Positions 1-49,201 of a stretch of DNA of 49,201 nucleotides are shown here, piece by piece. Origin of the DNA: Deltaproteobacteria bacterium. GTDB lineage: Bacteria; CG03; SLGR01; JBDRKX01. A model generated the notes under the pieces. The model saw only the letters and a list, made by a program, of their open reading frames with translations, was not told the DNA's origin and made no database searches. The DNA is taken from the NCBI GenBank assembly GCA_048634875.1, contig JAIVZN010000003.1, positions 1 to 49,201 on the forward strand, in the 5' to 3' direction. Within the stretch, counting starts at the first letter, position 1. Every line of letters begins with the position of its first letter. The position numbers and the translations under genes are program-made.

Positions 1-114
1 CCTCTCAAAAAGTATATAAATACCATTTAGAGGAATCTTATTTTCATCAAAAGGAAAACAGTGCTTTTCAACATTGTCCAACAATTTGTGTAATTTTGTG
101 CATTCCTTACTCAT
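1..114 (-). CDS. Partial CDS (N-terminus only), putative GIY-YIG-like nuclease
   Basis: Not in the ORF track. ATG at 114-112 overlaps the 3' end of the upstream gene; the frame reads MSKECTKLHKLLDNVEKHCFPFDENKIPLNGIYILFER and runs off the window edge. P-x-x-GIY-x-x-F resembles the first GIY-YIG motif. Confidence 0.6.
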   Translation of the reverse strand, partial: MSKECTKLHKLLDNVEKHCFPFDENKIPLNGIYILFER

Positions 115-526
115 TATCAACTCTTTCTTTAAGATATCTTAGTTGCTTTCCAATTCCTAAACCTTGCATGGGTACACTATAATGGTTTATATATTGAATC
201 AGATACTTCCTATATTTTTCTCCGGCAAGGAATACAATATTATCTGCTGCTGTATCAGCATATTGTGATAATTGTATTATGACTTTTTCCGCCCACCCAC
301 TTACTTCTAATGTTGACATTTTATTAAGAGATTTATCATATGGTGCGATTACTGTATCTAACCCCAACAACCCATATTTAGCCGAAAGAATAAATATATT
401 TTGTGGTTTTAATTTTCTTGCATACCTGAGATTTAATTTAAAGAGTGTACTAATATACAAATCTTTAGCTCTTGCTGAATAAGCTAGTTTTTTACTTGCA
501 CAGGATATTAAAACAATTTTTGCCAT
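107..526 (-). CDS. DUF6884-like (YaaA-related) small protein
   Basis: Motifs IVLISCASKK, AKDLY.S.LF, FILSAKYGL, IAPYD, FLAGEKY and GLGIGKQL match my recollection of this family. Confidence 0.7.
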   Translation of the reverse strand: MAKIVLISCASKKLAYSARAKDLYISTLFKLNLRYARKLKPQNIFILSAKYGLLGLDTVIAPYDKSLNKMSTLEVSGWAEKVIIQLSQYADTAADNIVFLAGEKYRKYLIQYINHYSVPMQGLGIGKQLRYLKERVDNE

Positions 527-537
527 TATTATTAAAC

Positions 538-714
538 TTATTTTATTTCATTTTTCCATTTTTTTATTTTCTTGATATCTTCTTCTGTGAATACAGGATA
601 ATTTTTATAGTCTCTTTTAGGTTTAACCCATCCCTTTTTTATCCAATAGTAAAGCCCCTGCCGGGTTAATCCTAACTCTTTTGCGGCTTTTGAAACATTA
701 TATAGCTTTTTCAT
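538..714 (-). CDS. MerR-type/excisionase-like helix-turn-helix protein (58 aa)
   Basis: MKKLYNVSKAAKELGLTRQGLYYWIKKGWVKPKRD...FTEEDI is a MerR-type winged HTH pattern. Start moved to ATG 714 because a promoter occupies 722-750. Confidence 0.75.
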   Translation of the reverse strand: MKKLYNVSKAAKELGLTRQGLYYWIKKGWVKPKRDYKNYPVFTEEDIKKIKKWKNEIK

Positions 715-721
715 AATAGTA

Positions 722-750
722 AGTATACAATACTTTACACTTTTTGTCAA
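722..750 (-). promoter_or_regulatory. Sigma70 promoter TTGACA-17bp-TATACT with overlapping palindrome
   Basis: Minus strand: TTGACA (750-745), 17 nt spacer, TATACT (727-722). The inverted repeat AAGTAT-aca-ATACTT at 721-735 overlaps the -10. Confidence 0.75.
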
Positions 751-979
751 ATACATTTTTTAATCGTGCGGTGGCGAGGAAACAATACAACTGGTTTTTA
801 AGCTATAATTAGGGAGTTATAGCTGCGGATTGCCTTTAAGCAATACGCAAAAACATAAAAATCGCTGACAAGAACATTTTTTCTTTTGATTTTTTCGCCC
901 TATTCAATTTCTTTTATTTTGAAGAGATTAGCAAACGCAGTTTGCCCGAAAATATTTTCAGAAAAAGGAGGTTAAACAC

Positions 980-2242
980 ATTAAAAAATCCGTCTATATC
1001 AAAACTTTCGGCTGTCAGATGAATAAAGCTGATTCAAGCAGACTGGAAGGACTGCTTGAATCTAAGGGGTACAGTTCTGTAGATAAAGCTGAATCTGCGG
1101 ATGTGATAATTTATAACACATGTTCAGTAAGAGAGCATGCTGAGCAAAAAGCAATGAGTCATGTGGGCAGGTTGAAGTTTTTAAAAATCAGAAGACCTGA
1201 GATTAAGATATGTGTTGTCGGTTGTATGGCGCAGAGAAAAAAGAAAGAAATAATTAGCAGTCTTCCGCATGTAGATTTAGTTATAGGCCCTTCCACCATG
1301 TTCAGGTTGCCCCGGTTAATTGAAAATGGAAACAAGGGAGTCTTCCTTGATACAGAAGAAACAGTTAGAGAGTTTCCTTCGCATGTTACAGATAGTTCAA
1401 AAAATTATATAGAGTTTGTTCCTGTAATGAAAGGGTGTAATAATTTCTGCAGTTACTGTATCGTTCCTTATGTAAGAGGCAGGGAACAATACCGCAAAAA
1501 AGAAGAAATTATTGCTGAGTGCAACAAGCTTGCTGATAGAGGTGTTATAGAAATAATGTTATTAGGACAAACTGTTAATTCACATCCTGACTTTATTGAT
1601 ATTTTAAAGAGTGTATCTGAAATTAATGGAATTAAAAGGGTAAGGTTTATCACTTCTTATCCCGGCAAAGTTAATAATGAGTTAATAGATTTAGTGGCAG
1701 GTAATCCGGTTTTGTGTAATTACTTCCATGTTCCGCTTCAATCAGGCTCTGACAGGGTATTAGAAAAAATGAACAGGAACTACACAGTAAGTAAATATAT
1801 GAAGATTGCTGAATATATCAGAAAAAAAATTCCGCAGGCATCTATATCAAGCGATTTTATTGTAGGATTTCCCGGAGAGTCGGAACAAGACTTTCAAAAG
1901 ACTCTAAATATGATTCAAAAAGTACAGTTTGACCAGTCTTTTACTTTTAAGTATTCTCCAAGACCTTTAACTATGGCGTCAAAATGGAAAGATGATATTC
2001 CGCTAAAAATTAAAAAGGAGAGATTGTCCAGGCTGAATGAATTGTGTACAAAGATTTCTCTTGAAAGAAACAAGAAATTAGAAGGTGAAATTTTAGAAGT
2101 CATATCTGAAGGAAATAATACAGGAAGAAGCGAACATTATAAGATTGTTTTCTTTAACGGTAAACCTGCAAATCCTCCGGAAATAGTAAAAATTAAAGTA
2201 ACTCAAGGTCTGCCGCATTCACTTAAAGGTGAAAGGATTTGA
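980..2242 (+). CDS. miaB: tRNA-2-methylthio-N6-dimethylallyladenosine synthase (radical SAM)
   Basis: TFGCQMN, NTCSVRE.AE, VVGCMAQ, radical SAM CNNFCSYC, DFIVGFPGE and a short TRAM domain. Start extended to ATT at 980, 7 nt after SD AGGAGGT. Confidence 0.95.
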   Translation: MKKSVYIKTFGCQMNKADSSRLEGLLESKGYSSVDKAESADVIIYNTCSVREHAEQKAMSHVGRLKFLKIRRPEIKICVVGCMAQRKKKEIISSLPHVDLVIGPSTMFRLPRLIENGNKGVFLDTEETVREFPSHVTDSSKNYIEFVPVMKGCNNFCSYCIVPYVRGREQYRKKEEIIAECNKLADRGVIEIMLLGQTVNSHPDFIDILKSVSEINGIKRVRFITSYPGKVNNELIDLVAGNPVLCNYFHVPLQSGSDRVLEKMNRNYTVSKYMKIAEYIRKKIPQASISSDFIVGFPGESEQDFQKTLNMIQKVQFDQSFTFKYSPRPLTMASKWKDDIPLKIKKERLSRLNELCTKISLERNKKLEGEILEVISEGNNTGRSEHYKIVFFNGKPANPPEIVKIKVTQGLPHSLKGERI

Positions 2243-2267
2243 CTAAAACCTGAAAAATATTTAAAGT
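2239..2267 (+). promoter_or_regulatory. Possible internal sigma70 promoter
   Basis: TTGACT-17bp-TAAAGT overlapping the miaB stop codon. Confidence 0.35.
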
Positions 2268-2294
2268 TATAAGCAGTAAGTTATAATTAAAGAA

Positions 2295-2350
2295 GGTAAT
2301 AGGTAACGGGGAATGAAATCTAATACCTAATACCCATTACCCAATACCCA
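2295..2350. repeat. Heptamer inverted-repeat element (GGTAATA / TAATACC type)
   Basis: ggtaata ggtaacg gggaatg, a short spacer, then taatacc taatacc cattacc caatacc. Confidence 0.7.
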
Positions 2351-2368
2351 AATTTATGGGAGGAATAT

Positions 2369-2824
2369 ATGAATGATGATAGAAGGGTACATAGAAGACT
2401 TCAGCTTACCTTATCTATTGCCCAGCCAATAAGACTTGAAATTTCTTCGGATCAACATGAAGATATGATTCCCGGCATTATAGTTAATATATCGGCTGGA
2501 GGGATGGCTCTAATTGTGTTTCATAAGCTTCCTGCAAATAGTTTTATTGAATTTAACCTTGAATTCATGGGAATTGAAGAACATCTGAGAGGCGAGGTTG
2601 TACGGGAAGAAGAAAAATTTGGAAAAACTTTTTTAGTAGCTGTAAAATTTGACAGGGTTGTTGACAAATTGAAAAATACAATAGAGAAGATGGCAGAAGA
2701 TTTTGATATTTGCGAATTAAGATACCTTATGAAGGGAAAGGATGCCTGTTTTCCAGACTGCAGTTTTTATCCCTTATGCGCTAAAAGAATACGAAAAGAT
2801 AAAGGAGAGAAAGATACAAAATGA
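2369..2824 (+). CDS. PilZ-domain protein with C-terminal 4-Cys motif
   Basis: RRVHRR (RxxxR) and NISAGG (D/NxSxxG) c-di-GMP-binding motifs; tail C-x10-C-x3-C-x5-C. Confidence 0.8.
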   Translation: MNDDRRVHRRLQLTLSIAQPIRLEISSDQHEDMIPGIIVNISAGGMALIVFHKLPANSFIEFNLEFMGIEEHLRGEVVREEEKFGKTFLVAVKFDRVVDKLKNTIEKMAEDFDICELRYLMKGKDACFPDCSFYPLCAKRIRKDKGEKDTK

Positions 2825-3150
2825 ATCAATTTAAATTATTAATAATAATACTGTTTGCTTTTTTAGTTGCTATTTTTGCAGTTTCTAATCCGCAGAGCGC
2901 TTCGCTTTATTTTTTTGGAAAGAAAATTATCCCTGAGATTTCAATGGTTATTATTGTTTTAGGCTCTGTACTTATGGGAGTTATTCTTACAGCAATTCTC
3001 GGATTTTTATCTCAGGCAAAACTTAAAAACCAAATTTCAAAATTAACAAAAGAAAACGAACAGTTCAAAGAAAAAGAGGCAAAACTACAGTTAAAAATAA
3101 GAGCATTTGAAGAGAAGTTTGAAGAATCTGATAAAGAAAACGATTCCTAA
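2821..3150 (+). CDS. LapA family (DUF1049) membrane protein
   Basis: Two TM segments, AIFAVSN motif, C-terminal coiled coil. Confidence 0.75.
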   Translation: MNQFKLLIIILFAFLVAIFAVSNPQSASLYFFGKKIIPEISMVIIVLGSVLMGVILTAILGFLSQAKLKNQISKLTKENEQFKEKEAKLQLKIRAFEEKFEESDKENDS

Positions 3151-5736
3151 GTGGTTAAAGAAACACCTCTTGTAAAACAATATCAAAAGATAAAATCCCA
3201 GTATCCCGATACTTTTTTATTTTTCCGGTTAGGTGATTTTTATGAATTATTCGGAGACGATGCAATCCATGCTTCTAAAATCATGGAAGTTACTCTTACC
3301 AAGCGACAGGAGATGCCACTCTGTGGTGTGCCATACCATTCTGCTACAAAATATATTAAAAAACTATTAAATAAATCAAAAAGTGTAGCTATCTGCGAAC
3401 AGACAGAGGATCCGTCCGAGGCAAAAGGAATAGTTAAAAGAGAAGTAGTCAGAGTCATTACCCCGGGAACAATTATTGAAGATGAATTACTTTCTGAAGA
3501 CTCAAATAATTTTCTTGTTTCCATATCAAAAACTTTTTCAAAATTCGGAATTGTATTCCTGGATATTTCTACAGGGGATTTTATGGGGTGTGAGGTAGAT
3601 GATATCAACTCCCTGGAAGCAGAACTCTCACGCCAGAGGGTAAGGGAGGCGGTTATACCGGTTGACAGTGATGAGTTGGACAGTTTTTTAACAAAACAGT
3701 TTGCAGAGGTTACTGTAACTAAAAAGGACTCATGGTATTTCAATGTTAGTAAGGCAGGTGACAGTATAAAAAGTTACTTTAATCTTTCCACTTTAAAAGG
3801 CTGGGAACTTGATAAGTATCCTTCAGTAACTGCGGCATGCGGCGGACTGATTCAGTATTTATCAGAAACTCAAAAGGACAGAAAAGTCACCTTGAAGAAA
3901 TTCAGGATATATACAGTTGATGAAAAAATGATATTAGACAGAAAGACCCAGGAAAATCTTGAATTAGTAAAGAATTTACATGACGGTAAAAAGAAAAATA
4001 CTTTGTTTGAAGCGCTGGATTTCACAGATACAGCAATGGGAATGAGAAAACTTGTTCAATGGATTTTAGGGCCGCTTAAAGATATAGATAAAATAAGAAT
4101 GAGGCTGAACAGCGTTGAGGAATTAATTCAGAAACCAGAAATTTCTCTAACCATTTCGGAGCTTCTTAATAAAACAAGCGATATGGAGAGAATAATAGGA
4201 AAGGCAAATTTTGGAAGCTGTAATGCAAGGGACATGACAGGTTTAAAAGAATCACTTAAAATCATACCCGCGTTAAAAGAACTTCTTAAAAGCTTTAATT
4301 CCGGGCTGATAAAGTCTATGGAAGATAAACTTGCTCCGCTTAATAATATAGTTGATGAACTGGAAAAAGCAATAAAAGAACCGCCGCCCCTGACTGTTAA
4401 AGAAGGCAATATAATTAAAAGGGGCTACAGCGCCCGGCTTGATGAACTTATGGATATTACATCCGGGGATAAAAAGTGGGTTTTAGAACTTGAAGAAAGA
4501 GAACGCCGAAGATTAAATATCCCGAAATTGAAGGTAGGTTACAACAAAGTTCACGGTTACTACATTGAAATCACCAGGTTGCATTCAAATAAAGTTCCGC
4601 CTGAATACCGGCGTAAACAAACTCTAATTAATTCTGAAAGATATATTACAGAAGAACTTAAAAACAGGGAAAATTCAATACTTGGCGCTGAAGAAAAAAA
4701 AATAGCGCTTGAATACAAAATATTCTGCGGATTGAGAGATATGGTGTCGGGTTATAATCGGATGATACAGCAAAATTCGGAGATTATAGCTCAGATTGAT
4801 GTTTTAAGCAGTTTTGCCCGGGTTTCAAAAAAATATTCATATTCAAAACCGCATGTCGGCAACTTCAACGAGATTACTATTAAAGAAGGAAGGCACCCTG
4901 TAGTAGAAAAGAATATGGCAGTTCATGAGTTCATCCCGAATGATACGCTTTTAGATAAAGATGAGAATCAGATATTAGTAATAACAGGACCGAATATGTC
5001 AGGTAAATCAACATACCTCAAACAAACTGCCTTAATTACAATAATGGCTCAGATGGGTTGTTTTGTTCCTGCATCCCTGGCGCATATCGGAATAACGGAC
5101 CGGATATTTACAAGAATCGGAGCAAGCGAGAATCTTGCAGGCGGAGAATCCACATTTATGGTAGAGATGACCGAAGTTGCTTCAATCTTAAATAATGCTA
5201 CCGATAAGAGCCTGCTTGTTTTGGACGAGGTTGGAAGAGGAACTTCAACTTTTGACGGTATAAGTATTGCATGGGCGGTAATTGAAGAAATAGCCAGGAT
5301 TAAAGGAAGAACGCTTTTTGCCACACATTATTTTGAATTAACTGAACTTGCCGGATACATGAAAAATGTCAAAAATTATAATTTTGTAGTCCGTGAGTGG
5401 GAAGATAAAAAGAAAGTTGTTTTTTTAAGAAAATTACAACCCGGCAGTGCTGATAAATCATACGGCATACACTGCGCCCAGCTTGCAGGAGTACCTAAAA
5501 ATGTCATCCAAAGAGCATGGGACATTTTTAAAACACTACAGGAAGAACAATTTGATGATCAGGGACTGCCTAAAGCAGCGCATAACGCCCAAGAAAGCCA
5601 GTTGAGTTTTTCAGGTGAATTAAAGAAAGATGATGAATACAGGGAAAAAATTAAAAATATTGATTTAAACAGGATAACGCCAATAGAAATTTTAAACGAA
5701 ATGAAAAAATGGCAACTGGAGATTGAAAATGATTAA
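3151..5736 (+). CDS. mutS: DNA mismatch repair protein MutS
   Basis: FRLGDFYELF, Walker A TGPNMSGKST, DEVGRGTST, SYGIHCAQLAG; C-terminal clamp-binding QLSF. Confidence 0.97.
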   Translation: MVKETPLVKQYQKIKSQYPDTFLFFRLGDFYELFGDDAIHASKIMEVTLTKRQEMPLCGVPYHSATKYIKKLLNKSKSVAICEQTEDPSEAKGIVKREVVRVITPGTIIEDELLSEDSNNFLVSISKTFSKFGIVFLDISTGDFMGCEVDDINSLEAELSRQRVREAVIPVDSDELDSFLTKQFAEVTVTKKDSWYFNVSKAGDSIKSYFNLSTLKGWELDKYPSVTAACGGLIQYLSETQKDRKVTLKKFRIYTVDEKMILDRKTQENLELVKNLHDGKKKNTLFEALDFTDTAMGMRKLVQWILGPLKDIDKIRMRLNSVEELIQKPEISLTISELLNKTSDMERIIGKANFGSCNARDMTGLKESLKIIPALKELLKSFNSGLIKSMEDKLAPLNNIVDELEKAIKEPPPLTVKEGNIIKRGYSARLDELMDITSGDKKWVLELEERERRRLNIPKLKVGYNKVHGYYIEITRLHSNKVPPEYRRKQTLINSERYITEELKNRENSILGAEEKKIALEYKIFCGLRDMVSGYNRMIQQNSEIIAQIDVLSSFARVSKKYSYSKPHVGNFNEITIKEGRHPVVEKNMAVHEFIPNDTLLDKDENQILVITGPNMSGKSTYLKQTALITIMAQMGCFVPASLAHIGITDRIFTRIGASENLAGGESTFMVEMTEVASILNNATDKSLLVLDEVGRGTSTFDGISIAWAVIEEIARIKGRTLFATHYFELTELAGYMKNVKNYNFVVREWEDKKKVVFLRKLQPGSADKSYGIHCAQLAGVPKNVIQRAWDIFKTLQEEQFDDQGLPKAAHNAQESQLSFSGELKKDDEYREKIKNIDLNRITPIEILNEMKKWQLEIEND

Positions 5737-7456
5737 ATTACTTTCAAAGGAAGTTGTAGAAAAAATTGCAGCAGGTGAGGTAGTAGAACGGCCTGCTTCT
5801 GTAGTGAAAGAGCTCCTTGAAAACTCCTTGGACGCAGGCGCTACAAGAATTGAAATAAATTTTGAAGGCAGCGGCGTAACTAATATTTCTATTTCAGATA
5901 ACGGAACTGGAATGAGCGAGGAAGAACTAAAACTTGCTTTTAAAAGACACGCTACTTCAAAAATAAGTAATATTGATGATTTAAATAATATAAGCACTTT
6001 AGGATTCAGGGGAGAAGCTCTTCCTTCAATTGCCGCAGTGTCTTGTGTTACAGTTTCATCAAGAACTCCTGAATCGGACCATGCTCACACATATAAAATT
6101 TCCGGCGGAGAAGCGCCTGCAATGGAGATAGCTGCAAGAGCACCCGGCACTACAGTTAAAGTTGAAAATATTTTCTTTAATGTTCCTGTCCGAAAAAAAT
6201 TTTTAAAAGCAGAGGTTACAGAAAGAAGAAACATAATAGCAACTGTTGAATCTTTAGCCCTGACAAGAGCCGATGTTGCTTTTATACTAAAATCAGGCGC
6301 AAAAAAGATTTTTGATTTTTCTCCTTCATCTTCCAAGGAACGGTTTTTACATGTTTTTGGCAGGAAACTTAAAGATTTAATAATTAAATTGGAATTTGAG
6401 AACCCTTTTATTAAAATATCAGGATTTATAACAAAGGCTGAAACAAGTTTCATTGACCGCAAAAAAATGCATATTTTTATAAACAACAGGCCTGTATATT
6501 CTCCGCTTATAATGCACGCAATTTCTCGGGGCTGCAACTCATTTATACCTCAGGGCAGATACCCTGCCTGTATGTTAAATATAGGGATAAAGCCTGAATT
6601 AGTAGATGTAAACATTCATCCCTCAAAGAAAGAAGTAAGGTTTGTAAATCAACAGGGAATCCACGAAATTTTATCAAAAGTTATAACAAGTGAACTCAGC
6701 AGGACTTCCATGAAAATAGATATCACCCTCCCTGATAAGAGAGAATATACAACACCTGCTAAACGCCCCGGTGTTTTTAAGGTGAAAGACAGTCAGTTAC
6801 ATTATTTAAAAGACATAGATCTAACCAGGTTAACAGAGTTTTCATTTGCCGGCCAGAAAGAAGAAAAACAGGATGAACCTGCAGGAAAGATAATTCCAAG
6901 GTTTCAGTGGAAAAATAAGTATATCATTGCTGAAGACGACAAAGGTATACTGGTAATTGACCAGCATACTGCATGGGAACGAATAAACTATGAAAGACTA
7001 AAATCTCAGTTTAAGAAGGAAAGTATATCTTCTCAGGGCACTCTCATCCCGGAAGTTTTAGAACTTGAATCTTCCTTTTCAGAAGTGCTTATCTCTAAAT
7101 TAGAACTGCTGAAAAAGTTCGGCATTTATATAGAAGAGTTTGGCCCTAATACATTTAAGGTAACCGGTATACCTTCCACTATAGGAAAACGCCGGATAAA
7201 CGATATGATTGAAAATATTATAAGTCTTTTTGAAGCCAGAGGCACTCCACCTGATACTGATGAGTTAAATGATGAATTAATAAAGATAATTGCCTGCAGG
7301 TCTTCAATTATGGCAGGAGACAAAATGTCCGGGGAAGAAGTAACATCTATGATTGCAATGTTAAATGAATGTTTAGTTCCTCACCGCTGTCCGCATGGAA
7401 GACCTGTTACTATACGGATTACAGAATCAGAACTTGATTCAAAGTTTATGAGATGA
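5729..7456 (+). CDS. mutL: DNA mismatch repair endonuclease MutL
   Basis: IAAGEVVERPASVVKELLENSLDAGA, GFRGEAL, DQHTAWERINYE, ACR, CPHGRP. ATG 5729 preferred over TTG 5723 on SD spacing. Confidence 0.97.
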   Translation: MIKLLSKEVVEKIAAGEVVERPASVVKELLENSLDAGATRIEINFEGSGVTNISISDNGTGMSEEELKLAFKRHATSKISNIDDLNNISTLGFRGEALPSIAAVSCVTVSSRTPESDHAHTYKISGGEAPAMEIAARAPGTTVKVENIFFNVPVRKKFLKAEVTERRNIIATVESLALTRADVAFILKSGAKKIFDFSPSSSKERFLHVFGRKLKDLIIKLEFENPFIKISGFITKAETSFIDRKKMHIFINNRPVYSPLIMHAISRGCNSFIPQGRYPACMLNIGIKPELVDVNIHPSKKEVRFVNQQGIHEILSKVITSELSRTSMKIDITLPDKREYTTPAKRPGVFKVKDSQLHYLKDIDLTRLTEFSFAGQKEEKQDEPAGKIIPRFQWKNKYIIAEDDKGILVIDQHTAWERINYERLKSQFKKESISSQGTLIPEVLELESSFSEVLISKLELLKKFGIYIEEFGPNTFKVTGIPSTIGKRRINDMIENIISLFEARGTPPDTDELNDELIKIIACRSSIMAGDKMSGEEVTSMIAMLNECLVPHRCPHGRPVTIRITESELDSKFMR

Positions 7457-8331
7457 AAGATGTAATTATAATAACAGGGCCAACTGCAAGCGGTAAAACC
7501 TGCCTTGCTCATCTGTTAGCCAAAAGTATCGGCGGAGAGATAATAATTGCGGATTCCATGAAAGCCTATCGCGAAACTGATATTGCTACTTCAAAGCCTC
7601 CTGAAAGTTACCGCAAGGAAATAAAATATCACTTATTAAGTATTATTGACCCTGCCCGGGAATACGATGTCGGATCATTTTACAAAAATGCCTGTATAAT
7701 AATTGATAATTTACACAAAAAAAACATATTGCCAATTATATCGGGCGGGACATCGCTTTATATCTCAAAATTAACCGACGGACTGGCTGAAATCCCTAAA
7801 ATTCCTGAAAGTATAAAAAATGAGTTAGAACAAAAACCAACAGAAATTTTATATGAGGAATTAAAGAAGGTAGATTTAGTTAGAGCTGAGAAGCTCCATC
7901 CTAATATGAAAAAAAGAATAATACGAGCACTTGGAGTATATAAATCAACAGGTAAAAGAATGAGTAAATTGATGCTTGATACAGTGCCTCCATCTTATAA
8001 TTTTATAATTTTAGGTATAAGGTGGGACAGGGAAAAACTCTATGAAAGAATCAATAAAAGAGTGGATAAAATGATTAAAGCGGGTCTTGTAGATGAAACT
8101 CAAAATCTTTATAAAAAGTACGGGCAGAATGCACCGGTATTTGAAGGGCTCGGCTACAGACAATTATTGCCGTATATAAAAGAAGAGATAAATCTTGAAC
8201 AGGCAATTGAAGATATAAAGCAGGCTACCAGAAATTACGCAAAAAGCCAGTTAACATGGTGGAGAAACAAAGATTTAATCTGGTTAAACGGCGAAAAATT
8301 GAAAAAAAATGATGATTGTAATATTTTTTAA
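7453..8331 (+). CDS. miaA: tRNA dimethylallyltransferase
   Basis: GPTASGKT, ADSM..YR, GGTSLY, TRNYAK.QLTWW; follows mutL. Confidence 0.93.
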   Translation: MKDVIIITGPTASGKTCLAHLLAKSIGGEIIIADSMKAYRETDIATSKPPESYRKEIKYHLLSIIDPAREYDVGSFYKNACIIIDNLHKKNILPIISGGTSLYISKLTDGLAEIPKIPESIKNELEQKPTEILYEELKKVDLVRAEKLHPNMKKRIIRALGVYKSTGKRMSKLMLDTVPPSYNFIILGIRWDREKLYERINKRVDKMIKAGLVDETQNLYKKYGQNAPVFEGLGYRQLLPYIKEEINLEQAIEDIKQATRNYAKSQLTWWRNKDLIWLNGEKLKKNDDCNIF

Positions 8332-8369
8332 TATATTGTAAAGTGAATAAAGCGACGAATGGAGGTAAT

Positions 8370-10772
8370 ATGCAAGCTAAAATAAACGAATTAAAACCGG
8401 AAGATTTAAGATCTGAATGTGACCCTAAAATATTTAATTTTAAAACTACTGCTGATATAAAAGACGCCGATGTAATAATTAACCAGGATAGAGCAATGAA
8501 AGCCATTGATTTTGGACTCAACATTAAAAGTAACGGTTTTAATTTATATATATCAGGAATACCTGCTACAGGCAGAAATACAATGGTTTTAAAAAAGATC
8601 AAAAAAATTGCAGAAAAAGAACCTGTTCCTGAAGATATATGTTATCTTCATAATTTTAAAAACAACGACGAACCAAATGTACTGAAATTACCTCCTAAAA
8701 TGGGAAGCCAGTTAAAAAAAGACATGGAAGAGTTGATAAAAGAACTGGAGATAGAAATACAAAAAGCTTTTTCAGGAAAAGACTATGAAGATAAAAAGAA
8801 GGAAGTTTTAGCAAAAATTAGAATTGAAAAGGAGAAAATATCCGCTGAATTAGAAAATGATGCTAATTCAAAAGGATTTATGATACAGCAGTCTTTAACA
8901 GGATTAGTAGTTATAGCCTTAAAAGCTGGAAAACCAATGAAAGATAGAGATTACGCAAAATTATCTGAAAATGAAAGAAGGAATCTTGATAATGCGCAAA
9001 AGGAACTTCATGAAAAAATTCATGATTTCTCCAGAAAAATAAGAGATATTCAAAGAAGAATGAAAAACGAAATAGAAGAACTTGATAAAAAAATTGTATT
9101 TTTCACAATGTGGCTTTTAATAGATGACATAAAAAATAAATATAGAGCTTACAAAATAATTATTCAGCATTTAGATAATGTAGTAAAAGATATCCTTGAT
9201 AACTTAAGTTACTTTAAAAAATATGAGGCAGATGAACAGCAGCTTCTTATGCCTGCAGAGGATTCCAGGAAAAAATTACTTATTAAATACAAAGTTAATC
9301 TCCTTGTTGACAACTCTCTTACAAAGGGCGCTCCTGTAGTAGTTGAAGATAATCCGACATACTATAATCTTATAGGAAAGATAGAACACATTGCTCAGAT
9401 GGGAGTTTTATCAACAAATTTTACCATGATTAAACCGGGTTCAGTCCTGACGGCAAACGGAGGTTATTTAGTATTACAGGCAATGGACATTTTAAAAGAA
9501 TATTTTTCGTGGGAGGCTTTAAAAAAAGTTATAAAATACAAAAAAGCAAAAATTGAAAACCTCAGCGACAGGTATGGACTTATTGCTACTACCACATTAA
9601 AACCAGAACCTGTATCTGTTGATTTAAAAGTTATAATAATCGGCAACCCATATATATATCAGTTATTTTATATTTACGATGAAGATTTCAGAAAACTTTT
9701 TAAGATAAAGGCAGATTTTGATACAAGTATAAAAAAATCAAAAAGTGTTCTTAATAAGTATGCCCAACTTATAGCGACAAAATGCAAAGAAGAGAATTTA
9801 CTTCCTGTTAAAAATGATGCTGTAGCAGAGCTCATTGATTATAGCTCAAGAGTAAGTGAACATAAAGAGAAGCTGACCGCAAAATTCCTTGAAGTTGAAG
9901 ATATCTTAAGGGAATCTAACTACTGGGCAAAAAAAGATTCTGCAAAGGTTATTAAAAGAAAGCATGTAAAAAAAGCTCTTGCAGAAAAAATATACCGCTC
10001 TAACATGATAGAAAGCAAAATTCAGGAACTAATCAAAGAAAATACAATATATATTGACACGGATGGTAAACTTGCAGGCCAGATAAACGGGCTTGCCGTT
10101 CTTGATATGGGCGATTATGTATTTGGTAAACCATCAAGAATAACTGCAAAGACATTTATAGGAAAAGGTGAAGTAATAAACATTGAAAGAGAAATAGAAT
10201 TAAGCGGAAAAATTCATTCTAAAGGAGTGATGATTTTAAGCAGTTATTTAGGACATACATTTGCCCAGGATAAACCTCTTACTTTTTGCGGCAGTATCTG
10301 TTTTGAACAACTTTATGATGAAATAGACGGCGACAGCGCATCAAGTACGGAATTATACTGTTTGCTTTCTTCTCTTTCCGAGGTGCCGCTCAGACAGGAT
10401 ATTGCAGTTACAGGTTCAGTTAATCAAAATGGTGAAGTTCAACCTGTAGGCGGCATAAACGAGAAAATTGAAGGGTTTTACAAAGTCTGTAAAATAAAAG
10501 GCATAACCGGCAAACAGGGTGTTATGATACCTCACAGTAATATAAAGCATTTAATGTTAAATGATGAAGTAGTAAAAGCTGTTAAAGAAAATAAATTTCA
10601 CATCTATCCGGCAAAAACTATTAAACAGGGCATAGAAATATTAACCGGAATTAAAGCAGGAATCAGAAGAAAAGACGGGAAGTTCCAGAAAGGAACAATC
10701 AATTACATGGTTGATAAAAAACTGAAAGAATACGCAGATCTGTCATATAAGTTCGGCAAAGAAGAAAAATGA
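8370..10772 (+). CDS. Lon-like (LonC / AAA_32-S16) ATP-dependent protease
   Basis: QDRAMKAI.FG, ANGGYLVL, GQINGL, GKPSRIT, DGDSASS (catalytic Ser), GGINEKIEG (Lys). SD GGAGGT precedes ATG 8370. Confidence 0.9.
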   Translation: MQAKINELKPEDLRSECDPKIFNFKTTADIKDADVIINQDRAMKAIDFGLNIKSNGFNLYISGIPATGRNTMVLKKIKKIAEKEPVPEDICYLHNFKNNDEPNVLKLPPKMGSQLKKDMEELIKELEIEIQKAFSGKDYEDKKKEVLAKIRIEKEKISAELENDANSKGFMIQQSLTGLVVIALKAGKPMKDRDYAKLSENERRNLDNAQKELHEKIHDFSRKIRDIQRRMKNEIEELDKKIVFFTMWLLIDDIKNKYRAYKIIIQHLDNVVKDILDNLSYFKKYEADEQQLLMPAEDSRKKLLIKYKVNLLVDNSLTKGAPVVVEDNPTYYNLIGKIEHIAQMGVLSTNFTMIKPGSVLTANGGYLVLQAMDILKEYFSWEALKKVIKYKKAKIENLSDRYGLIATTTLKPEPVSVDLKVIIIGNPYIYQLFYIYDEDFRKLFKIKADFDTSIKKSKSVLNKYAQLIATKCKEENLLPVKNDAVAELIDYSSRVSEHKEKLTAKFLEVEDILRESNYWAKKDSAKVIKRKHVKKALAEKIYRSNMIESKIQELIKENTIYIDTDGKLAGQINGLAVLDMGDYVFGKPSRITAKTFIGKGEVINIEREIELSGKIHSKGVMILSSYLGHTFAQDKPLTFCGSICFEQLYDEIDGDSASSTELYCLLSSLSEVPLRQDIAVTGSVNQNGEVQPVGGINEKIEGFYKVCKIKGITGKQGVMIPHSNIKHLMLNDEVVKAVKENKFHIYPAKTIKQGIEILTGIKAGIRRKDGKFQKGTINYMVDKKLKEYADLSYKFGKEEK

Positions 10773-11554
10773 ATTTAATTGAAATAATAATATCAGGCGT
10801 ATTACAGGGATTTACAGAGTTTTTGCCTGTCAGCAGTTCAGGTCATTTAGTAATATTTCAAAATATTTTAAAAATAAACCAGCCCGGAATTACCATGAAT
10901 ATTTTTCTTCATACAGGAACACTGCTGTCTGTAATAGTAGTTTTCAGAAAAGATATTATGAAATTAATTATCGGCTTTTTAAAAACTTTTAAAAAAGAAA
11001 AAACAGATTATGGAAAATTATCGTGGCTGATATTAGCTGCAAATATTCCGGCAGGAGTGGTTGGAATATTATTCAGGGATAATATAGAAAAAATTTTTAC
11101 GAGCAGTTATTCAGTTTATATATTTTTGATCATAACAGGTATTTTTTTGTTTATAAGTAAATTTTGCAGGAATGATAAATTAGATATAAAGAATTTAACT
11201 TTACTAAAATCTCTGATAATAGGAATCGGGCAAATGGCGGCTATTTTACCCGGAATTTCAAGGTCAGGAATAACTATTACTACAGGCTTACTTCTTAAAC
11301 TAAAAAGAGAGGATGCAGTAAAATTTTCTTTTTTTATCATGCTCATAGCAGTTGCAGGAGCAACCGGGCTTGAGATTACAAAGTTAGATATGGCATCAAT
11401 TAATATTGCCGAACTGATAACAGGAATATTTATTTCATTTATTACAGGTTATATAGCTATAAAAATTTTATTAAGAATAGTTAGAAACTATAAGCTTCAT
11501 TATTTTTCATATTACTGTATTTCTGTCGGAATTATAGGAATTTTACTAAGTTAA
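10769..11554 (+). CDS. uppP: Undecaprenyl-diphosphatase
   Basis: QGFTEFLPVSSSGH and PGISRSG motifs; multi-TM. Confidence 0.95.
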   Translation: MNLIEIIISGVLQGFTEFLPVSSSGHLVIFQNILKINQPGITMNIFLHTGTLLSVIVVFRKDIMKLIIGFLKTFKKEKTDYGKLSWLILAANIPAGVVGILFRDNIEKIFTSSYSVYIFLIITGIFLFISKFCRNDKLDIKNLTLLKSLIIGIGQMAAILPGISRSGITITTGLLLKLKREDAVKFSFFIMLIAVAGATGLEITKLDMASINIAELITGIFISFITGYIAIKILLRIVRNYKLHYFSYYCISVGIIGILLS

Positions 11555-11566
11555 AAGGCAAGGTTT

Positions 11567-11597
11567 GACCCCCGTAATTCTAAAGAGTTTCGGGGTT
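11567..11597. terminator. Hairpin between convergent genes (possible terminator)
   Basis: gaccccc/cggggtt outer stem and aattct/agagtt inner stem, just after the uppP stop; no clear U-tract. Confidence 0.3.
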
Positions 11598-11619
11598 GAT
11601 ACACGAAAGTTAGAACTCA

Positions 11620-11748
11620 TTACCTGGGAATAATGCGAGATTTTGTTCCTTAATGAGAATGTTTCTTTTTACCCTTATGATAAAGAATAAAAATAGCCAA
11701 GATGGCTACAATAGAAAGAATGATAAAAAGGATACCTACAGCAGTCAT
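11620..11748 (-). CDS. Small single-TM protein (42 aa)
   Basis: Not in the ORF track. MTAVGILFIILSIVAILAIFILYHKGKRNILIKEQKSRIIPR; SD GAGGAG; starts 2 nt after the upstream gene's stop. Confidence 0.6.
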
Positions 11749-11750
11749 AA

Positions 11751-11945
11751 TTATATCTCCTCTTTTTCTAAAGTTAGACCTAATATGAAGAATAATACTG
11801 TCATAATTATTCCAGAAATGAATACCCAAAGTTTAAATTCCTTTCCGGCGATGAGTTGTCCAACTACTGATAATGTAAATACAACTTTGCTTAAGTCATA
11901 TACATATTTTGCAAGACTATCTTTCTGCTTTTTATTGAGCATCAT
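11751..11945 (-). CDS. Small two-TM hypothetical protein (DUF6722-like)
   Basis: MMLNKKQKDSLAKYVYDLSKVVF...GLTLEKEEI; two hydrophobic helices. Family resemblance is from memory. Confidence 0.6.
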   Translation of the reverse strand: MMLNKKQKDSLAKYVYDLSKVVFTLSVVGQLIAGKEFKLWVFISGIIMTVLFFILGLTLEKEEI

Positions 11946-12032
11946 TTCTAATTTATTTTTATCATATATGAAAAATTTTGTCAAATTGTTATTTTAGGCT
12001 TTTATTGGAAGACTATATAAGGAGAGGATATT

Positions 12033-14135
12033 ATGAAGAAGAAAATTGAGGAAATGGAAATACAAACAATAGATGAAATTTATGGCGAGCAGGTATTCAG
12101 CCTTAAAAATATGCGTAACTTTCTTTCAGAAAAGGCGTATAATTCATTAAGAGCAACAATAAAAAAAGGGCATCCTATTGACCCGACTATTGCAGATGAA
12201 GTAGCTGATGCTATGAAGATCTGGGCTGTCCAAAAAGGAGCAACTCATTTTACTCACTGGTTCCAGCCTCTGACAGGTACAACTGCCGAGAAACATGATT
12301 CATTTATATCTCCTGACGGCGAAGGCGGTGTTCTTCTCAAGTTTAAGGGAAAAGAACTTATCCAGGGCGAACCGGATGCTTCAAGTTTCCCTTCAGGCGG
12401 GTTGAGAGCTACCTTTGAAGCGAGGGGTTATACCGCATGGGACCCGACAAGTCCTGCTTTTATAAAAAAAGGTGAAAAAGGGTCAACACTGTGTATTCCG
12501 ACAGCATTTTATTCTTATAACGGCGAAGCTCTTGATAAGAAGACCCCTCTGCTCAGGTCTATTAACGCTCTTTCAAAACAGGTCTGCCGGTTGAGTAAAC
12601 TTTTCGGCATAGATACAAAGAATAAACGTATCTATACTACAATGGGGGCAGAACAGGAATATTTTCTTATTGACAGGGGTTTTTATGAGAGCCGTCTGGA
12701 TCTCATTCAAACAGGACGAACACTTTTTGGAAGAGTGCCTGCAAAACACCAGCAGATGAATGATCATTATTTTGGCGCAATAAAAACCAGGGTAATGTCT
12801 TTTATGGATGACCTTGACCGTGAACTCTGGAAATTAGGCATCCCGTCAAAGACCCGTCACAATGAAGTATGCCCGGCTCAATTTGAAATAGCGCCTGTTT
12901 TTGAAGAGTTAAACCTTGCAGTTGACCATAATATGTTAACAATGGAACTCTTACAGCAGGTTGCTGAACGGCATGGTTTTGTATGCCTGCTGCATGAAAA
13001 ACCTTTTGCAGGCGTAAATGGTTCAGGCAAACACAATAACTGGGCGCTCAATGGACCTGACGGAAAAAACTGGATGAGCCCCGGTGACAGCCCGCACGAA
13101 AATGCCAAATTTCTTACAATTATCTCGGCGCTTATAAAAGCTATTGATACTCACGCAGATATACTGAGAGCTTCGGTTGCTACTGCGGGCAATGACCACA
13201 GATTAGGCGCTAATGAGGCGCCCCCTGCAATTCTTTCTATCTTTCTCGGTGAACAGTTGTATAATATTATCGAGCAGATCATGAAAGGACAGGCTATGAG
13301 TTCAGAAAAAGGCAAAACAATAGAAATTGGCATTTCTTCGCTTCCGCCTTTAGCCCGCGATGTAACTGATCGTAACAGAACTTCACCTTTTGCATTTACC
13401 GGCGACAAATTTGAATTCCGCGCACTAGGTTCTAACCAGAACTGCGCAGATGCAAACATAGTTTTAAATACTATTGCCGCTGATGCTATAGAAGAAATCT
13501 GCACTCAATTAGAATCTGATATAAAATCCGGAAAAAACTTTAATGAGTCGCTACAGGCAATCTTACAAAAGATAGTAAAAAAACACAGCCGTATCCTGTT
13601 CAACGGTGATAACTATACCGAGGACTGGCATAATGAAGCTAAAAAACGAGGACTGCTTAATTTAAAGACAACTCCTGAGGCTCTTGAAGTAATGAAAGAA
13701 GAAAAAAACATAGCCCTGTTTGAAAAACATAGAGTTCTTTCAAAACCAGAATTTATTTCGCGCTACGAGATATATAAAAAACAATATATGCAGACAATCC
13801 TGATAGAAGCCGGCGTAGCTCTGAATATGACAAAGACTATGATTATTCCTGTGGCATTAGAATATCAAAATGTGCTTGCCGGTACTATTAAAAGCGTAAA
13901 AGATTGTGGCTGTGAAATAAGAAATACAGAGAAATTATTGAAGGAAATCTGCAGATTGACTGAGAATGCATTGGTCGGGACCAAGCAGCTTGAAGATTCT
14001 ATTAAACATAACTCTGCCGAACAAATGATTTCTGCCATGAACGAGCTGCGCAAGACAGTTGATGGACTGGAAGGCCTTCTGCCTGATGATAACTGGCCTT
14101 TGCCGACATACGCAGAAATGATGTTTATGATATAA
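12033..14135 (+). CDS. glnN: Glutamine synthetase type III
   Basis: THWFQPLTG.TAEKHDSF, GEPDASSFPSGG, HEKPFAGVNGSGKHNNW, DRNRTSPFAFTG, WPLPTY. Confidence 0.95.
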   Translation: MKKKIEEMEIQTIDEIYGEQVFSLKNMRNFLSEKAYNSLRATIKKGHPIDPTIADEVADAMKIWAVQKGATHFTHWFQPLTGTTAEKHDSFISPDGEGGVLLKFKGKELIQGEPDASSFPSGGLRATFEARGYTAWDPTSPAFIKKGEKGSTLCIPTAFYSYNGEALDKKTPLLRSINALSKQVCRLSKLFGIDTKNKRIYTTMGAEQEYFLIDRGFYESRLDLIQTGRTLFGRVPAKHQQMNDHYFGAIKTRVMSFMDDLDRELWKLGIPSKTRHNEVCPAQFEIAPVFEELNLAVDHNMLTMELLQQVAERHGFVCLLHEKPFAGVNGSGKHNNWALNGPDGKNWMSPGDSPHENAKFLTIISALIKAIDTHADILRASVATAGNDHRLGANEAPPAILSIFLGEQLYNIIEQIMKGQAMSSEKGKTIEIGISSLPPLARDVTDRNRTSPFAFTGDKFEFRALGSNQNCADANIVLNTIAADAIEEICTQLESDIKSGKNFNESLQAILQKIVKKHSRILFNGDNYTEDWHNEAKKRGLLNLKTTPEALEVMKEEKNIALFEKHRVLSKPEFISRYEIYKKQYMQTILIEAGVALNMTKTMIIPVALEYQNVLAGTIKSVKDCGCEIRNTEKLLKEICRLTENALVGTKQLEDSIKHNSAEQMISAMNELRKTVDGLEGLLPDDNWPLPTYAEMMFMI

Positions 14136-14147
14136 GGAGAATATTTT

Positions 14148-14798
14148 ATGTTTGGTAGAAAAAAAGAGAGAGAAGTAAAAAATTTAATTATGGAACATTT
14201 AAAAAAAGTATCCCAGACACTTGAAAATATGATGCTGGCTATGGAACATTACATTAAAGGGGAATGCGAATCTGCCAGAAGTGAATCTTATGATGTGCAT
14301 CTATTAGAAACAGAAGCTGATTCCAAAAGAAGAGAAATTATTGAAAAACTTTATCTTGGCGCCTTCATGCCAATACTGCGGGAAGATCTGATACGGTTAG
14401 TTGCGCATCAGGACAAAATTGCAGACAGAGCAGAAAGCTGCTGTGATTTTTGCCTTTCCCAGCGGCCGCAGGTTACTGAAAAATACAGGGATACTTTTCT
14501 CAAATTACTGAGAGAGTCCACTAAAACTTTTCAGCCTTACAGAGAGGCAATTGAAGGCATGTTTGATGAAAATAAAAGTTATGAAACAACAAAATCAAAA
14601 ATACACGAAGTCAACACACAGGAAGAAATAGCTGATACCGTAGAATGGCAATTAACAAAAGATATCTTTGCGTCATCTCTTGATTTAGCTCACAAAATAC
14701 ACCTGAGGGAGTTCATCTTTCATATTGTAACAATTTCCGATGTCATTGAAGATGCAGCCGACGATATTGATTTGCACATTATAAAACACCAGATTTGA
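14148..14798 (+). CDS. DUF47/TIGR00153 phosphate transport regulator (PhoU-like)
   Basis: E.EAD..RR.I...L..GAF.P..REDL and a second E..AD repeat; adjacent to PiT. Confidence 0.85.
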   Translation: MFGRKKEREVKNLIMEHLKKVSQTLENMMLAMEHYIKGECESARSESYDVHLLETEADSKRREIIEKLYLGAFMPILREDLIRLVAHQDKIADRAESCCDFCLSQRPQVTEKYRDTFLKLLRESTKTFQPYREAIEGMFDENKSYETTKSKIHEVNTQEEIADTVEWQLTKDIFASSLDLAHKIHLREFIFHIVTISDVIEDAADDIDLHIIKHQI

Positions 14799-14811
14799 AT
14801 ACTGAAAATTA

Positions 14812-15756
14812 ATGTTTAAATTTTTTCCGGGAATATATATGGGCTGGGGGCTTGGAGCTAATGATGCAGCTAATGTTTTCGGGCCGCAGACACATTCGGG
14901 CACAATAAGCTTTTCCTGGGCTGTCAGATTAACAGCTATCTTTGTTATACTTGGCGCTGTCTTAGAAGGAGACAAATGTTTCGCCCAGATAGGAGGATTA
15001 ACTTCTTCATGCAGCCTGGCAGAAGCCTCTTTAGCTATATTAACAGGTGCTGTTACAATACATATTATGAGTTTTCTGAAGCTTCCTGCCTCTACTAGTC
15101 ACGCTATTGTCGGCTCTCTAATTGGAGTAAGTTTAGCTTATGGCAGAGAGATTAATATGGGACGGCTCGGTAATTCTATTATTTCGTGGATTGTAACACC
15201 TGTTTCCGCTGCCTTACTTGCCGCTATCCTCTACCATCTACTCAATGTATACTGGTCAAAAAAAATAAAGAATTTCATGCTTTTTAACCGTATTGTAAAA
15301 ATTGCCTCAATTTTAATCGGTTGTTACGGCGCTTATTCCTTAGGCGCCAATAATCTTGCCAATGTTGTCGGGCCATATGTGGGTATTGGCGCCTTATCAG
15401 CATTCCGGGGGCAGATTATAGGAGGTGTGGCAATTGCTGTTGGGGTGCTTACTTATTCAAAAAATGTAATGGGTACTGTAGGAAGAGGAATTACTGCTTT
15501 AGATCCGTTCAGCGCTTTAGTTACCATATTAAGCGGGGCTATTGTTCTTCATTTTTTTGCTCAGTTAGGAATCCCTGTTTCTTCTTCCCAGGCTATTGTC
15601 GGAGCTGTTTTAGGGGTGGGGCTACTGAAGGGAGCCAGGACAGTAAGCTATAAAAAATTATTTCAAATATTCATTGGATGGATGGTAACTTTAGGCGGCT
15701 CCATTGCTTTTGCAGCATCTGTGGCCTGCCTCTACAAAATATGTACCAAAAATTAA
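14812..15756 (+). CDS. Inorganic phosphate transporter, PiT family
   Basis: GANDAAN and GANNLAN repeats; P.STSH and PVSSSQ motifs. Confidence 0.9.
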   Translation: MFKFFPGIYMGWGLGANDAANVFGPQTHSGTISFSWAVRLTAIFVILGAVLEGDKCFAQIGGLTSSCSLAEASLAILTGAVTIHIMSFLKLPASTSHAIVGSLIGVSLAYGREINMGRLGNSIISWIVTPVSAALLAAILYHLLNVYWSKKIKNFMLFNRIVKIASILIGCYGAYSLGANNLANVVGPYVGIGALSAFRGQIIGGVAIAVGVLTYSKNVMGTVGRGITALDPFSALVTILSGAIVLHFFAQLGIPVSSSQAIVGAVLGVGLLKGARTVSYKKLFQIFIGWMVTLGGSIAFAASVACLYKICTKN

Positions 15757-17129
15757 ATAATAAACTGATAAATATACTTACCGGCATAGTCGGCAGGGAA
15801 AATATTCACACAGAACCTGCAGACATTGAACCATTTGCAAGGGATGAAACCCTTAATGCGTATTTCCCTCCCGAGGCAGTGGTGTATCCGCAAGACAACC
15901 GCCAGATTCAGGAAATATTAAAACTTGCAAATGCTGAAAATTTTCCTGTAATACCCCGTGGCGGAGGCACAGGTTTGACAGGAGGCGCATTAGCTGCGAG
16001 TGGCGGTGTAGTTATTGTTTTTGAACGGTTTAACAGGATTATAGATATAGATACAGATAACCGGATGGCAGTTTGCCAGCCGGGTGTTATTAACGGGGTA
16101 CTCCAGAGCGAATCAGAAAAAGTAAATCTTTTCTATCCGGTTAATCCTGCGTCAATGGATTCCTGCACATTAGGAGGAAATGTAGCTGAGGCTGCAGGAG
16201 GAGCGAATACAGTAAGATACGGCACAACAAGAAATTATATAACAGGGATAAGTGCTGTAACAGGCAGCGGGAACAACTGGTGCGCAGGCGGAAAAGTAGT
16301 AAAAAATTCAACAGACATGAGCCTCATACAACTTATGTGCGGCAGTGAAGGAACTTTATCAATCTTTACTGAACTGATTTTCAGGTTAATCCCGAAACCT
16401 GTAAAAACCATATGGATTATTGCGCCGTTTAAGGATATTTACAGGATACCTTTAACTGCAGGAAAAATATTCCTGGAGAATTGTAATCCTACAATGGTAG
16501 AGCTTATGGATTCTTCCACGCTTTCTTTATGCAGTTCTTATTTAAAGATGGATATACAGTTCAGTGAATATCATCAGCTTTTAGTTAGATTTGATTCAAA
16601 TAACCCTGATGAATTAAAGAAATTATCCGTTAAAATTGGACAGTTATGTCTTGAAAACGGCGCAGAAGATGTGTTGATAGCAGAGACAAAAACAGAACAG
16701 GAAAAAATATGGAAAATTAGAAGTTCAATTCACGATGCCATTGTAAATGAAGCAAAATCCGTATGTGAAGAAGATGTTGTTGTTCCTGTCCGAAGAGTTA
16801 CAGAACTCATAAAAAATGTGCACGCAATTTCCGATAAACATGGAATGCTGCCCGTGATTTTCGGCCATCTTGGAGATGGAAACATGCATCTCAATTTTAT
16901 TTCAAACGGCAATGAATATTCCCATGAAAAGATTAACAGGCTAAGAGAGGATGTCTTTAAAACTGCGCTGAATTTAGGCGGAAAACTTTCAGGTGAACAC
17001 GGTATCGGTATTTCCAAGAAACCATTTTTTGGAAAATTCATGGACACCGGTTATATAAAACTATTAAAAAAAATAAAAAGAGATTTTGATCCAAATAATA
17101 TTCTCAATCCTGGTAAGATTTTTGATTAA
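15741..17129 (+). CDS. FAD-binding oxidoreductase, GlcD/D-2-hydroxyacid dehydrogenase family
   Basis: PRGGGTGL.GG, GSEGTL, GHLGDGNMH, SGEHGIG, DPNNILNPGK. ATG 15741 chosen over 15678. Confidence 0.9.
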   Translation: MYQKLNNKLINILTGIVGRENIHTEPADIEPFARDETLNAYFPPEAVVYPQDNRQIQEILKLANAENFPVIPRGGGTGLTGGALAASGGVVIVFERFNRIIDIDTDNRMAVCQPGVINGVLQSESEKVNLFYPVNPASMDSCTLGGNVAEAAGGANTVRYGTTRNYITGISAVTGSGNNWCAGGKVVKNSTDMSLIQLMCGSEGTLSIFTELIFRLIPKPVKTIWIIAPFKDIYRIPLTAGKIFLENCNPTMVELMDSSTLSLCSSYLKMDIQFSEYHQLLVRFDSNNPDELKKLSVKIGQLCLENGAEDVLIAETKTEQEKIWKIRSSIHDAIVNEAKSVCEEDVVVPVRRVTELIKNVHAISDKHGMLPVIFGHLGDGNMHLNFISNGNEYSHEKINRLREDVFKTALNLGGKLSGEHGIGISKKPFFGKFMDTGYIKLLKKIKRDFDPNNILNPGKIFD

Positions 17130-17208
17130 TCCAGCCCTTCCATTACTTACAGTGTTCTTTTTATTTCATTTAACACAGAAAATTATAAATTAGCGACTTT
17201 CCTGTTTT

Positions 17209-17236
17209 TTGAAAAAAGCTCCAATTAAAGTATAAT
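17209..17236 (+). promoter_or_regulatory. Possible sigma70 promoter for the RND operon
   Basis: TTGAAA-16bp-TATAAT about 50 nt upstream of the start codon. Confidence 0.45.
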
Positions 17237-17287
17237 AAGTGAAACAATTTTATATTTTCAACTGTCTAAATATATAGATAAAAAATT

Positions 17288-20200
17288 ATGAATGTACTGG
17301 AAAAAATTATAGCCTATTTTGTTAACCGTCATCTGTTGACAAATCTAATGTTTATCATCGTTTTTGTAGGCGGCATATTTGCATGGAACAACATGAGCAA
17401 AGAGGAGATGCCTGATGTTACTTTTGACTTCGCGCGTATACGCGCCCGTTATCCGGGCGCAACAGCCGAAGAAGTAGAATACTTTGTTACAAAACCGATA
17501 GAAGAACGGGTCAGGGGGCTTGACGGTATTTACAGGGTCACGAGCACATCCAGTGACGGAAGCTGCAGTATCTCGGTTGAATTAGAGCAGAATCTGCCCA
17601 ACAGGGACGAAGTCATAATGGAGATAAGGAGCGCCGCGCTGGATGCAAGGCTGCCTGATGATGTTACGGATGAACCCTACGTAAGGGTGCATAAGACCAG
17701 CAAGCGCGCGATTATAGATATAGCTGTTATAGACACAAAAACACATCTTCTTGATGTCAAGTCCCGAAAACACCTGCAGGAGTATGCTCATGCCCTTGAG
17801 AGTCAGCTCCTGAACCTGCCTGAAGTAAACAGTATTAATAAAACCAATTATCTGCAGGAGGAAATCCAGATCATGGCTGACCCGGAAAAACTGCATGAAT
17901 ATGATATCCCGTTTAATACGGTCATGCGTGAAGTCAAAGCTAACCATGTACGGCAGCCGGCAGGCAGCATAGAGATAAAAGGCGAACCCAAAGTAACTTT
18001 AATCTCTGAACTTGATACCGTTAAAAAGCTGAACAACCTGATCATACAGGGGGGATTTGAGGGGCAGGTAGTGAAGTTAGGTCAGATAGCCGATGTTGTA
18101 GAGGCCTTCAAAAATAATAAATCAATATTTAAGATCAACGGGCATGAAGCGGTAATGCTCCGGGTCGTTAAAAACAGCGCTTACGGCATACTGGAAGCGC
18201 TTGATTCCGTCCGGAAGAAACTGGAAAGTTTTCGTAAGAACAATCTTGAAGGGACATCCATAGAACTTATTACGCTTGATGACGAATCCGTGGACCTGAA
18301 AAACCGCCTGTCGCTTATCGCGACAAACGGTTCTATCGGATTTGTACTGATATTGATAATGCTTTTTATCTTTCTGAATTTCAAGTCGGGCGCATGGGTG
18401 GCAGCGGGGATCCCTTTTACGATATTTTTCACCATGATATGCGCATGGATGATGGGGTACACCGTAAATAATGTGACCCTTGCAGGAATTATTATCGTAA
18501 TGGGAATGATCGTAGACGACGCCATAGTAGTAGCGGAGAATATAACCCGTATGCATGCCCAAGGCAGGTCTTCCGAGTCCGCTGCAGTAAAAGGGACCGC
18601 AATGGTATTTTTCCCTGTTGTGGCAAGCGTGCTCACAACATGCATCGCGTTTATCCCGCTTTTCTTTTTCCAGGGAAGGTTCGTCCAGATGCTTAAATTT
18701 ATTCCTCTGATTATATTTTTTATGCTGGGGGCAAGCCTTCTTGAGTCACTGATAATACTCCCCGGGCATATGCACCTAAAAATACCTGAGCTCAGGGGAT
18801 TTTTTAATAAGTCCAGGAAGAAAGACACAAAAAAAGAAACAAAAACCCACTGGTTCGGAAAAGTGGAAGATGCCTACGGAAGCATGCTGGAAAGAGTCCT
18901 TCCTTTCAAATGGATCGTATTCGGTGTATTTGTTTTCCTGCTTTTATTCTCGGGCTACATTGTCAAAACAAAGATGAAGTTTGTTATGTTCCCGCGAGAG
19001 GAAACAAGAAGTATCACTATAAGCGGCAATGCAGGAGCCGGTGCTGACCGTTATGATACGGCCCGATTAACAAAGAAGATAGAAAATATTCTTTCAGAAT
19101 ATCTGGGAAAGGAAGTGATAGGTTTCAGGACGCGTGTAGCCAGTAGTCACCACGGCAGAGTAGTGGAAGAAAACAAGTTCCGCCTGAACGCCGAAATACT
19201 GCCTAAGGAAAAGCGCAAAAAATCAGCCGACCAGTTGATAAAAGAATGGAAGGCGAAGATTGCGGGAATCAAGGGCCTGAAAGAACTGAAAATTTCCAAA
19301 AGCCGTTGGGGACAGTCCAGCGGCAGCCCGATTGAGCTTGTTGTCATGGAAAACAATGACGAGATAAGAAATACCGTATCTGAACAGATGGCAGAGTCTA
19401 TGAAAAAACACCCGGCGCTTTTGAATGTAGAGATATCCCGGCCCATGAATAATCCGGAATACAAGATAAGCCTTAAACGCGAAAAAATCAAGCGCCTATC
19501 TATTACGCCGTCAGATGTCTCATCTACCATAAGGGCGGCTCTTGAGGGTACCATCTTATACAACCTGCCTGTTGGAGACGAAGAAATAGCTGTCCGTTTT
19601 ACGACCGTTAAACAGGCAAAAGACAATATTGAGAAGATACTGGATATCCCGGTGGAAAACAGGGGGGACTACATGGTCCCCTTGAGGGATATAGTCAATG
19701 TAGATAAAACTGTTACGCCCAGTTCTATTGAAAGGAAAGGCAGTAAAAGGATAACAAAAGTATTTGCTGATATAAAAACGGATTCAGAACTGACGCCTGT
19801 TGAAATAGCCGAATATTTTGAGGACAATGAATTCCACGAAATTTTATCCAGATACCCGACGGCGCTGCTGGCTTTTGAGGGAGAAGTACAGGATACGCGG
19901 GAGTCCGGAGGAGAGTTAAAGTATGCGGTCATAGCTGTCATATTCCTTATATATGTAGTGCTTCTCCTTCTTTTTAATTCATTGATCAAGCCGGTAATAA
20001 TAATGCTGGCGATCCCGTTCGGGGTTGTGGGCGTTATTCTTGCTTTCTGGCTGCACGGGAAACTGCTGTTCGGGTTTTTTGCTGCTATCGGCGCCATAGG
20101 GCTGGCAGGAGTTGTCGTAAATGATTCCATAATAATGCTTGTTAAACTGGACAGGAAATACGATGATACGAAGGGTAAGAAAAACTCTAATAAACAAATA

Positions 20201-20455
20201 GCTTCCATAGGCAAAACAAGGCTGCGCGCTGTTACCCTGACCACACTTACCACGGTTGCAGGAATAGTGCCTACAGCCTACGGTTTTGTAGGGTATGACG
20301 CGATGCTGGCGGAGATGATGTTAGCTATAATCTGGGGATTGCTGTTCGGTACGCTGATCACTCTGCTGTTGATACCCTGCAGTTTCAGTCTGCTCCAGGA
20401 TATCCGGTTTTTCATGAAACGAACATGGGCCTTCGGCTCACAAAAGGAGATGTAA
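17288..20455 (+). CDS. RND efflux transporter permease (AcrB/D/F family)
   Basis: 1055 aa; YPGATAEEVE, GMIVDDAIVVAEN, GVVVNDSI, RLRAV.LTTLTT. Confidence 0.93.
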   Translation: MNVLEKIIAYFVNRHLLTNLMFIIVFVGGIFAWNNMSKEEMPDVTFDFARIRARYPGATAEEVEYFVTKPIEERVRGLDGIYRVTSTSSDGSCSISVELEQNLPNRDEVIMEIRSAALDARLPDDVTDEPYVRVHKTSKRAIIDIAVIDTKTHLLDVKSRKHLQEYAHALESQLLNLPEVNSINKTNYLQEEIQIMADPEKLHEYDIPFNTVMREVKANHVRQPAGSIEIKGEPKVTLISELDTVKKLNNLIIQGGFEGQVVKLGQIADVVEAFKNNKSIFKINGHEAVMLRVVKNSAYGILEALDSVRKKLESFRKNNLEGTSIELITLDDESVDLKNRLSLIATNGSIGFVLILIMLFIFLNFKSGAWVAAGIPFTIFFTMICAWMMGYTVNNVTLAGIIIVMGMIVDDAIVVAENITRMHAQGRSSESAAVKGTAMVFFPVVASVLTTCIAFIPLFFFQGRFVQMLKFIPLIIFFMLGASLLESLIILPGHMHLKIPELRGFFNKSRKKDTKKETKTHWFGKVEDAYGSMLERVLPFKWIVFGVFVFLLLFSGYIVKTKMKFVMFPREETRSITISGNAGAGADRYDTARLTKKIENILSEYLGKEVIGFRTRVASSHHGRVVEENKFRLNAEILPKEKRKKSADQLIKEWKAKIAGIKGLKELKISKSRWGQSSGSPIELVVMENNDEIRNTVSEQMAESMKKHPALLNVEISRPMNNPEYKISLKREKIKRLSITPSDVSSTIRAALEGTILYNLPVGDEEIAVRFTTVKQAKDNIEKILDIPVENRGDYMVPLRDIVNVDKTVTPSSIERKGSKRITKVFADIKTDSELTPVEIAEYFEDNEFHEILSRYPTALLAFEGEVQDTRESGGELKYAVIAVIFLIYVVLLLLFNSLIKPVIIMLAIPFGVVGVILAFWLHGKLLFGFFAAIGAIGLAGVVVNDSIIMLVKLDRKYDDTKGKKNSNKQIASIGKTRLRAVTLTTLTTVAGIVPTAYGFVGYDAMLAEMMLAIIWGLLFGTLITLLLIPCSFSLLQDIRFFMKRTWAFGSQKEM

Positions 20456-20456
20456 A

Positions 20457-20541
20457 TAATCGAGACCTAAAAATACATTTTTTTGCTCCGGAGACTAAAG
20501 AGTCACAAGTCGCAAAAAATGCATCCTTTAGGACTCAATTA
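20457..20541. repeat. Imperfect long inverted repeat (MITE-like)
   Basis: taatcgagacctaaaaatacatttttttgc pairs imperfectly with gcaaaaaatgcatcctttaggactcaatta; internal gact-aaag-agtc hairpin. Confidence 0.6.
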
Positions 20542-20606
20542 AGGAAAGGAGTTTATTTACGGGTGAAAACGACGCTGTTTAAAGGCGGCTTAAGAAACAT
20601 ATAGCC

Positions 20607-22001
20607 ATGAAAAACATAACTAAAATATTTATTTTTGCAACTTTGATTTTCCTGCACGATTTCAGCCTTCTTTTTGCTGAAAGAGAAATAGATAAGAAAA
20701 AAGTGAGTGTTCTGCCCATAGAAAAATTTATTGAAACAGCCATTGAAAAAGATACGGTCTTTGAAGAGATATTAATAGATGAAATGACCCTGAGATACAG
20801 GAAAGACCTGAATCTGCCGGCTAAAGACCTGATATTAACAGTTAAAAGCCAGTATGAGTTTTTTCTCAATCACCCCGATGCCGCAATTTCCTTAAGCAGG
20901 CTTTTCCCTTATACCGCCACAGATATTACCGCTCAATACAGAATAGCTCCGCTCGCCGGTTCGGATAAAAACAGTTCTGAATTCACTTTACTTATCTCTC
21001 AGCCGATAGCAAGGAACGCTTTCGGAAAAGCAACGCTTCTTAAGGACAAGATAGTGGGCGCAGAAATCAATGTAATAAAGCATCAGGTAGTTGAGGCATA
21101 CGAAGATTACATGGCAACTGTCATAACAGCATATTACAACTGGTATTTAGCTTATGAAAACCTTAAAATAGGAGAATCATCTTACCTACAGAATTTAGAA
21201 TTACTACGGAATATCAGAAAGAGGCGCCGGAATAATATAGCTCTCCCTATTGATGTCAATAAGATAAACATACAGGTCCTGATAAAAAAAGAAAATCTGA
21301 TAAGACTGCAGGAAAAGTATGAAAATGTACTTAATTTTGTAAAACAAACAATAAGATACAGGGGAGATGAGATATTGGAACCCGCTGATCCCCTTATGTA
21401 TGATAACAGAGAAATCTTTTTTAAGGATGATTACGAAAGATTTACACAAACCAGCCGCACATATCATATTTTAAATCTTTTAGAAGAGAAAAGTTCGCTG
21501 GAAGTAAAAAAGGACGCTGAGGATCTTCTCCCATCCACAAATCTGCTGCTTGGTTATGAATTGGAAGGAGAAGGCATAAGCATAGAAAATCCGGATAATC
21601 TGCTTTTTGCAGGTATTTCAATAACATGGCCGTTTTCTGATCAGAGAGAACTCGCTGAATATGAAATATCAAAAATAGCGAATCAAAAAACCCTGTTATC
21701 CAATAAGAACAAATATATTCAACTGCATACGGATTTAAAGGGTTTATTTATTCAGATTGAAAGGGATAAAAAATTAATATCAATAGCCCGGGAAAAGATT
21801 ATGCTCGCAGAATCAATACTGGAAGATGAAACAAAAAACTACTCTTACGGTAAAGTCTCTCTGAATGATTTTATTGATGCTGCTAACAGGGTGGATGAAA
21901 ACAAATTTAATAAAATACTCCGGTCCGTGCAGCTTAAGATACTTATGACAGAATGGCTTAGAATGACGGATCAACTGATTTCAAAAAAAGAGGTTAAATG
22001 A
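20607..22001 (+). CDS. TolC-family outer membrane efflux protein
   Basis: Signal peptide, two OEP-like repeats (SQPIARNAFG; V..AYYNW; LLPS..L; Y.YGKVSL.D); follows the RND gene. Confidence 0.8.
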   Translation: MKNITKIFIFATLIFLHDFSLLFAEREIDKKKVSVLPIEKFIETAIEKDTVFEEILIDEMTLRYRKDLNLPAKDLILTVKSQYEFFLNHPDAAISLSRLFPYTATDITAQYRIAPLAGSDKNSSEFTLLISQPIARNAFGKATLLKDKIVGAEINVIKHQVVEAYEDYMATVITAYYNWYLAYENLKIGESSYLQNLELLRNIRKRRRNNIALPIDVNKINIQVLIKKENLIRLQEKYENVLNFVKQTIRYRGDEILEPADPLMYDNREIFFKDDYERFTQTSRTYHILNLLEEKSSLEVKKDAEDLLPSTNLLLGYELEGEGISIENPDNLLFAGISITWPFSDQRELAEYEISKIANQKTLLSNKNKYIQLHTDLKGLFIQIERDKKLISIAREKIMLAESILEDETKNYSYGKVSLNDFIDAANRVDENKFNKILRSVQLKILMTEWLRMTDQLISKKEVK

Positions 22002-22017
22002 AAAAAAGGAGGATTGT

Positions 22018-22461
22018 GTGATGAACAAAAAACCGGCAATTATTATTGCTATCCTTTTACTGTGTATTTCAGGAATGTTTGTATTAGCTGAAACCGATAA
22101 AATCAAAAAAAATTTTAGAAAAGGAATAGAATATACTAATCAGGGAAAGTATGACCTGGCTATTGAGAAATTTACTGCGGTAATTACGAGTGATAAAGAT
22201 TACGCAAATGCCTATTTGGCTCTGGGGATTGTTTATATCAATAAGAAAATGGAAAACGAAGCAGTTATTTTACTGGAAAAAGCAATAGAATTGGAACCAG
22301 GTAATAAAAAAGCGCATTTTATTTTAGCAAGACTCTATGAAAAATTAGAAGAGGAAGAAAAGGCTGTTAAAATATGGGAAAAATATCTTGAACTGAATCC
22401 GGATGATAAATATGTAGAAATAGCAGAAAAACATTTAAAGAGGTTAAAAGATAAAAAATGA
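22018..22461 (+). CDS. Secreted TPR protein
   Basis: Signal peptide plus about three TPR repeats (AYLALG.VY, AHFILARLY, YLELNP). Confidence 0.8.
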   Translation: MMNKKPAIIIAILLLCISGMFVLAETDKIKKNFRKGIEYTNQGKYDLAIEKFTAVITSDKDYANAYLALGIVYINKKMENEAVILLEKAIELEPGNKKAHFILARLYEKLEEEEKAVKIWEKYLELNPDDKYVEIAEKHLKRLKDKK

Positions 22462-23072
22462 AGCTTAAATTAAGTAAAAATACGGTATTCCTGACTGTTA
22501 GTCTCGCGATTTGTGCTGTTTTCATTGGCTGCGGGCCAAAAGTGGCGTTTAGAAGCGATTATGACTTTAAGAAGATTGCCCGAATAGGCGTGTTAAAGTT
22601 TGATAGTTCTCAAATCCAATATTTACCTTCTTATGACCCTGGCAACGCAATAGCGGATGAATTTGTATTCCAATTCTTAAATAGAGGAATAAAAGTTGTG
22701 GAGCGTTCTCATATTGAAAATGTAATTAAAGAACAAAAGCTGTGGAAAAGCGGCTACATAGATCCTGCAACAATAAAAAAAATGGGAAAGATTCTTGGAG
22801 TAGATGCGTTAATTATGGGAAGTGTGACCAGATACATCCCGGACAAAAAAAATAGAGTATATATAAAGGATGACCAGGGAAAGATACAAGAGGAGATATT
22901 TTTAGTAGAAGCAGAAGTTGGCATTAGCGCAAGAATGGTTGATGTGGTAACCGGGGAGGTTATTTGGGTTAGTTCATATGTATATGACTCTTTTTATGTA
23001 GACACTGCAATAAGACAAGCTGTTAGCGCTATACTTGATTCTTTGAAAAAAATATGGCTGGTTAATAATTAA
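22458..23072 (+). CDS. CsgG/HfaB-like lipoprotein
   Basis: Lipobox FIGC; VVERS....VIKEQ, G.ILGVDALI.GSV, ARMVDV.TGEVIW. Confidence 0.75.
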   Translation: MKLKLSKNTVFLTVSLAICAVFIGCGPKVAFRSDYDFKKIARIGVLKFDSSQIQYLPSYDPGNAIADEFVFQFLNRGIKVVERSHIENVIKEQKLWKSGYIDPATIKKMGKILGVDALIMGSVTRYIPDKKNRVYIKDDQGKIQEEIFLVEAEVGISARMVDVVTGEVIWVSSYVYDSFYVDTAIRQAVSAILDSLKKIWLVNN

Positions 23073-24481
23073 GGGTTCAATAAGCCCCTGATAAAAAATC
23101 TTGCCCAGATAAAGGCCGAGATAGATGCAAGCCATGAGCCGCAGACAATACCTGCATATATACCCGTCATCCCCATACCCAAAAAGATACCGAACAAAGC
23201 AGCCAGAGGCACACTGAAAAGGAGTGTCCGTGCAATTGTGATAATCAATGAATTAACACCCCTGCCCACTCCCTGAAACATTGCAGATGAAAGCATACCA
23301 AATGCAACTGCCGGATAAAAAAACAACATTGTCCTTAAAAGAGAAATAATATCATCTTTCAATATTGCTGTATCCATAGACCAGGTAAATACTTTTGAAA
23401 TAACAGGAGCTGATATAAAGGTGGCTACTGCAAAACAGACCTCTATAATAAACCCGATTTTAACAGCATAAAAAAATGCTGTTTCCAGTTTTTTAAACTC
23501 ACTCCCTCCGAAAGCGGCTCCCGAAACAGAAGTCACGGCAGTTGCTATTCCCAAAAGAGGCAGAATTGCAATCATAACAACTCTCCATCCTGTCGTAAAT
23601 ACTGCCACCCCGTTATCGCCGGCAATCATAGTGATAAGTTTTGTAATAAAAAACATCATGAGCGCCATGGACATCTGCGAAAGAGCAGACGGTATGCCTA
23701 CTTTAAGAATATCATACAATATAGTTTTCCTAAAGCGGAATCTTCTGAAAGATATTGAAACATGTGTCTCTTTCTGTATAAATAGCCAGTAAAACAGAAA
23801 AAGAGATGAAATTCCCATAGACAGGACAGTCGCATAAGCCGCTCCGGCAACTCCTAAATTCAGCCCGAGATTCAGCGTATATCCGAATGGCAATATTACG
23901 GTAAAACGGTAGATAAAAACAGGGTCAAGGAAAATATTCAATAAAGTGCCTATAAGTATTGCTTTCATAGCCCTTCCTGCGTCTCCCTCACTCCTTAGCA
24001 AAGCATTCGCCACTTGTATAAAAAAGATTAAAATTGACCCGGCGAACATTATACGGGCATATGAAACGGTTATATCAAGGGCTTTCCCGGCTCCTATTAA
24101 TAGAAAAAGCTGCCTTACAAATATCACAGCAGGTATTGAATACACAATAGACGCTATAACCATAAGAATAATAGTATGTACAGCGACAGAACTGGCTTCT
24201 TTATGATTTCCTGCTCCTATTTGCTGCGATATTGCCGCGCCACCCCCAATCCCAAGCCCGGCAGATAAAGCTCCAACAAGCATCATAAACGGAAAAAAGA
24301 AACCTACCGCTGCAAGGGCTGACGGCCCTTTTCCTGATACCCAAACAGCATCGGCAAGATTATAAACTGTCTGCGCAGCCATAGCAATTATCATGGGGAC
24401 AGAGAGTTTTAGTATTGCATTTTTTGGATTACCCAGCAGGATTTTTACCCCTTTTGTCTGTAAATTAGTTTCTTTTGTCAT
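23069..24481 (-). CDS. MATE efflux transporter, DinF subfamily
   Basis: YNLADAVWV, LRSEGDA, NIFLDP; about 12 TM. Overlaps the convergent gene's stop (TTAA). ATG 24481 preferred over TTG 24496. Confidence 0.92.
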   Translation of the reverse strand: MTKETNLQTKGVKILLGNPKNAILKLSVPMIIAMAAQTVYNLADAVWVSGKGPSALAAVGFFFPFMMLVGALSAGLGIGGGAAISQQIGAGNHKEASSVAVHTIILMVIASIVYSIPAVIFVRQLFLLIGAGKALDITVSYARIMFAGSILIFFIQVANALLRSEGDAGRAMKAILIGTLLNIFLDPVFIYRFTVILPFGYTLNLGLNLGVAGAAYATVLSMGISSLFLFYWLFIQKETHVSISFRRFRFRKTILYDILKVGIPSALSQMSMALMMFFITKLITMIAGDNGVAVFTTGWRVVMIAILPLLGIATAVTSVSGAAFGGSEFKKLETAFFYAVKIGFIIEVCFAVATFISAPVISKVFTWSMDTAILKDDIISLLRTMLFFYPAVAFGMLSSAMFQGVGRGVNSLIITIARTLLFSVPLAALFGIFLGMGMTGIYAGIVCGSWLASISAFIWARFFIRGLLNP

Positions 24482-24625
24482 TTGAAATAAACTCAATTCT
24501 TTTCTTTTGTTTAAAGAAAAGAATATAACATATAACTTAAAAAGTAAATCTATGCTCTTAATTGCTGAAAGCTATTTGATTTAAATATAAAAAATATTAA
24601 GATTATAATTGGAAAGTAATAAATC

Positions 24626-24655
24626 TTTCCAGAGAAATTGAGAAATTTGGAGATG
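24626..24655. repeat. Half copy of the GAGAAATT octamer element
   Basis: tttccagagaaatt-gagaaatt-tggagat; the first 14 bp are identical to 39023-39036. Confidence 0.5.
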
Positions 24656-24665
24656 GGGAGGAATA

Positions 24666-25304
24666 ATGGAAAAACTTATTGAAGAAATAAAAAAAATTAA
24701 CAAAGACAATCTTGTTTCAATTATTCGGTATAACAAAAACCACATATTAGTATTACTTAAAGAGATAAATTTCAATAATCTTATTGAAAATTCCAGGATA
24801 GTAAAAAAATTACAGAAAAAAGAAATTATTCCCTTATACCTTACCAATGAATATATTAAAACATCCTGCGATGTATACCCGCTTGAATACATTAATATGA
24901 AGAATAACTATGAAGTAGTATATGGAAAAGACATATTAGAAGAGTTACATATACCTTCAGAGAATTTAAGGTTAGAAAGTGAACAAAAAATCAAAGGCGC
25001 TCTAATAAGAATAACGCAGGTAATACTCGAGCAGGGAAATAATAAAAAGAAACTTTCTAAAACTTCTTTTTTAGCTCTGGAAGATATCCTTGAAGGCATT
25101 AAAGGGATGCTTAAATTAGCAAATATTGCCGGCGCAGACTTAGACAGCGCTCAAAAACAATTTAATATTGAACTGCAGCCTATAAAAGATATAGTAAATT
25201 GGAAGAATGGGACCAACCCCAAGGATTATAAAAAGCTTATTTATGACTTTTACGAGAAAATTGAAGAACTTGCAGTCATAGTGGATAAAATGGAAGTATC
25301 TTAA
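24666..25304 (+). CDS. Degenerate nucleotidyltransferase-fold-like protein associated with TPM/LemA
   Basis: NLVSIIRY, S.DVYPLEY..MK.NY.VVYGKD.L, NLRLESE..IKG.L.R; upstream of TPM and LemA. Confidence 0.55.
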   Translation: MEKLIEEIKKINKDNLVSIIRYNKNHILVLLKEINFNNLIENSRIVKKLQKKEIIPLYLTNEYIKTSCDVYPLEYINMKNNYEVVYGKDILEELHIPSENLRLESEQKIKGALIRITQVILEQGNNKKKLSKTSFLALEDILEGIKGMLKLANIAGADLDSAQKQFNIELQPIKDIVNWKNGTNPKDYKKLIYDFYEKIEELAVIVDKMEVS

Positions 25305-25305
25305 A

Positions 25306-26016
25306 ATGAAAAAAGGGCAAATATTATTTTTACTTTTCAGCTTCCTGCTTATTGGCGCAACTTTTCCCAAACCAAAAGGTTATGTAAATGATTTTGCCGG
25401 AATCATTAATCACCAGACAAGAAATACAATTCATTCCTTAGCGTACGAATTAGAACAAAAAAGCGGCGCTCAACTATCTGTCGTTACTGTAAAGAGCCTT
25501 GATGGATCAGATATAGAAAGTTATGCGTGGAAGTTATTTGAAAAATGGGGTATTGGCGAAAAAGGCAAAGATACAGGGGTTCTTCTATTAGTTGCTCCTG
25601 TTGAGAGAAAAATGCGTATAGAAGCAGGGTACGGGTTTGAAGGAGCAATTCCTGATGGTTTAGCAGGAGAAATTATTAGAAAAGATATAATCCCGTATTT
25701 TAAAAAGGGAGACATGGACCAGGGAATACTCCGTGGGTCACTGATACTTCTTAAACTTATGTCTGAGGAGATGGGAGTATCGCTTAGCGGAAGTTACCAA
25801 ATCCCTGAGAGAGTAGAAAGCAGGCCTTCACCATTAAGAGTAATCTTCAATATACTTTTTATTTTTATGATATTAGGCGGAAGATGGTTTATATTCCCAT
25901 TTTTTCTTGGAGGATTTGGCGGCGGCTACCACAGCCGTGGGGGCGGCGGATTCGGCGGGTTTGGAGGATTTGGCGGCGGATTGTCAGGAGGCGGGGGCGC
26001 AAGCGGTTCATGGTAA
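25306..26016 (+). CDS. TPM (DUF477) domain protein with Gly-rich tail
   Basis: YVNDFA, WGIG.KG.D.GVLLLVA..ER..RIE.GYG.EG..PD; C-terminal GGGLSGGGGASGSW. Confidence 0.92.
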   Translation: MKKGQILFLLFSFLLIGATFPKPKGYVNDFAGIINHQTRNTIHSLAYELEQKSGAQLSVVTVKSLDGSDIESYAWKLFEKWGIGEKGKDTGVLLLVAPVERKMRIEAGYGFEGAIPDGLAGEIIRKDIIPYFKKGDMDQGILRGSLILLKLMSEEMGVSLSGSYQIPERVESRPSPLRVIFNILFIFMILGGRWFIFPFFLGGFGGGYHSRGGGGFGGFGGFGGGLSGGGGASGSW

Positions 26017-26022
26017 TAAACA

Positions 26023-26080
26023 TATTATCCCATTTGTTGCAATAGGAATTCCATTTTCTATTGCAATAAATGGGATTATA
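26023..26080. repeat. Long hairpin (22-bp stem) before the lemA SD
   Basis: 26027-26048 pairs with 26055-26076 (two G-U pairs), 6-nt loop. Confidence 0.75.
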
Positions 26081-26097
26081 CAAGGAGGAGGCATAAT

Positions 26098-26676
26098 ATG
26101 AAGAAAGGCGTTATTATTTTTATAGCTATTATTGCTCTTTTCGTAATTGGAATTAGCTGGTATATAAATGGTTTAAACAGAGTCGTACGTATTGATGAGA
26201 ATGTTAATCAGGACTGGGCTGAAATTGAAAACCAGCTTCAGAGAAGGAATGACCTCATCCCAAATCTTGTAAATACAATAAAAGGATACGCAAAACACGA
26301 AAAGCAGATATTTATCCATGTAGCTGACGCAAGAGCTAAATTAGCCGGTGTAATCAAACAGGGAGGATCGCTTGGCGCTAAGATTGATGCAGCAAAAGAA
26401 ATGCAGACTGCGCTATCCAGACTGCTTGTAATTGTGGAAAATTATCCTCAGTTGAAAGCTAATGAAAATTTCATGAGATTACAGGATGAATTGTCCGGCA
26501 CAGAAAACCGAATTGCAGTAGCAAGGACCCGTTACAACAGAGCGGTCAGGATATTTAATTCCTATATAAGAGAAGTTTTTGGTGAGTTTTTTGCCAAAAA
26601 AAGAGGATTAAACGAACCAAGACCTTACTTTGAAATAGAAGAAAAAGCTAAAGAAGTTCCCAAAGTAAATTTTTGA
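26098..26676 (+). CDS. lemA: LemA family protein
   Basis: QLQRRNDLIPNLV, ENYPQLKANENF..LQ.EL.GTENRIAVAR.RYN. Confidence 0.95.
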   Translation: MKKGVIIFIAIIALFVIGISWYINGLNRVVRIDENVNQDWAEIENQLQRRNDLIPNLVNTIKGYAKHEKQIFIHVADARAKLAGVIKQGGSLGAKIDAAKEMQTALSRLLVIVENYPQLKANENFMRLQDELSGTENRIAVARTRYNRAVRIFNSYIREVFGEFFAKKRGLNEPRPYFEIEEKAKEVPKVNF

Positions 26677-26686
26677 AGAAGTTATT

Positions 26687-27526
26687 ATGAATAGTAAGAT
26701 TTCTTTGATAATCTTTTTTATTTTTCTTACAGGGTGTGCAACTACAGGAAAAAATCAAATTATATTAACTGCAGGTGAAAAACAGGAAAAAATAAATAAA
26801 TGCCTCAATAAAGGCGTTAAGTATTATCAAAATAATAAATTTACAAAAGCCAGGCAGGAGTTTGAAAAGTTTTTTTCTCTTATGAATATTAAAGCTAAAA
26901 TTGAATTTGAAGAACTTTCAGATATGGCATCTTACCAGGAAATACTAAAAGAATATATTGATAAAATAGAACCTGAACTTCTTAACAGGACAAGTAGTAT
27001 TCAGGCTATATATGCGCAGGGCCTGGCTCTTTATGAAATCGGGCAGTATAAACCTTCAATAGAATATTTTGCAAAAGTATTAGTGCTTGAGCCGGATTAT
27101 AAAGATACTATAAAATATATAATTCAGGCAAATATGGAAATCCGTAAAATTAAAGAGGCTGCAGAGAAAAAAAGATTGGAAAAAGAGAAAGAAAGGAAAA
27201 TAAAGGAGGAAAAAAAGAAATTCAAAAAATATTACGCAGACGGTTTAAATTTTTACAATAAAAACCGGATGGAAAAAGCAATTGTTGAATTCAGGAAAGT
27301 ATTAGAGATTAAACCTGAACATGAGAAAGCAAGAAAATATTTTGATAAAATCAGTATTCAACTCTTTGATAAAGCTAAGGAATATTACAAAGAAGGTTTA
27401 ACAGTATATGGCGATGGCGATATAGAGCAGGCCATACAGTTATGGGAAAAAGCTTTAAAACTGGCGCCTGATTATCCGCAGGTGCAAAAAGCGCTTGAAA
27501 GAGCGAAAGCTAAAATTAAAAAATGA
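26687..27526 (+). CDS. TPR lipoprotein
   Basis: Lipobox LTGC; dispersed TPR motifs with a charged coiled coil. Confidence 0.8.
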   Translation: MNSKISLIIFFIFLTGCATTGKNQIILTAGEKQEKINKCLNKGVKYYQNNKFTKARQEFEKFFSLMNIKAKIEFEELSDMASYQEILKEYIDKIEPELLNRTSSIQAIYAQGLALYEIGQYKPSIEYFAKVLVLEPDYKDTIKYIIQANMEIRKIKEAAEKKRLEKEKERKIKEEKKKFKKYYADGLNFYNKNRMEKAIVEFRKVLEIKPEHEKARKYFDKISIQLFDKAKEYYKEGLTVYGDGDIEQAIQLWEKALKLAPDYPQVQKALERAKAKIKK

Positions 27527-28896
27527 AATTAAAGCAGGAATTTAGTTTATTAGCAAGTTTACTTGTAGTTATTGTAGTTGTTGGCATGAGTAGTAATTTT
27601 TTTATATATGAACGAGATTTTTTGATTAAAGAGATGAAAAATAATGAGATAAGTATATTTGAAAGTTTTATAGAGATGTCTAACGAAGCATTAAGCCTTC
27701 ATGATGAGTTGCTGCTTCTGAATTATATTAATTTAATTAAGAAAATAAATAAAAATGTAGTTTATATGATATTTAAAAGCGCTGACGGGCATATGCTGTC
27801 AGTTCCAAAAAGTAAGCAGTTACATTATGTTTTACCTTCCCGGATTTATTTTAGTCCATCCGGGGAAGAAATATGCGATATGGCCCACCCTGTTATAATT
27901 GACGGGAAAGAAGCCGGTGTAGTACAGATAGGTTTTTCTCAAGATATTTTAAAAAGCGAAGTAAAGAAAACATTGAAAAAGACAGGTGAAAGAATTTTTG
28001 GTATAGCTCTAATTGCTTTAGTAATCAGTATTTTAGCGTCTGTATTATTAGCAAATACAATGACCAAACCTATTAAAAAGTTGACTCAAGGAGCTAAGTT
28101 GATAGGCGACGGTAATCTTGAGCAGAGAATAATTGTTAAAAGCACAAATGAATTTGGGGATTTAGCTGAGGAGTTCAATAAAATGGCTTTAAAGTTAAAA
28201 GAACTTGATGAGATTAAGGATAACTTTATTTCCAGTGTTTCTCATGAATTAAAATCGCCTCTTTCTTATATTAAAGGATACATTGACCTTTTTTTAGCTG
28301 AAAGTAAAGAAATTCTTTCAAAAGAACATAGCGAGTATTTTACTGTAATAAAAAATAATATAAATAGACTCTCTAATTTTATCAGCGATATTTTAGACCT
28401 TGCTAAAATAAAAGCCGGGCATGTAATAGTAAAGAAAGAACCTTGTAACTTAAGAAAAATTGCTATGGAAATAGCGGCTTTTTGTAAACCCAGAGCCGAA
28501 AAAAGGAAAATAACAATAACAGTATTAATACCGGAAGATATGCCTCAAATTTCGTGTGATATACAGAAAATAAATCAGGTTCTTAATAATCTTTTAGGAA
28601 ATGCGCTTAAATTTACTCCAGAAGGCGGAAAAATAGAAATTAGTACCCGGGATAAAGAAGACAATATTGAAGTTTGTGTAAGTGACAGCGGAATAGGTAT
28701 TCCGGAGGAAGAACTTAATACTGTTTTTGAAAAATTTCAGCAGGTTAAAGCAAATATGGATAAAATAGAAAATGTAAAAGGAACCGGTTTGGGGCTGGCA
28801 ATTGTTAAAGGAATTATTGACACTCACGGAGAGAAGATTTGGGTTGAGAGCGAATTAAATAAAGGAAGTAGATTTATCTTTACTCTTTCCAAATAG
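27523..28896 (+). CDS. HAMP-domain sensor histidine kinase
   Basis: Two TM, HAMP, H-box SHELKSPL, N-box NLLGNALKF, DSGIGI, GTGLGLAI. Confidence 0.95.
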   Translation: MKLKQEFSLLASLLVVIVVVGMSSNFFIYERDFLIKEMKNNEISIFESFIEMSNEALSLHDELLLLNYINLIKKINKNVVYMIFKSADGHMLSVPKSKQLHYVLPSRIYFSPSGEEICDMAHPVIIDGKEAGVVQIGFSQDILKSEVKKTLKKTGERIFGIALIALVISILASVLLANTMTKPIKKLTQGAKLIGDGNLEQRIIVKSTNEFGDLAEEFNKMALKLKELDEIKDNFISSVSHELKSPLSYIKGYIDLFLAESKEILSKEHSEYFTVIKNNINRLSNFISDILDLAKIKAGHVIVKKEPCNLRKIAMEIAAFCKPRAEKRKITITVLIPEDMPQISCDIQKINQVLNNLLGNALKFTPEGGKIEISTRDKEDNIEVCVSDSGIGIPEEELNTVFEKFQQVKANMDKIENVKGTGLGLAIVKGIIDTHGEKIWVESELNKGSRFIFTLSK

Positions 28897-28908
28897 ATAG
28901 GAGGAAAT

Positions 28909-29667
28909 ATGAAGAAAGTTTTGGTAGTTGACGACGAACTTGACATGGCAAATTTAATTAAGTCAAATTTAGAAAAGGGGAAATATGAAGTTATCTGCGC
29001 ATTAAGCGGAAAAGAAGGGATAGAAAAAGCTAAGGAGATCCATCCTGATATTATAACTCTTGATATTTTAATGCCTGGTATGGATGGGTTTCAGGTTCTT
29101 GAAACCTTAAAAAATGATCCGGAACTTAGCAGAATACCGGTTATCCTAATATCTATTGTAGCTGATGCCAAGAAAGAAAAAGGGTTCAATTTAGGCGCAG
29201 TTGACTATATAAAAAAACCGGTAGATTTTGAAAGTCTGTCAAGTAGCATTAATAAAGTAATGGAAAATTTATCTCAAAAATCAACGGCGGAAAAAAATAT
29301 ATTGATAATTGATGATGAAAAAAATATGGCTTATCTGGCTAAGAGTTTTTTAATAAAAAGAGGATTTGAGGTATCTTGCGCATTAAGCGGATATGAAGGT
29401 CTTAATTTAGCCCGGGAAAATAAACCGGATTTAATTATTCTTGATTTAGCAATGCCAGGCATGGATGGTTTTGAAGTAATAAAGAAACTAAAAAGCAATA
29501 AAGAAACAAATAGTATTCCAATTATTATTTTAACTTCTTCTATTAGTGAAAAAAATAAAGAAAAATGCCTTTTGCTTGGAGCAGCGGAATATTTAGACAA
29601 ATCTTTTTTTTCTGAAGATACTTTGGTTAAAGAAATTGAAGAACATTTGAAAGAGTTGGATAAGTGA
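28909..29667 (+). CDS. Response regulator with two receiver domains and no output domain
   Basis: VVDD..LDILMPGMDG..KP and IIDD..LDLAMPGMDG..K. Confidence 0.9.
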   Translation: MKKVLVVDDELDMANLIKSNLEKGKYEVICALSGKEGIEKAKEIHPDIITLDILMPGMDGFQVLETLKNDPELSRIPVILISIVADAKKEKGFNLGAVDYIKKPVDFESLSSSINKVMENLSQKSTAEKNILIIDDEKNMAYLAKSFLIKRGFEVSCALSGYEGLNLARENKPDLIILDLAMPGMDGFEVIKKLKSNKETNSIPIIILTSSISEKNKEKCLLLGAAEYLDKSFFSEDTLVKEIEEHLKELDK

Positions 29668-29699
29668 GCGAATGAATGGAGGATTGATTAATAACTGTT

Positions 29700-30563
29700 A
29701 TGGATAAAACAAAAATATTAATTGTAGATGATGAAGAAGCTGGCAGAAAGCTGATAAAAACTATTTTAAGTCAGGCAAATTACGATACCTATGAAGCGTC
29801 AAATGGCGAAGAAGCTCTGAGAATATTGTACCAGGAAATACCTGATTTAATTATCCTTGATATTAGGATGCCTAAAATGGATGGTTACCAGCTATGTTAT
29901 GAAATAAGGAGTAATATTTCGTTTAAGAACATACCTGTTATAATGCTGACAGTTATGGGAGATACACTTGATAAAATCAGGGGACACCATTTAGGCATAG
30001 ACGATTATATTACCAAACCCTTTGAACCTGAAGAATTTTTAGCGCGGGTTGGTTCTGTTTTAAAAAGAAGAAAAGTCTATGAAGAAATTTCCATGACTGA
30101 CGGAGTTACAGGATTATATAATATACACTTTTTTAAAAAACAGCTTGAAATATTTTTCAATATGGCAAGAAGAAATAATCAGGAGTTTTCTCTTGCTATT
30201 ATTGATGTTAATAAATTTAAGAAAATAAATGATAAATTTGGTCATGTTGTTGGAGATTATGTTTTAAAGAAAATTTCATCAATAATGAAAGATGTACTTA
30301 GAAAAACCGATATAATCACAAGATACGGCGGGGATGAGTTTGCTATTATTTTGCCGAAATTAAGTAATGAGCAAGCCATTACTGCAATGAAAAAATTAAA
30401 GAAGAAAATAAAAAACGGGGAATTTATTTCTGAGAAAACCGGCAAAAAATTTAATGTTTCTATGAGTACAGGTGTCGCAACCTGGGAAAATACAATTATA
30501 AATGAAACTCAATTATTTGAGTTAGCTGACGCTGATATGTATAAAGATAAGAAAGCTGTATAA
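29700..30563 (+). CDS. REC-GGDEF diguanylate cyclase
   Basis: Receiver domain; RKTD I-site followed by RYGGDEF. Confidence 0.93.
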   Translation: MDKTKILIVDDEEAGRKLIKTILSQANYDTYEASNGEEALRILYQEIPDLIILDIRMPKMDGYQLCYEIRSNISFKNIPVIMLTVMGDTLDKIRGHHLGIDDYITKPFEPEEFLARVGSVLKRRKVYEEISMTDGVTGLYNIHFFKKQLEIFFNMARRNNQEFSLAIIDVNKFKKINDKFGHVVGDYVLKKISSIMKDVLRKTDIITRYGGDEFAIILPKLSNEQAITAMKKLKKKIKNGEFISEKTGKKFNVSMSTGVATWENTIINETQLFELADADMYKDKKAV

Positions 30564-30574
30564 ATTTTTTAGAG

Positions 30575-31162
30575 TCAGATAAGCTGCTTTAAATTTTTTA
30601 CTGTAGTAACAGGATCTTCTGATAAGTTTATTGCTGATGATACAGCAACTATCCGGGTAATATTTTTCAGCAGGGAAATGTTTTGCGTATTTATCCCGCC
30701 AACAGGTATAACAGGAATATTAACACTTTTCTTAATTTTTAAATAACCTTCTATATGTATTACATCTCTTTTCAATTTTTTTGTCTTTGTTGGGAATACA
30801 GGGCCGCATCCTATATAATCCGCGCCTTCTTTCTCTGCAAGCCTCGCGCCATCCAAAGTATGTCTTGAAACACCTATAATGCCTTTAAATATCTTTCTTG
30901 CAGCCTGCTGAGGCATATCTCCCATGCCAAGATGAACACCATCAGCATCTATAAGTTTAGCAATATCCAGCCGGTTATTTATTATTAAAGGTATTGTAAG
31001 AATTTCTTTAAGTTTTTTTGCTGTGAAATATAAATCCCTGTCGTTTAATTCCGGCGAGCGGAGCTGAATAACTGAGATATAAGGAAGAATCTTTTTTATA
31101 CTTTCCTGCCATGGCTGTTTCTTCCACAAGACAGGATTAAAAAGAAAATATATGCCTTTCAT
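30575..31162 (-). CDS. thiE: Thiamine-phosphate synthase family (ThiE/TenI)
   Basis: IQLR, IINNR.D, DGVHLG, GADYI.CGPVFPT.TK, VGGI. Some motif drift (QLRSP, INNR). Confidence 0.8.
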   Translation of the reverse strand: MKGIYFLFNPVLWKKQPWQESIKKILPYISVIQLRSPELNDRDLYFTAKKLKEILTIPLIINNRLDIAKLIDADGVHLGMGDMPQQAARKIFKGIIGVSRHTLDGARLAEKEGADYIGCGPVFPTKTKKLKRDVIHIEGYLKIKKSVNIPVIPVGGINTQNISLLKNITRIVAVSSAINLSEDPVTTVKNLKQLI

Positions 31163-31164
31163 CT

Positions 31165-31668
31165 CTAATAAAGCGAGAATACCTTTCCTTTTATATTATT
31201 CTCAGGAACAGTTTCCATCTGAGGCCCTTCTTCTTCAAGCCAGTCACGGGAATCCCTGCTCACATCCCTGTTATCGCCCATAACAAAATATTGATTTTCA
31301 GGAATTGTAAACGGTTCAATGTTATCGCCTACAAACAGTATATCTCCGTGAATATACCGTACATAGTCCTCTTCAAGTAATTCGCCGTCAATATACACCT
31401 GTTTATCTTTCATGGATATGATTTCAAACGGAAGCCCTATAATTCTTTTAACCATCTCTTTATCTGACACAGGTGACTGGACTAAAACAATATCACCTCT
31501 TCCGGGAGATTTAAAAAGGTATGCAGCTTTATTTATTATGAGTTCATCTTTAACACTGTAGGTGGGTTCCATGGAAGACGAGGCTATATAAATAACTTCA
31601 AAACAGTAATGCCTGAATAACAATGCAAGGACAACGCCAATAAGAATTACAAACAAAAGTCTTTTCAC
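31165..31668 (-). CDS. lepB: Signal peptidase I
   Basis: SSSMEPT (Ser), VKRIIG (Lys), GDNR..SRDSR. Confidence 0.92.
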   Translation of the reverse strand: MKRLLFVILIGVVLALLFRHYCFEVIYIASSSMEPTYSVKDELIINKAAYLFKSPGRGDIVLVQSPVSDKEMVKRIIGLPFEIISMKDKQVYIDGELLEEDYVRYIHGDILFVGDNIEPFTIPENQYFVMGDNRDVSRDSRDWLEEEGPQMETVPENNIKGKVFSLY

Positions 31669-32051
31669 TATTTGTTTTTATACATTTCTTCCGGTTCTTT
31701 TACTTTTTCATCTACTATCTTCCATTCGTCTTCATTCCATTTCCTGTAAAAACATGAGCGGTATCCTTTATGACAGGCGCAGTTTCCAGCCTGTTTAACT
31801 TTTAAAAGTATAGTATCCTTGTCACAGTCTATATATATTTCTTTAACTTCCTGAATATTACCTGATTCCTCGCCCTTAAGCCAGAGCTTATTGCGCGAGC
31901 GTGAAAAATAACAGGCTTTCTTTTCTTTAATTGTTACTTTCAGAGACTCTCTGTTCATATATGCAAGCATAAGAACCCTGTTATCTTTATAATCCTGAGT
32001 AATACATGGTATAATACCTTTTTCATTAAACTTTATATCATTTAAATTCAT
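31668..32051 (-). CDS. hisI: Phosphoribosyl-AMP cyclohydrolase (monofunctional)
   Basis: [29 protein letters not shown]. Confidence 0.95.
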
Positions 32052-32779
32052 ATAAATTCTCCGGCAACTTTTATTGCATCAGAAAGCACTATATCATTAG
32101 AGTAAAGAGCTTTCCCGATTATAACACCTGTTAAATTTTTAATCTTTAATTCTCTTAATTTTTTTATATCATTAATACAGGATACTCCGCCTGAAGCTAT
32201 TACAGAAATTTTTACACTGTCAGTAATTTCTTTAATTAACTCAAGATTAGTACCTTTAAGCATTCCGTCCTTTTTTATATCAGTTACTATAATCTCTGTT
32301 ACTCCCATATCTTCAGCTTCATTTGCCAATACCAGAGCAGTTTTTGCAGTAACATTTCCCCACCCCTCTACAGCTACTCTACCTGATGTAGAATCAATCC
32401 CGACTGTAATTCTTTCAGGCCACATTTTAAGAACTGATTTCAGGAACTCCCGGTTATGTATTGCTGAAGTTCCCATTATGATGCGATGTACCCCATTATC
32501 AATAAGAGCCTTTACTGTCTCATAATCTCTTATTCCGCCTCCAACCTGGACAGGAATATCAAGTTTTTTTATAATCTTCAATATTACCCTGATATTTTTC
32601 ATTTTTCCGTTAAATGCGCCATCAAGGTCAATTATATGTAACCTTTCAGCACCCTCGGACTGCCATTTTAAAGCCATGGAGAGCGGGTCATCTGAATAAA
32701 TGGTTTCATCTGATGCCCTGCCCTGCATTAACCTTACGCAGTTCCCGTTTTTTATATCAACAGCAGGTATTATAATCAT
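32048..32779 (-). CDS. hisA: ProFAR isomerase
   Basis: IIPAVD...G.CVRL.QG, DLDGA, QVGGGIR, TDI.KDG.L.G, ASGG. Confidence 0.95.
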
Positions 32780-32780
32780 G

Positions 32781-32902
32781 AAAATTCAAAGTTTAAAAAT
32801 CAAAATGCAAAATGACAATCCAAAATGTAAAATGTTTCTAAAATTTATTATTTTTGGATTTTGATATGTAATTTTGATTTTTGCATTTTGCATTTTGCAG
32901 TT
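32781..32902. repeat. Heptamer inverted-repeat element (CAAAATG / CATTTTG type)
   Basis: A-rich arm (aaaaatc aaaatgc aaaatg.. caaaatg taaaatg) and T-rich arm (attttg atttttg cattttg cattttg) fill the whole hisB-hisA spacer. Confidence 0.8.
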
Positions 32903-33493
32903 TTATATTGTTCCTTTGGTTGAAGGGATATCTTCTCCTGTTATCTTTACTGCCTGGCGCAGCGCCCGGGCCAGACCTTTAAAAACTGCCTCTGCTATGT
33001 GGTGGTTGTTATCATCTTTACTATGTTTGACACGGGTAATATGTATGGTAGCTTTTAAATTGTCAGATAATGCTTTCATAAATTCTTTTATTAAGGAAAA
33101 ATCAAAACCGGTTTTCCTGTCAAAACCGGCAAACAGGACACCATATACTAAATTCGGCCTTCCACCGATGTCTATTGCTACATCGCATCTTACCTCATCC
33201 ATTACCATCATTGCCCATCCATACCTTTCAATACCCCTGCGGTCGCCAAGTGCTTTATCTAATGCCTTGCCAAGAGTTATTCCTGTATCTTCAACTGTAT
33301 GGTGCAAATCCACCTGCGTATCACCTTTAGCATCTATTTCCATGTCTATCAGGGAATACTTAGCTAATAACTCAAGCATGTGAGTTAAAAACCCGTTAGG
33401 GGTATTTATATCCGATGCGCCTTTCCCGTCTAAGTTAACTTTAACATTTATCCGGGTCTCTTTAGTTTTCCTGTTTATTTTTGCTGTTCTCAT
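32903..33493 (-). CDS. hisB: Imidazoleglycerol-phosphate dehydratase
   Basis: R.TKET, HML, DLHHTVED.GI, MDE, NNHHIAEAVFKG, PSTKG. SD GAGGAG precedes ATG 33493. Confidence 0.95.
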   Translation of the reverse strand: MRTAKINRKTKETRINVKVNLDGKGASDINTPNGFLTHMLELLAKYSLIDMEIDAKGDTQVDLHHTVEDTGITLGKALDKALGDRRGIERYGWAMMVMDEVRCDVAIDIGGRPNLVYGVLFAGFDRKTGFDFSLIKEFMKALSDNLKATIHITRVKHSKDDNNHHIAEAVFKGLARALRQAVKITGEDIPSTKGTI

Positions 33494-33516
33494 GTTTTCT
33501 CCTCTTTCCATAAAGT

Positions 33517-33593
33517 GTCGTAAAGGGTAAACCGTAAAGTGTTTATAATCTATTACTCTTTACTCTTCATTCTTTACGCTTTACCCTTTACGC
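33517..33593. repeat. GTAAAGN / TTTACNC heptamer element, copy 1 (overlaps the hisC 3' end)
   Basis: cgtaaag ggtaaac cgtaaag, core, then tttactc .. tttacgc tttaccc tttacgc. The 28-bp core is identical to 48665-48692. Confidence 0.85.
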
Positions 33594-34620
33594 TTTTCAG
33601 GGTATCAATAAATTTCTTATTTTCTTCTTCTGTGCCAACTGTTACCCTGAGATATTCTCTCAGGCCCGGTGAATTGAACTCCCTGACACCTATCTTATTA
33701 TCTTTTAGTACTTTAAAAATTTTATTTATTTTATTAATCTTCATTAAAATAAAATTTGCTTCAGAAGGATAGGGAATTATACCTTCAATTTTCAGAAGTT
33801 CATTATACATTTTTTCCCTTGAACTTATTAATTTTCTAACCGTCCGGAGTACTTTTTTTCTATCTTCTAAAACTGTTTCCATGATTTTCTGATTTATGAT
33901 ACTTAAATTATATGGAAGCTGCGCTTTTCTTAAGCTTTTCATAAGCTCAGGATTACCTGCCATATAACCTGCCCTGATACCTGCAAGTGAAAATGCTTTT
34001 GAAAATGTTCTTAATATTAGAAGATTCGGATAACTCTTTATTTCATTCATGAAAGTTTTTCCTGAAAACTCAAAGTATGCTTCATCAATTACTATAAGCC
34101 CCTTGGAATGTTTCAGTATTTCTTTAATTTCCCCTTTAAAAAAACAATTACCTGTTGGATTATTTGGATACGCTATAAAAATTATATCCGGATTTTCATC
34201 AAGAATTTCCCGAACAGGCAATTTAAAGTCAAAATCTAACGGGATATCCCTAAATTTTGTATCTGTTAACTCTGATAATATCTTATACATTGCAAATGTA
34301 GGAGCAGGAGATACAACAACTTTGTTTCTTCCGCCACAGGCAATAAGTATTGTCAGTATCAACTCATCAGAACCATTACCCGCAAGAATATTATTCGGTA
34401 AAATATTACAGTAGTCTGCTATAAGTTTTTTAAGCCTTCTATACCCCGGGGCAGGATAACGGTTTAATTCTATACTGTTTAAAATATCATTTATTTTACA
34501 TCTCACATCAGGATGAACAGGGTAGGGGTTTTCCTGCGCATTAAGCTTTATTTCTCCTTCATCTACAGGCTTAACAGCGTAAGATTTTAATTTCTTAATT
34601 TTATTGGCTAAAAAATCCAT
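33574..34620 (-). CDS. hisC: Histidinol-phosphate aminotransferase
   Basis: NRYP, GNGSDE, PNNPTG, DEAY, RTFSKAFSLAGIRAG. Confidence 0.95.
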   Translation of the reverse strand: MDFLANKIKKLKSYAVKPVDEGEIKLNAQENPYPVHPDVRCKINDILNSIELNRYPAPGYRRLKKLIADYCNILPNNILAGNGSDELILTILIACGGRNKVVVSPAPTFAMYKILSELTDTKFRDIPLDFDFKLPVREILDENPDIIFIAYPNNPTGNCFFKGEIKEILKHSKGLIVIDEAYFEFSGKTFMNEIKSYPNLLILRTFSKAFSLAGIRAGYMAGNPELMKSLRKAQLPYNLSIINQKIMETVLEDRKKVLRTVRKLISSREKMYNELLKIEGIIPYPSEANFILMKINKINKIFKVLKDNKIGVREFNSPGLREYLRVTVGTEEENKKFIDTLKSVKGKA

Positions 34621-34655
34621 TTTTTTGCATTCCTAAAAGAGTTGCGCATATCCTC

Positions 34656-35813
34656 TCATGTTCTTTTCATTACAGATTCAGCGTGGTACTTCATTCCTTC
34701 TTCATTTGCAAATCCTGAAATTATAGGAGCTAAATCTTTTATATTTTCATTACTGCATTTTATAAAAGAAACTTTTTTTAAAAAACTTCTCACATTTAAT
34801 CCTTCCTGAAATTTTGCAGTTCTTCCTGTAGGAAGCGTATGGGAAGGGCCTGCCAGGTAATCCCCTAATGCAACAGGTGTAAAACTACCTAAAAATACTG
34901 CGCCTGCATTTTTTATTTTATCTTCAATACCACTGATATTTTCATCAGCGCACATTATTTGAAGATGTTCAGGAGCTAAAGAATTAGATTTTTCTACAGC
35001 AGAATTAAAATCTGCAACTTTTAAAAACTTAATCCTGTCAGAAAATTCTTCCTGAATATGTTTTTTAACTTTTTCTATTAAGCTCTCTGACGGAGTTATT
35101 AAAATACCGCTGCAATCCAGAGCATGTTCCGCCTGCGCCATGAGGTCAACAGCTATCCATTCCGGATTCTGAAATTCGTCTGCAATGATTACCACTTCGC
35201 TCGGCCCTGCAATCATATCTATCCCGACTTTATCCGATAAAAACATTTTTGCTTCCTGGACATATTTATTGCCGGGACCGACTATTTTTTCTACCTTTGG
35301 TATAGTCTGGGTTCCAAAAGCTAATGCTGCAATTGCCTGTGCCCCACCTACTCTGAATATTCTGTCAACACCTGCTATTTCTGCTGCCCTGAGTACTGAA
35401 GAATTAAGTTTTTCAGGTGGAGTCACCATGTAAATTTTTTTTACACCTGCAACTTTTGCAGGTATTGCCGACATAAGCACAGTTGACGGATAACTGTATT
35501 TACCACCCGGAACATATATACCAATACTTTCTACCGGGATAAATTTATCTTTAATATACACGCCATTATTATCTATTTCAGATTCTTTATAAATATCCTG
35601 CATTTCAGCATAGTTTTTAATATTCATGGCCGCCTTATTAAGAATATTCAGGAATTCTGTATCAATACTGCCTGCTTTTTTCTTCCATTCGTTTTTAGTT
35701 ACTTCTAAATCCTCTCTCTTTATTTTTATACCATCAAATACTTTTGTATATTTTATTAACGCTTTATCGCCATTATCGTGTACATCCTGTATTATTTTTT
35801 TCACTCTATCCAT
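34656..35813 (-). CDS. hisD: Histidinol dehydrogenase (compact, 385 aa)
   Basis: GIYVPGG, GGAQAIAALAFGT, GPGN.YV, DMIAGPSE, QAEH, APEHL, GDY.AGPSHTLPT. Confidence 0.95.
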   Translation of the reverse strand: MDRVKKIIQDVHDNGDKALIKYTKVFDGIKIKREDLEVTKNEWKKKAGSIDTEFLNILNKAAMNIKNYAEMQDIYKESEIDNNGVYIKDKFIPVESIGIYVPGGKYSYPSTVLMSAIPAKVAGVKKIYMVTPPEKLNSSVLRAAEIAGVDRIFRVGGAQAIAALAFGTQTIPKVEKIVGPGNKYVQEAKMFLSDKVGIDMIAGPSEVVIIADEFQNPEWIAVDLMAQAEHALDCSGILITPSESLIEKVKKHIQEEFSDRIKFLKVADFNSAVEKSNSLAPEHLQIMCADENISGIEDKIKNAGAVFLGSFTPVALGDYLAGPSHTLPTGRTAKFQEGLNVRSFLKKVSFIKCSNENIKDLAPIISGFANEEGMKYHAESVMKRT

Positions 35814-37060
35814 ATTTTTGCTCCAAGGTTTTTAAAATTTTCAACTACGGTTTCGTATCCCCTTTCTATGTGACAGAGTCCTGAAATTTCGGTTCTTCCC
35901 TCAGCTAAAAACCCTGCAAGAATCAGAGAAGCCCCTCCTCTTAAATCCATAGCTGTAACAGGCGCGCCGCTTAAACATTTCACTCCGGTAACCATTGCCG
36001 CATTTCCTTTTATATCAATATTTGCTCCCATTCTTATGAGTTCCCCGCAGTGCAAAAACCTGCTTTCAAATATCTCTTCAGATATTACACTGACACCTTT
36101 AGCTACTGACATCAAGGCCATAAAAGGCGCCTGCAGGTCGGTTGGAAATCCGGGATATGGAGAAGTTCTTATTTCCGCATGCTTCAAATGAGCAGGACCA
36201 TTGATGTTTATGTTATTCTTATCTACAGCAATATTTGCACCGCACTCAATAAGCTTTTCTATTACAGATTCAAGTATTTCCGGGTGTGAAAACTCCATCT
36301 GGATTTTAGAATTTTTTATACATCCTGCTATTAAGTAAGTCCCTGCCTGGATGCGGTCATCCATAACAGTAAAATCAACTGTTCTGTAGTTGTTATTACC
36401 TTTTACCTTTATTGTATTATTATCGCAGTTGGAGATATTTGCGCCCATCTGTTCTAAAAAATCTACTAACTGGATAACCTCGGGTTCTCTGGCAGCATTT
36501 TCTATAATCGTTTCTCCTTCCGCATGACAGGCAGCCATTATCAGGTTTTCGGTGGCTCCCACTGAAGGATAATCAAGATATATAGTTGCTCCATGTAAAC
36601 CTTTTGAAGAAAGGTTTACAAAACCGCCGGTCACGCTTAACTTTGCACCCATTTTCTTCATGCCTTTTAAGTGCAGGTCAACAGGCCTTGTCCCTATTGC
36701 GCAGCCGCCAGGAAGCGGAATACGAACCTTATGCATTCTTCCGGCTAAAGCGCCCATTACAAGTATTGACGCGCGCATTTTTTTTACCAGTTCATACGGC
36801 GCATGGCCCTGCATTTTTCCGCCCGCTTCTACCGTGACAGCAGAATTCAGACGCCGGACTTTTTTACCGAGGAATTCAAGTACCTGCACCATTGTTGATA
36901 TGTCGCTCAGGTCAGGCACATTCCTTATTATACATTTTTCATCTGTCATCAGTGTAGCAGCAAGAATAGGCAGCACTGCATTTTTTGCTCCTGAAATATT
37001 AACTTTTCCTTTTAATATAGAAGGTCCTTCTATAATTATTTTTTTATTATTATTGTTCAT
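35801..37060 (-). CDS. murA: UDP-N-acetylglucosamine 1-carboxyvinyltransferase
   Basis: SGAKNA.LP, MRAS, LPGGCAIGTRP (active-site Cys present), PGFPTDLQ. Confidence 0.96.
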   Translation of the reverse strand: MNNNNKKIIIEGPSILKGKVNISGAKNAVLPILAATLMTDEKCIIRNVPDLSDISTMVQVLEFLGKKVRRLNSAVTVEAGGKMQGHAPYELVKKMRASILVMGALAGRMHKVRIPLPGGCAIGTRPVDLHLKGMKKMGAKLSVTGGFVNLSSKGLHGATIYLDYPSVGATENLIMAACHAEGETIIENAAREPEVIQLVDFLEQMGANISNCDNNTIKVKGNNNYRTVDFTVMDDRIQAGTYLIAGCIKNSKIQMEFSHPEILESVIEKLIECGANIAVDKNNININGPAHLKHAEIRTSPYPGFPTDLQAPFMALMSVAKGVSVISEEIFESRFLHCGELIRMGANIDIKGNAAMVTGVKCLSGAPVTAMDLRGGASLILAGFLAEGRTEISGLCHIERGYETVVENFKNLGAKIWIE

Positions 37061-37073
37061 GTGTAAATAAAAC

Positions 37074-37880
37074 CTAAACTTTTATTACTGCTATTCTATT
37101 TATTCCACTATAATCTTTAATAAATTGATATTCGTGAAAACCTATATTCATTATTAACTTTTCCACATCTTCTTTCTGATTATATCCAATCTCTATAAAT
37201 ATTTTGCCGCCTGCCTGCACATATGAGCGGGCTTCTCTTAAAATTTTATTTATATATTTCAAGCCATCTTTCCCTCCGATCAGAGCTAACTTCGGCTCCT
37301 TCTTTACCTCCTCCGGCAGTCCTGCGTATTCAGGATACTTTACATATGGAGGATTTGATATAAGGCAATCAAAGGAAATATCCCGTAGCCGGTTAAACAT
37401 ATCACCTTTTATAAATGTTATTTTATCTGAAACACCATGCTTCCGGGCATTTTTCTTTGCAACTCTTAAAGCGCGGGAACTTTTTTCAACAGAAACAACC
37501 CTGCAATCTGCAAATTTTGCAAGCGTTACCGCTATATTTCCGCAACCTGCGCCTATCTCAAGAACTTCCGGATTGCTTTTACCTTCTATAAATTCAAGGC
37601 ACTTTTCAACTAACAACTCTGTTTCCTGCCTTGGAATTAAAGTATCAGCATTAACTTCAAGCTTAAGCCCCATAAACACAGAATGACCTAAAATATAATC
37701 TAAAGGATATCCCTTAGTTTTCTTTTTTATTAACTTCCTGTACTCTGATAACTGCTTCCTGGATAATTTTTTATTGAAATTAACATATAATTCATTTCTG
37801 CTTATTTTAAGAATGTCACTTAAGAGTAAATCGCTGTCGCTTCCGGCAAGAACATTTTTTATCGTATAATCGCTATTCAT
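37074..37880 (-). CDS. prmC: Release factor glutamine methyltransferase
   Basis: LIPRQETE, EIGAGCG, SNPPY, EIGYNQ; follows prfA. Confidence 0.93.
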   Translation of the reverse strand: MNSDYTIKNVLAGSDSDLLLSDILKISRNELYVNFNKKLSRKQLSEYRKLIKKKTKGYPLDYILGHSVFMGLKLEVNADTLIPRQETELLVEKCLEFIEGKSNPEVLEIGAGCGNIAVTLAKFADCRVVSVEKSSRALRVAKKNARKHGVSDKITFIKGDMFNRLRDISFDCLISNPPYVKYPEYAGLPEEVKKEPKLALIGGKDGLKYINKILREARSYVQAGGKIFIEIGYNQKEDVEKLIMNIGFHEYQFIKDYSGINRIAVIKV

Positions 37881-37895
37881 TGATTTAACCCATTT

Positions 37896-38960
37896 CTAAC
37901 AGGATTCATCTATCTGTTTTTCTCTCATTTTCTTACCTAAATCAATTAAGAAATCTTCTAAATTTCCTTCAAGAATTGATTCTAAATTATAGGCAGTTAA
38001 GTTAACTCTGTGATCTGTGATACGATTCTGGGGAAAATTGTAAGTCCTTATCTTTTCACTGCGGTCGCCTGAACCGACCTGCTTTCTGCGGAACTCTTCT
38101 TCTTCACTTTGCTGATCCTGTTTCATCTGCTCCTTTAATCTTGCCCTCATGACCTCCATTGCTTTTCTTTTGTTCTGCATCTGAGAACGCTCATCCTGGC
38201 ACTGAACTACAATTCCGGTAGGTATATGAGTAATACGCACAGCAGAGTCAGTTACATTTACATGCTGCCCCCCTTTACCGGAAGCCCTGTATGTATCTAT
38301 TCTCAAATCTTCTTTGTTTATATGTATTTCCACGGGATCTGCCTGAGATAAAACTGCAACACTGCAGGCAGATGTATGAAGCCTGCCACTGGATTCTGTT
38401 TCAGGCACTCTCTGCACCCTGTGCACCCCGCTTTCCCATTTCATAGTGCCGTAAACATTTTTCCCTTTAACCGCAAATACTATTTCCTTAAAACCGCCAA
38501 GCCCGGTTTTGTTTGAATCGTATATATCTATTTTCCAGCCCTTATTTTCTGTATATCTTAAATACATTCTGAAAAGCCGCGCGCAAAAGAGCGCCGCCTC
38601 CTCTCCTCCTGTTCCTGCTCTTATCTCCATTATTACATCTTTTTGTATATCAGGATCAGCAGGAACCAGATAAGCTTTAAGCTCTTTTTCCAGTTCCCAA
38701 ATTTTTCCTGACAGGTTATCCATATCTTCTTTTGCAAGTTCTTTAAGCTCGCCTTCCTCCTGCGCATATAAAGTTTCTGCCTGGTCAAACTGGTTTTTAA
38801 GCTTCAGGTATTCACTGTATTTCTCAACCACTTCACTGAGCTCGCTATGACGGCGGGAATATTCCCTTAACTTTTCAGCATCATTTATAACTTCTGTAAA
38901 GGTGAGTTTCTTTTGAAGTTCTTCAAATTCTTTTTTTAGTTTATCTAATTTTTCAAACAT
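37896..38960 (-). CDS. prfA: Peptide chain release factor 1
   Basis: [17 protein letters not shown] (PxT), [17 protein letters not shown]. Confidence 0.97.
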
Positions 38961-39027
38961 GGTTATTTCTTATAAAAATCGTCTATAAATTGTGTGCATT
39001 GTATCGGCAAAGCTTGCTTTTTTTTCC

Positions 39028-39114
39028 AGAGAAATTCAGATATTGAGAAATTTAGAGATTAGATTTTTTCATAAAACTTAATTACTTAATCTCTTAATCT
39101 CCTAATCTCTTCTC
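39028..39114. repeat. Octamer inverted-repeat element (GAGAAATT / TTAATCTC type)
   Basis: agagaaat tcagatat tgagaaat ttagagat ... ttaattac ttaatctc ttaatctc ctaatctc. Confidence 0.7.
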
Positions 39115-39117
39115 ATA

Positions 39118-39215
39118 TTGTAGTTGCCTGATAAATCAGGCTTTTGCAGAACAAGTGCGCTCTGTTAAAAAAATCTATTAAAACGACTTTTTCTTAACGC
39201 CTCGGGCAACTACAA
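39118..39215. repeat. GTAG-type REP/REPIN-like element
   Basis: Perfect 11-bp terminal IR ttgtagttgcc/ggcaactacaa; internal gcctgat-aa-atcaggc palindrome. Confidence 0.7.
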
Positions 39216-39216
39216 A

Positions 39217-39432
39217 TTATTTTTTGGATTTGGATTTCTTTCCGTACTTGCGGTGAAACTTTTCAACTCTGCCGGCAGAATCAATTAACTTTTGCTCCCC
39301 TGTATAGAATGGATGGCAGTTAGAGCATATCTCTACTTTGATATTTTTCTTTGTTGAGAAAGTTGTAAACTTTTCTCCGCAGGCACAGGTTACAGTTGCC
39401 TCATAAAGTTGTGGATGAATTTTCTTTTTCAT
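39217..39432 (-). CDS. rpmE: 50S ribosomal protein L31 (Zn-binding type)
   Basis: [27 protein letters not shown]. Confidence 0.97.
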
Positions 39433-39447
39433 AATTTAAAACCATTA

Positions 39448-39470
39448 TGTAAGAGGCCGAGCCTCTTACA
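39448..39470. terminator. Perfect hairpin between the vWA gene and rpmE
   Basis: tgtaagaggc-cga-gcctcttaca, 10-bp stem; lacks a clean U-tract. Confidence 0.45.
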
Positions 39471-39472
39471 CG

Positions 39473-41077
39473 CTACTCCTTGAATTTAAAATTCTTTTTT
39501 ATAGCCTGAGAGCGAACAGCATCCGAAATTACCTGATCCAGTGTCTGTTTTCCTCTTTCAGCAGTCATTTCCTTGCGTTTTTCAGCTATATACTTACGGC
39601 GTTCTTCATTAAGCTTATTTATTTTAATCTGTATTTCTTTTCTTTCTTTTATTTTGTTATTTACATAATCTATTCGTTCTTTTTCATTCATTGCCCGCAT
39701 TTCTTCAGGAAGTTCTTTTTCCGGAACTTTGGATACATCTACTTTACCGCTTTTAGCTTCATTTACAAGATCCCCCGGCGCTGCTTCGCTGTATTGAGCT
39801 TTTGCTTTAAACAGAGCGCGCTGCAAGAGAGAGCCTTCTTTTTTATGCTTTCCGGCTGCTTTATCCTGCGCAATCTGTTTCTCGGCTGCAACTTTTCCTT
39901 TGGCACCATAAAAGATAAATGTCCGGTTAAGCTGGGTACCCAAACGCTGGATTTCAGCATCCTGCGGCGTCTGGATAGCAGCAACCCTGACTTGCTGATC
40001 TATATTAAGGTACTCACCGTTACCTATATCTGCGCCTTCTTTCCATCTTGTAGCAATTCCCTGCTGTTTTCTTCCACAGAAAATTGTATTAACAAAAATA
40101 TCCTTATCAACGGCGCGAGTGACAGCTTCCCTGAAGTCCACAGGACCCTGAGTAAACGGCTCATTACCGGCAATAAAAATAACTTTATATATATCAGAAT
40201 GTTTATCCCACTGTAAATTATCTGCTGTATCCATAATAACTGCGCCGCAATATTCCTGCCCTCCGTTAGTTGTTAATGCAAACAACTGTTCAGAAACCAT
40301 ATCCAGGTCAACAGTAAATGGAAGAATTTGCCTGAGATAATTTTCTTCCCTGCTTAACCTGGAATTACCGTATTCATAAAGGGCAACCTGAATTGTCGGA
40401 TTATTGCCTTCCTTTTCAGAAGAGGACAGTTCATTGACAATTCTCCAGAGCTGGGTTTTTGCCTGATTAATGAGACCATCCATACTGCCGGAGGTATCTA
40501 AAAGGATAGCAAGCTGAATTAATGATTTACCGCTAAGTTTGTCATTGCCGTTCTCCGGGTCCGGGCGGTCTGCTTTATAATCGCTGGGTTTTACAGGTGA
40601 ATCCTGCCATGTCCGTTTTATTTCTACCCTGCCGGCAGCAAGTATTTTTCCTGTCTCTGTGTGGATAATCCGCGCATTGACTTCTGTCTTTTCTTTTTTA
40701 AGATCATTTAAAGTGCCTGTAACTATGCCGCCAACCCCGAGAACCTTTCCAAGCTCCTTTGTTAAATTCTCATCTATTATGCCTGTTCTTTCAAGGCTCA
40801 TTTCGTCAAGCACCTTATTTAGCAGATGTCTTTCAACTACTTCTACTCTTTCTGTTTTTACAAAGTAAGTAGTGAGCCTTTCCTGAACAAGAGAAGAACC
40901 ACTCGAAATAAATCCATTATGATATGGAAAGTTAAGCACTGCAATTTTTTTGTTTGGCATGTTCTCAACTTTCTTTGCCATTTTTTTTGCCATTTTTCTT
41001 AGAGGGTCAGCACTGACATTAGAACATAATATGCCGAACAACATAAAAACAGCAAATATCTTAAAACTCTTTTTCAA
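39473..41077 (-). CDS. Secreted FlgO/CsgG-like + von Willebrand A domain protein
   Basis: Signal peptide; KIAVLNF..VVER..G.VLGV..IVTG..ARII..ETG.IL; MIDAS DTSGS; C-terminal coiled coil. TTG start with SD GGAG. Confidence 0.8.
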   Translation of the reverse strand: MKKSFKIFAVFMLFGILCSNVSADPLRKMAKKMAKKVENMPNKKIAVLNFPYHNGFISSGSSLVQERLTTYFVKTERVEVVERHLLNKVLDEMSLERTGIIDENLTKELGKVLGVGGIVTGTLNDLKKEKTEVNARIIHTETGKILAAGRVEIKRTWQDSPVKPSDYKADRPDPENGNDKLSGKSLIQLAILLDTSGSMDGLINQAKTQLWRIVNELSSSEKEGNNPTIQVALYEYGNSRLSREENYLRQILPFTVDLDMVSEQLFALTTNGGQEYCGAVIMDTADNLQWDKHSDIYKVIFIAGNEPFTQGPVDFREAVTRAVDKDIFVNTIFCGRKQQGIATRWKEGADIGNGEYLNIDQQVRVAAIQTPQDAEIQRLGTQLNRTFIFYGAKGKVAAEKQIAQDKAAGKHKKEGSLLQRALFKAKAQYSEAAPGDLVNEAKSGKVDVSKVPEKELPEEMRAMNEKERIDYVNNKIKERKEIQIKINKLNEERRKYIAEKRKEMTAERGKQTLDQVISDAVRSQAIKKNFKFKE

Positions 41078-41095
41078 AACTCTCCTTCCACTTTA

Positions 41096-41170
41096 GTCGT
41101 AAAGTGTAAAGGGTTGGAAAAATTTTTCTATTTGATTTTCTTTATACTCTTCACTCTTTACGCTTTACCT
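41096..41170. repeat. GTAAAGN / TTTACNC heptamer element, copy 2
   Basis: gtcgtaaag tgtaaag gg ... ttcactc tttacgc tttacc; 3 nt from the tRNA-Lys CCA. Confidence 0.75.
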
Positions 41171-41173
41171 ATT

Positions 41174-41249
41174 TGGTGAGCCAGGAAGGATTCGAACCTT
41201 CGACCCACGCCTTAAAAGGGCGTTGCTCTGCCAACTGAGCTACTGGCCC
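41174..41249 (-). tRNA. tRNA-Lys(TTT)
   Basis: GGGCCAG..TAGCTCAGTTGG..ACGCC-CTTTTAA-GGCGT..GTTCGAATC..CTGGCTCACCA; 76 nt, encoded CCA. Confidence 0.97.
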
Positions 41250-41263
41250 ACCTAACTGTTTTA

Positions 41264-42802
41264 TTAGTCAACCTTAACGCTGTTTACGCCTTCTATCGTT
41301 TTCAATGATTTTAGTTTTTCAATGATCTCCTGTGAAATCTCCTGATCAACACCTATCACGGTAACAGCCTGTCCGCCGGCAGATTTCCTGCCTACTTCCA
41401 TACTCCCGATATTTATACCGTATTCTCCTAAAATTGTTCCGATATGGCCTATTACTCCAGGTATGTCGAAATTTTTTATAATCAGAAGATTTCCGTTTAA
41501 GGGTATATCTAAGATATATCCATTTATTCCTGTTAACCTCGTAATATCTCCTATTACGCTTCCGGAAATATTTAAATCATCCCCTAAAGTTATGTTTATA
41601 TCCCATGGCAAACCCTCGTGAGTTACCTTCTGTTTTATTATCTCAATACCTTTTTCTTCTGCTACTAAAACTGCATTGATAAAATTTATACCTTCATTAA
41701 ATTGAGAAAGATATCCATTCAAGATAGTCCTGATAATAGCATCTTCGGATTTCTCCTCTTTATAACTTATTAATATCCTCTCTGTCAAATGTTTTGAAAG
41801 CTGCCCCAAAAGCATTCCAAGGTTACTGGCAAGTTTTTCAAGAGGCAATTCTAATTCCACGCTGCAAATATTAACTGCATTTATAATTTTCCCGTCTTTC
41901 AGGTAATCTATTGCCTGTTTGACAATTTCAATTGAGACTCTCTCCTCGGCTTCAGTAGTTGAAGCGCCAAGATGCGGAGTATGAATAATGCCGTCAACTG
42001 AAAAAACAGGCGAATCTGTAGTTGGCTCTGTTTCATACACATCAACAGCAGCGCCTCTTATCTGCCTGTTTTTTACCGCTTCTGATAAAGCAGCCTCATT
42101 TACAATTCCTCCCCTGGCGCAATTTATTAAAATTGCCTCTTTTTTCATTTTTGATAAAGCGCTGCTGTCAATTAAATTTTTTGTCTTTTCATTTAAAGGC
42201 ACATGTATTGTTATAACATCTGAGGCTTCAAACAGTTCATTTAACTCTACAAGTTTTGCTTTTGCTTCTTTTGCAATATCCTGCGATGTATAAGGGTCAT
42301 ACACAATTATTTTCATGCCAAAGCCAATGGCTCTCTTAGCAACTTCTATACCAATCTTTCCCAGCCCTATAATTCCAAGTGTTTTCCCGTATATCTCAGC
42401 ACCCTTATACTTTTTCTTATCCCACCTGCCTTCTACCAAAGCTTGATGAGACTGCGGAATATTCCTCAAGGTACTTAGAATCAATGCCCATGTATGTTCG
42501 CAGGCTGAAATTGTATTACCTGAAGGAGTATTCATAACAACAATACCTTTCCTGGTAGCAGCTTCAACATCTACATTGTCCACTCCAACACCTGCCCTGC
42601 CAATAACCTTTAAATTTCCTGCATTTTCAATTATATCTTTTGTTACATTTGTCCCGCTTCTTATGATAAGCCCGTCATAATTTACTATTTCTTTTTTAAG
42701 CGCCTCTCCATCAAGCGAAACATCCATTTTTACATAAAGACCCGCATCTTCTAAACTCCTGATACCTTCGGTAGACAAACTATCTGTTATTAAAACCTTC
42801 AT
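41264..42802 (-). CDS. serA: D-3-phosphoglycerate dehydrogenase (with ACT domain)
   Basis: GRAGVGVDNVD, GLGKIG, NCARGG, TPHLGAST; C-terminal DIPGVIG ACT domain. ATG 42802. Confidence 0.95.
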   Translation of the reverse strand: MKVLITDSLSTEGIRSLEDAGLYVKMDVSLDGEALKKEIVNYDGLIIRSGTNVTKDIIENAGNLKVIGRAGVGVDNVDVEAATRKGIVVMNTPSGNTISACEHTWALILSTLRNIPQSHQALVEGRWDKKKYKGAEIYGKTLGIIGLGKIGIEVAKRAIGFGMKIIVYDPYTSQDIAKEAKAKLVELNELFEASDVITIHVPLNEKTKNLIDSSALSKMKKEAILINCARGGIVNEAALSEAVKNRQIRGAAVDVYETEPTTDSPVFSVDGIIHTPHLGASTTEAEERVSIEIVKQAIDYLKDGKIINAVNICSVELELPLEKLASNLGMLLGQLSKHLTERILISYKEEKSEDAIIRTILNGYLSQFNEGINFINAVLVAEEKGIEIIKQKVTHEGLPWDINITLGDDLNISGSVIGDITRLTGINGYILDIPLNGNLLIIKNFDIPGVIGHIGTILGEYGINIGSMEVGRKSAGGQAVTVIGVDQEISQEIIEKLKSLKTIEGVNSVKVD

Positions 42803-42809
42803 TGCACCT

Positions 42810-45131
42810 TCAGAACACATGCTGAATAACCTCCTTGAAGTTTTCCACAGGAATAAGATTTAAATTTCTTTTTATTTTATTTGGTATCTCTGCTAAATTT
42901 TTCTTGTTTTCAGCAGGAAATATAACTGTTTTAAAACTATCTCTGTGCGCAGCAAGCATCTTTTCCTTAAGGCCTCCAATTTCTAAAATTTTTCCACTTA
43001 ATGTAATTTCTCCTGTCATTACCACTTCTTTCTTAACAGGTTTATTTGTAATTACAGACAGAAGCGCCGTACATATTGTAATCCCTGCGGATGGCCCTTC
43101 CTTCGGGACAGCTCCTGCAGGCACATGGATATGTATATCCTGAGTTTTATAAAAATCAGGAGGGACTTTTAACTTTTTAGCATTTGCCCTTATAAAACTT
43201 ACTGCGGTTTGAGCGGATTCTTTCATTACATCTCCAAGTGTCCCTGTCAGCTTGAGTTTGCCATCGCCCGGCATTAAAGATACTTCAATTGACAACGACT
43301 CTCCGCCATTTTGAGTCCATGAAAGCCCGGCAGCAACACCGATGTCATTCTGATAGGCGCGGAGACATGAGTATTTAGGCACTCCAAGATATTTTGCAAC
43401 TATCCCGCTTGTTATTTTAGCTGAACTTATTTTTCGTGTAGCAACTTTCTGGGCAATTTTTCTCAGCACCTTTGCTATTTCCCTTTCAAGGTTCCTTACA
43501 CCTGCTTCTCTTGTGTAATTTTCAATTATGTGTTTAATAGAACCATCGGTAAAAGAAAACTTGTCTGTCTTTAACCCATTTTCCTTTATCTGTTTTAGTA
43601 TTAAAAATCTCTGAGCTATGCTTATCTTTTCATCTAAAGTATATCCGGGAAATTCTATCTGCTCCATTCTGTCAAGCATGGCAGGGGGAATAGTTGATAT
43701 AGTATTGGCAGTTGTAATAAACATTACATCAGAGAGATCAAATTCCACTTCAAGGTAGTGATCGCTGAAATTTTTATTTTGTTCAGGATCCAGCGCCTCT
43801 AGCAGCGCTGAAGATGGATCGCCTCTGAAATCCTTGCCCATCTTATCAACTTCATCCAGTAAAAACACAGGATTCTTGCTTCCTATTTTTGTAATGGACT
43901 GTATTATTCGCCCCGGCAAAGCCCCGATATAAGTGCGACGGTGTCCCCTTATTTCTGCTTCATCCCTGATGCCGCCTAAAGAAACTCTTGTAAATTTCCT
44001 GTTTAAAGCATGCGCTATTGACCTGCCGAATGAAGTCTTTCCTGTACCCGGTGGACCCACGAAACAAAGTATAGGGGTCTTTAATTTCTTTGATAATTTT
44101 GAAACTGCAAGATATTCAAGAATTCTCTCTTTTGCCTCTTCTAAACTATGGTGTTCGGATTCAAGAATATCTTCAGCTTTTTTAAGGTTTATATTATTTG
44201 GCGTCTTTTTCTTCCATGGCAGTTTTACCAGCCAGTCTAAATATGTCCTGACTACAGTTCCCTCAGGTGAAAATGGCATCATCTTTTCTAATCTTCCTAA
44301 TTCTTTTCTTGCCTGGGTTTTTGACTCTTCCGACATGCCTGATTCATTTATCTTTTCTGAAAGTTCATTTATTTCATCCTTCTGGAGATCTTTCCCATCA
44401 AGTTCTTTCTTTATTGCCTTCATCTGCTCGGATAAATAATATTCTTTCTGAGATTTTTCTATCTGATTTTTAACCTTTCCGTCTATTTCTTTTTGTATGA
44501 CAAGAATATCAATTTCTTTTTTCAGGATTACTGTAAGCCTCTCAATCCGCTTTACCGGGTTAAACTGTTCTAATAACCTCTGCGCCTGTTGTTTTTTAAG
44601 CCTGATGTGGCTGATGATAACATCTGTTAACTTATCCGGGTTATCAATCTCATCTACAAGAGAATAGGAACCGAAATCAATTGTAGGATTCAGTTTAACA
44701 TAATCTTCAAATAAATTAGAAACTCTTCTCATTATTGCCTGAAGATGGTTATCTGCAATCTCAGGCATCTCTGCAGAAGGATATTCAATTTCAGCTTCAT
44801 AATAGTTTTCGTTAGGAATAAATCTTTTTATCCTTATTCTTTTTTCCCCTTCAATAAGAATTCTCGCGCTGCCATCAGGGAGGTTTAAGGTTTGAATTAT
44901 GCTTCCAATTATACCTACCCTGTAAATGTTTTCACCTGTTGGATTATCATCGTAAATATTCTTCTGAGTTACAACAATTATCCTGTGATTATCCCCTGTT
45001 GCTCTCTGCACAGCATTTAAAGAACGCCTTCTACCGATTGCAAGAGGAACAAGCATGTAGGGAAAAATAACAATATCCCTTACAGGAAGCAACGGGTAAA
45101 TATTAGCTTTAGTAGTTTTTCTTGCCATCAT
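42810..45131 (-). CDS. lon: ATP-dependent protease La (LonA)
   Basis: [46 protein letters not shown]. Confidence 0.97.
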
Positions 45132-46396
45132 GCCGTTTTAAGTATTGGTTCGGATTTCCTTTCAATTACATCTTTATCTATAATACACTCAATAATATTT
45201 TCTCTATCCGGAATATCATACATCAATTCAAGCATAAAACTTTCTATAATAGTGCGCAAGCCTCTTGCTCCACGGGACTTTTCTTTTGCAAGAAATGCTA
45301 TTTTGCGGATAGCATCATCTGTAAAAGTTAATTTTATACCTTCCATAGCAATAAGTTTCTGATATTGCTTTGCTATTGAATTTTTTGGTTTTATAAGTAT
45401 TTCAGCCAGGTCATTCTCATTTAAATCATGAAACGGGCCCGTAACAGGAAGCCTTCCAACAAGTTCAGGTATTAAACCATACTTTATCAGGTCTTCCGGC
45501 TCAATGTACTTAAAAATCTCTCCTACATCTTTAGATTTGCCCTTCACTAACTTTGCGCCAAAGCCAACCCTTTTTTCACTTAATCTGTTAGATATAATAT
45601 CGTCTAATCCGCTAAACGCACCTCCGCAAATGAAAAGTATGTTTGTTGTATCTACCTGAATAAACTTCTGTTGAGGATGTTTTCTTCCTCCCTGCGGATG
45701 GACATTTGCGACAGTTCCCTCTAAAATCTTGAGTAACGCTTGCTGAACCCCCTCTCCGGAAACATCCCTTGTAATTGAGGGAGTCTCTGATTTTCTTGAT
45801 ATTTTGTCAATTTCATCTATATAAATTATTCCCCATTCTGTCAGGTTTTTATTAAAAGAGGCACTCTGCAGGAGCCTCACAAGTATATTCTCCACATCTT
45901 CTCCAACATAACCGGCTTCAGTAAGAGTAGTAGCATCTGCTATTGCAAACGGAACATCAAGTATTCTTGCCAAGGTTTTCGCAAGCAGTGTCTTGCCTGT
46001 TCCTGTTGGCCCGACAAGCAAAATATTTGATTTTTCTAGTTCCACATTTTTATCAAAAGTTACTTTTCTTTTCTCTTGCGCTTTTACCTTGAAAGGCCCT
46101 TTACCGCTTATCCCGGCTCTTTTGTAGTGATTATATACTGCAACTGAAATAATTTTTTTTGACTCTTCTTGCCCGACTACATATTCATCAAGAATGGTTT
46201 TTATTTCACTTGGTTTAGGAACTTCCCTTATATTTCTCTGTCTTTCCCTGTCCAGTGCATCGTGAATCAAGTGATACGAAGTATCTATGCACTCTGCACA
46301 GATATAAGCTCCCTTGCCGCCTACAAGTTTTACTGCTTCTCGCTCAGTTTTACCACAAAAAATACAATTCTTTATTTCATATTTACCATCAGCCAC
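45128..46396 (-). CDS. clpX: ATP-dependent Clp protease ATP-binding subunit ClpX
   Basis: C4 zinc finger, [29 protein letters not shown] loop. Confidence 0.97.
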
Positions 46397-46409
46397 TTTA
46401 ATTATCCCC

Positions 46410-47030
46410 CTATGTTTTTTTTATTTCTTTACGGGTTGATATTACTTCATCTACAATACCATACTCCTTTGCCTCAGAAGCAGTCATAAAGAAATCTCTC
46501 TCTGTATCTTCTTCCACCTTTTTCATATCCTGCCCTGTATGTTCTGCCAATATTTTATTTATAGTATCCTTCATTCTCATTATTTCCTGAGCCTGAATTC
46601 CGATATCTGTTGCCTGCCCCTGAACACCGCCAAGCGGCTGATGTATCATTATGCGGGAATTTGGTAATGCGTATCTTTTCCCTTTATCTCCTGCCGCAAG
46701 TAAAAGCGCTGCCATAGATGTTGCCTGTCCCATGCATATTGTTGCAATAGACGGGTTAATATACTGTATGGTATCATATATGGCAAGTCCGGAAGTAACC
46801 ACCCCACCGGGAGAATTTATGTATAGTGAAATCTCTTTATCCGGATTTTCTGCTTCTAAAAAGAGTAATTGCGCAATTATTAAATTGGCAATAGTATCAT
46901 CTACAGGCGTACCTACAAAAATTATTCTGTCTTTCAGTAATCTTGAAAAAATATCATATGCTCTTTCCCCACGCTGACTCTTTTCTACCACCATTGGAAC
47001 AAGCTGCATAACTTCATTTTTTTTATCCAT
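46410..47030 (-). CDS. clpP: ATP-dependent Clp protease proteolytic subunit
   Basis: [24 protein letters not shown] (Ser), MIHQP (His), ERD. Confidence 0.97.
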
Positions 47031-47039
47031 TATATCTCC

Positions 47040-48293
47040 TCACTCCTCATTCTTATTAATTCTTATTTTAGCATTTTCTTTAATAAAATCAAAAACTTTC
47101 TTTGCAAAAATGACATTATCGTCTATGTATTTCCTTGCTTTTTCCCTGTTATCTTCACCAAGAAATTTCAGTATCTTTTCTTCTTCTTCTTTCCTGTCTA
47201 TGTCAGTAACCTCAATACTTTCCTGCCTGGCTATAGATGAAAGTAAAAGTCCTGCTTTTATTTCTCTTATTACTTTTTCTCTTATTTTTATTTCATCTAT
47301 CTTTGATGGGTCTCCGCCCTGCTTCTCAATATATTCTGCCATTTGTTTTTTATCTCTCTGAAGATTCTCTTCAACTAAACCCTCTGGTACTTCAAAATCA
47401 TGCCTGGTTATAAGATATTCTATAATCTGGTTTTTTAATTCATCTTCTGAAGTTTTTTCCATCTGTTTTTTTAAATTTTCCCTTATATTATCGTTTAATT
47501 TATCTACAGTATCAAAACCTAAACTTTCTGCAATTTCCTGTTCATCAGGGAACTTCTTTTCTTTAATCTCTTTTACTTTAACATTAAAATGTGCAAGTCT
47601 GCCCTTTAATTCATCTTCCGGAAAATCATCAGGAAAATTATAATCAAATTCTTTTATTTCACCTTTTTTCATACCTTTAATATTTTTATCAAACTCAGGA
47701 AGATGAAAATTGCCGCCAATCTCAATAAATGAATTCTCTGGTAAAACAGAATTTACTTCTTTAGAATCTATGAAAACCTTAGAACTAATTACAACGAAAT
47801 CACCATTGGAAGCACTTCCATCTTTTGCTTTAATTACAGCATTCCTTTCCCTGAAAGCCTGGATTGTATTTTTAACATCTTTTTCCTTAACAGAATTCCC
47901 TTTTTTTTCTAACTTTATCTTCTTATACTTTTTCACCTGTACTTCAGGATATATTTCTACTTCAACTTTAAACTTAAGAGGTTTATTATTCTCTAAACTG
48001 TAATCAGTTATCTTAGGAGTAATGGCTGGATTTATGTTCTCCTTCTCTAAAACATCGCCAAGCACATCAGGCAATAATTTATTTACCAATTTCTGTTTTG
48101 CTTCTTCTTTGTGACGCTCCTTAATAAGATTAATTGGAACCTTTCCTTTTCTAAATCCAGAAATACGAATTTCTTTTTTTATCTCCCCGTATATTTTTTC
48201 AAACTCTATGTCTATTTTTTTCCGGTGGACTTCAATATCAAGCGTTATTAAACAACTGGTTTTTTTTTCTACTTTATAAGTTAAATTTTCCAT
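47040..48293 (-). CDS. tig: Trigger factor
   Basis: GFRKGKVP ribosome-binding motif, FKBP-like middle domain; directly upstream of clpP. Confidence 0.93.
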   Translation of the reverse strand: MENLTYKVEKKTSCLITLDIEVHRKKIDIEFEKIYGEIKKEIRISGFRKGKVPINLIKERHKEEAKQKLVNKLLPDVLGDVLEKENINPAITPKITDYSLENNKPLKFKVEVEIYPEVQVKKYKKIKLEKKGNSVKEKDVKNTIQAFRERNAVIKAKDGSASNGDFVVISSKVFIDSKEVNSVLPENSFIEIGGNFHLPEFDKNIKGMKKGEIKEFDYNFPDDFPEDELKGRLAHFNVKVKEIKEKKFPDEQEIAESLGFDTVDKLNDNIRENLKKQMEKTSEDELKNQIIEYLITRHDFEVPEGLVEENLQRDKKQMAEYIEKQGGDPSKIDEIKIREKVIREIKAGLLLSSIARQESIEVTDIDRKEEEEKILKFLGEDNREKARKYIDDNVIFAKKVFDFIKENAKIRINKNEE

Positions 48294-48356
48294 CGTTTAT
48301 TTTTCCTTCCCACTTTTACTCTCAACTTTTCATTTGTAAATAACTTTTTCCTCGCC

Positions 48357-48453
48357 TGTCACATCAGGATTGCGTGGCAATCTCAATCGGGATTAGTTCC
48401 TTCGCTTTGCTGAGCCGCTAAAATTCCTCACGCTGAGGTTCCTCGCAATGACA
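48357..48453. repeat. Degenerate palindromic repeat ending in CCTCGCAATGAC
   Basis: tgtca...gtggcaatctc..gggatt...cctcgcaatgaca; resembles GTCATTGCGAG...CTCGCAATGAC-type dispersed palindromes (from memory). Confidence 0.45.
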
Positions 48454-48500
48454 TTTTCACCCAGCTCCTGCGTGCAGAGGCTGGGTTCATTCCCTTTTGT

Positions 48501-48523
48501 GACAGGCAAGATGCCTGTCCTAC
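48501..48523 (-). repeat. GTAG-type REP
   Basis: Minus strand GTAG-GACAGGCA-TCT-TGCCTGTC, 8-bp stem. Confidence 0.65.
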
Positions 48524-48553
48524 AAAGCTGGCATATCCGTTTCACTTATTTTA

Positions 48554-48636
48554 TGGTGTCGCGGGCGAGATTTGAACTCGCACTCAAAAGAACCAGGTCC
48601 TAAACCTGGCGCGTCTGCCAATTCCGCCACCGCGAC
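48554..48636 (-). tRNA. tRNA-Leu(TAG)
   Basis: GTCGCGG..GGCGGAATTGGCAGACGC..CCAGG-TTTAGGA-CCTGG, short variable arm, GTTCAAATC..ACCA; 83 nt. Confidence 0.96.
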
Positions 48637-48641
48637 ATAAA

Positions 48642-48738
48642 TCGTAAACCGTAAAGAGTAAAGCGTTTATAATCTATTACTCTTTACTCTTCTCGCTTTA
48701 CCCTTTACCCTTTACCCTTCACCCTTCACCCTTCACGA
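48642..48738. repeat. GTAAAGN / TTTACNC heptamer element, copy 3
   Basis: tcgtaaac cgtaaag agtaaag, core, then (tttaccc)3 (ttcaccc)2 ttcacga. Confidence 0.9.
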
Positions 48739-48742
48739 ATTT

Positions 48743-48818
48743 TGGTAGGCTGCACAGGAATCGAACCTGTAACCTACGGATTAAGAGTCCGGCGCTCTAC
48801 CTATTGAGCTAGCAGCCC
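48743..48818 (-). tRNA. tRNA-Lys(CTT)
   Basis: GGGCTGC..TAGCTCAATAGG..CGGA-CTCTTAA-TCCG..GTTCGATTC..GCAGCCTACCA; 76 nt. Confidence 0.96.
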
Positions 48819-48825
48819 GTCCTAA

Positions 48826-48891
48826 TCGTAAAGCGTGAAGCGTAAAGAGTAAAATTTTTTCAATTTACGCTTCACGCTTTACCCTTCACGA
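48826..48891. repeat. GTAAAGN / TTTACNC heptamer element, copy 4
   Basis: tcgtaaag cgtgaag cgtaaag agtaaa, AT loop, then tttacgc ttcacgc tttaccc ttcacga. Confidence 0.9.
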
Positions 48892-48895
48892 ACTC

Positions 48896-48971
48896 TGGCA
48901 CCCTCGGGGCGATTCGAACGCCCAACCCTCTGCTTAGAAGGCAGATGCTCTATCCATTGAGCTACGAGGGT
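48896..48971 (-). tRNA. tRNA-Arg(TCT)
   Basis: ACCCTCG..TAGCTCAATGGATAGAGC..TCTGC-CTTCTAA-GCAGA..GTTCGAATC..CGAGGGTGCCA; 76 nt. Confidence 0.96.
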
Positions 48972-48984
48972 ATAAATTTTATTA

Positions 48985-49014
48985 ATATTAATAAAATTTT
49001 GTTTCCATTGTCAA
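48985..49014 (-). promoter_or_regulatory. Probable promoter of the tRNA-tig operon
   Basis: TTGACA (49014-49009), 18 bp, TAATAT (48990-48985), just upstream of tRNA-Arg. Confidence 0.55.
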
Positions 49015-49016
49015 AC

Positions 49017-49132
49017 TGTAGATGCAATCCCAAGAACCGATATTGGTCCCTGGGCTTCGCCTAAATCCAGCTTTTTAGCTGAAAAAGTCTATCCGAATAT
49101 TTCTTTCTTTGGAATAAAAGTCACAATCTACA
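49017..49132. repeat. Multi-hairpin element bounded by TGTAGAT...ATCTACA
   Basis: 7-bp terminal IR; internal stems cccaagaacc/ggtccctggg (imperfect) and cagct/agctg. Confidence 0.5.
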
Positions 49133-49201
49133 CCATACTAACCAGATTTCCCTAATCATTCAGGCAAAACCCAGACTTTTGGATGCACTTGTCCTTTTAT
49201 C

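Follow-up and report, generated by a model that had tools for sequence, protein, structure and literature searches.

Paired heptamer and octamer repeats in operon and tRNA spacers of a deltaproteobacterial genome: probable gene-less members of a superfamily that carries four-helix-bundle genes

Short intergenic elements, each built from two opposed runs of a 7- or 8-nt unit, interrupt operons and a tRNA cluster in a 49,201-nt stretch of deltaproteobacterial DNA (the window, by which we mean the whole stretch analysed). We consider these elements to be probably gene-less, strain-variable members of a superfamily of hairpin elements, of which the full-length form carries a gene of the four-helix-bundle family referred to here as IVP (Pfam 23S_rRNA_IVP, PF05635; NCBIfam TIGR02436), a small gene of unassigned function. 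The evidence comes from the architecture and context of the elements, their dispersal through the genome, the arms that surround IVP genes in this and other genomes, and the gain and loss of elements between strains.

Architecture and location of the elements

Each window element measures 60-125 nt and is an insert in which a run of G/A-rich 7- or 8-nt units is followed by a short A+T loop and then by a complementary C/T-rich run. Eight sites of this design had been proposed, all with the purine-rich arm at the 5′ side. Seven of them are indeed two-armed: a purine/G-rich run on the 5′ side faces its C/T-rich complement on the 3′ side; the eighth, at 24626, is a single arm that forms no inverted repeat. 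The sites and their hosts are listed here by position and strand.

2295..2350, no strand assigned: GGTAATA-type element, flanked by genes for a radical-SAM (MiaB-like) and a PilZ protein
24626..24650, + strand: solo 5′ arm of the 8-mer family, GAGAAATT twice after TTTCCAGA, without a complementary arm
32048..34620, - strand: hisC-hisB-hisA genes, host operon of two elements (Pfam His_biosynth, IGPD, Aminotran_1_2)
32781..32903, - strand: CAAAATG-family element, occupying the whole hisB-hisA spacer
33517..33596, - strand: CGTAAAG-family element, in the hisC-hisB spacer
39021..39118, - strand: element of the 8-mer family, GAGAAATT / AATCTCTT, upstream of a release-factor gene (37896-38960)
41096..41170, - strand: CGTAAAG-family element, between tRNA-Lys(ttt) and the VWA-domain ORF 39473-41077
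48554..48971, - strand: tRNA cluster Arg(tct)-Lys(ctt)-Leu(tag), in which two elements lie (ARAGORN, Rfam)
48637..48742, - strand: CGTAAAG-family element, occupying the spacer between tRNA-Leu(tag) and tRNA-Lys(ctt)
48819..48895, - strand: CGTAAAG-family element, occupying the tRNA-Lys(ctt) to tRNA-Arg(tct) spacer

Co-directional genes or tRNAs flank seven of the eight sites, in agreement with the original prediction, and the solo arm lies in a divergent spacer upstream of ORF 24666-25304. At 33517 the 5′ arm, read on the transcribed strand, encodes the final codons and the stop codon of hisC. The arms of the GGTAATA-type element, as determined by TRF and from reading the sequence, are a degenerate 5′ GGTAATA repeated about twice and a 3′ AATACCC repeated 4.3 times. 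The solo arm has TTTCCAGAGAAATT in common with the 39021 element, and its 5′ end is common to that element and to copies on contigs C21 and C59; its blastn match in its own genome is itself only. Rfam reports only four tRNAs in the window and no rRNA, and none of the eight sites holds a PF05635-family ORF, as had been stated from the outset.

RNA folding

The folding of each element was compared with that of 200 dinucleotide shuffles. The four CGTAAAG elements form stems of 19-20 bp (19 bp at 48819), with z-scores of -7.51 (33517), -4.12 (41096), -5.23 (48637) and -6.60 (48819), and in each case none of the 200 shuffles folded as well. Folding of the A+T-rich families was no better than that of their shuffles (z from -1.05 to -1.9). 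The CAAAATG element at 32781 gave a z-score of -1.9 with 8 of 200 shuffles as good, the GGTAATA element at 2295, with its weak stem, -1.49 with 20 of 200, and the 8-mer element at 39021 -1.05 with 26 of 200; the solo arm at 24626 gave -1.3. Strong stems are thus demonstrated by these scores for four of the seven two-armed elements; the stems of the A+T-rich families are weak. Sense RNA folds better than antisense RNA at 47 of 66 loci, but the same is seen in 146 of 229 spacers free of arms, and this bias therefore carries no element-specific meaning.

Dispersal through the genome

A genome-wide scan for periodicity and inverted repeats, suggested as a check at the time of the original prediction, revealed a strong excess of both. 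TRF returned 372 period-7 rows, against 74-82 in three order-3 Markov simulations, and a custom arm detector found 243 arms of period 7 (20-34 in five simulations) and 124 of period 8 (16-29 in the same simulations). An inverted partner within 160 nt accompanies 105 of these 367 arms, compared with 0, 0, 0, 1 and 0 in the five simulations; a direct partner accompanies 63. The paired arms group into 74 loci of at least eight unit families, and the G/A-rich arm comes first at 69 of the loci.

Fifty of the 74 loci lie between co-directional genes, 5 are divergent, 0 convergent, 10 fall at the end of a contig and 9 share positions with ORFs, set against a background of 1295 co-directional, 126 divergent and 122 convergent spacers; by arithmetic on these background counts, the chance of finding no convergent locus among the 55 classifiable ones is about 0.01. 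Intrinsic terminators, which have a G+C-rich stem with a T run behind it and are typical of operon ends, were considered and rejected, since 0 of 55 classifiable loci are convergent and the stems that were read have no trailing T run.

Blastn against the genome itself places the CAAAATG family at about 29 loci, the CGTAAAG family at about 22 and the 8-mer family at about 18, with the 8-mer copies on contigs C5 and C16 being 92-94% alike. The 2295 element is present in a single copy and matches only itself. The four families originally distinguished do have different units in one architecture, but they amount to three dispersed families and a singleton, GGTAATA. Copies of one family retain common loops and ends, as seen between those on C21, C27 and C59, or in the loop of about 25 nt that the 33517 element (at 33541) has in common with a copy at 48664, and a GATTGAA hairpin is nested inside GAGGAAT arms with identical junctions in four of nine copies. 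From these conserved loops and ends and from the nesting, the elements are dispersed copies rather than products of local slippage.

Other repeats have also entered the loops: besides the GATTGAA hairpin, a repeat about 290 nt long.

Association with IVP genes

The genome, rated 97% complete, has two intact PF05635 genes, both with arms of this kind: the gene on contig C33 is armed on both sides, and that on C107 on one side, the other being cut by the contig end. In addition, CAAAATG-family arms at C13:12420-12763 enclose a decayed IVP fragment (PF05635 E 4.9e-4; TIGR02436 E 3.2e-5). That only these two intact genes and one remnant are set beside at least eight unit families of paired arms speaks against the superfamily reading.

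The association extends beyond this genome. At IVP loci in six genomes of the phylum, arms were recognised by eye at about 14 of 17, one of them of CAAAATG type (L056). Across many phyla, inverted arms scoring at least 12 are present at 57 of 76 IVP loci, compared with 0 for shuffled flanks and 15 for direct repeats; 53 of these loci have arms of at least 21 nt, with a best period of 7 in 37, of 8 in 13 and of 9 in 3. In the copies read, the end of the 5′ arm runs directly into the IVP start codon, related IVP genes bear related units (TAAG-core 7-mers in L041, L042, L057 and L058), and the orientation of the IVP gene matches that of its neighbours in 50 of 51 genes lying between two co-directional ones. 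In a metagenome sample of 80 loci containing three GTAAAGN units, two have partner arms 390-440 nt apart, and both of these have an IVP ORF in the loop; 61 of the 80, against the superfamily reading, are arrays without a partner arm, and 15 are short hairpins.

The link to four-helix-bundle genes, put forward when the window was first read, is therefore supported in the same genome, at the 57 loci and in the GTAAAG-type metagenome loci, but it was not found for every unit: among 97 IVP loci examined, none has GGTAATA or GAGAAATT units, and none has strict CGTAAAG units. The further suggestion that the window elements are ‘empty copies’ of an IVP cassette is reasonable for the CAAAATG and CGTAAAG families, given the CAAAATG-armed remnant and the GTAAAG-type IVP loci; the GGTAATA and 8-mer families have no gene-carrying partner among the same 97 loci.

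An alternative that we regard as unlikely, if still deserving of consideration, is that the hairpins are independent small mobile or recombining palindromic repeats in which the IVP gene is a frequent passenger, so that the short elements would be primary and not ‘empty copies’. Because other repeats enter the loops, the IVP gene could be a passenger rather than the parent: the GATTGAA hairpin sits within GAGGAAT, CAAAATG and GGAGACT elements, and the repeat of about 290 nt occurs in two loops. Most unit families are also without an IVP gene in this genome, and the short hairpins of the metagenome sample outnumber the loci that hold the gene. The joining of the IVP start codon to the 5′ arm and the decayed remnant between CAAAATG arms argue the other way, as do the related units of related IVP genes and the presence of arms at 57 of 76 IVP genes, which is far above expectation for a passenger in random hairpins.

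If the window elements are gene-less members of an IVP-carrying superfamily, as we prefer, the full-length form would hold in its loop an IVP gene that lacks a promoter and whose start codon lies at the 5′ arm or immediately behind it; it would share this design with the intervening sequences (IVS) of 23S rRNA that bear ORFs, but reside in operon and tRNA spacers. The insert would be transcribed together with its host operon, and the arms would pair into a stem of at least 15-20 bp that loops the insert out. RNase III, whose gene is present in the genome, would then probably cleave the stem, such that the flanking genes or tRNAs are freed and the insert is tolerated. Slippage may create and extend the periodic arms, which would keep several pairing registers available. 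Distinct unit sequences would represent distinct element lineages, with no separate generating mechanism required for each unit, and the dedicated generating or insertion mechanism that had been suggested on the basis of one design with different units goes beyond the present evidence.

Gain and loss between strains and relatives

Contigs from sequencing runs X2, X3 and X4, which belong to three other studies and are about 2-3.5% diverged from the window elsewhere, were compared with the window. A 28-kb X4 contig is without the 32781 element, position 32783 being joined to 32903 via 7 other nucleotides, and in run X2 the hisB-hisA spacer has 61 other nucleotides in place of this element. The X4 contig also joins 33508 to 33594, with 38 other nucleotides instead of the 33517 element, and an X4 contig skips from 48637 to 48739. 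The 39021 element is missing in X2 and X3 contigs, where 39020 is joined to 39119 via 3 nucleotides. Strains without the elements at 32781, 33517 and 39021, or with other sequence in their place, indicate that elements are gained and lost, which was the polymorphism looked for. The joints, in strains 2-3.5% apart, carry 3, 7 or 38 other nucleotides and not a clean empty site, and they show no clean target-site duplication; GTT(T) at 32781/32903 is at most a candidate for one.

More distant relatives point in the same direction. The order hisC-hisB-hisA is kept in 12 relatives of other genera, and the hisB-hisA spacer measures at most 6 nt in 10 of the 12. The gene order of the tRNA cluster Arg(tct)-Lys(ctt)-Leu(tag) is also retained in relatives; an element of this kind is present in 0 of 10 relatives with an adjacent tRNA-Leu/tRNA-Lys pair and in 0 of 8 with an adjacent tRNA-Lys/tRNA-Arg pair.

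These comparisons bear on a second alternative, namely that the arrays formed in place by replication slippage and that the host kept them for regulation or protein binding, or as mRNA-stabilising or processing hairpins. Heptamer repeats are over-represented in many bacteria, for which polymerase slippage has been proposed (cited in the relevant passages of PMC4692102 and PMC4679880), the paired sites of Geobacter are interpreted, in the portion of the paper dealing with them, as sites for IHF/HU or other global regulators (PMC2700814), and the number of units differs among copies here. We nevertheless think this origin quite improbable. Distant loci share non-periodic loops and ends, nested composites have been copied whole, entire elements are present or absent between strains that differ by only 2-3.5%, the corresponding sites in all the relatives compared are empty, and divergent (promoter) spacers hold only 5 of the 55 classifiable loci.

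Comparison with known systems

The 23S rRNA IVS, with terminal inverted repeats that pair into a long stem and an S23p four-helix-bundle ORF in the loop, has the design of the superfamily. In the sections of PMC4990558 that describe it, the IVS of Coxiella burnetii has a 28-bp stem in which GACAGAT heptamers shortly precede the start codon of the IVP-family ORF (S23p); the heptamers are in tandem on the 5′ side of the stem and vary in number between strains, RNase III cleaves within the stem, and ORF-bearing 23S rRNA IVS are cited for Leptospira and Salmonella as well. The long stem is found again in the CGTAAAG elements of the window (z -4.1 to -7.5) and is weak in the A+T-rich families. Whereas an IVS sits in a helix of 23S (or 16S) rRNA, the window elements are in mRNA and tRNA spacers, and whereas its loop encodes a PF05635 protein, the window copies have no ORF, with two gene-bearing copies and one remnant elsewhere in the genome. 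RNase III cuts the IVS out, and by analogy the elements described here may be cut in the same way. Unlike the IVS, they comprise many unit families together in one genome.

The architecture of paired tandem 7/8-mers is already published for Geobacter and Xanthomonas, to judge from the passages concerned with repeats in the two papers. In Geobacter metallireducens (2009), tandem repeats of 7-9 nt fall into several classes of 24, 21 and 8 pairs, the partners lying on opposite strands with varying separation, one example being located between proB and proA (PMC2700814), and Xanthomonas (2015) has 70-75 convergent pairs of heptamer GGGAATC arrays (PMC4692102). As described in these passages, the sites have the architecture found here and several unit types per genome; they are interpreted there as regulator-binding sites or formers of G-quadruplexes, and the same passages contain neither a link to IVP genes nor a strain polymorphism of whole elements (PMC2700814, PMC4692102). 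To call the architecture ‘undescribed’ was thus too strong. A literature search found no paper that links paired tandem 7/8-mer sites to IVP genes.

Cyanobacterial STRR, the analogue first offered, are tandem intergenic heptamer repeats in direct arrays, and for this reason the likeness is a loose one. The TAACTGA repeats of Beggiatoaceae form 169 direct sets and 1 inverted set in the Beggiatoa genome, according to the part of PMC4679880 on their arrangement, and three tandem heptanucleotides are mentioned for Calothrix PCC 7601 in a passage of PMC4692102. Both STRR and TAACTGA repeats are, like the present elements, intergenic tandem heptamers that strongly exceed expectation and frequently sit a short way upstream of start codons, but they are mostly direct arrays, whereas the elements here are defined by a paired inverted arm.

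Correia/NEMIS elements of Neisseria and ERIC/IRU elements of enterobacteria are small, gene-less, strain-variable inverted-repeat inserts in transcribed spacers, with ordinary inverted-repeat arms and defined target duplications, and NEMIS hairpins within mRNA serve as cleavage sites for RNase III. Their arms are not tandem 7/8-mers, unlike those of the elements here, and we know of no four-helix-bundle gene that partners them. As in MITEs, three of the window families consist of short, gene-less inverted-repeat copies dispersed over about 18-29 loci each, which does not hold for the 2295 element, and insertion polymorphism is seen at 32781, 33517 and 39021 (X2, X3 and X4 contigs). In place of a transposase-coding parent with the same ends, a four-helix-bundle gene lies between like arms, and the sole Y1 transposase of the genome has ends that differ from the 7/8-mer arms. 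The elements are dispersed among ordinary operons instead of lying in an array. Integron attC sites are imperfect hairpins at the 3′ ends of arrayed cassettes beside intI.

REP/REPIN sequences are short dispersed intergenic palindromes, as here, but they are non-periodic and flank their own transposase gene, and a REP/REPIN-RAYT-type system is also present in this genome. It is highly improbable that the elements are of REP/REPIN type and mobilised by this RAYT, or retro-copied by the reverse transcriptase of the genome: the genome encodes a single Y1 transposase, assigned to the REP-associated tyrosine transposases, and one reverse transcriptase, but the RAYT-like gene (C5:6916-7251) has inverted repeats of its own on either side, about 30 nt long and non-periodic (AGTATCAGAACCGTCCCCAT), which resemble no 7/8-mer arm, and the reverse transcriptase proves to be a group II intron maturase with a frameshift.

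Finally, one further family of the genome, AAGTAATA / ATGGAAAT, is translated in frame as the signal peptide of nine unrelated exported proteins, and some such elements are therefore not non-coding hairpins.

Periodic elements in the window

The original prediction placed periodic inverted repeats at eight sites. All eight were read, and the elements are real: seven sites are two-armed, with a run of G/A-rich 7- or 8-nt units, a short A+T loop and a complementary C/T-rich run. The exceptions to the general pattern are a solo arm at 24626 and a singleton at 2295.

Periodic elements in the window (coordinates, unit, form)
2295-2350, GGTAATA element with a degenerate 5′ arm, two-armed
24626, two GAGAAATT units, solo arm with no partner arm
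32781-32903, CAAAATG element, two-armed
33517-33596, CGTAAAG element, two-armed
39021-39118, 8-mer GAGAAATT / AATCTCTT element, two-armed
41096-41170, CGTAAAG element, two-armed
48637-48742, CGTAAAG element, two-armed
48819-48895, CGTAAAG element, two-armed

Site 24626 is classed as a solo arm because it lacks a partner arm and has TTTCCAGAGAAATT in common with the 39021 element and related copies, at their 5′ end. The neighbours of the elements are ordinary, comprising genes for a radical-SAM enzyme, a PilZ protein, hisC-hisB-hisA, a release factor, an ORF with a VWA domain and a tRNA cluster (Arg-Lys-Leu). The 5′ arm of the element at 33517-33596 encodes the end of hisC, final codons and stop codon included. 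A search of the window against Rfam returned four tRNAs and nothing else. As RNA of the transcribed strand, all four CGTAAAG elements fold into stems of 19-20 bp that are far more stable than shuffled sequences (z -7.5, -4.1, -5.2 and -6.6); the A+T-rich elements are not distinct from shuffles (CAAAATG, z -1.9; GGTAATA, z -1.5; 8-mer element, z -1.05).

Genome-wide excess, families and placement

The assembly, of which the window is contig C3, comprises 1.85 Mb in 163 contigs with 35.8% G+C. Tandem Repeats Finder reported 372 period-7 and 219 period-8 rows, compared with 74-82 and 88-105, respectively, in three order-3 Markov simulations. Our own detector of periodic arms found 243 arms of period 7 and 124 of period 8, against 20-34 and 16-29 in five simulations. 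A reverse-complement partner lies within 160 nt of 105 of these 367 arms (0, 0, 0, 1 and 0 in the simulations), so that the inverted periodic design described in the original prediction is in strong excess across the genome; direct partners number 63 and mirror partners 13. The arms merge into 74 loci, a lower bound because two elements of the window itself escaped the detector threshold. As also predicted, the purine arm comes first: 69 of the 74 loci are purine-richer in their 5′ half, and the five others are compound elements, have G/T-rich arms or are probably false loci. Owing to the inverted-repeat design, this statement is true on either strand and independent of the strand that is read.

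At least eight unit families, sorted by eye, are present among the 74 loci. The claim of four inverted-repeat families in the window stands for three units, which blastn finds dispersed over the genome (CAAAATG at ~29 loci, CGTAAAG at ~22 and the 8-mer family at ~18). It fails for GGTAATA, which is single-copy, and for site 24626, which lacks its second arm; both match only themselves in blastn against the genome. Distant copies within families also have non-periodic parts in common, including a loop of ~25 nt at 33541 and 48664, nearly identical copies of the 8-mer family on contigs C21, C27 and C59, and a conserved tail in a GATTGAA family. The GATTGAA hairpin is nested in GAGGAAT arms with identical junctions in four of nine copies, and it also occurs within one CAAAATG element and one GGAGACT array. 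The dispersed elements are copies, and not the outcome of local slippage.

Placement was assessed with crude gene calls (greedy longest ORFs and ARAGORN). Fifty loci lie between co-directional genes, five between divergent and none between convergent genes, with ten at contig ends and nine overlapping ORFs. The background spacers of the genome are 1295 co-directional, 126 divergent and 122 convergent, which puts the chance of zero convergent cases among 55 loci at ~0.01. Many elements occupy nearly the whole spacer, with few bases to spare. Among the detector loci, several family markers point in one orientation (GATTGAA tail 7/7, AAGTTAT loop 5/5, 8-mer loop 3/3, CGTAAAG loop 4/4), and the CAAAATG loop marker is split four versus five; this bias is a hint, as the markers are short and also match coding sequence. 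One CGTAAAG-family hairpin (C8:2272-2347) is situated directly at the 3′ end of the RNase III gene (C8:2330-3010).

A separate dispersed repeat of ~290 nt, with nested inverted repeats, is matched by blastn on over 25 contigs, in many cases at their ends, and corresponds to no Rfam family. It lies in the loops of heptamer-armed hairpins on C8 and C63; nine of 13 full copies are without periodic arms.

Copies of the ~290-nt repeat (others exist)
C8:5340-5645
C108:161-446
C55:5941-6223
C17:12736-13013
C63:6488-6726

Gain and loss between strains and relatives

The nearest genomes available for comparison belong to other genera, at ~65-69% DNA identity. Of the 12 relatives that have hisC-hisB-hisA, ten leave no more than 6 nt between hisB and hisA; two have longer spacers, of 58 and 193 nt, that are not periodic. 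No such element occurs in the conserved tRNA cluster of the relatives (0/10 Leu-Lys and 0/8 Lys-Arg spacers). The tRNA spacers of related genera hold other repeats, namely direct repeats of ~60-70 nt (L027:1672-1873, L028:1280-1503) and a one-armed array of three TAAAACAG units (L034:1308-1500).

Contigs from three other studies (public sequencing runs X2, X3 and X4), diverged by 2-3.5%, were aligned to window positions 30000-49201. The presence/absence polymorphism envisaged in the original prediction is seen at 32781, 33517 and 39021. In a 28-kb contig of X4, seven letters separate 32783 from 32903, and the CAAAATG element is thus lacking; between 33508 and 33594 the same contig has 38 other letters in place of the CGTAAAG element. 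The 8-mer element is absent from contigs of X2 and X3, where 39020 and 39119 are three letters apart, and the hisA-hisB interval is 61 letters in X2 compared with 121 in the window. An X4 contig also skips 48637-48739, leaving a gap in the alignment. At this level of divergence no clean target duplication is readable at the X2, X3 and X4 joints. Contigs of a metatranscriptome, X12, end at repeats, for instance at 32902; such contig ends are uninformative about RNA ends. In X4 the 38 replacement letters form a small G+C hairpin and then a run of CATTTTGAATTTTGAAT, which resembles a CAAAATG-type 3′ arm.

Association with four-helix-bundle genes

Similar arms were predicted to flank genes of the four-helix-bundle IVP family (PF05635 23S_rRNA_IVP / TIGR02436), and they do so both in this genome, on contigs C33, C107 and, around a remnant, C13, and across phyla. 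The genome has two IVP genes, one of which is classed as TIGR02436. The gene on C33 is located between the genes for an ABC-2 permease and its ATPase. Four GTTGAAAN units and a complementary run frame it, and the start codon (ATG) overlaps the final arm unit. On C107 the contig end truncates one flank of the gene, and the other flank has an 8-mer arm. A search for arm pairs set wide apart revealed C13:12420-12763, where CAAAATG-family arms nearly identical to those of 32781 enclose 278 nt. A frame fragment in this loop matches PF05635 (positions 67-105, E 4.9e-4) as well as TIGR02436, the latter at the cut-off (E 3.2e-5); it is the remnant of a decayed, frameshifted and shortened IVP gene.

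Six of the 26 genomes of the phylum that were compared have the family. Judged by eye, ~14 of their 17 IVP loci are flanked 5′ by a tandem arm rich in purines and 3′ by the complementary arm; one of these copies is of CAAAATG type (L056). Across phyla, one genome per species was scanned with an alignment of three IVP proteins of the phylum. This yielded 80 loci in many bacterial and some archaeal phyla, which sample one IVP subfamily because of the three-sequence query. Inverted arms scoring at least 12 are present in 57 of 76 loci with full flanks, compared with none for shuffled flanks and 15 for direct repeats, and the 5′ arm is purine-rich in 49 of the 57. The best period, among 53 loci with arms of at least 21 nt, is 7 in 37, 8 in 13 and 9 in three. 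The IVP gene has the same direction as both neighbours in 50 of 51 loci with co-directional neighbours.

The window elements had been proposed to be empty copies of such a gene cassette. The evidence supports this for CAAAATG and CGTAAAG, two of the four unit types. Among 80 metagenome loci with three GTAAAGN units, a 3′ partner arm lies within 150 nt in 15 and at 150-620 nt in three, the pyrimidine-rich arm comes first in one and the partner is missing in 61; both loci with a spacing of 390-440 nt contain an IVP ORF in the loop. Units were also sought beside 97 IVP loci, allowing at most three mismatches in three units. CAAAATG was found once, as were AAGTAATA and GTTGAAA, and AAGTTAT four times, the last three being units that are not in the window; CGTAAAG, GGTAATA and GAGAAATT were found at 0/97. 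For GGTAATA and GAGAAATT, with no gene-carrying copy among these 97 loci, the empty-copy origin is plausible.

Stop codons within arm units looked enriched against shuffled arms (17 of 53 IVP loci versus 6.6 expected), as if arms carried frame-proof stops. Against permuted units, the proper null, the excess in the 5′ arm is gone (33 versus 34.2), and the idea was dropped for that arm. The 3′ arm unit, read in gene direction, contains a stop codon in 35 of the 53 loci (drawn from L057-L136) compared with 20.0 from permuted units, an excess that stays.

A translated hairpin repeat

One 8-mer family (AAGTAATA / ATGGAAAT, then TTATTACT) is read in frame, and nine ORFs from unrelated Pfam families have their starts inside it. 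They share a nearly identical, 8-nt-periodic leader that opens with MKSNMEIWKY..., continues through a Lys-rich and then a hydrophobic stretch, and finishes with an Ala-X-Ala-like end. By its composition this leader is a predicted portable signal peptide, encoded by a hairpin-type repeat. The nine include FadL-like with LysM, TPR, AhpC/redoxin, LolA-like, CBM11/30 and PorP/SprF-like proteins, and others.

ORFs with the MKSNMEIWKY leader
C9:8103-9536
C119:1489-3549
C122:2406-3854
C7:9442-10221
C75:427-1674
C71:3895-4974
C109:2432-3439
C157:1-1077
C9:22278-23414

In translation, the purine-rich arm gives a charged stretch and the pyrimidine-rich arm after it a hydrophobic one. Since this family is translated, a non-coding hairpin is not a true description of every member of the architecture. 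Its orientation is uniform for the same reason, in 11 of 11 classifiable cases among 12 marker-bearing detector loci, including the gene-carrying copy on C107. The upstream arm and first eight bases of the C107 IVP gene are in common with the leader ORFs. The ATGAAAAG junction of the family, considered as a relic of an IVP start codon, is better read as a shared signal-peptide start, and is therefore not counted as evidence for empty copies.

Known systems and proposed mechanism

The excess of heptamer repeats between bacterial genes has long been noted and is unexplained. The widespread 23S_rRNA_IVP / TIGR02436 family was discovered within intervening sequences of rRNA and, to our knowledge, no function has been assigned to it since. 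Both loose ends could potentially be tied here, together with a third, the paired repeat 'regulator sites' of Geobacter and Xanthomonas. In the account of the Coxiella intervening sequence (IVS), RNase III cuts a 28-bp stem that holds tandem GACAGAT heptamers, which lie just before the start of an IVP-family ORF, S23p (PMC4990558). For Geobacter metallireducens, pairs of sites on opposite strands are described in classes of 24, 21 and 8, with tandem octa-, nona- and heptanucleotides; one pair lies between proB and proA, and the sites were read as regulator-binding (PMC2700814). In Xanthomonas, 70-75 convergent pairs of GGGAATC arrays are reported (PMC4692102), and IVP genes have been noticed within cas operons (PMC3936711). 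The bare paired-arm architecture is thus already in print (PMC2700814, PMC4692102). A full-text literature search found no paper tying IVP genes to periodic inverted arms, and none on gene-less derivatives of an IVP cassette.

We class the window elements as IVS-like and MITE-like hairpin elements. The genome holds dispersed, nested and strain-variable hairpin families in transcribed spacers, and a promoter-less IVP cassette of the same design runs in the same direction as its host operon. An insert would be transcribed along with this operon, its arms would pair and loop it out, and RNase III, whose gene is present in the genome, would probably cut the paired stem as in the Coxiella IVS. Different units would represent lineages of one superfamily, with slippage making the arms and keeping them long. 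If the stems are cut in RNA, the inserts rewrite the processing of operons and tRNA precursors strain by strain. The elements break assemblies, with many copies at contig ends, mislead start-codon calls, can supply stop codons (hisC) and, in the AAGTAATA/ATGGAAAT family, entire signal peptides; they are also sharp strain markers.

Several candidates for the moving agent can be weighed. The IVP protein might itself be the element's own factor, reading the periodic arms and promoting the copying and insertion of hairpin cassettes into transcribed spacers and the loops of existing hairpins; we regard this as an improbable proposal. One subunit would perhaps contact each 7-8-nt unit. A Xanthomonas member of the family is reported to be a homopentamer (cited in PMC4990558). 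If true, such a role would define a transposase-free class of mobile element and explain the bacterial heptamer excess, and the charged-then-hydrophobic translation of the arms would let the elements readily give rise to new signal peptides. On the separate question of selection acting on the RNA, sense and antisense folding were compared. Sense folds are the more stable at 47 of 66 loci; the same bias in co-directional control spacers that lack arms (146 of 229) makes the test uninformative. A RAYT-type transposase was rejected as the moving agent, since its own repeats differ from the 7/8-mer arms, and a reverse transcriptase likewise, the only one in the genome being a broken (frameshifted) group II intron maturase.

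The RAYT gene (C5:6916-7251, L004) is flanked by its own inverted repeats of ~30 nt (AGTATCAGAACCGTCCCCAT) and represents a separate REP system. Window positions 49030-49201, downstream of tRNA-Arg(tct), have copies that are 89-90% alike at C141:3298-3601 and C1:65503-65673, and a copy of this stretch lies ~1.2 kb from the frameshifted group II intron reverse transcriptase at C1:63697-64332.
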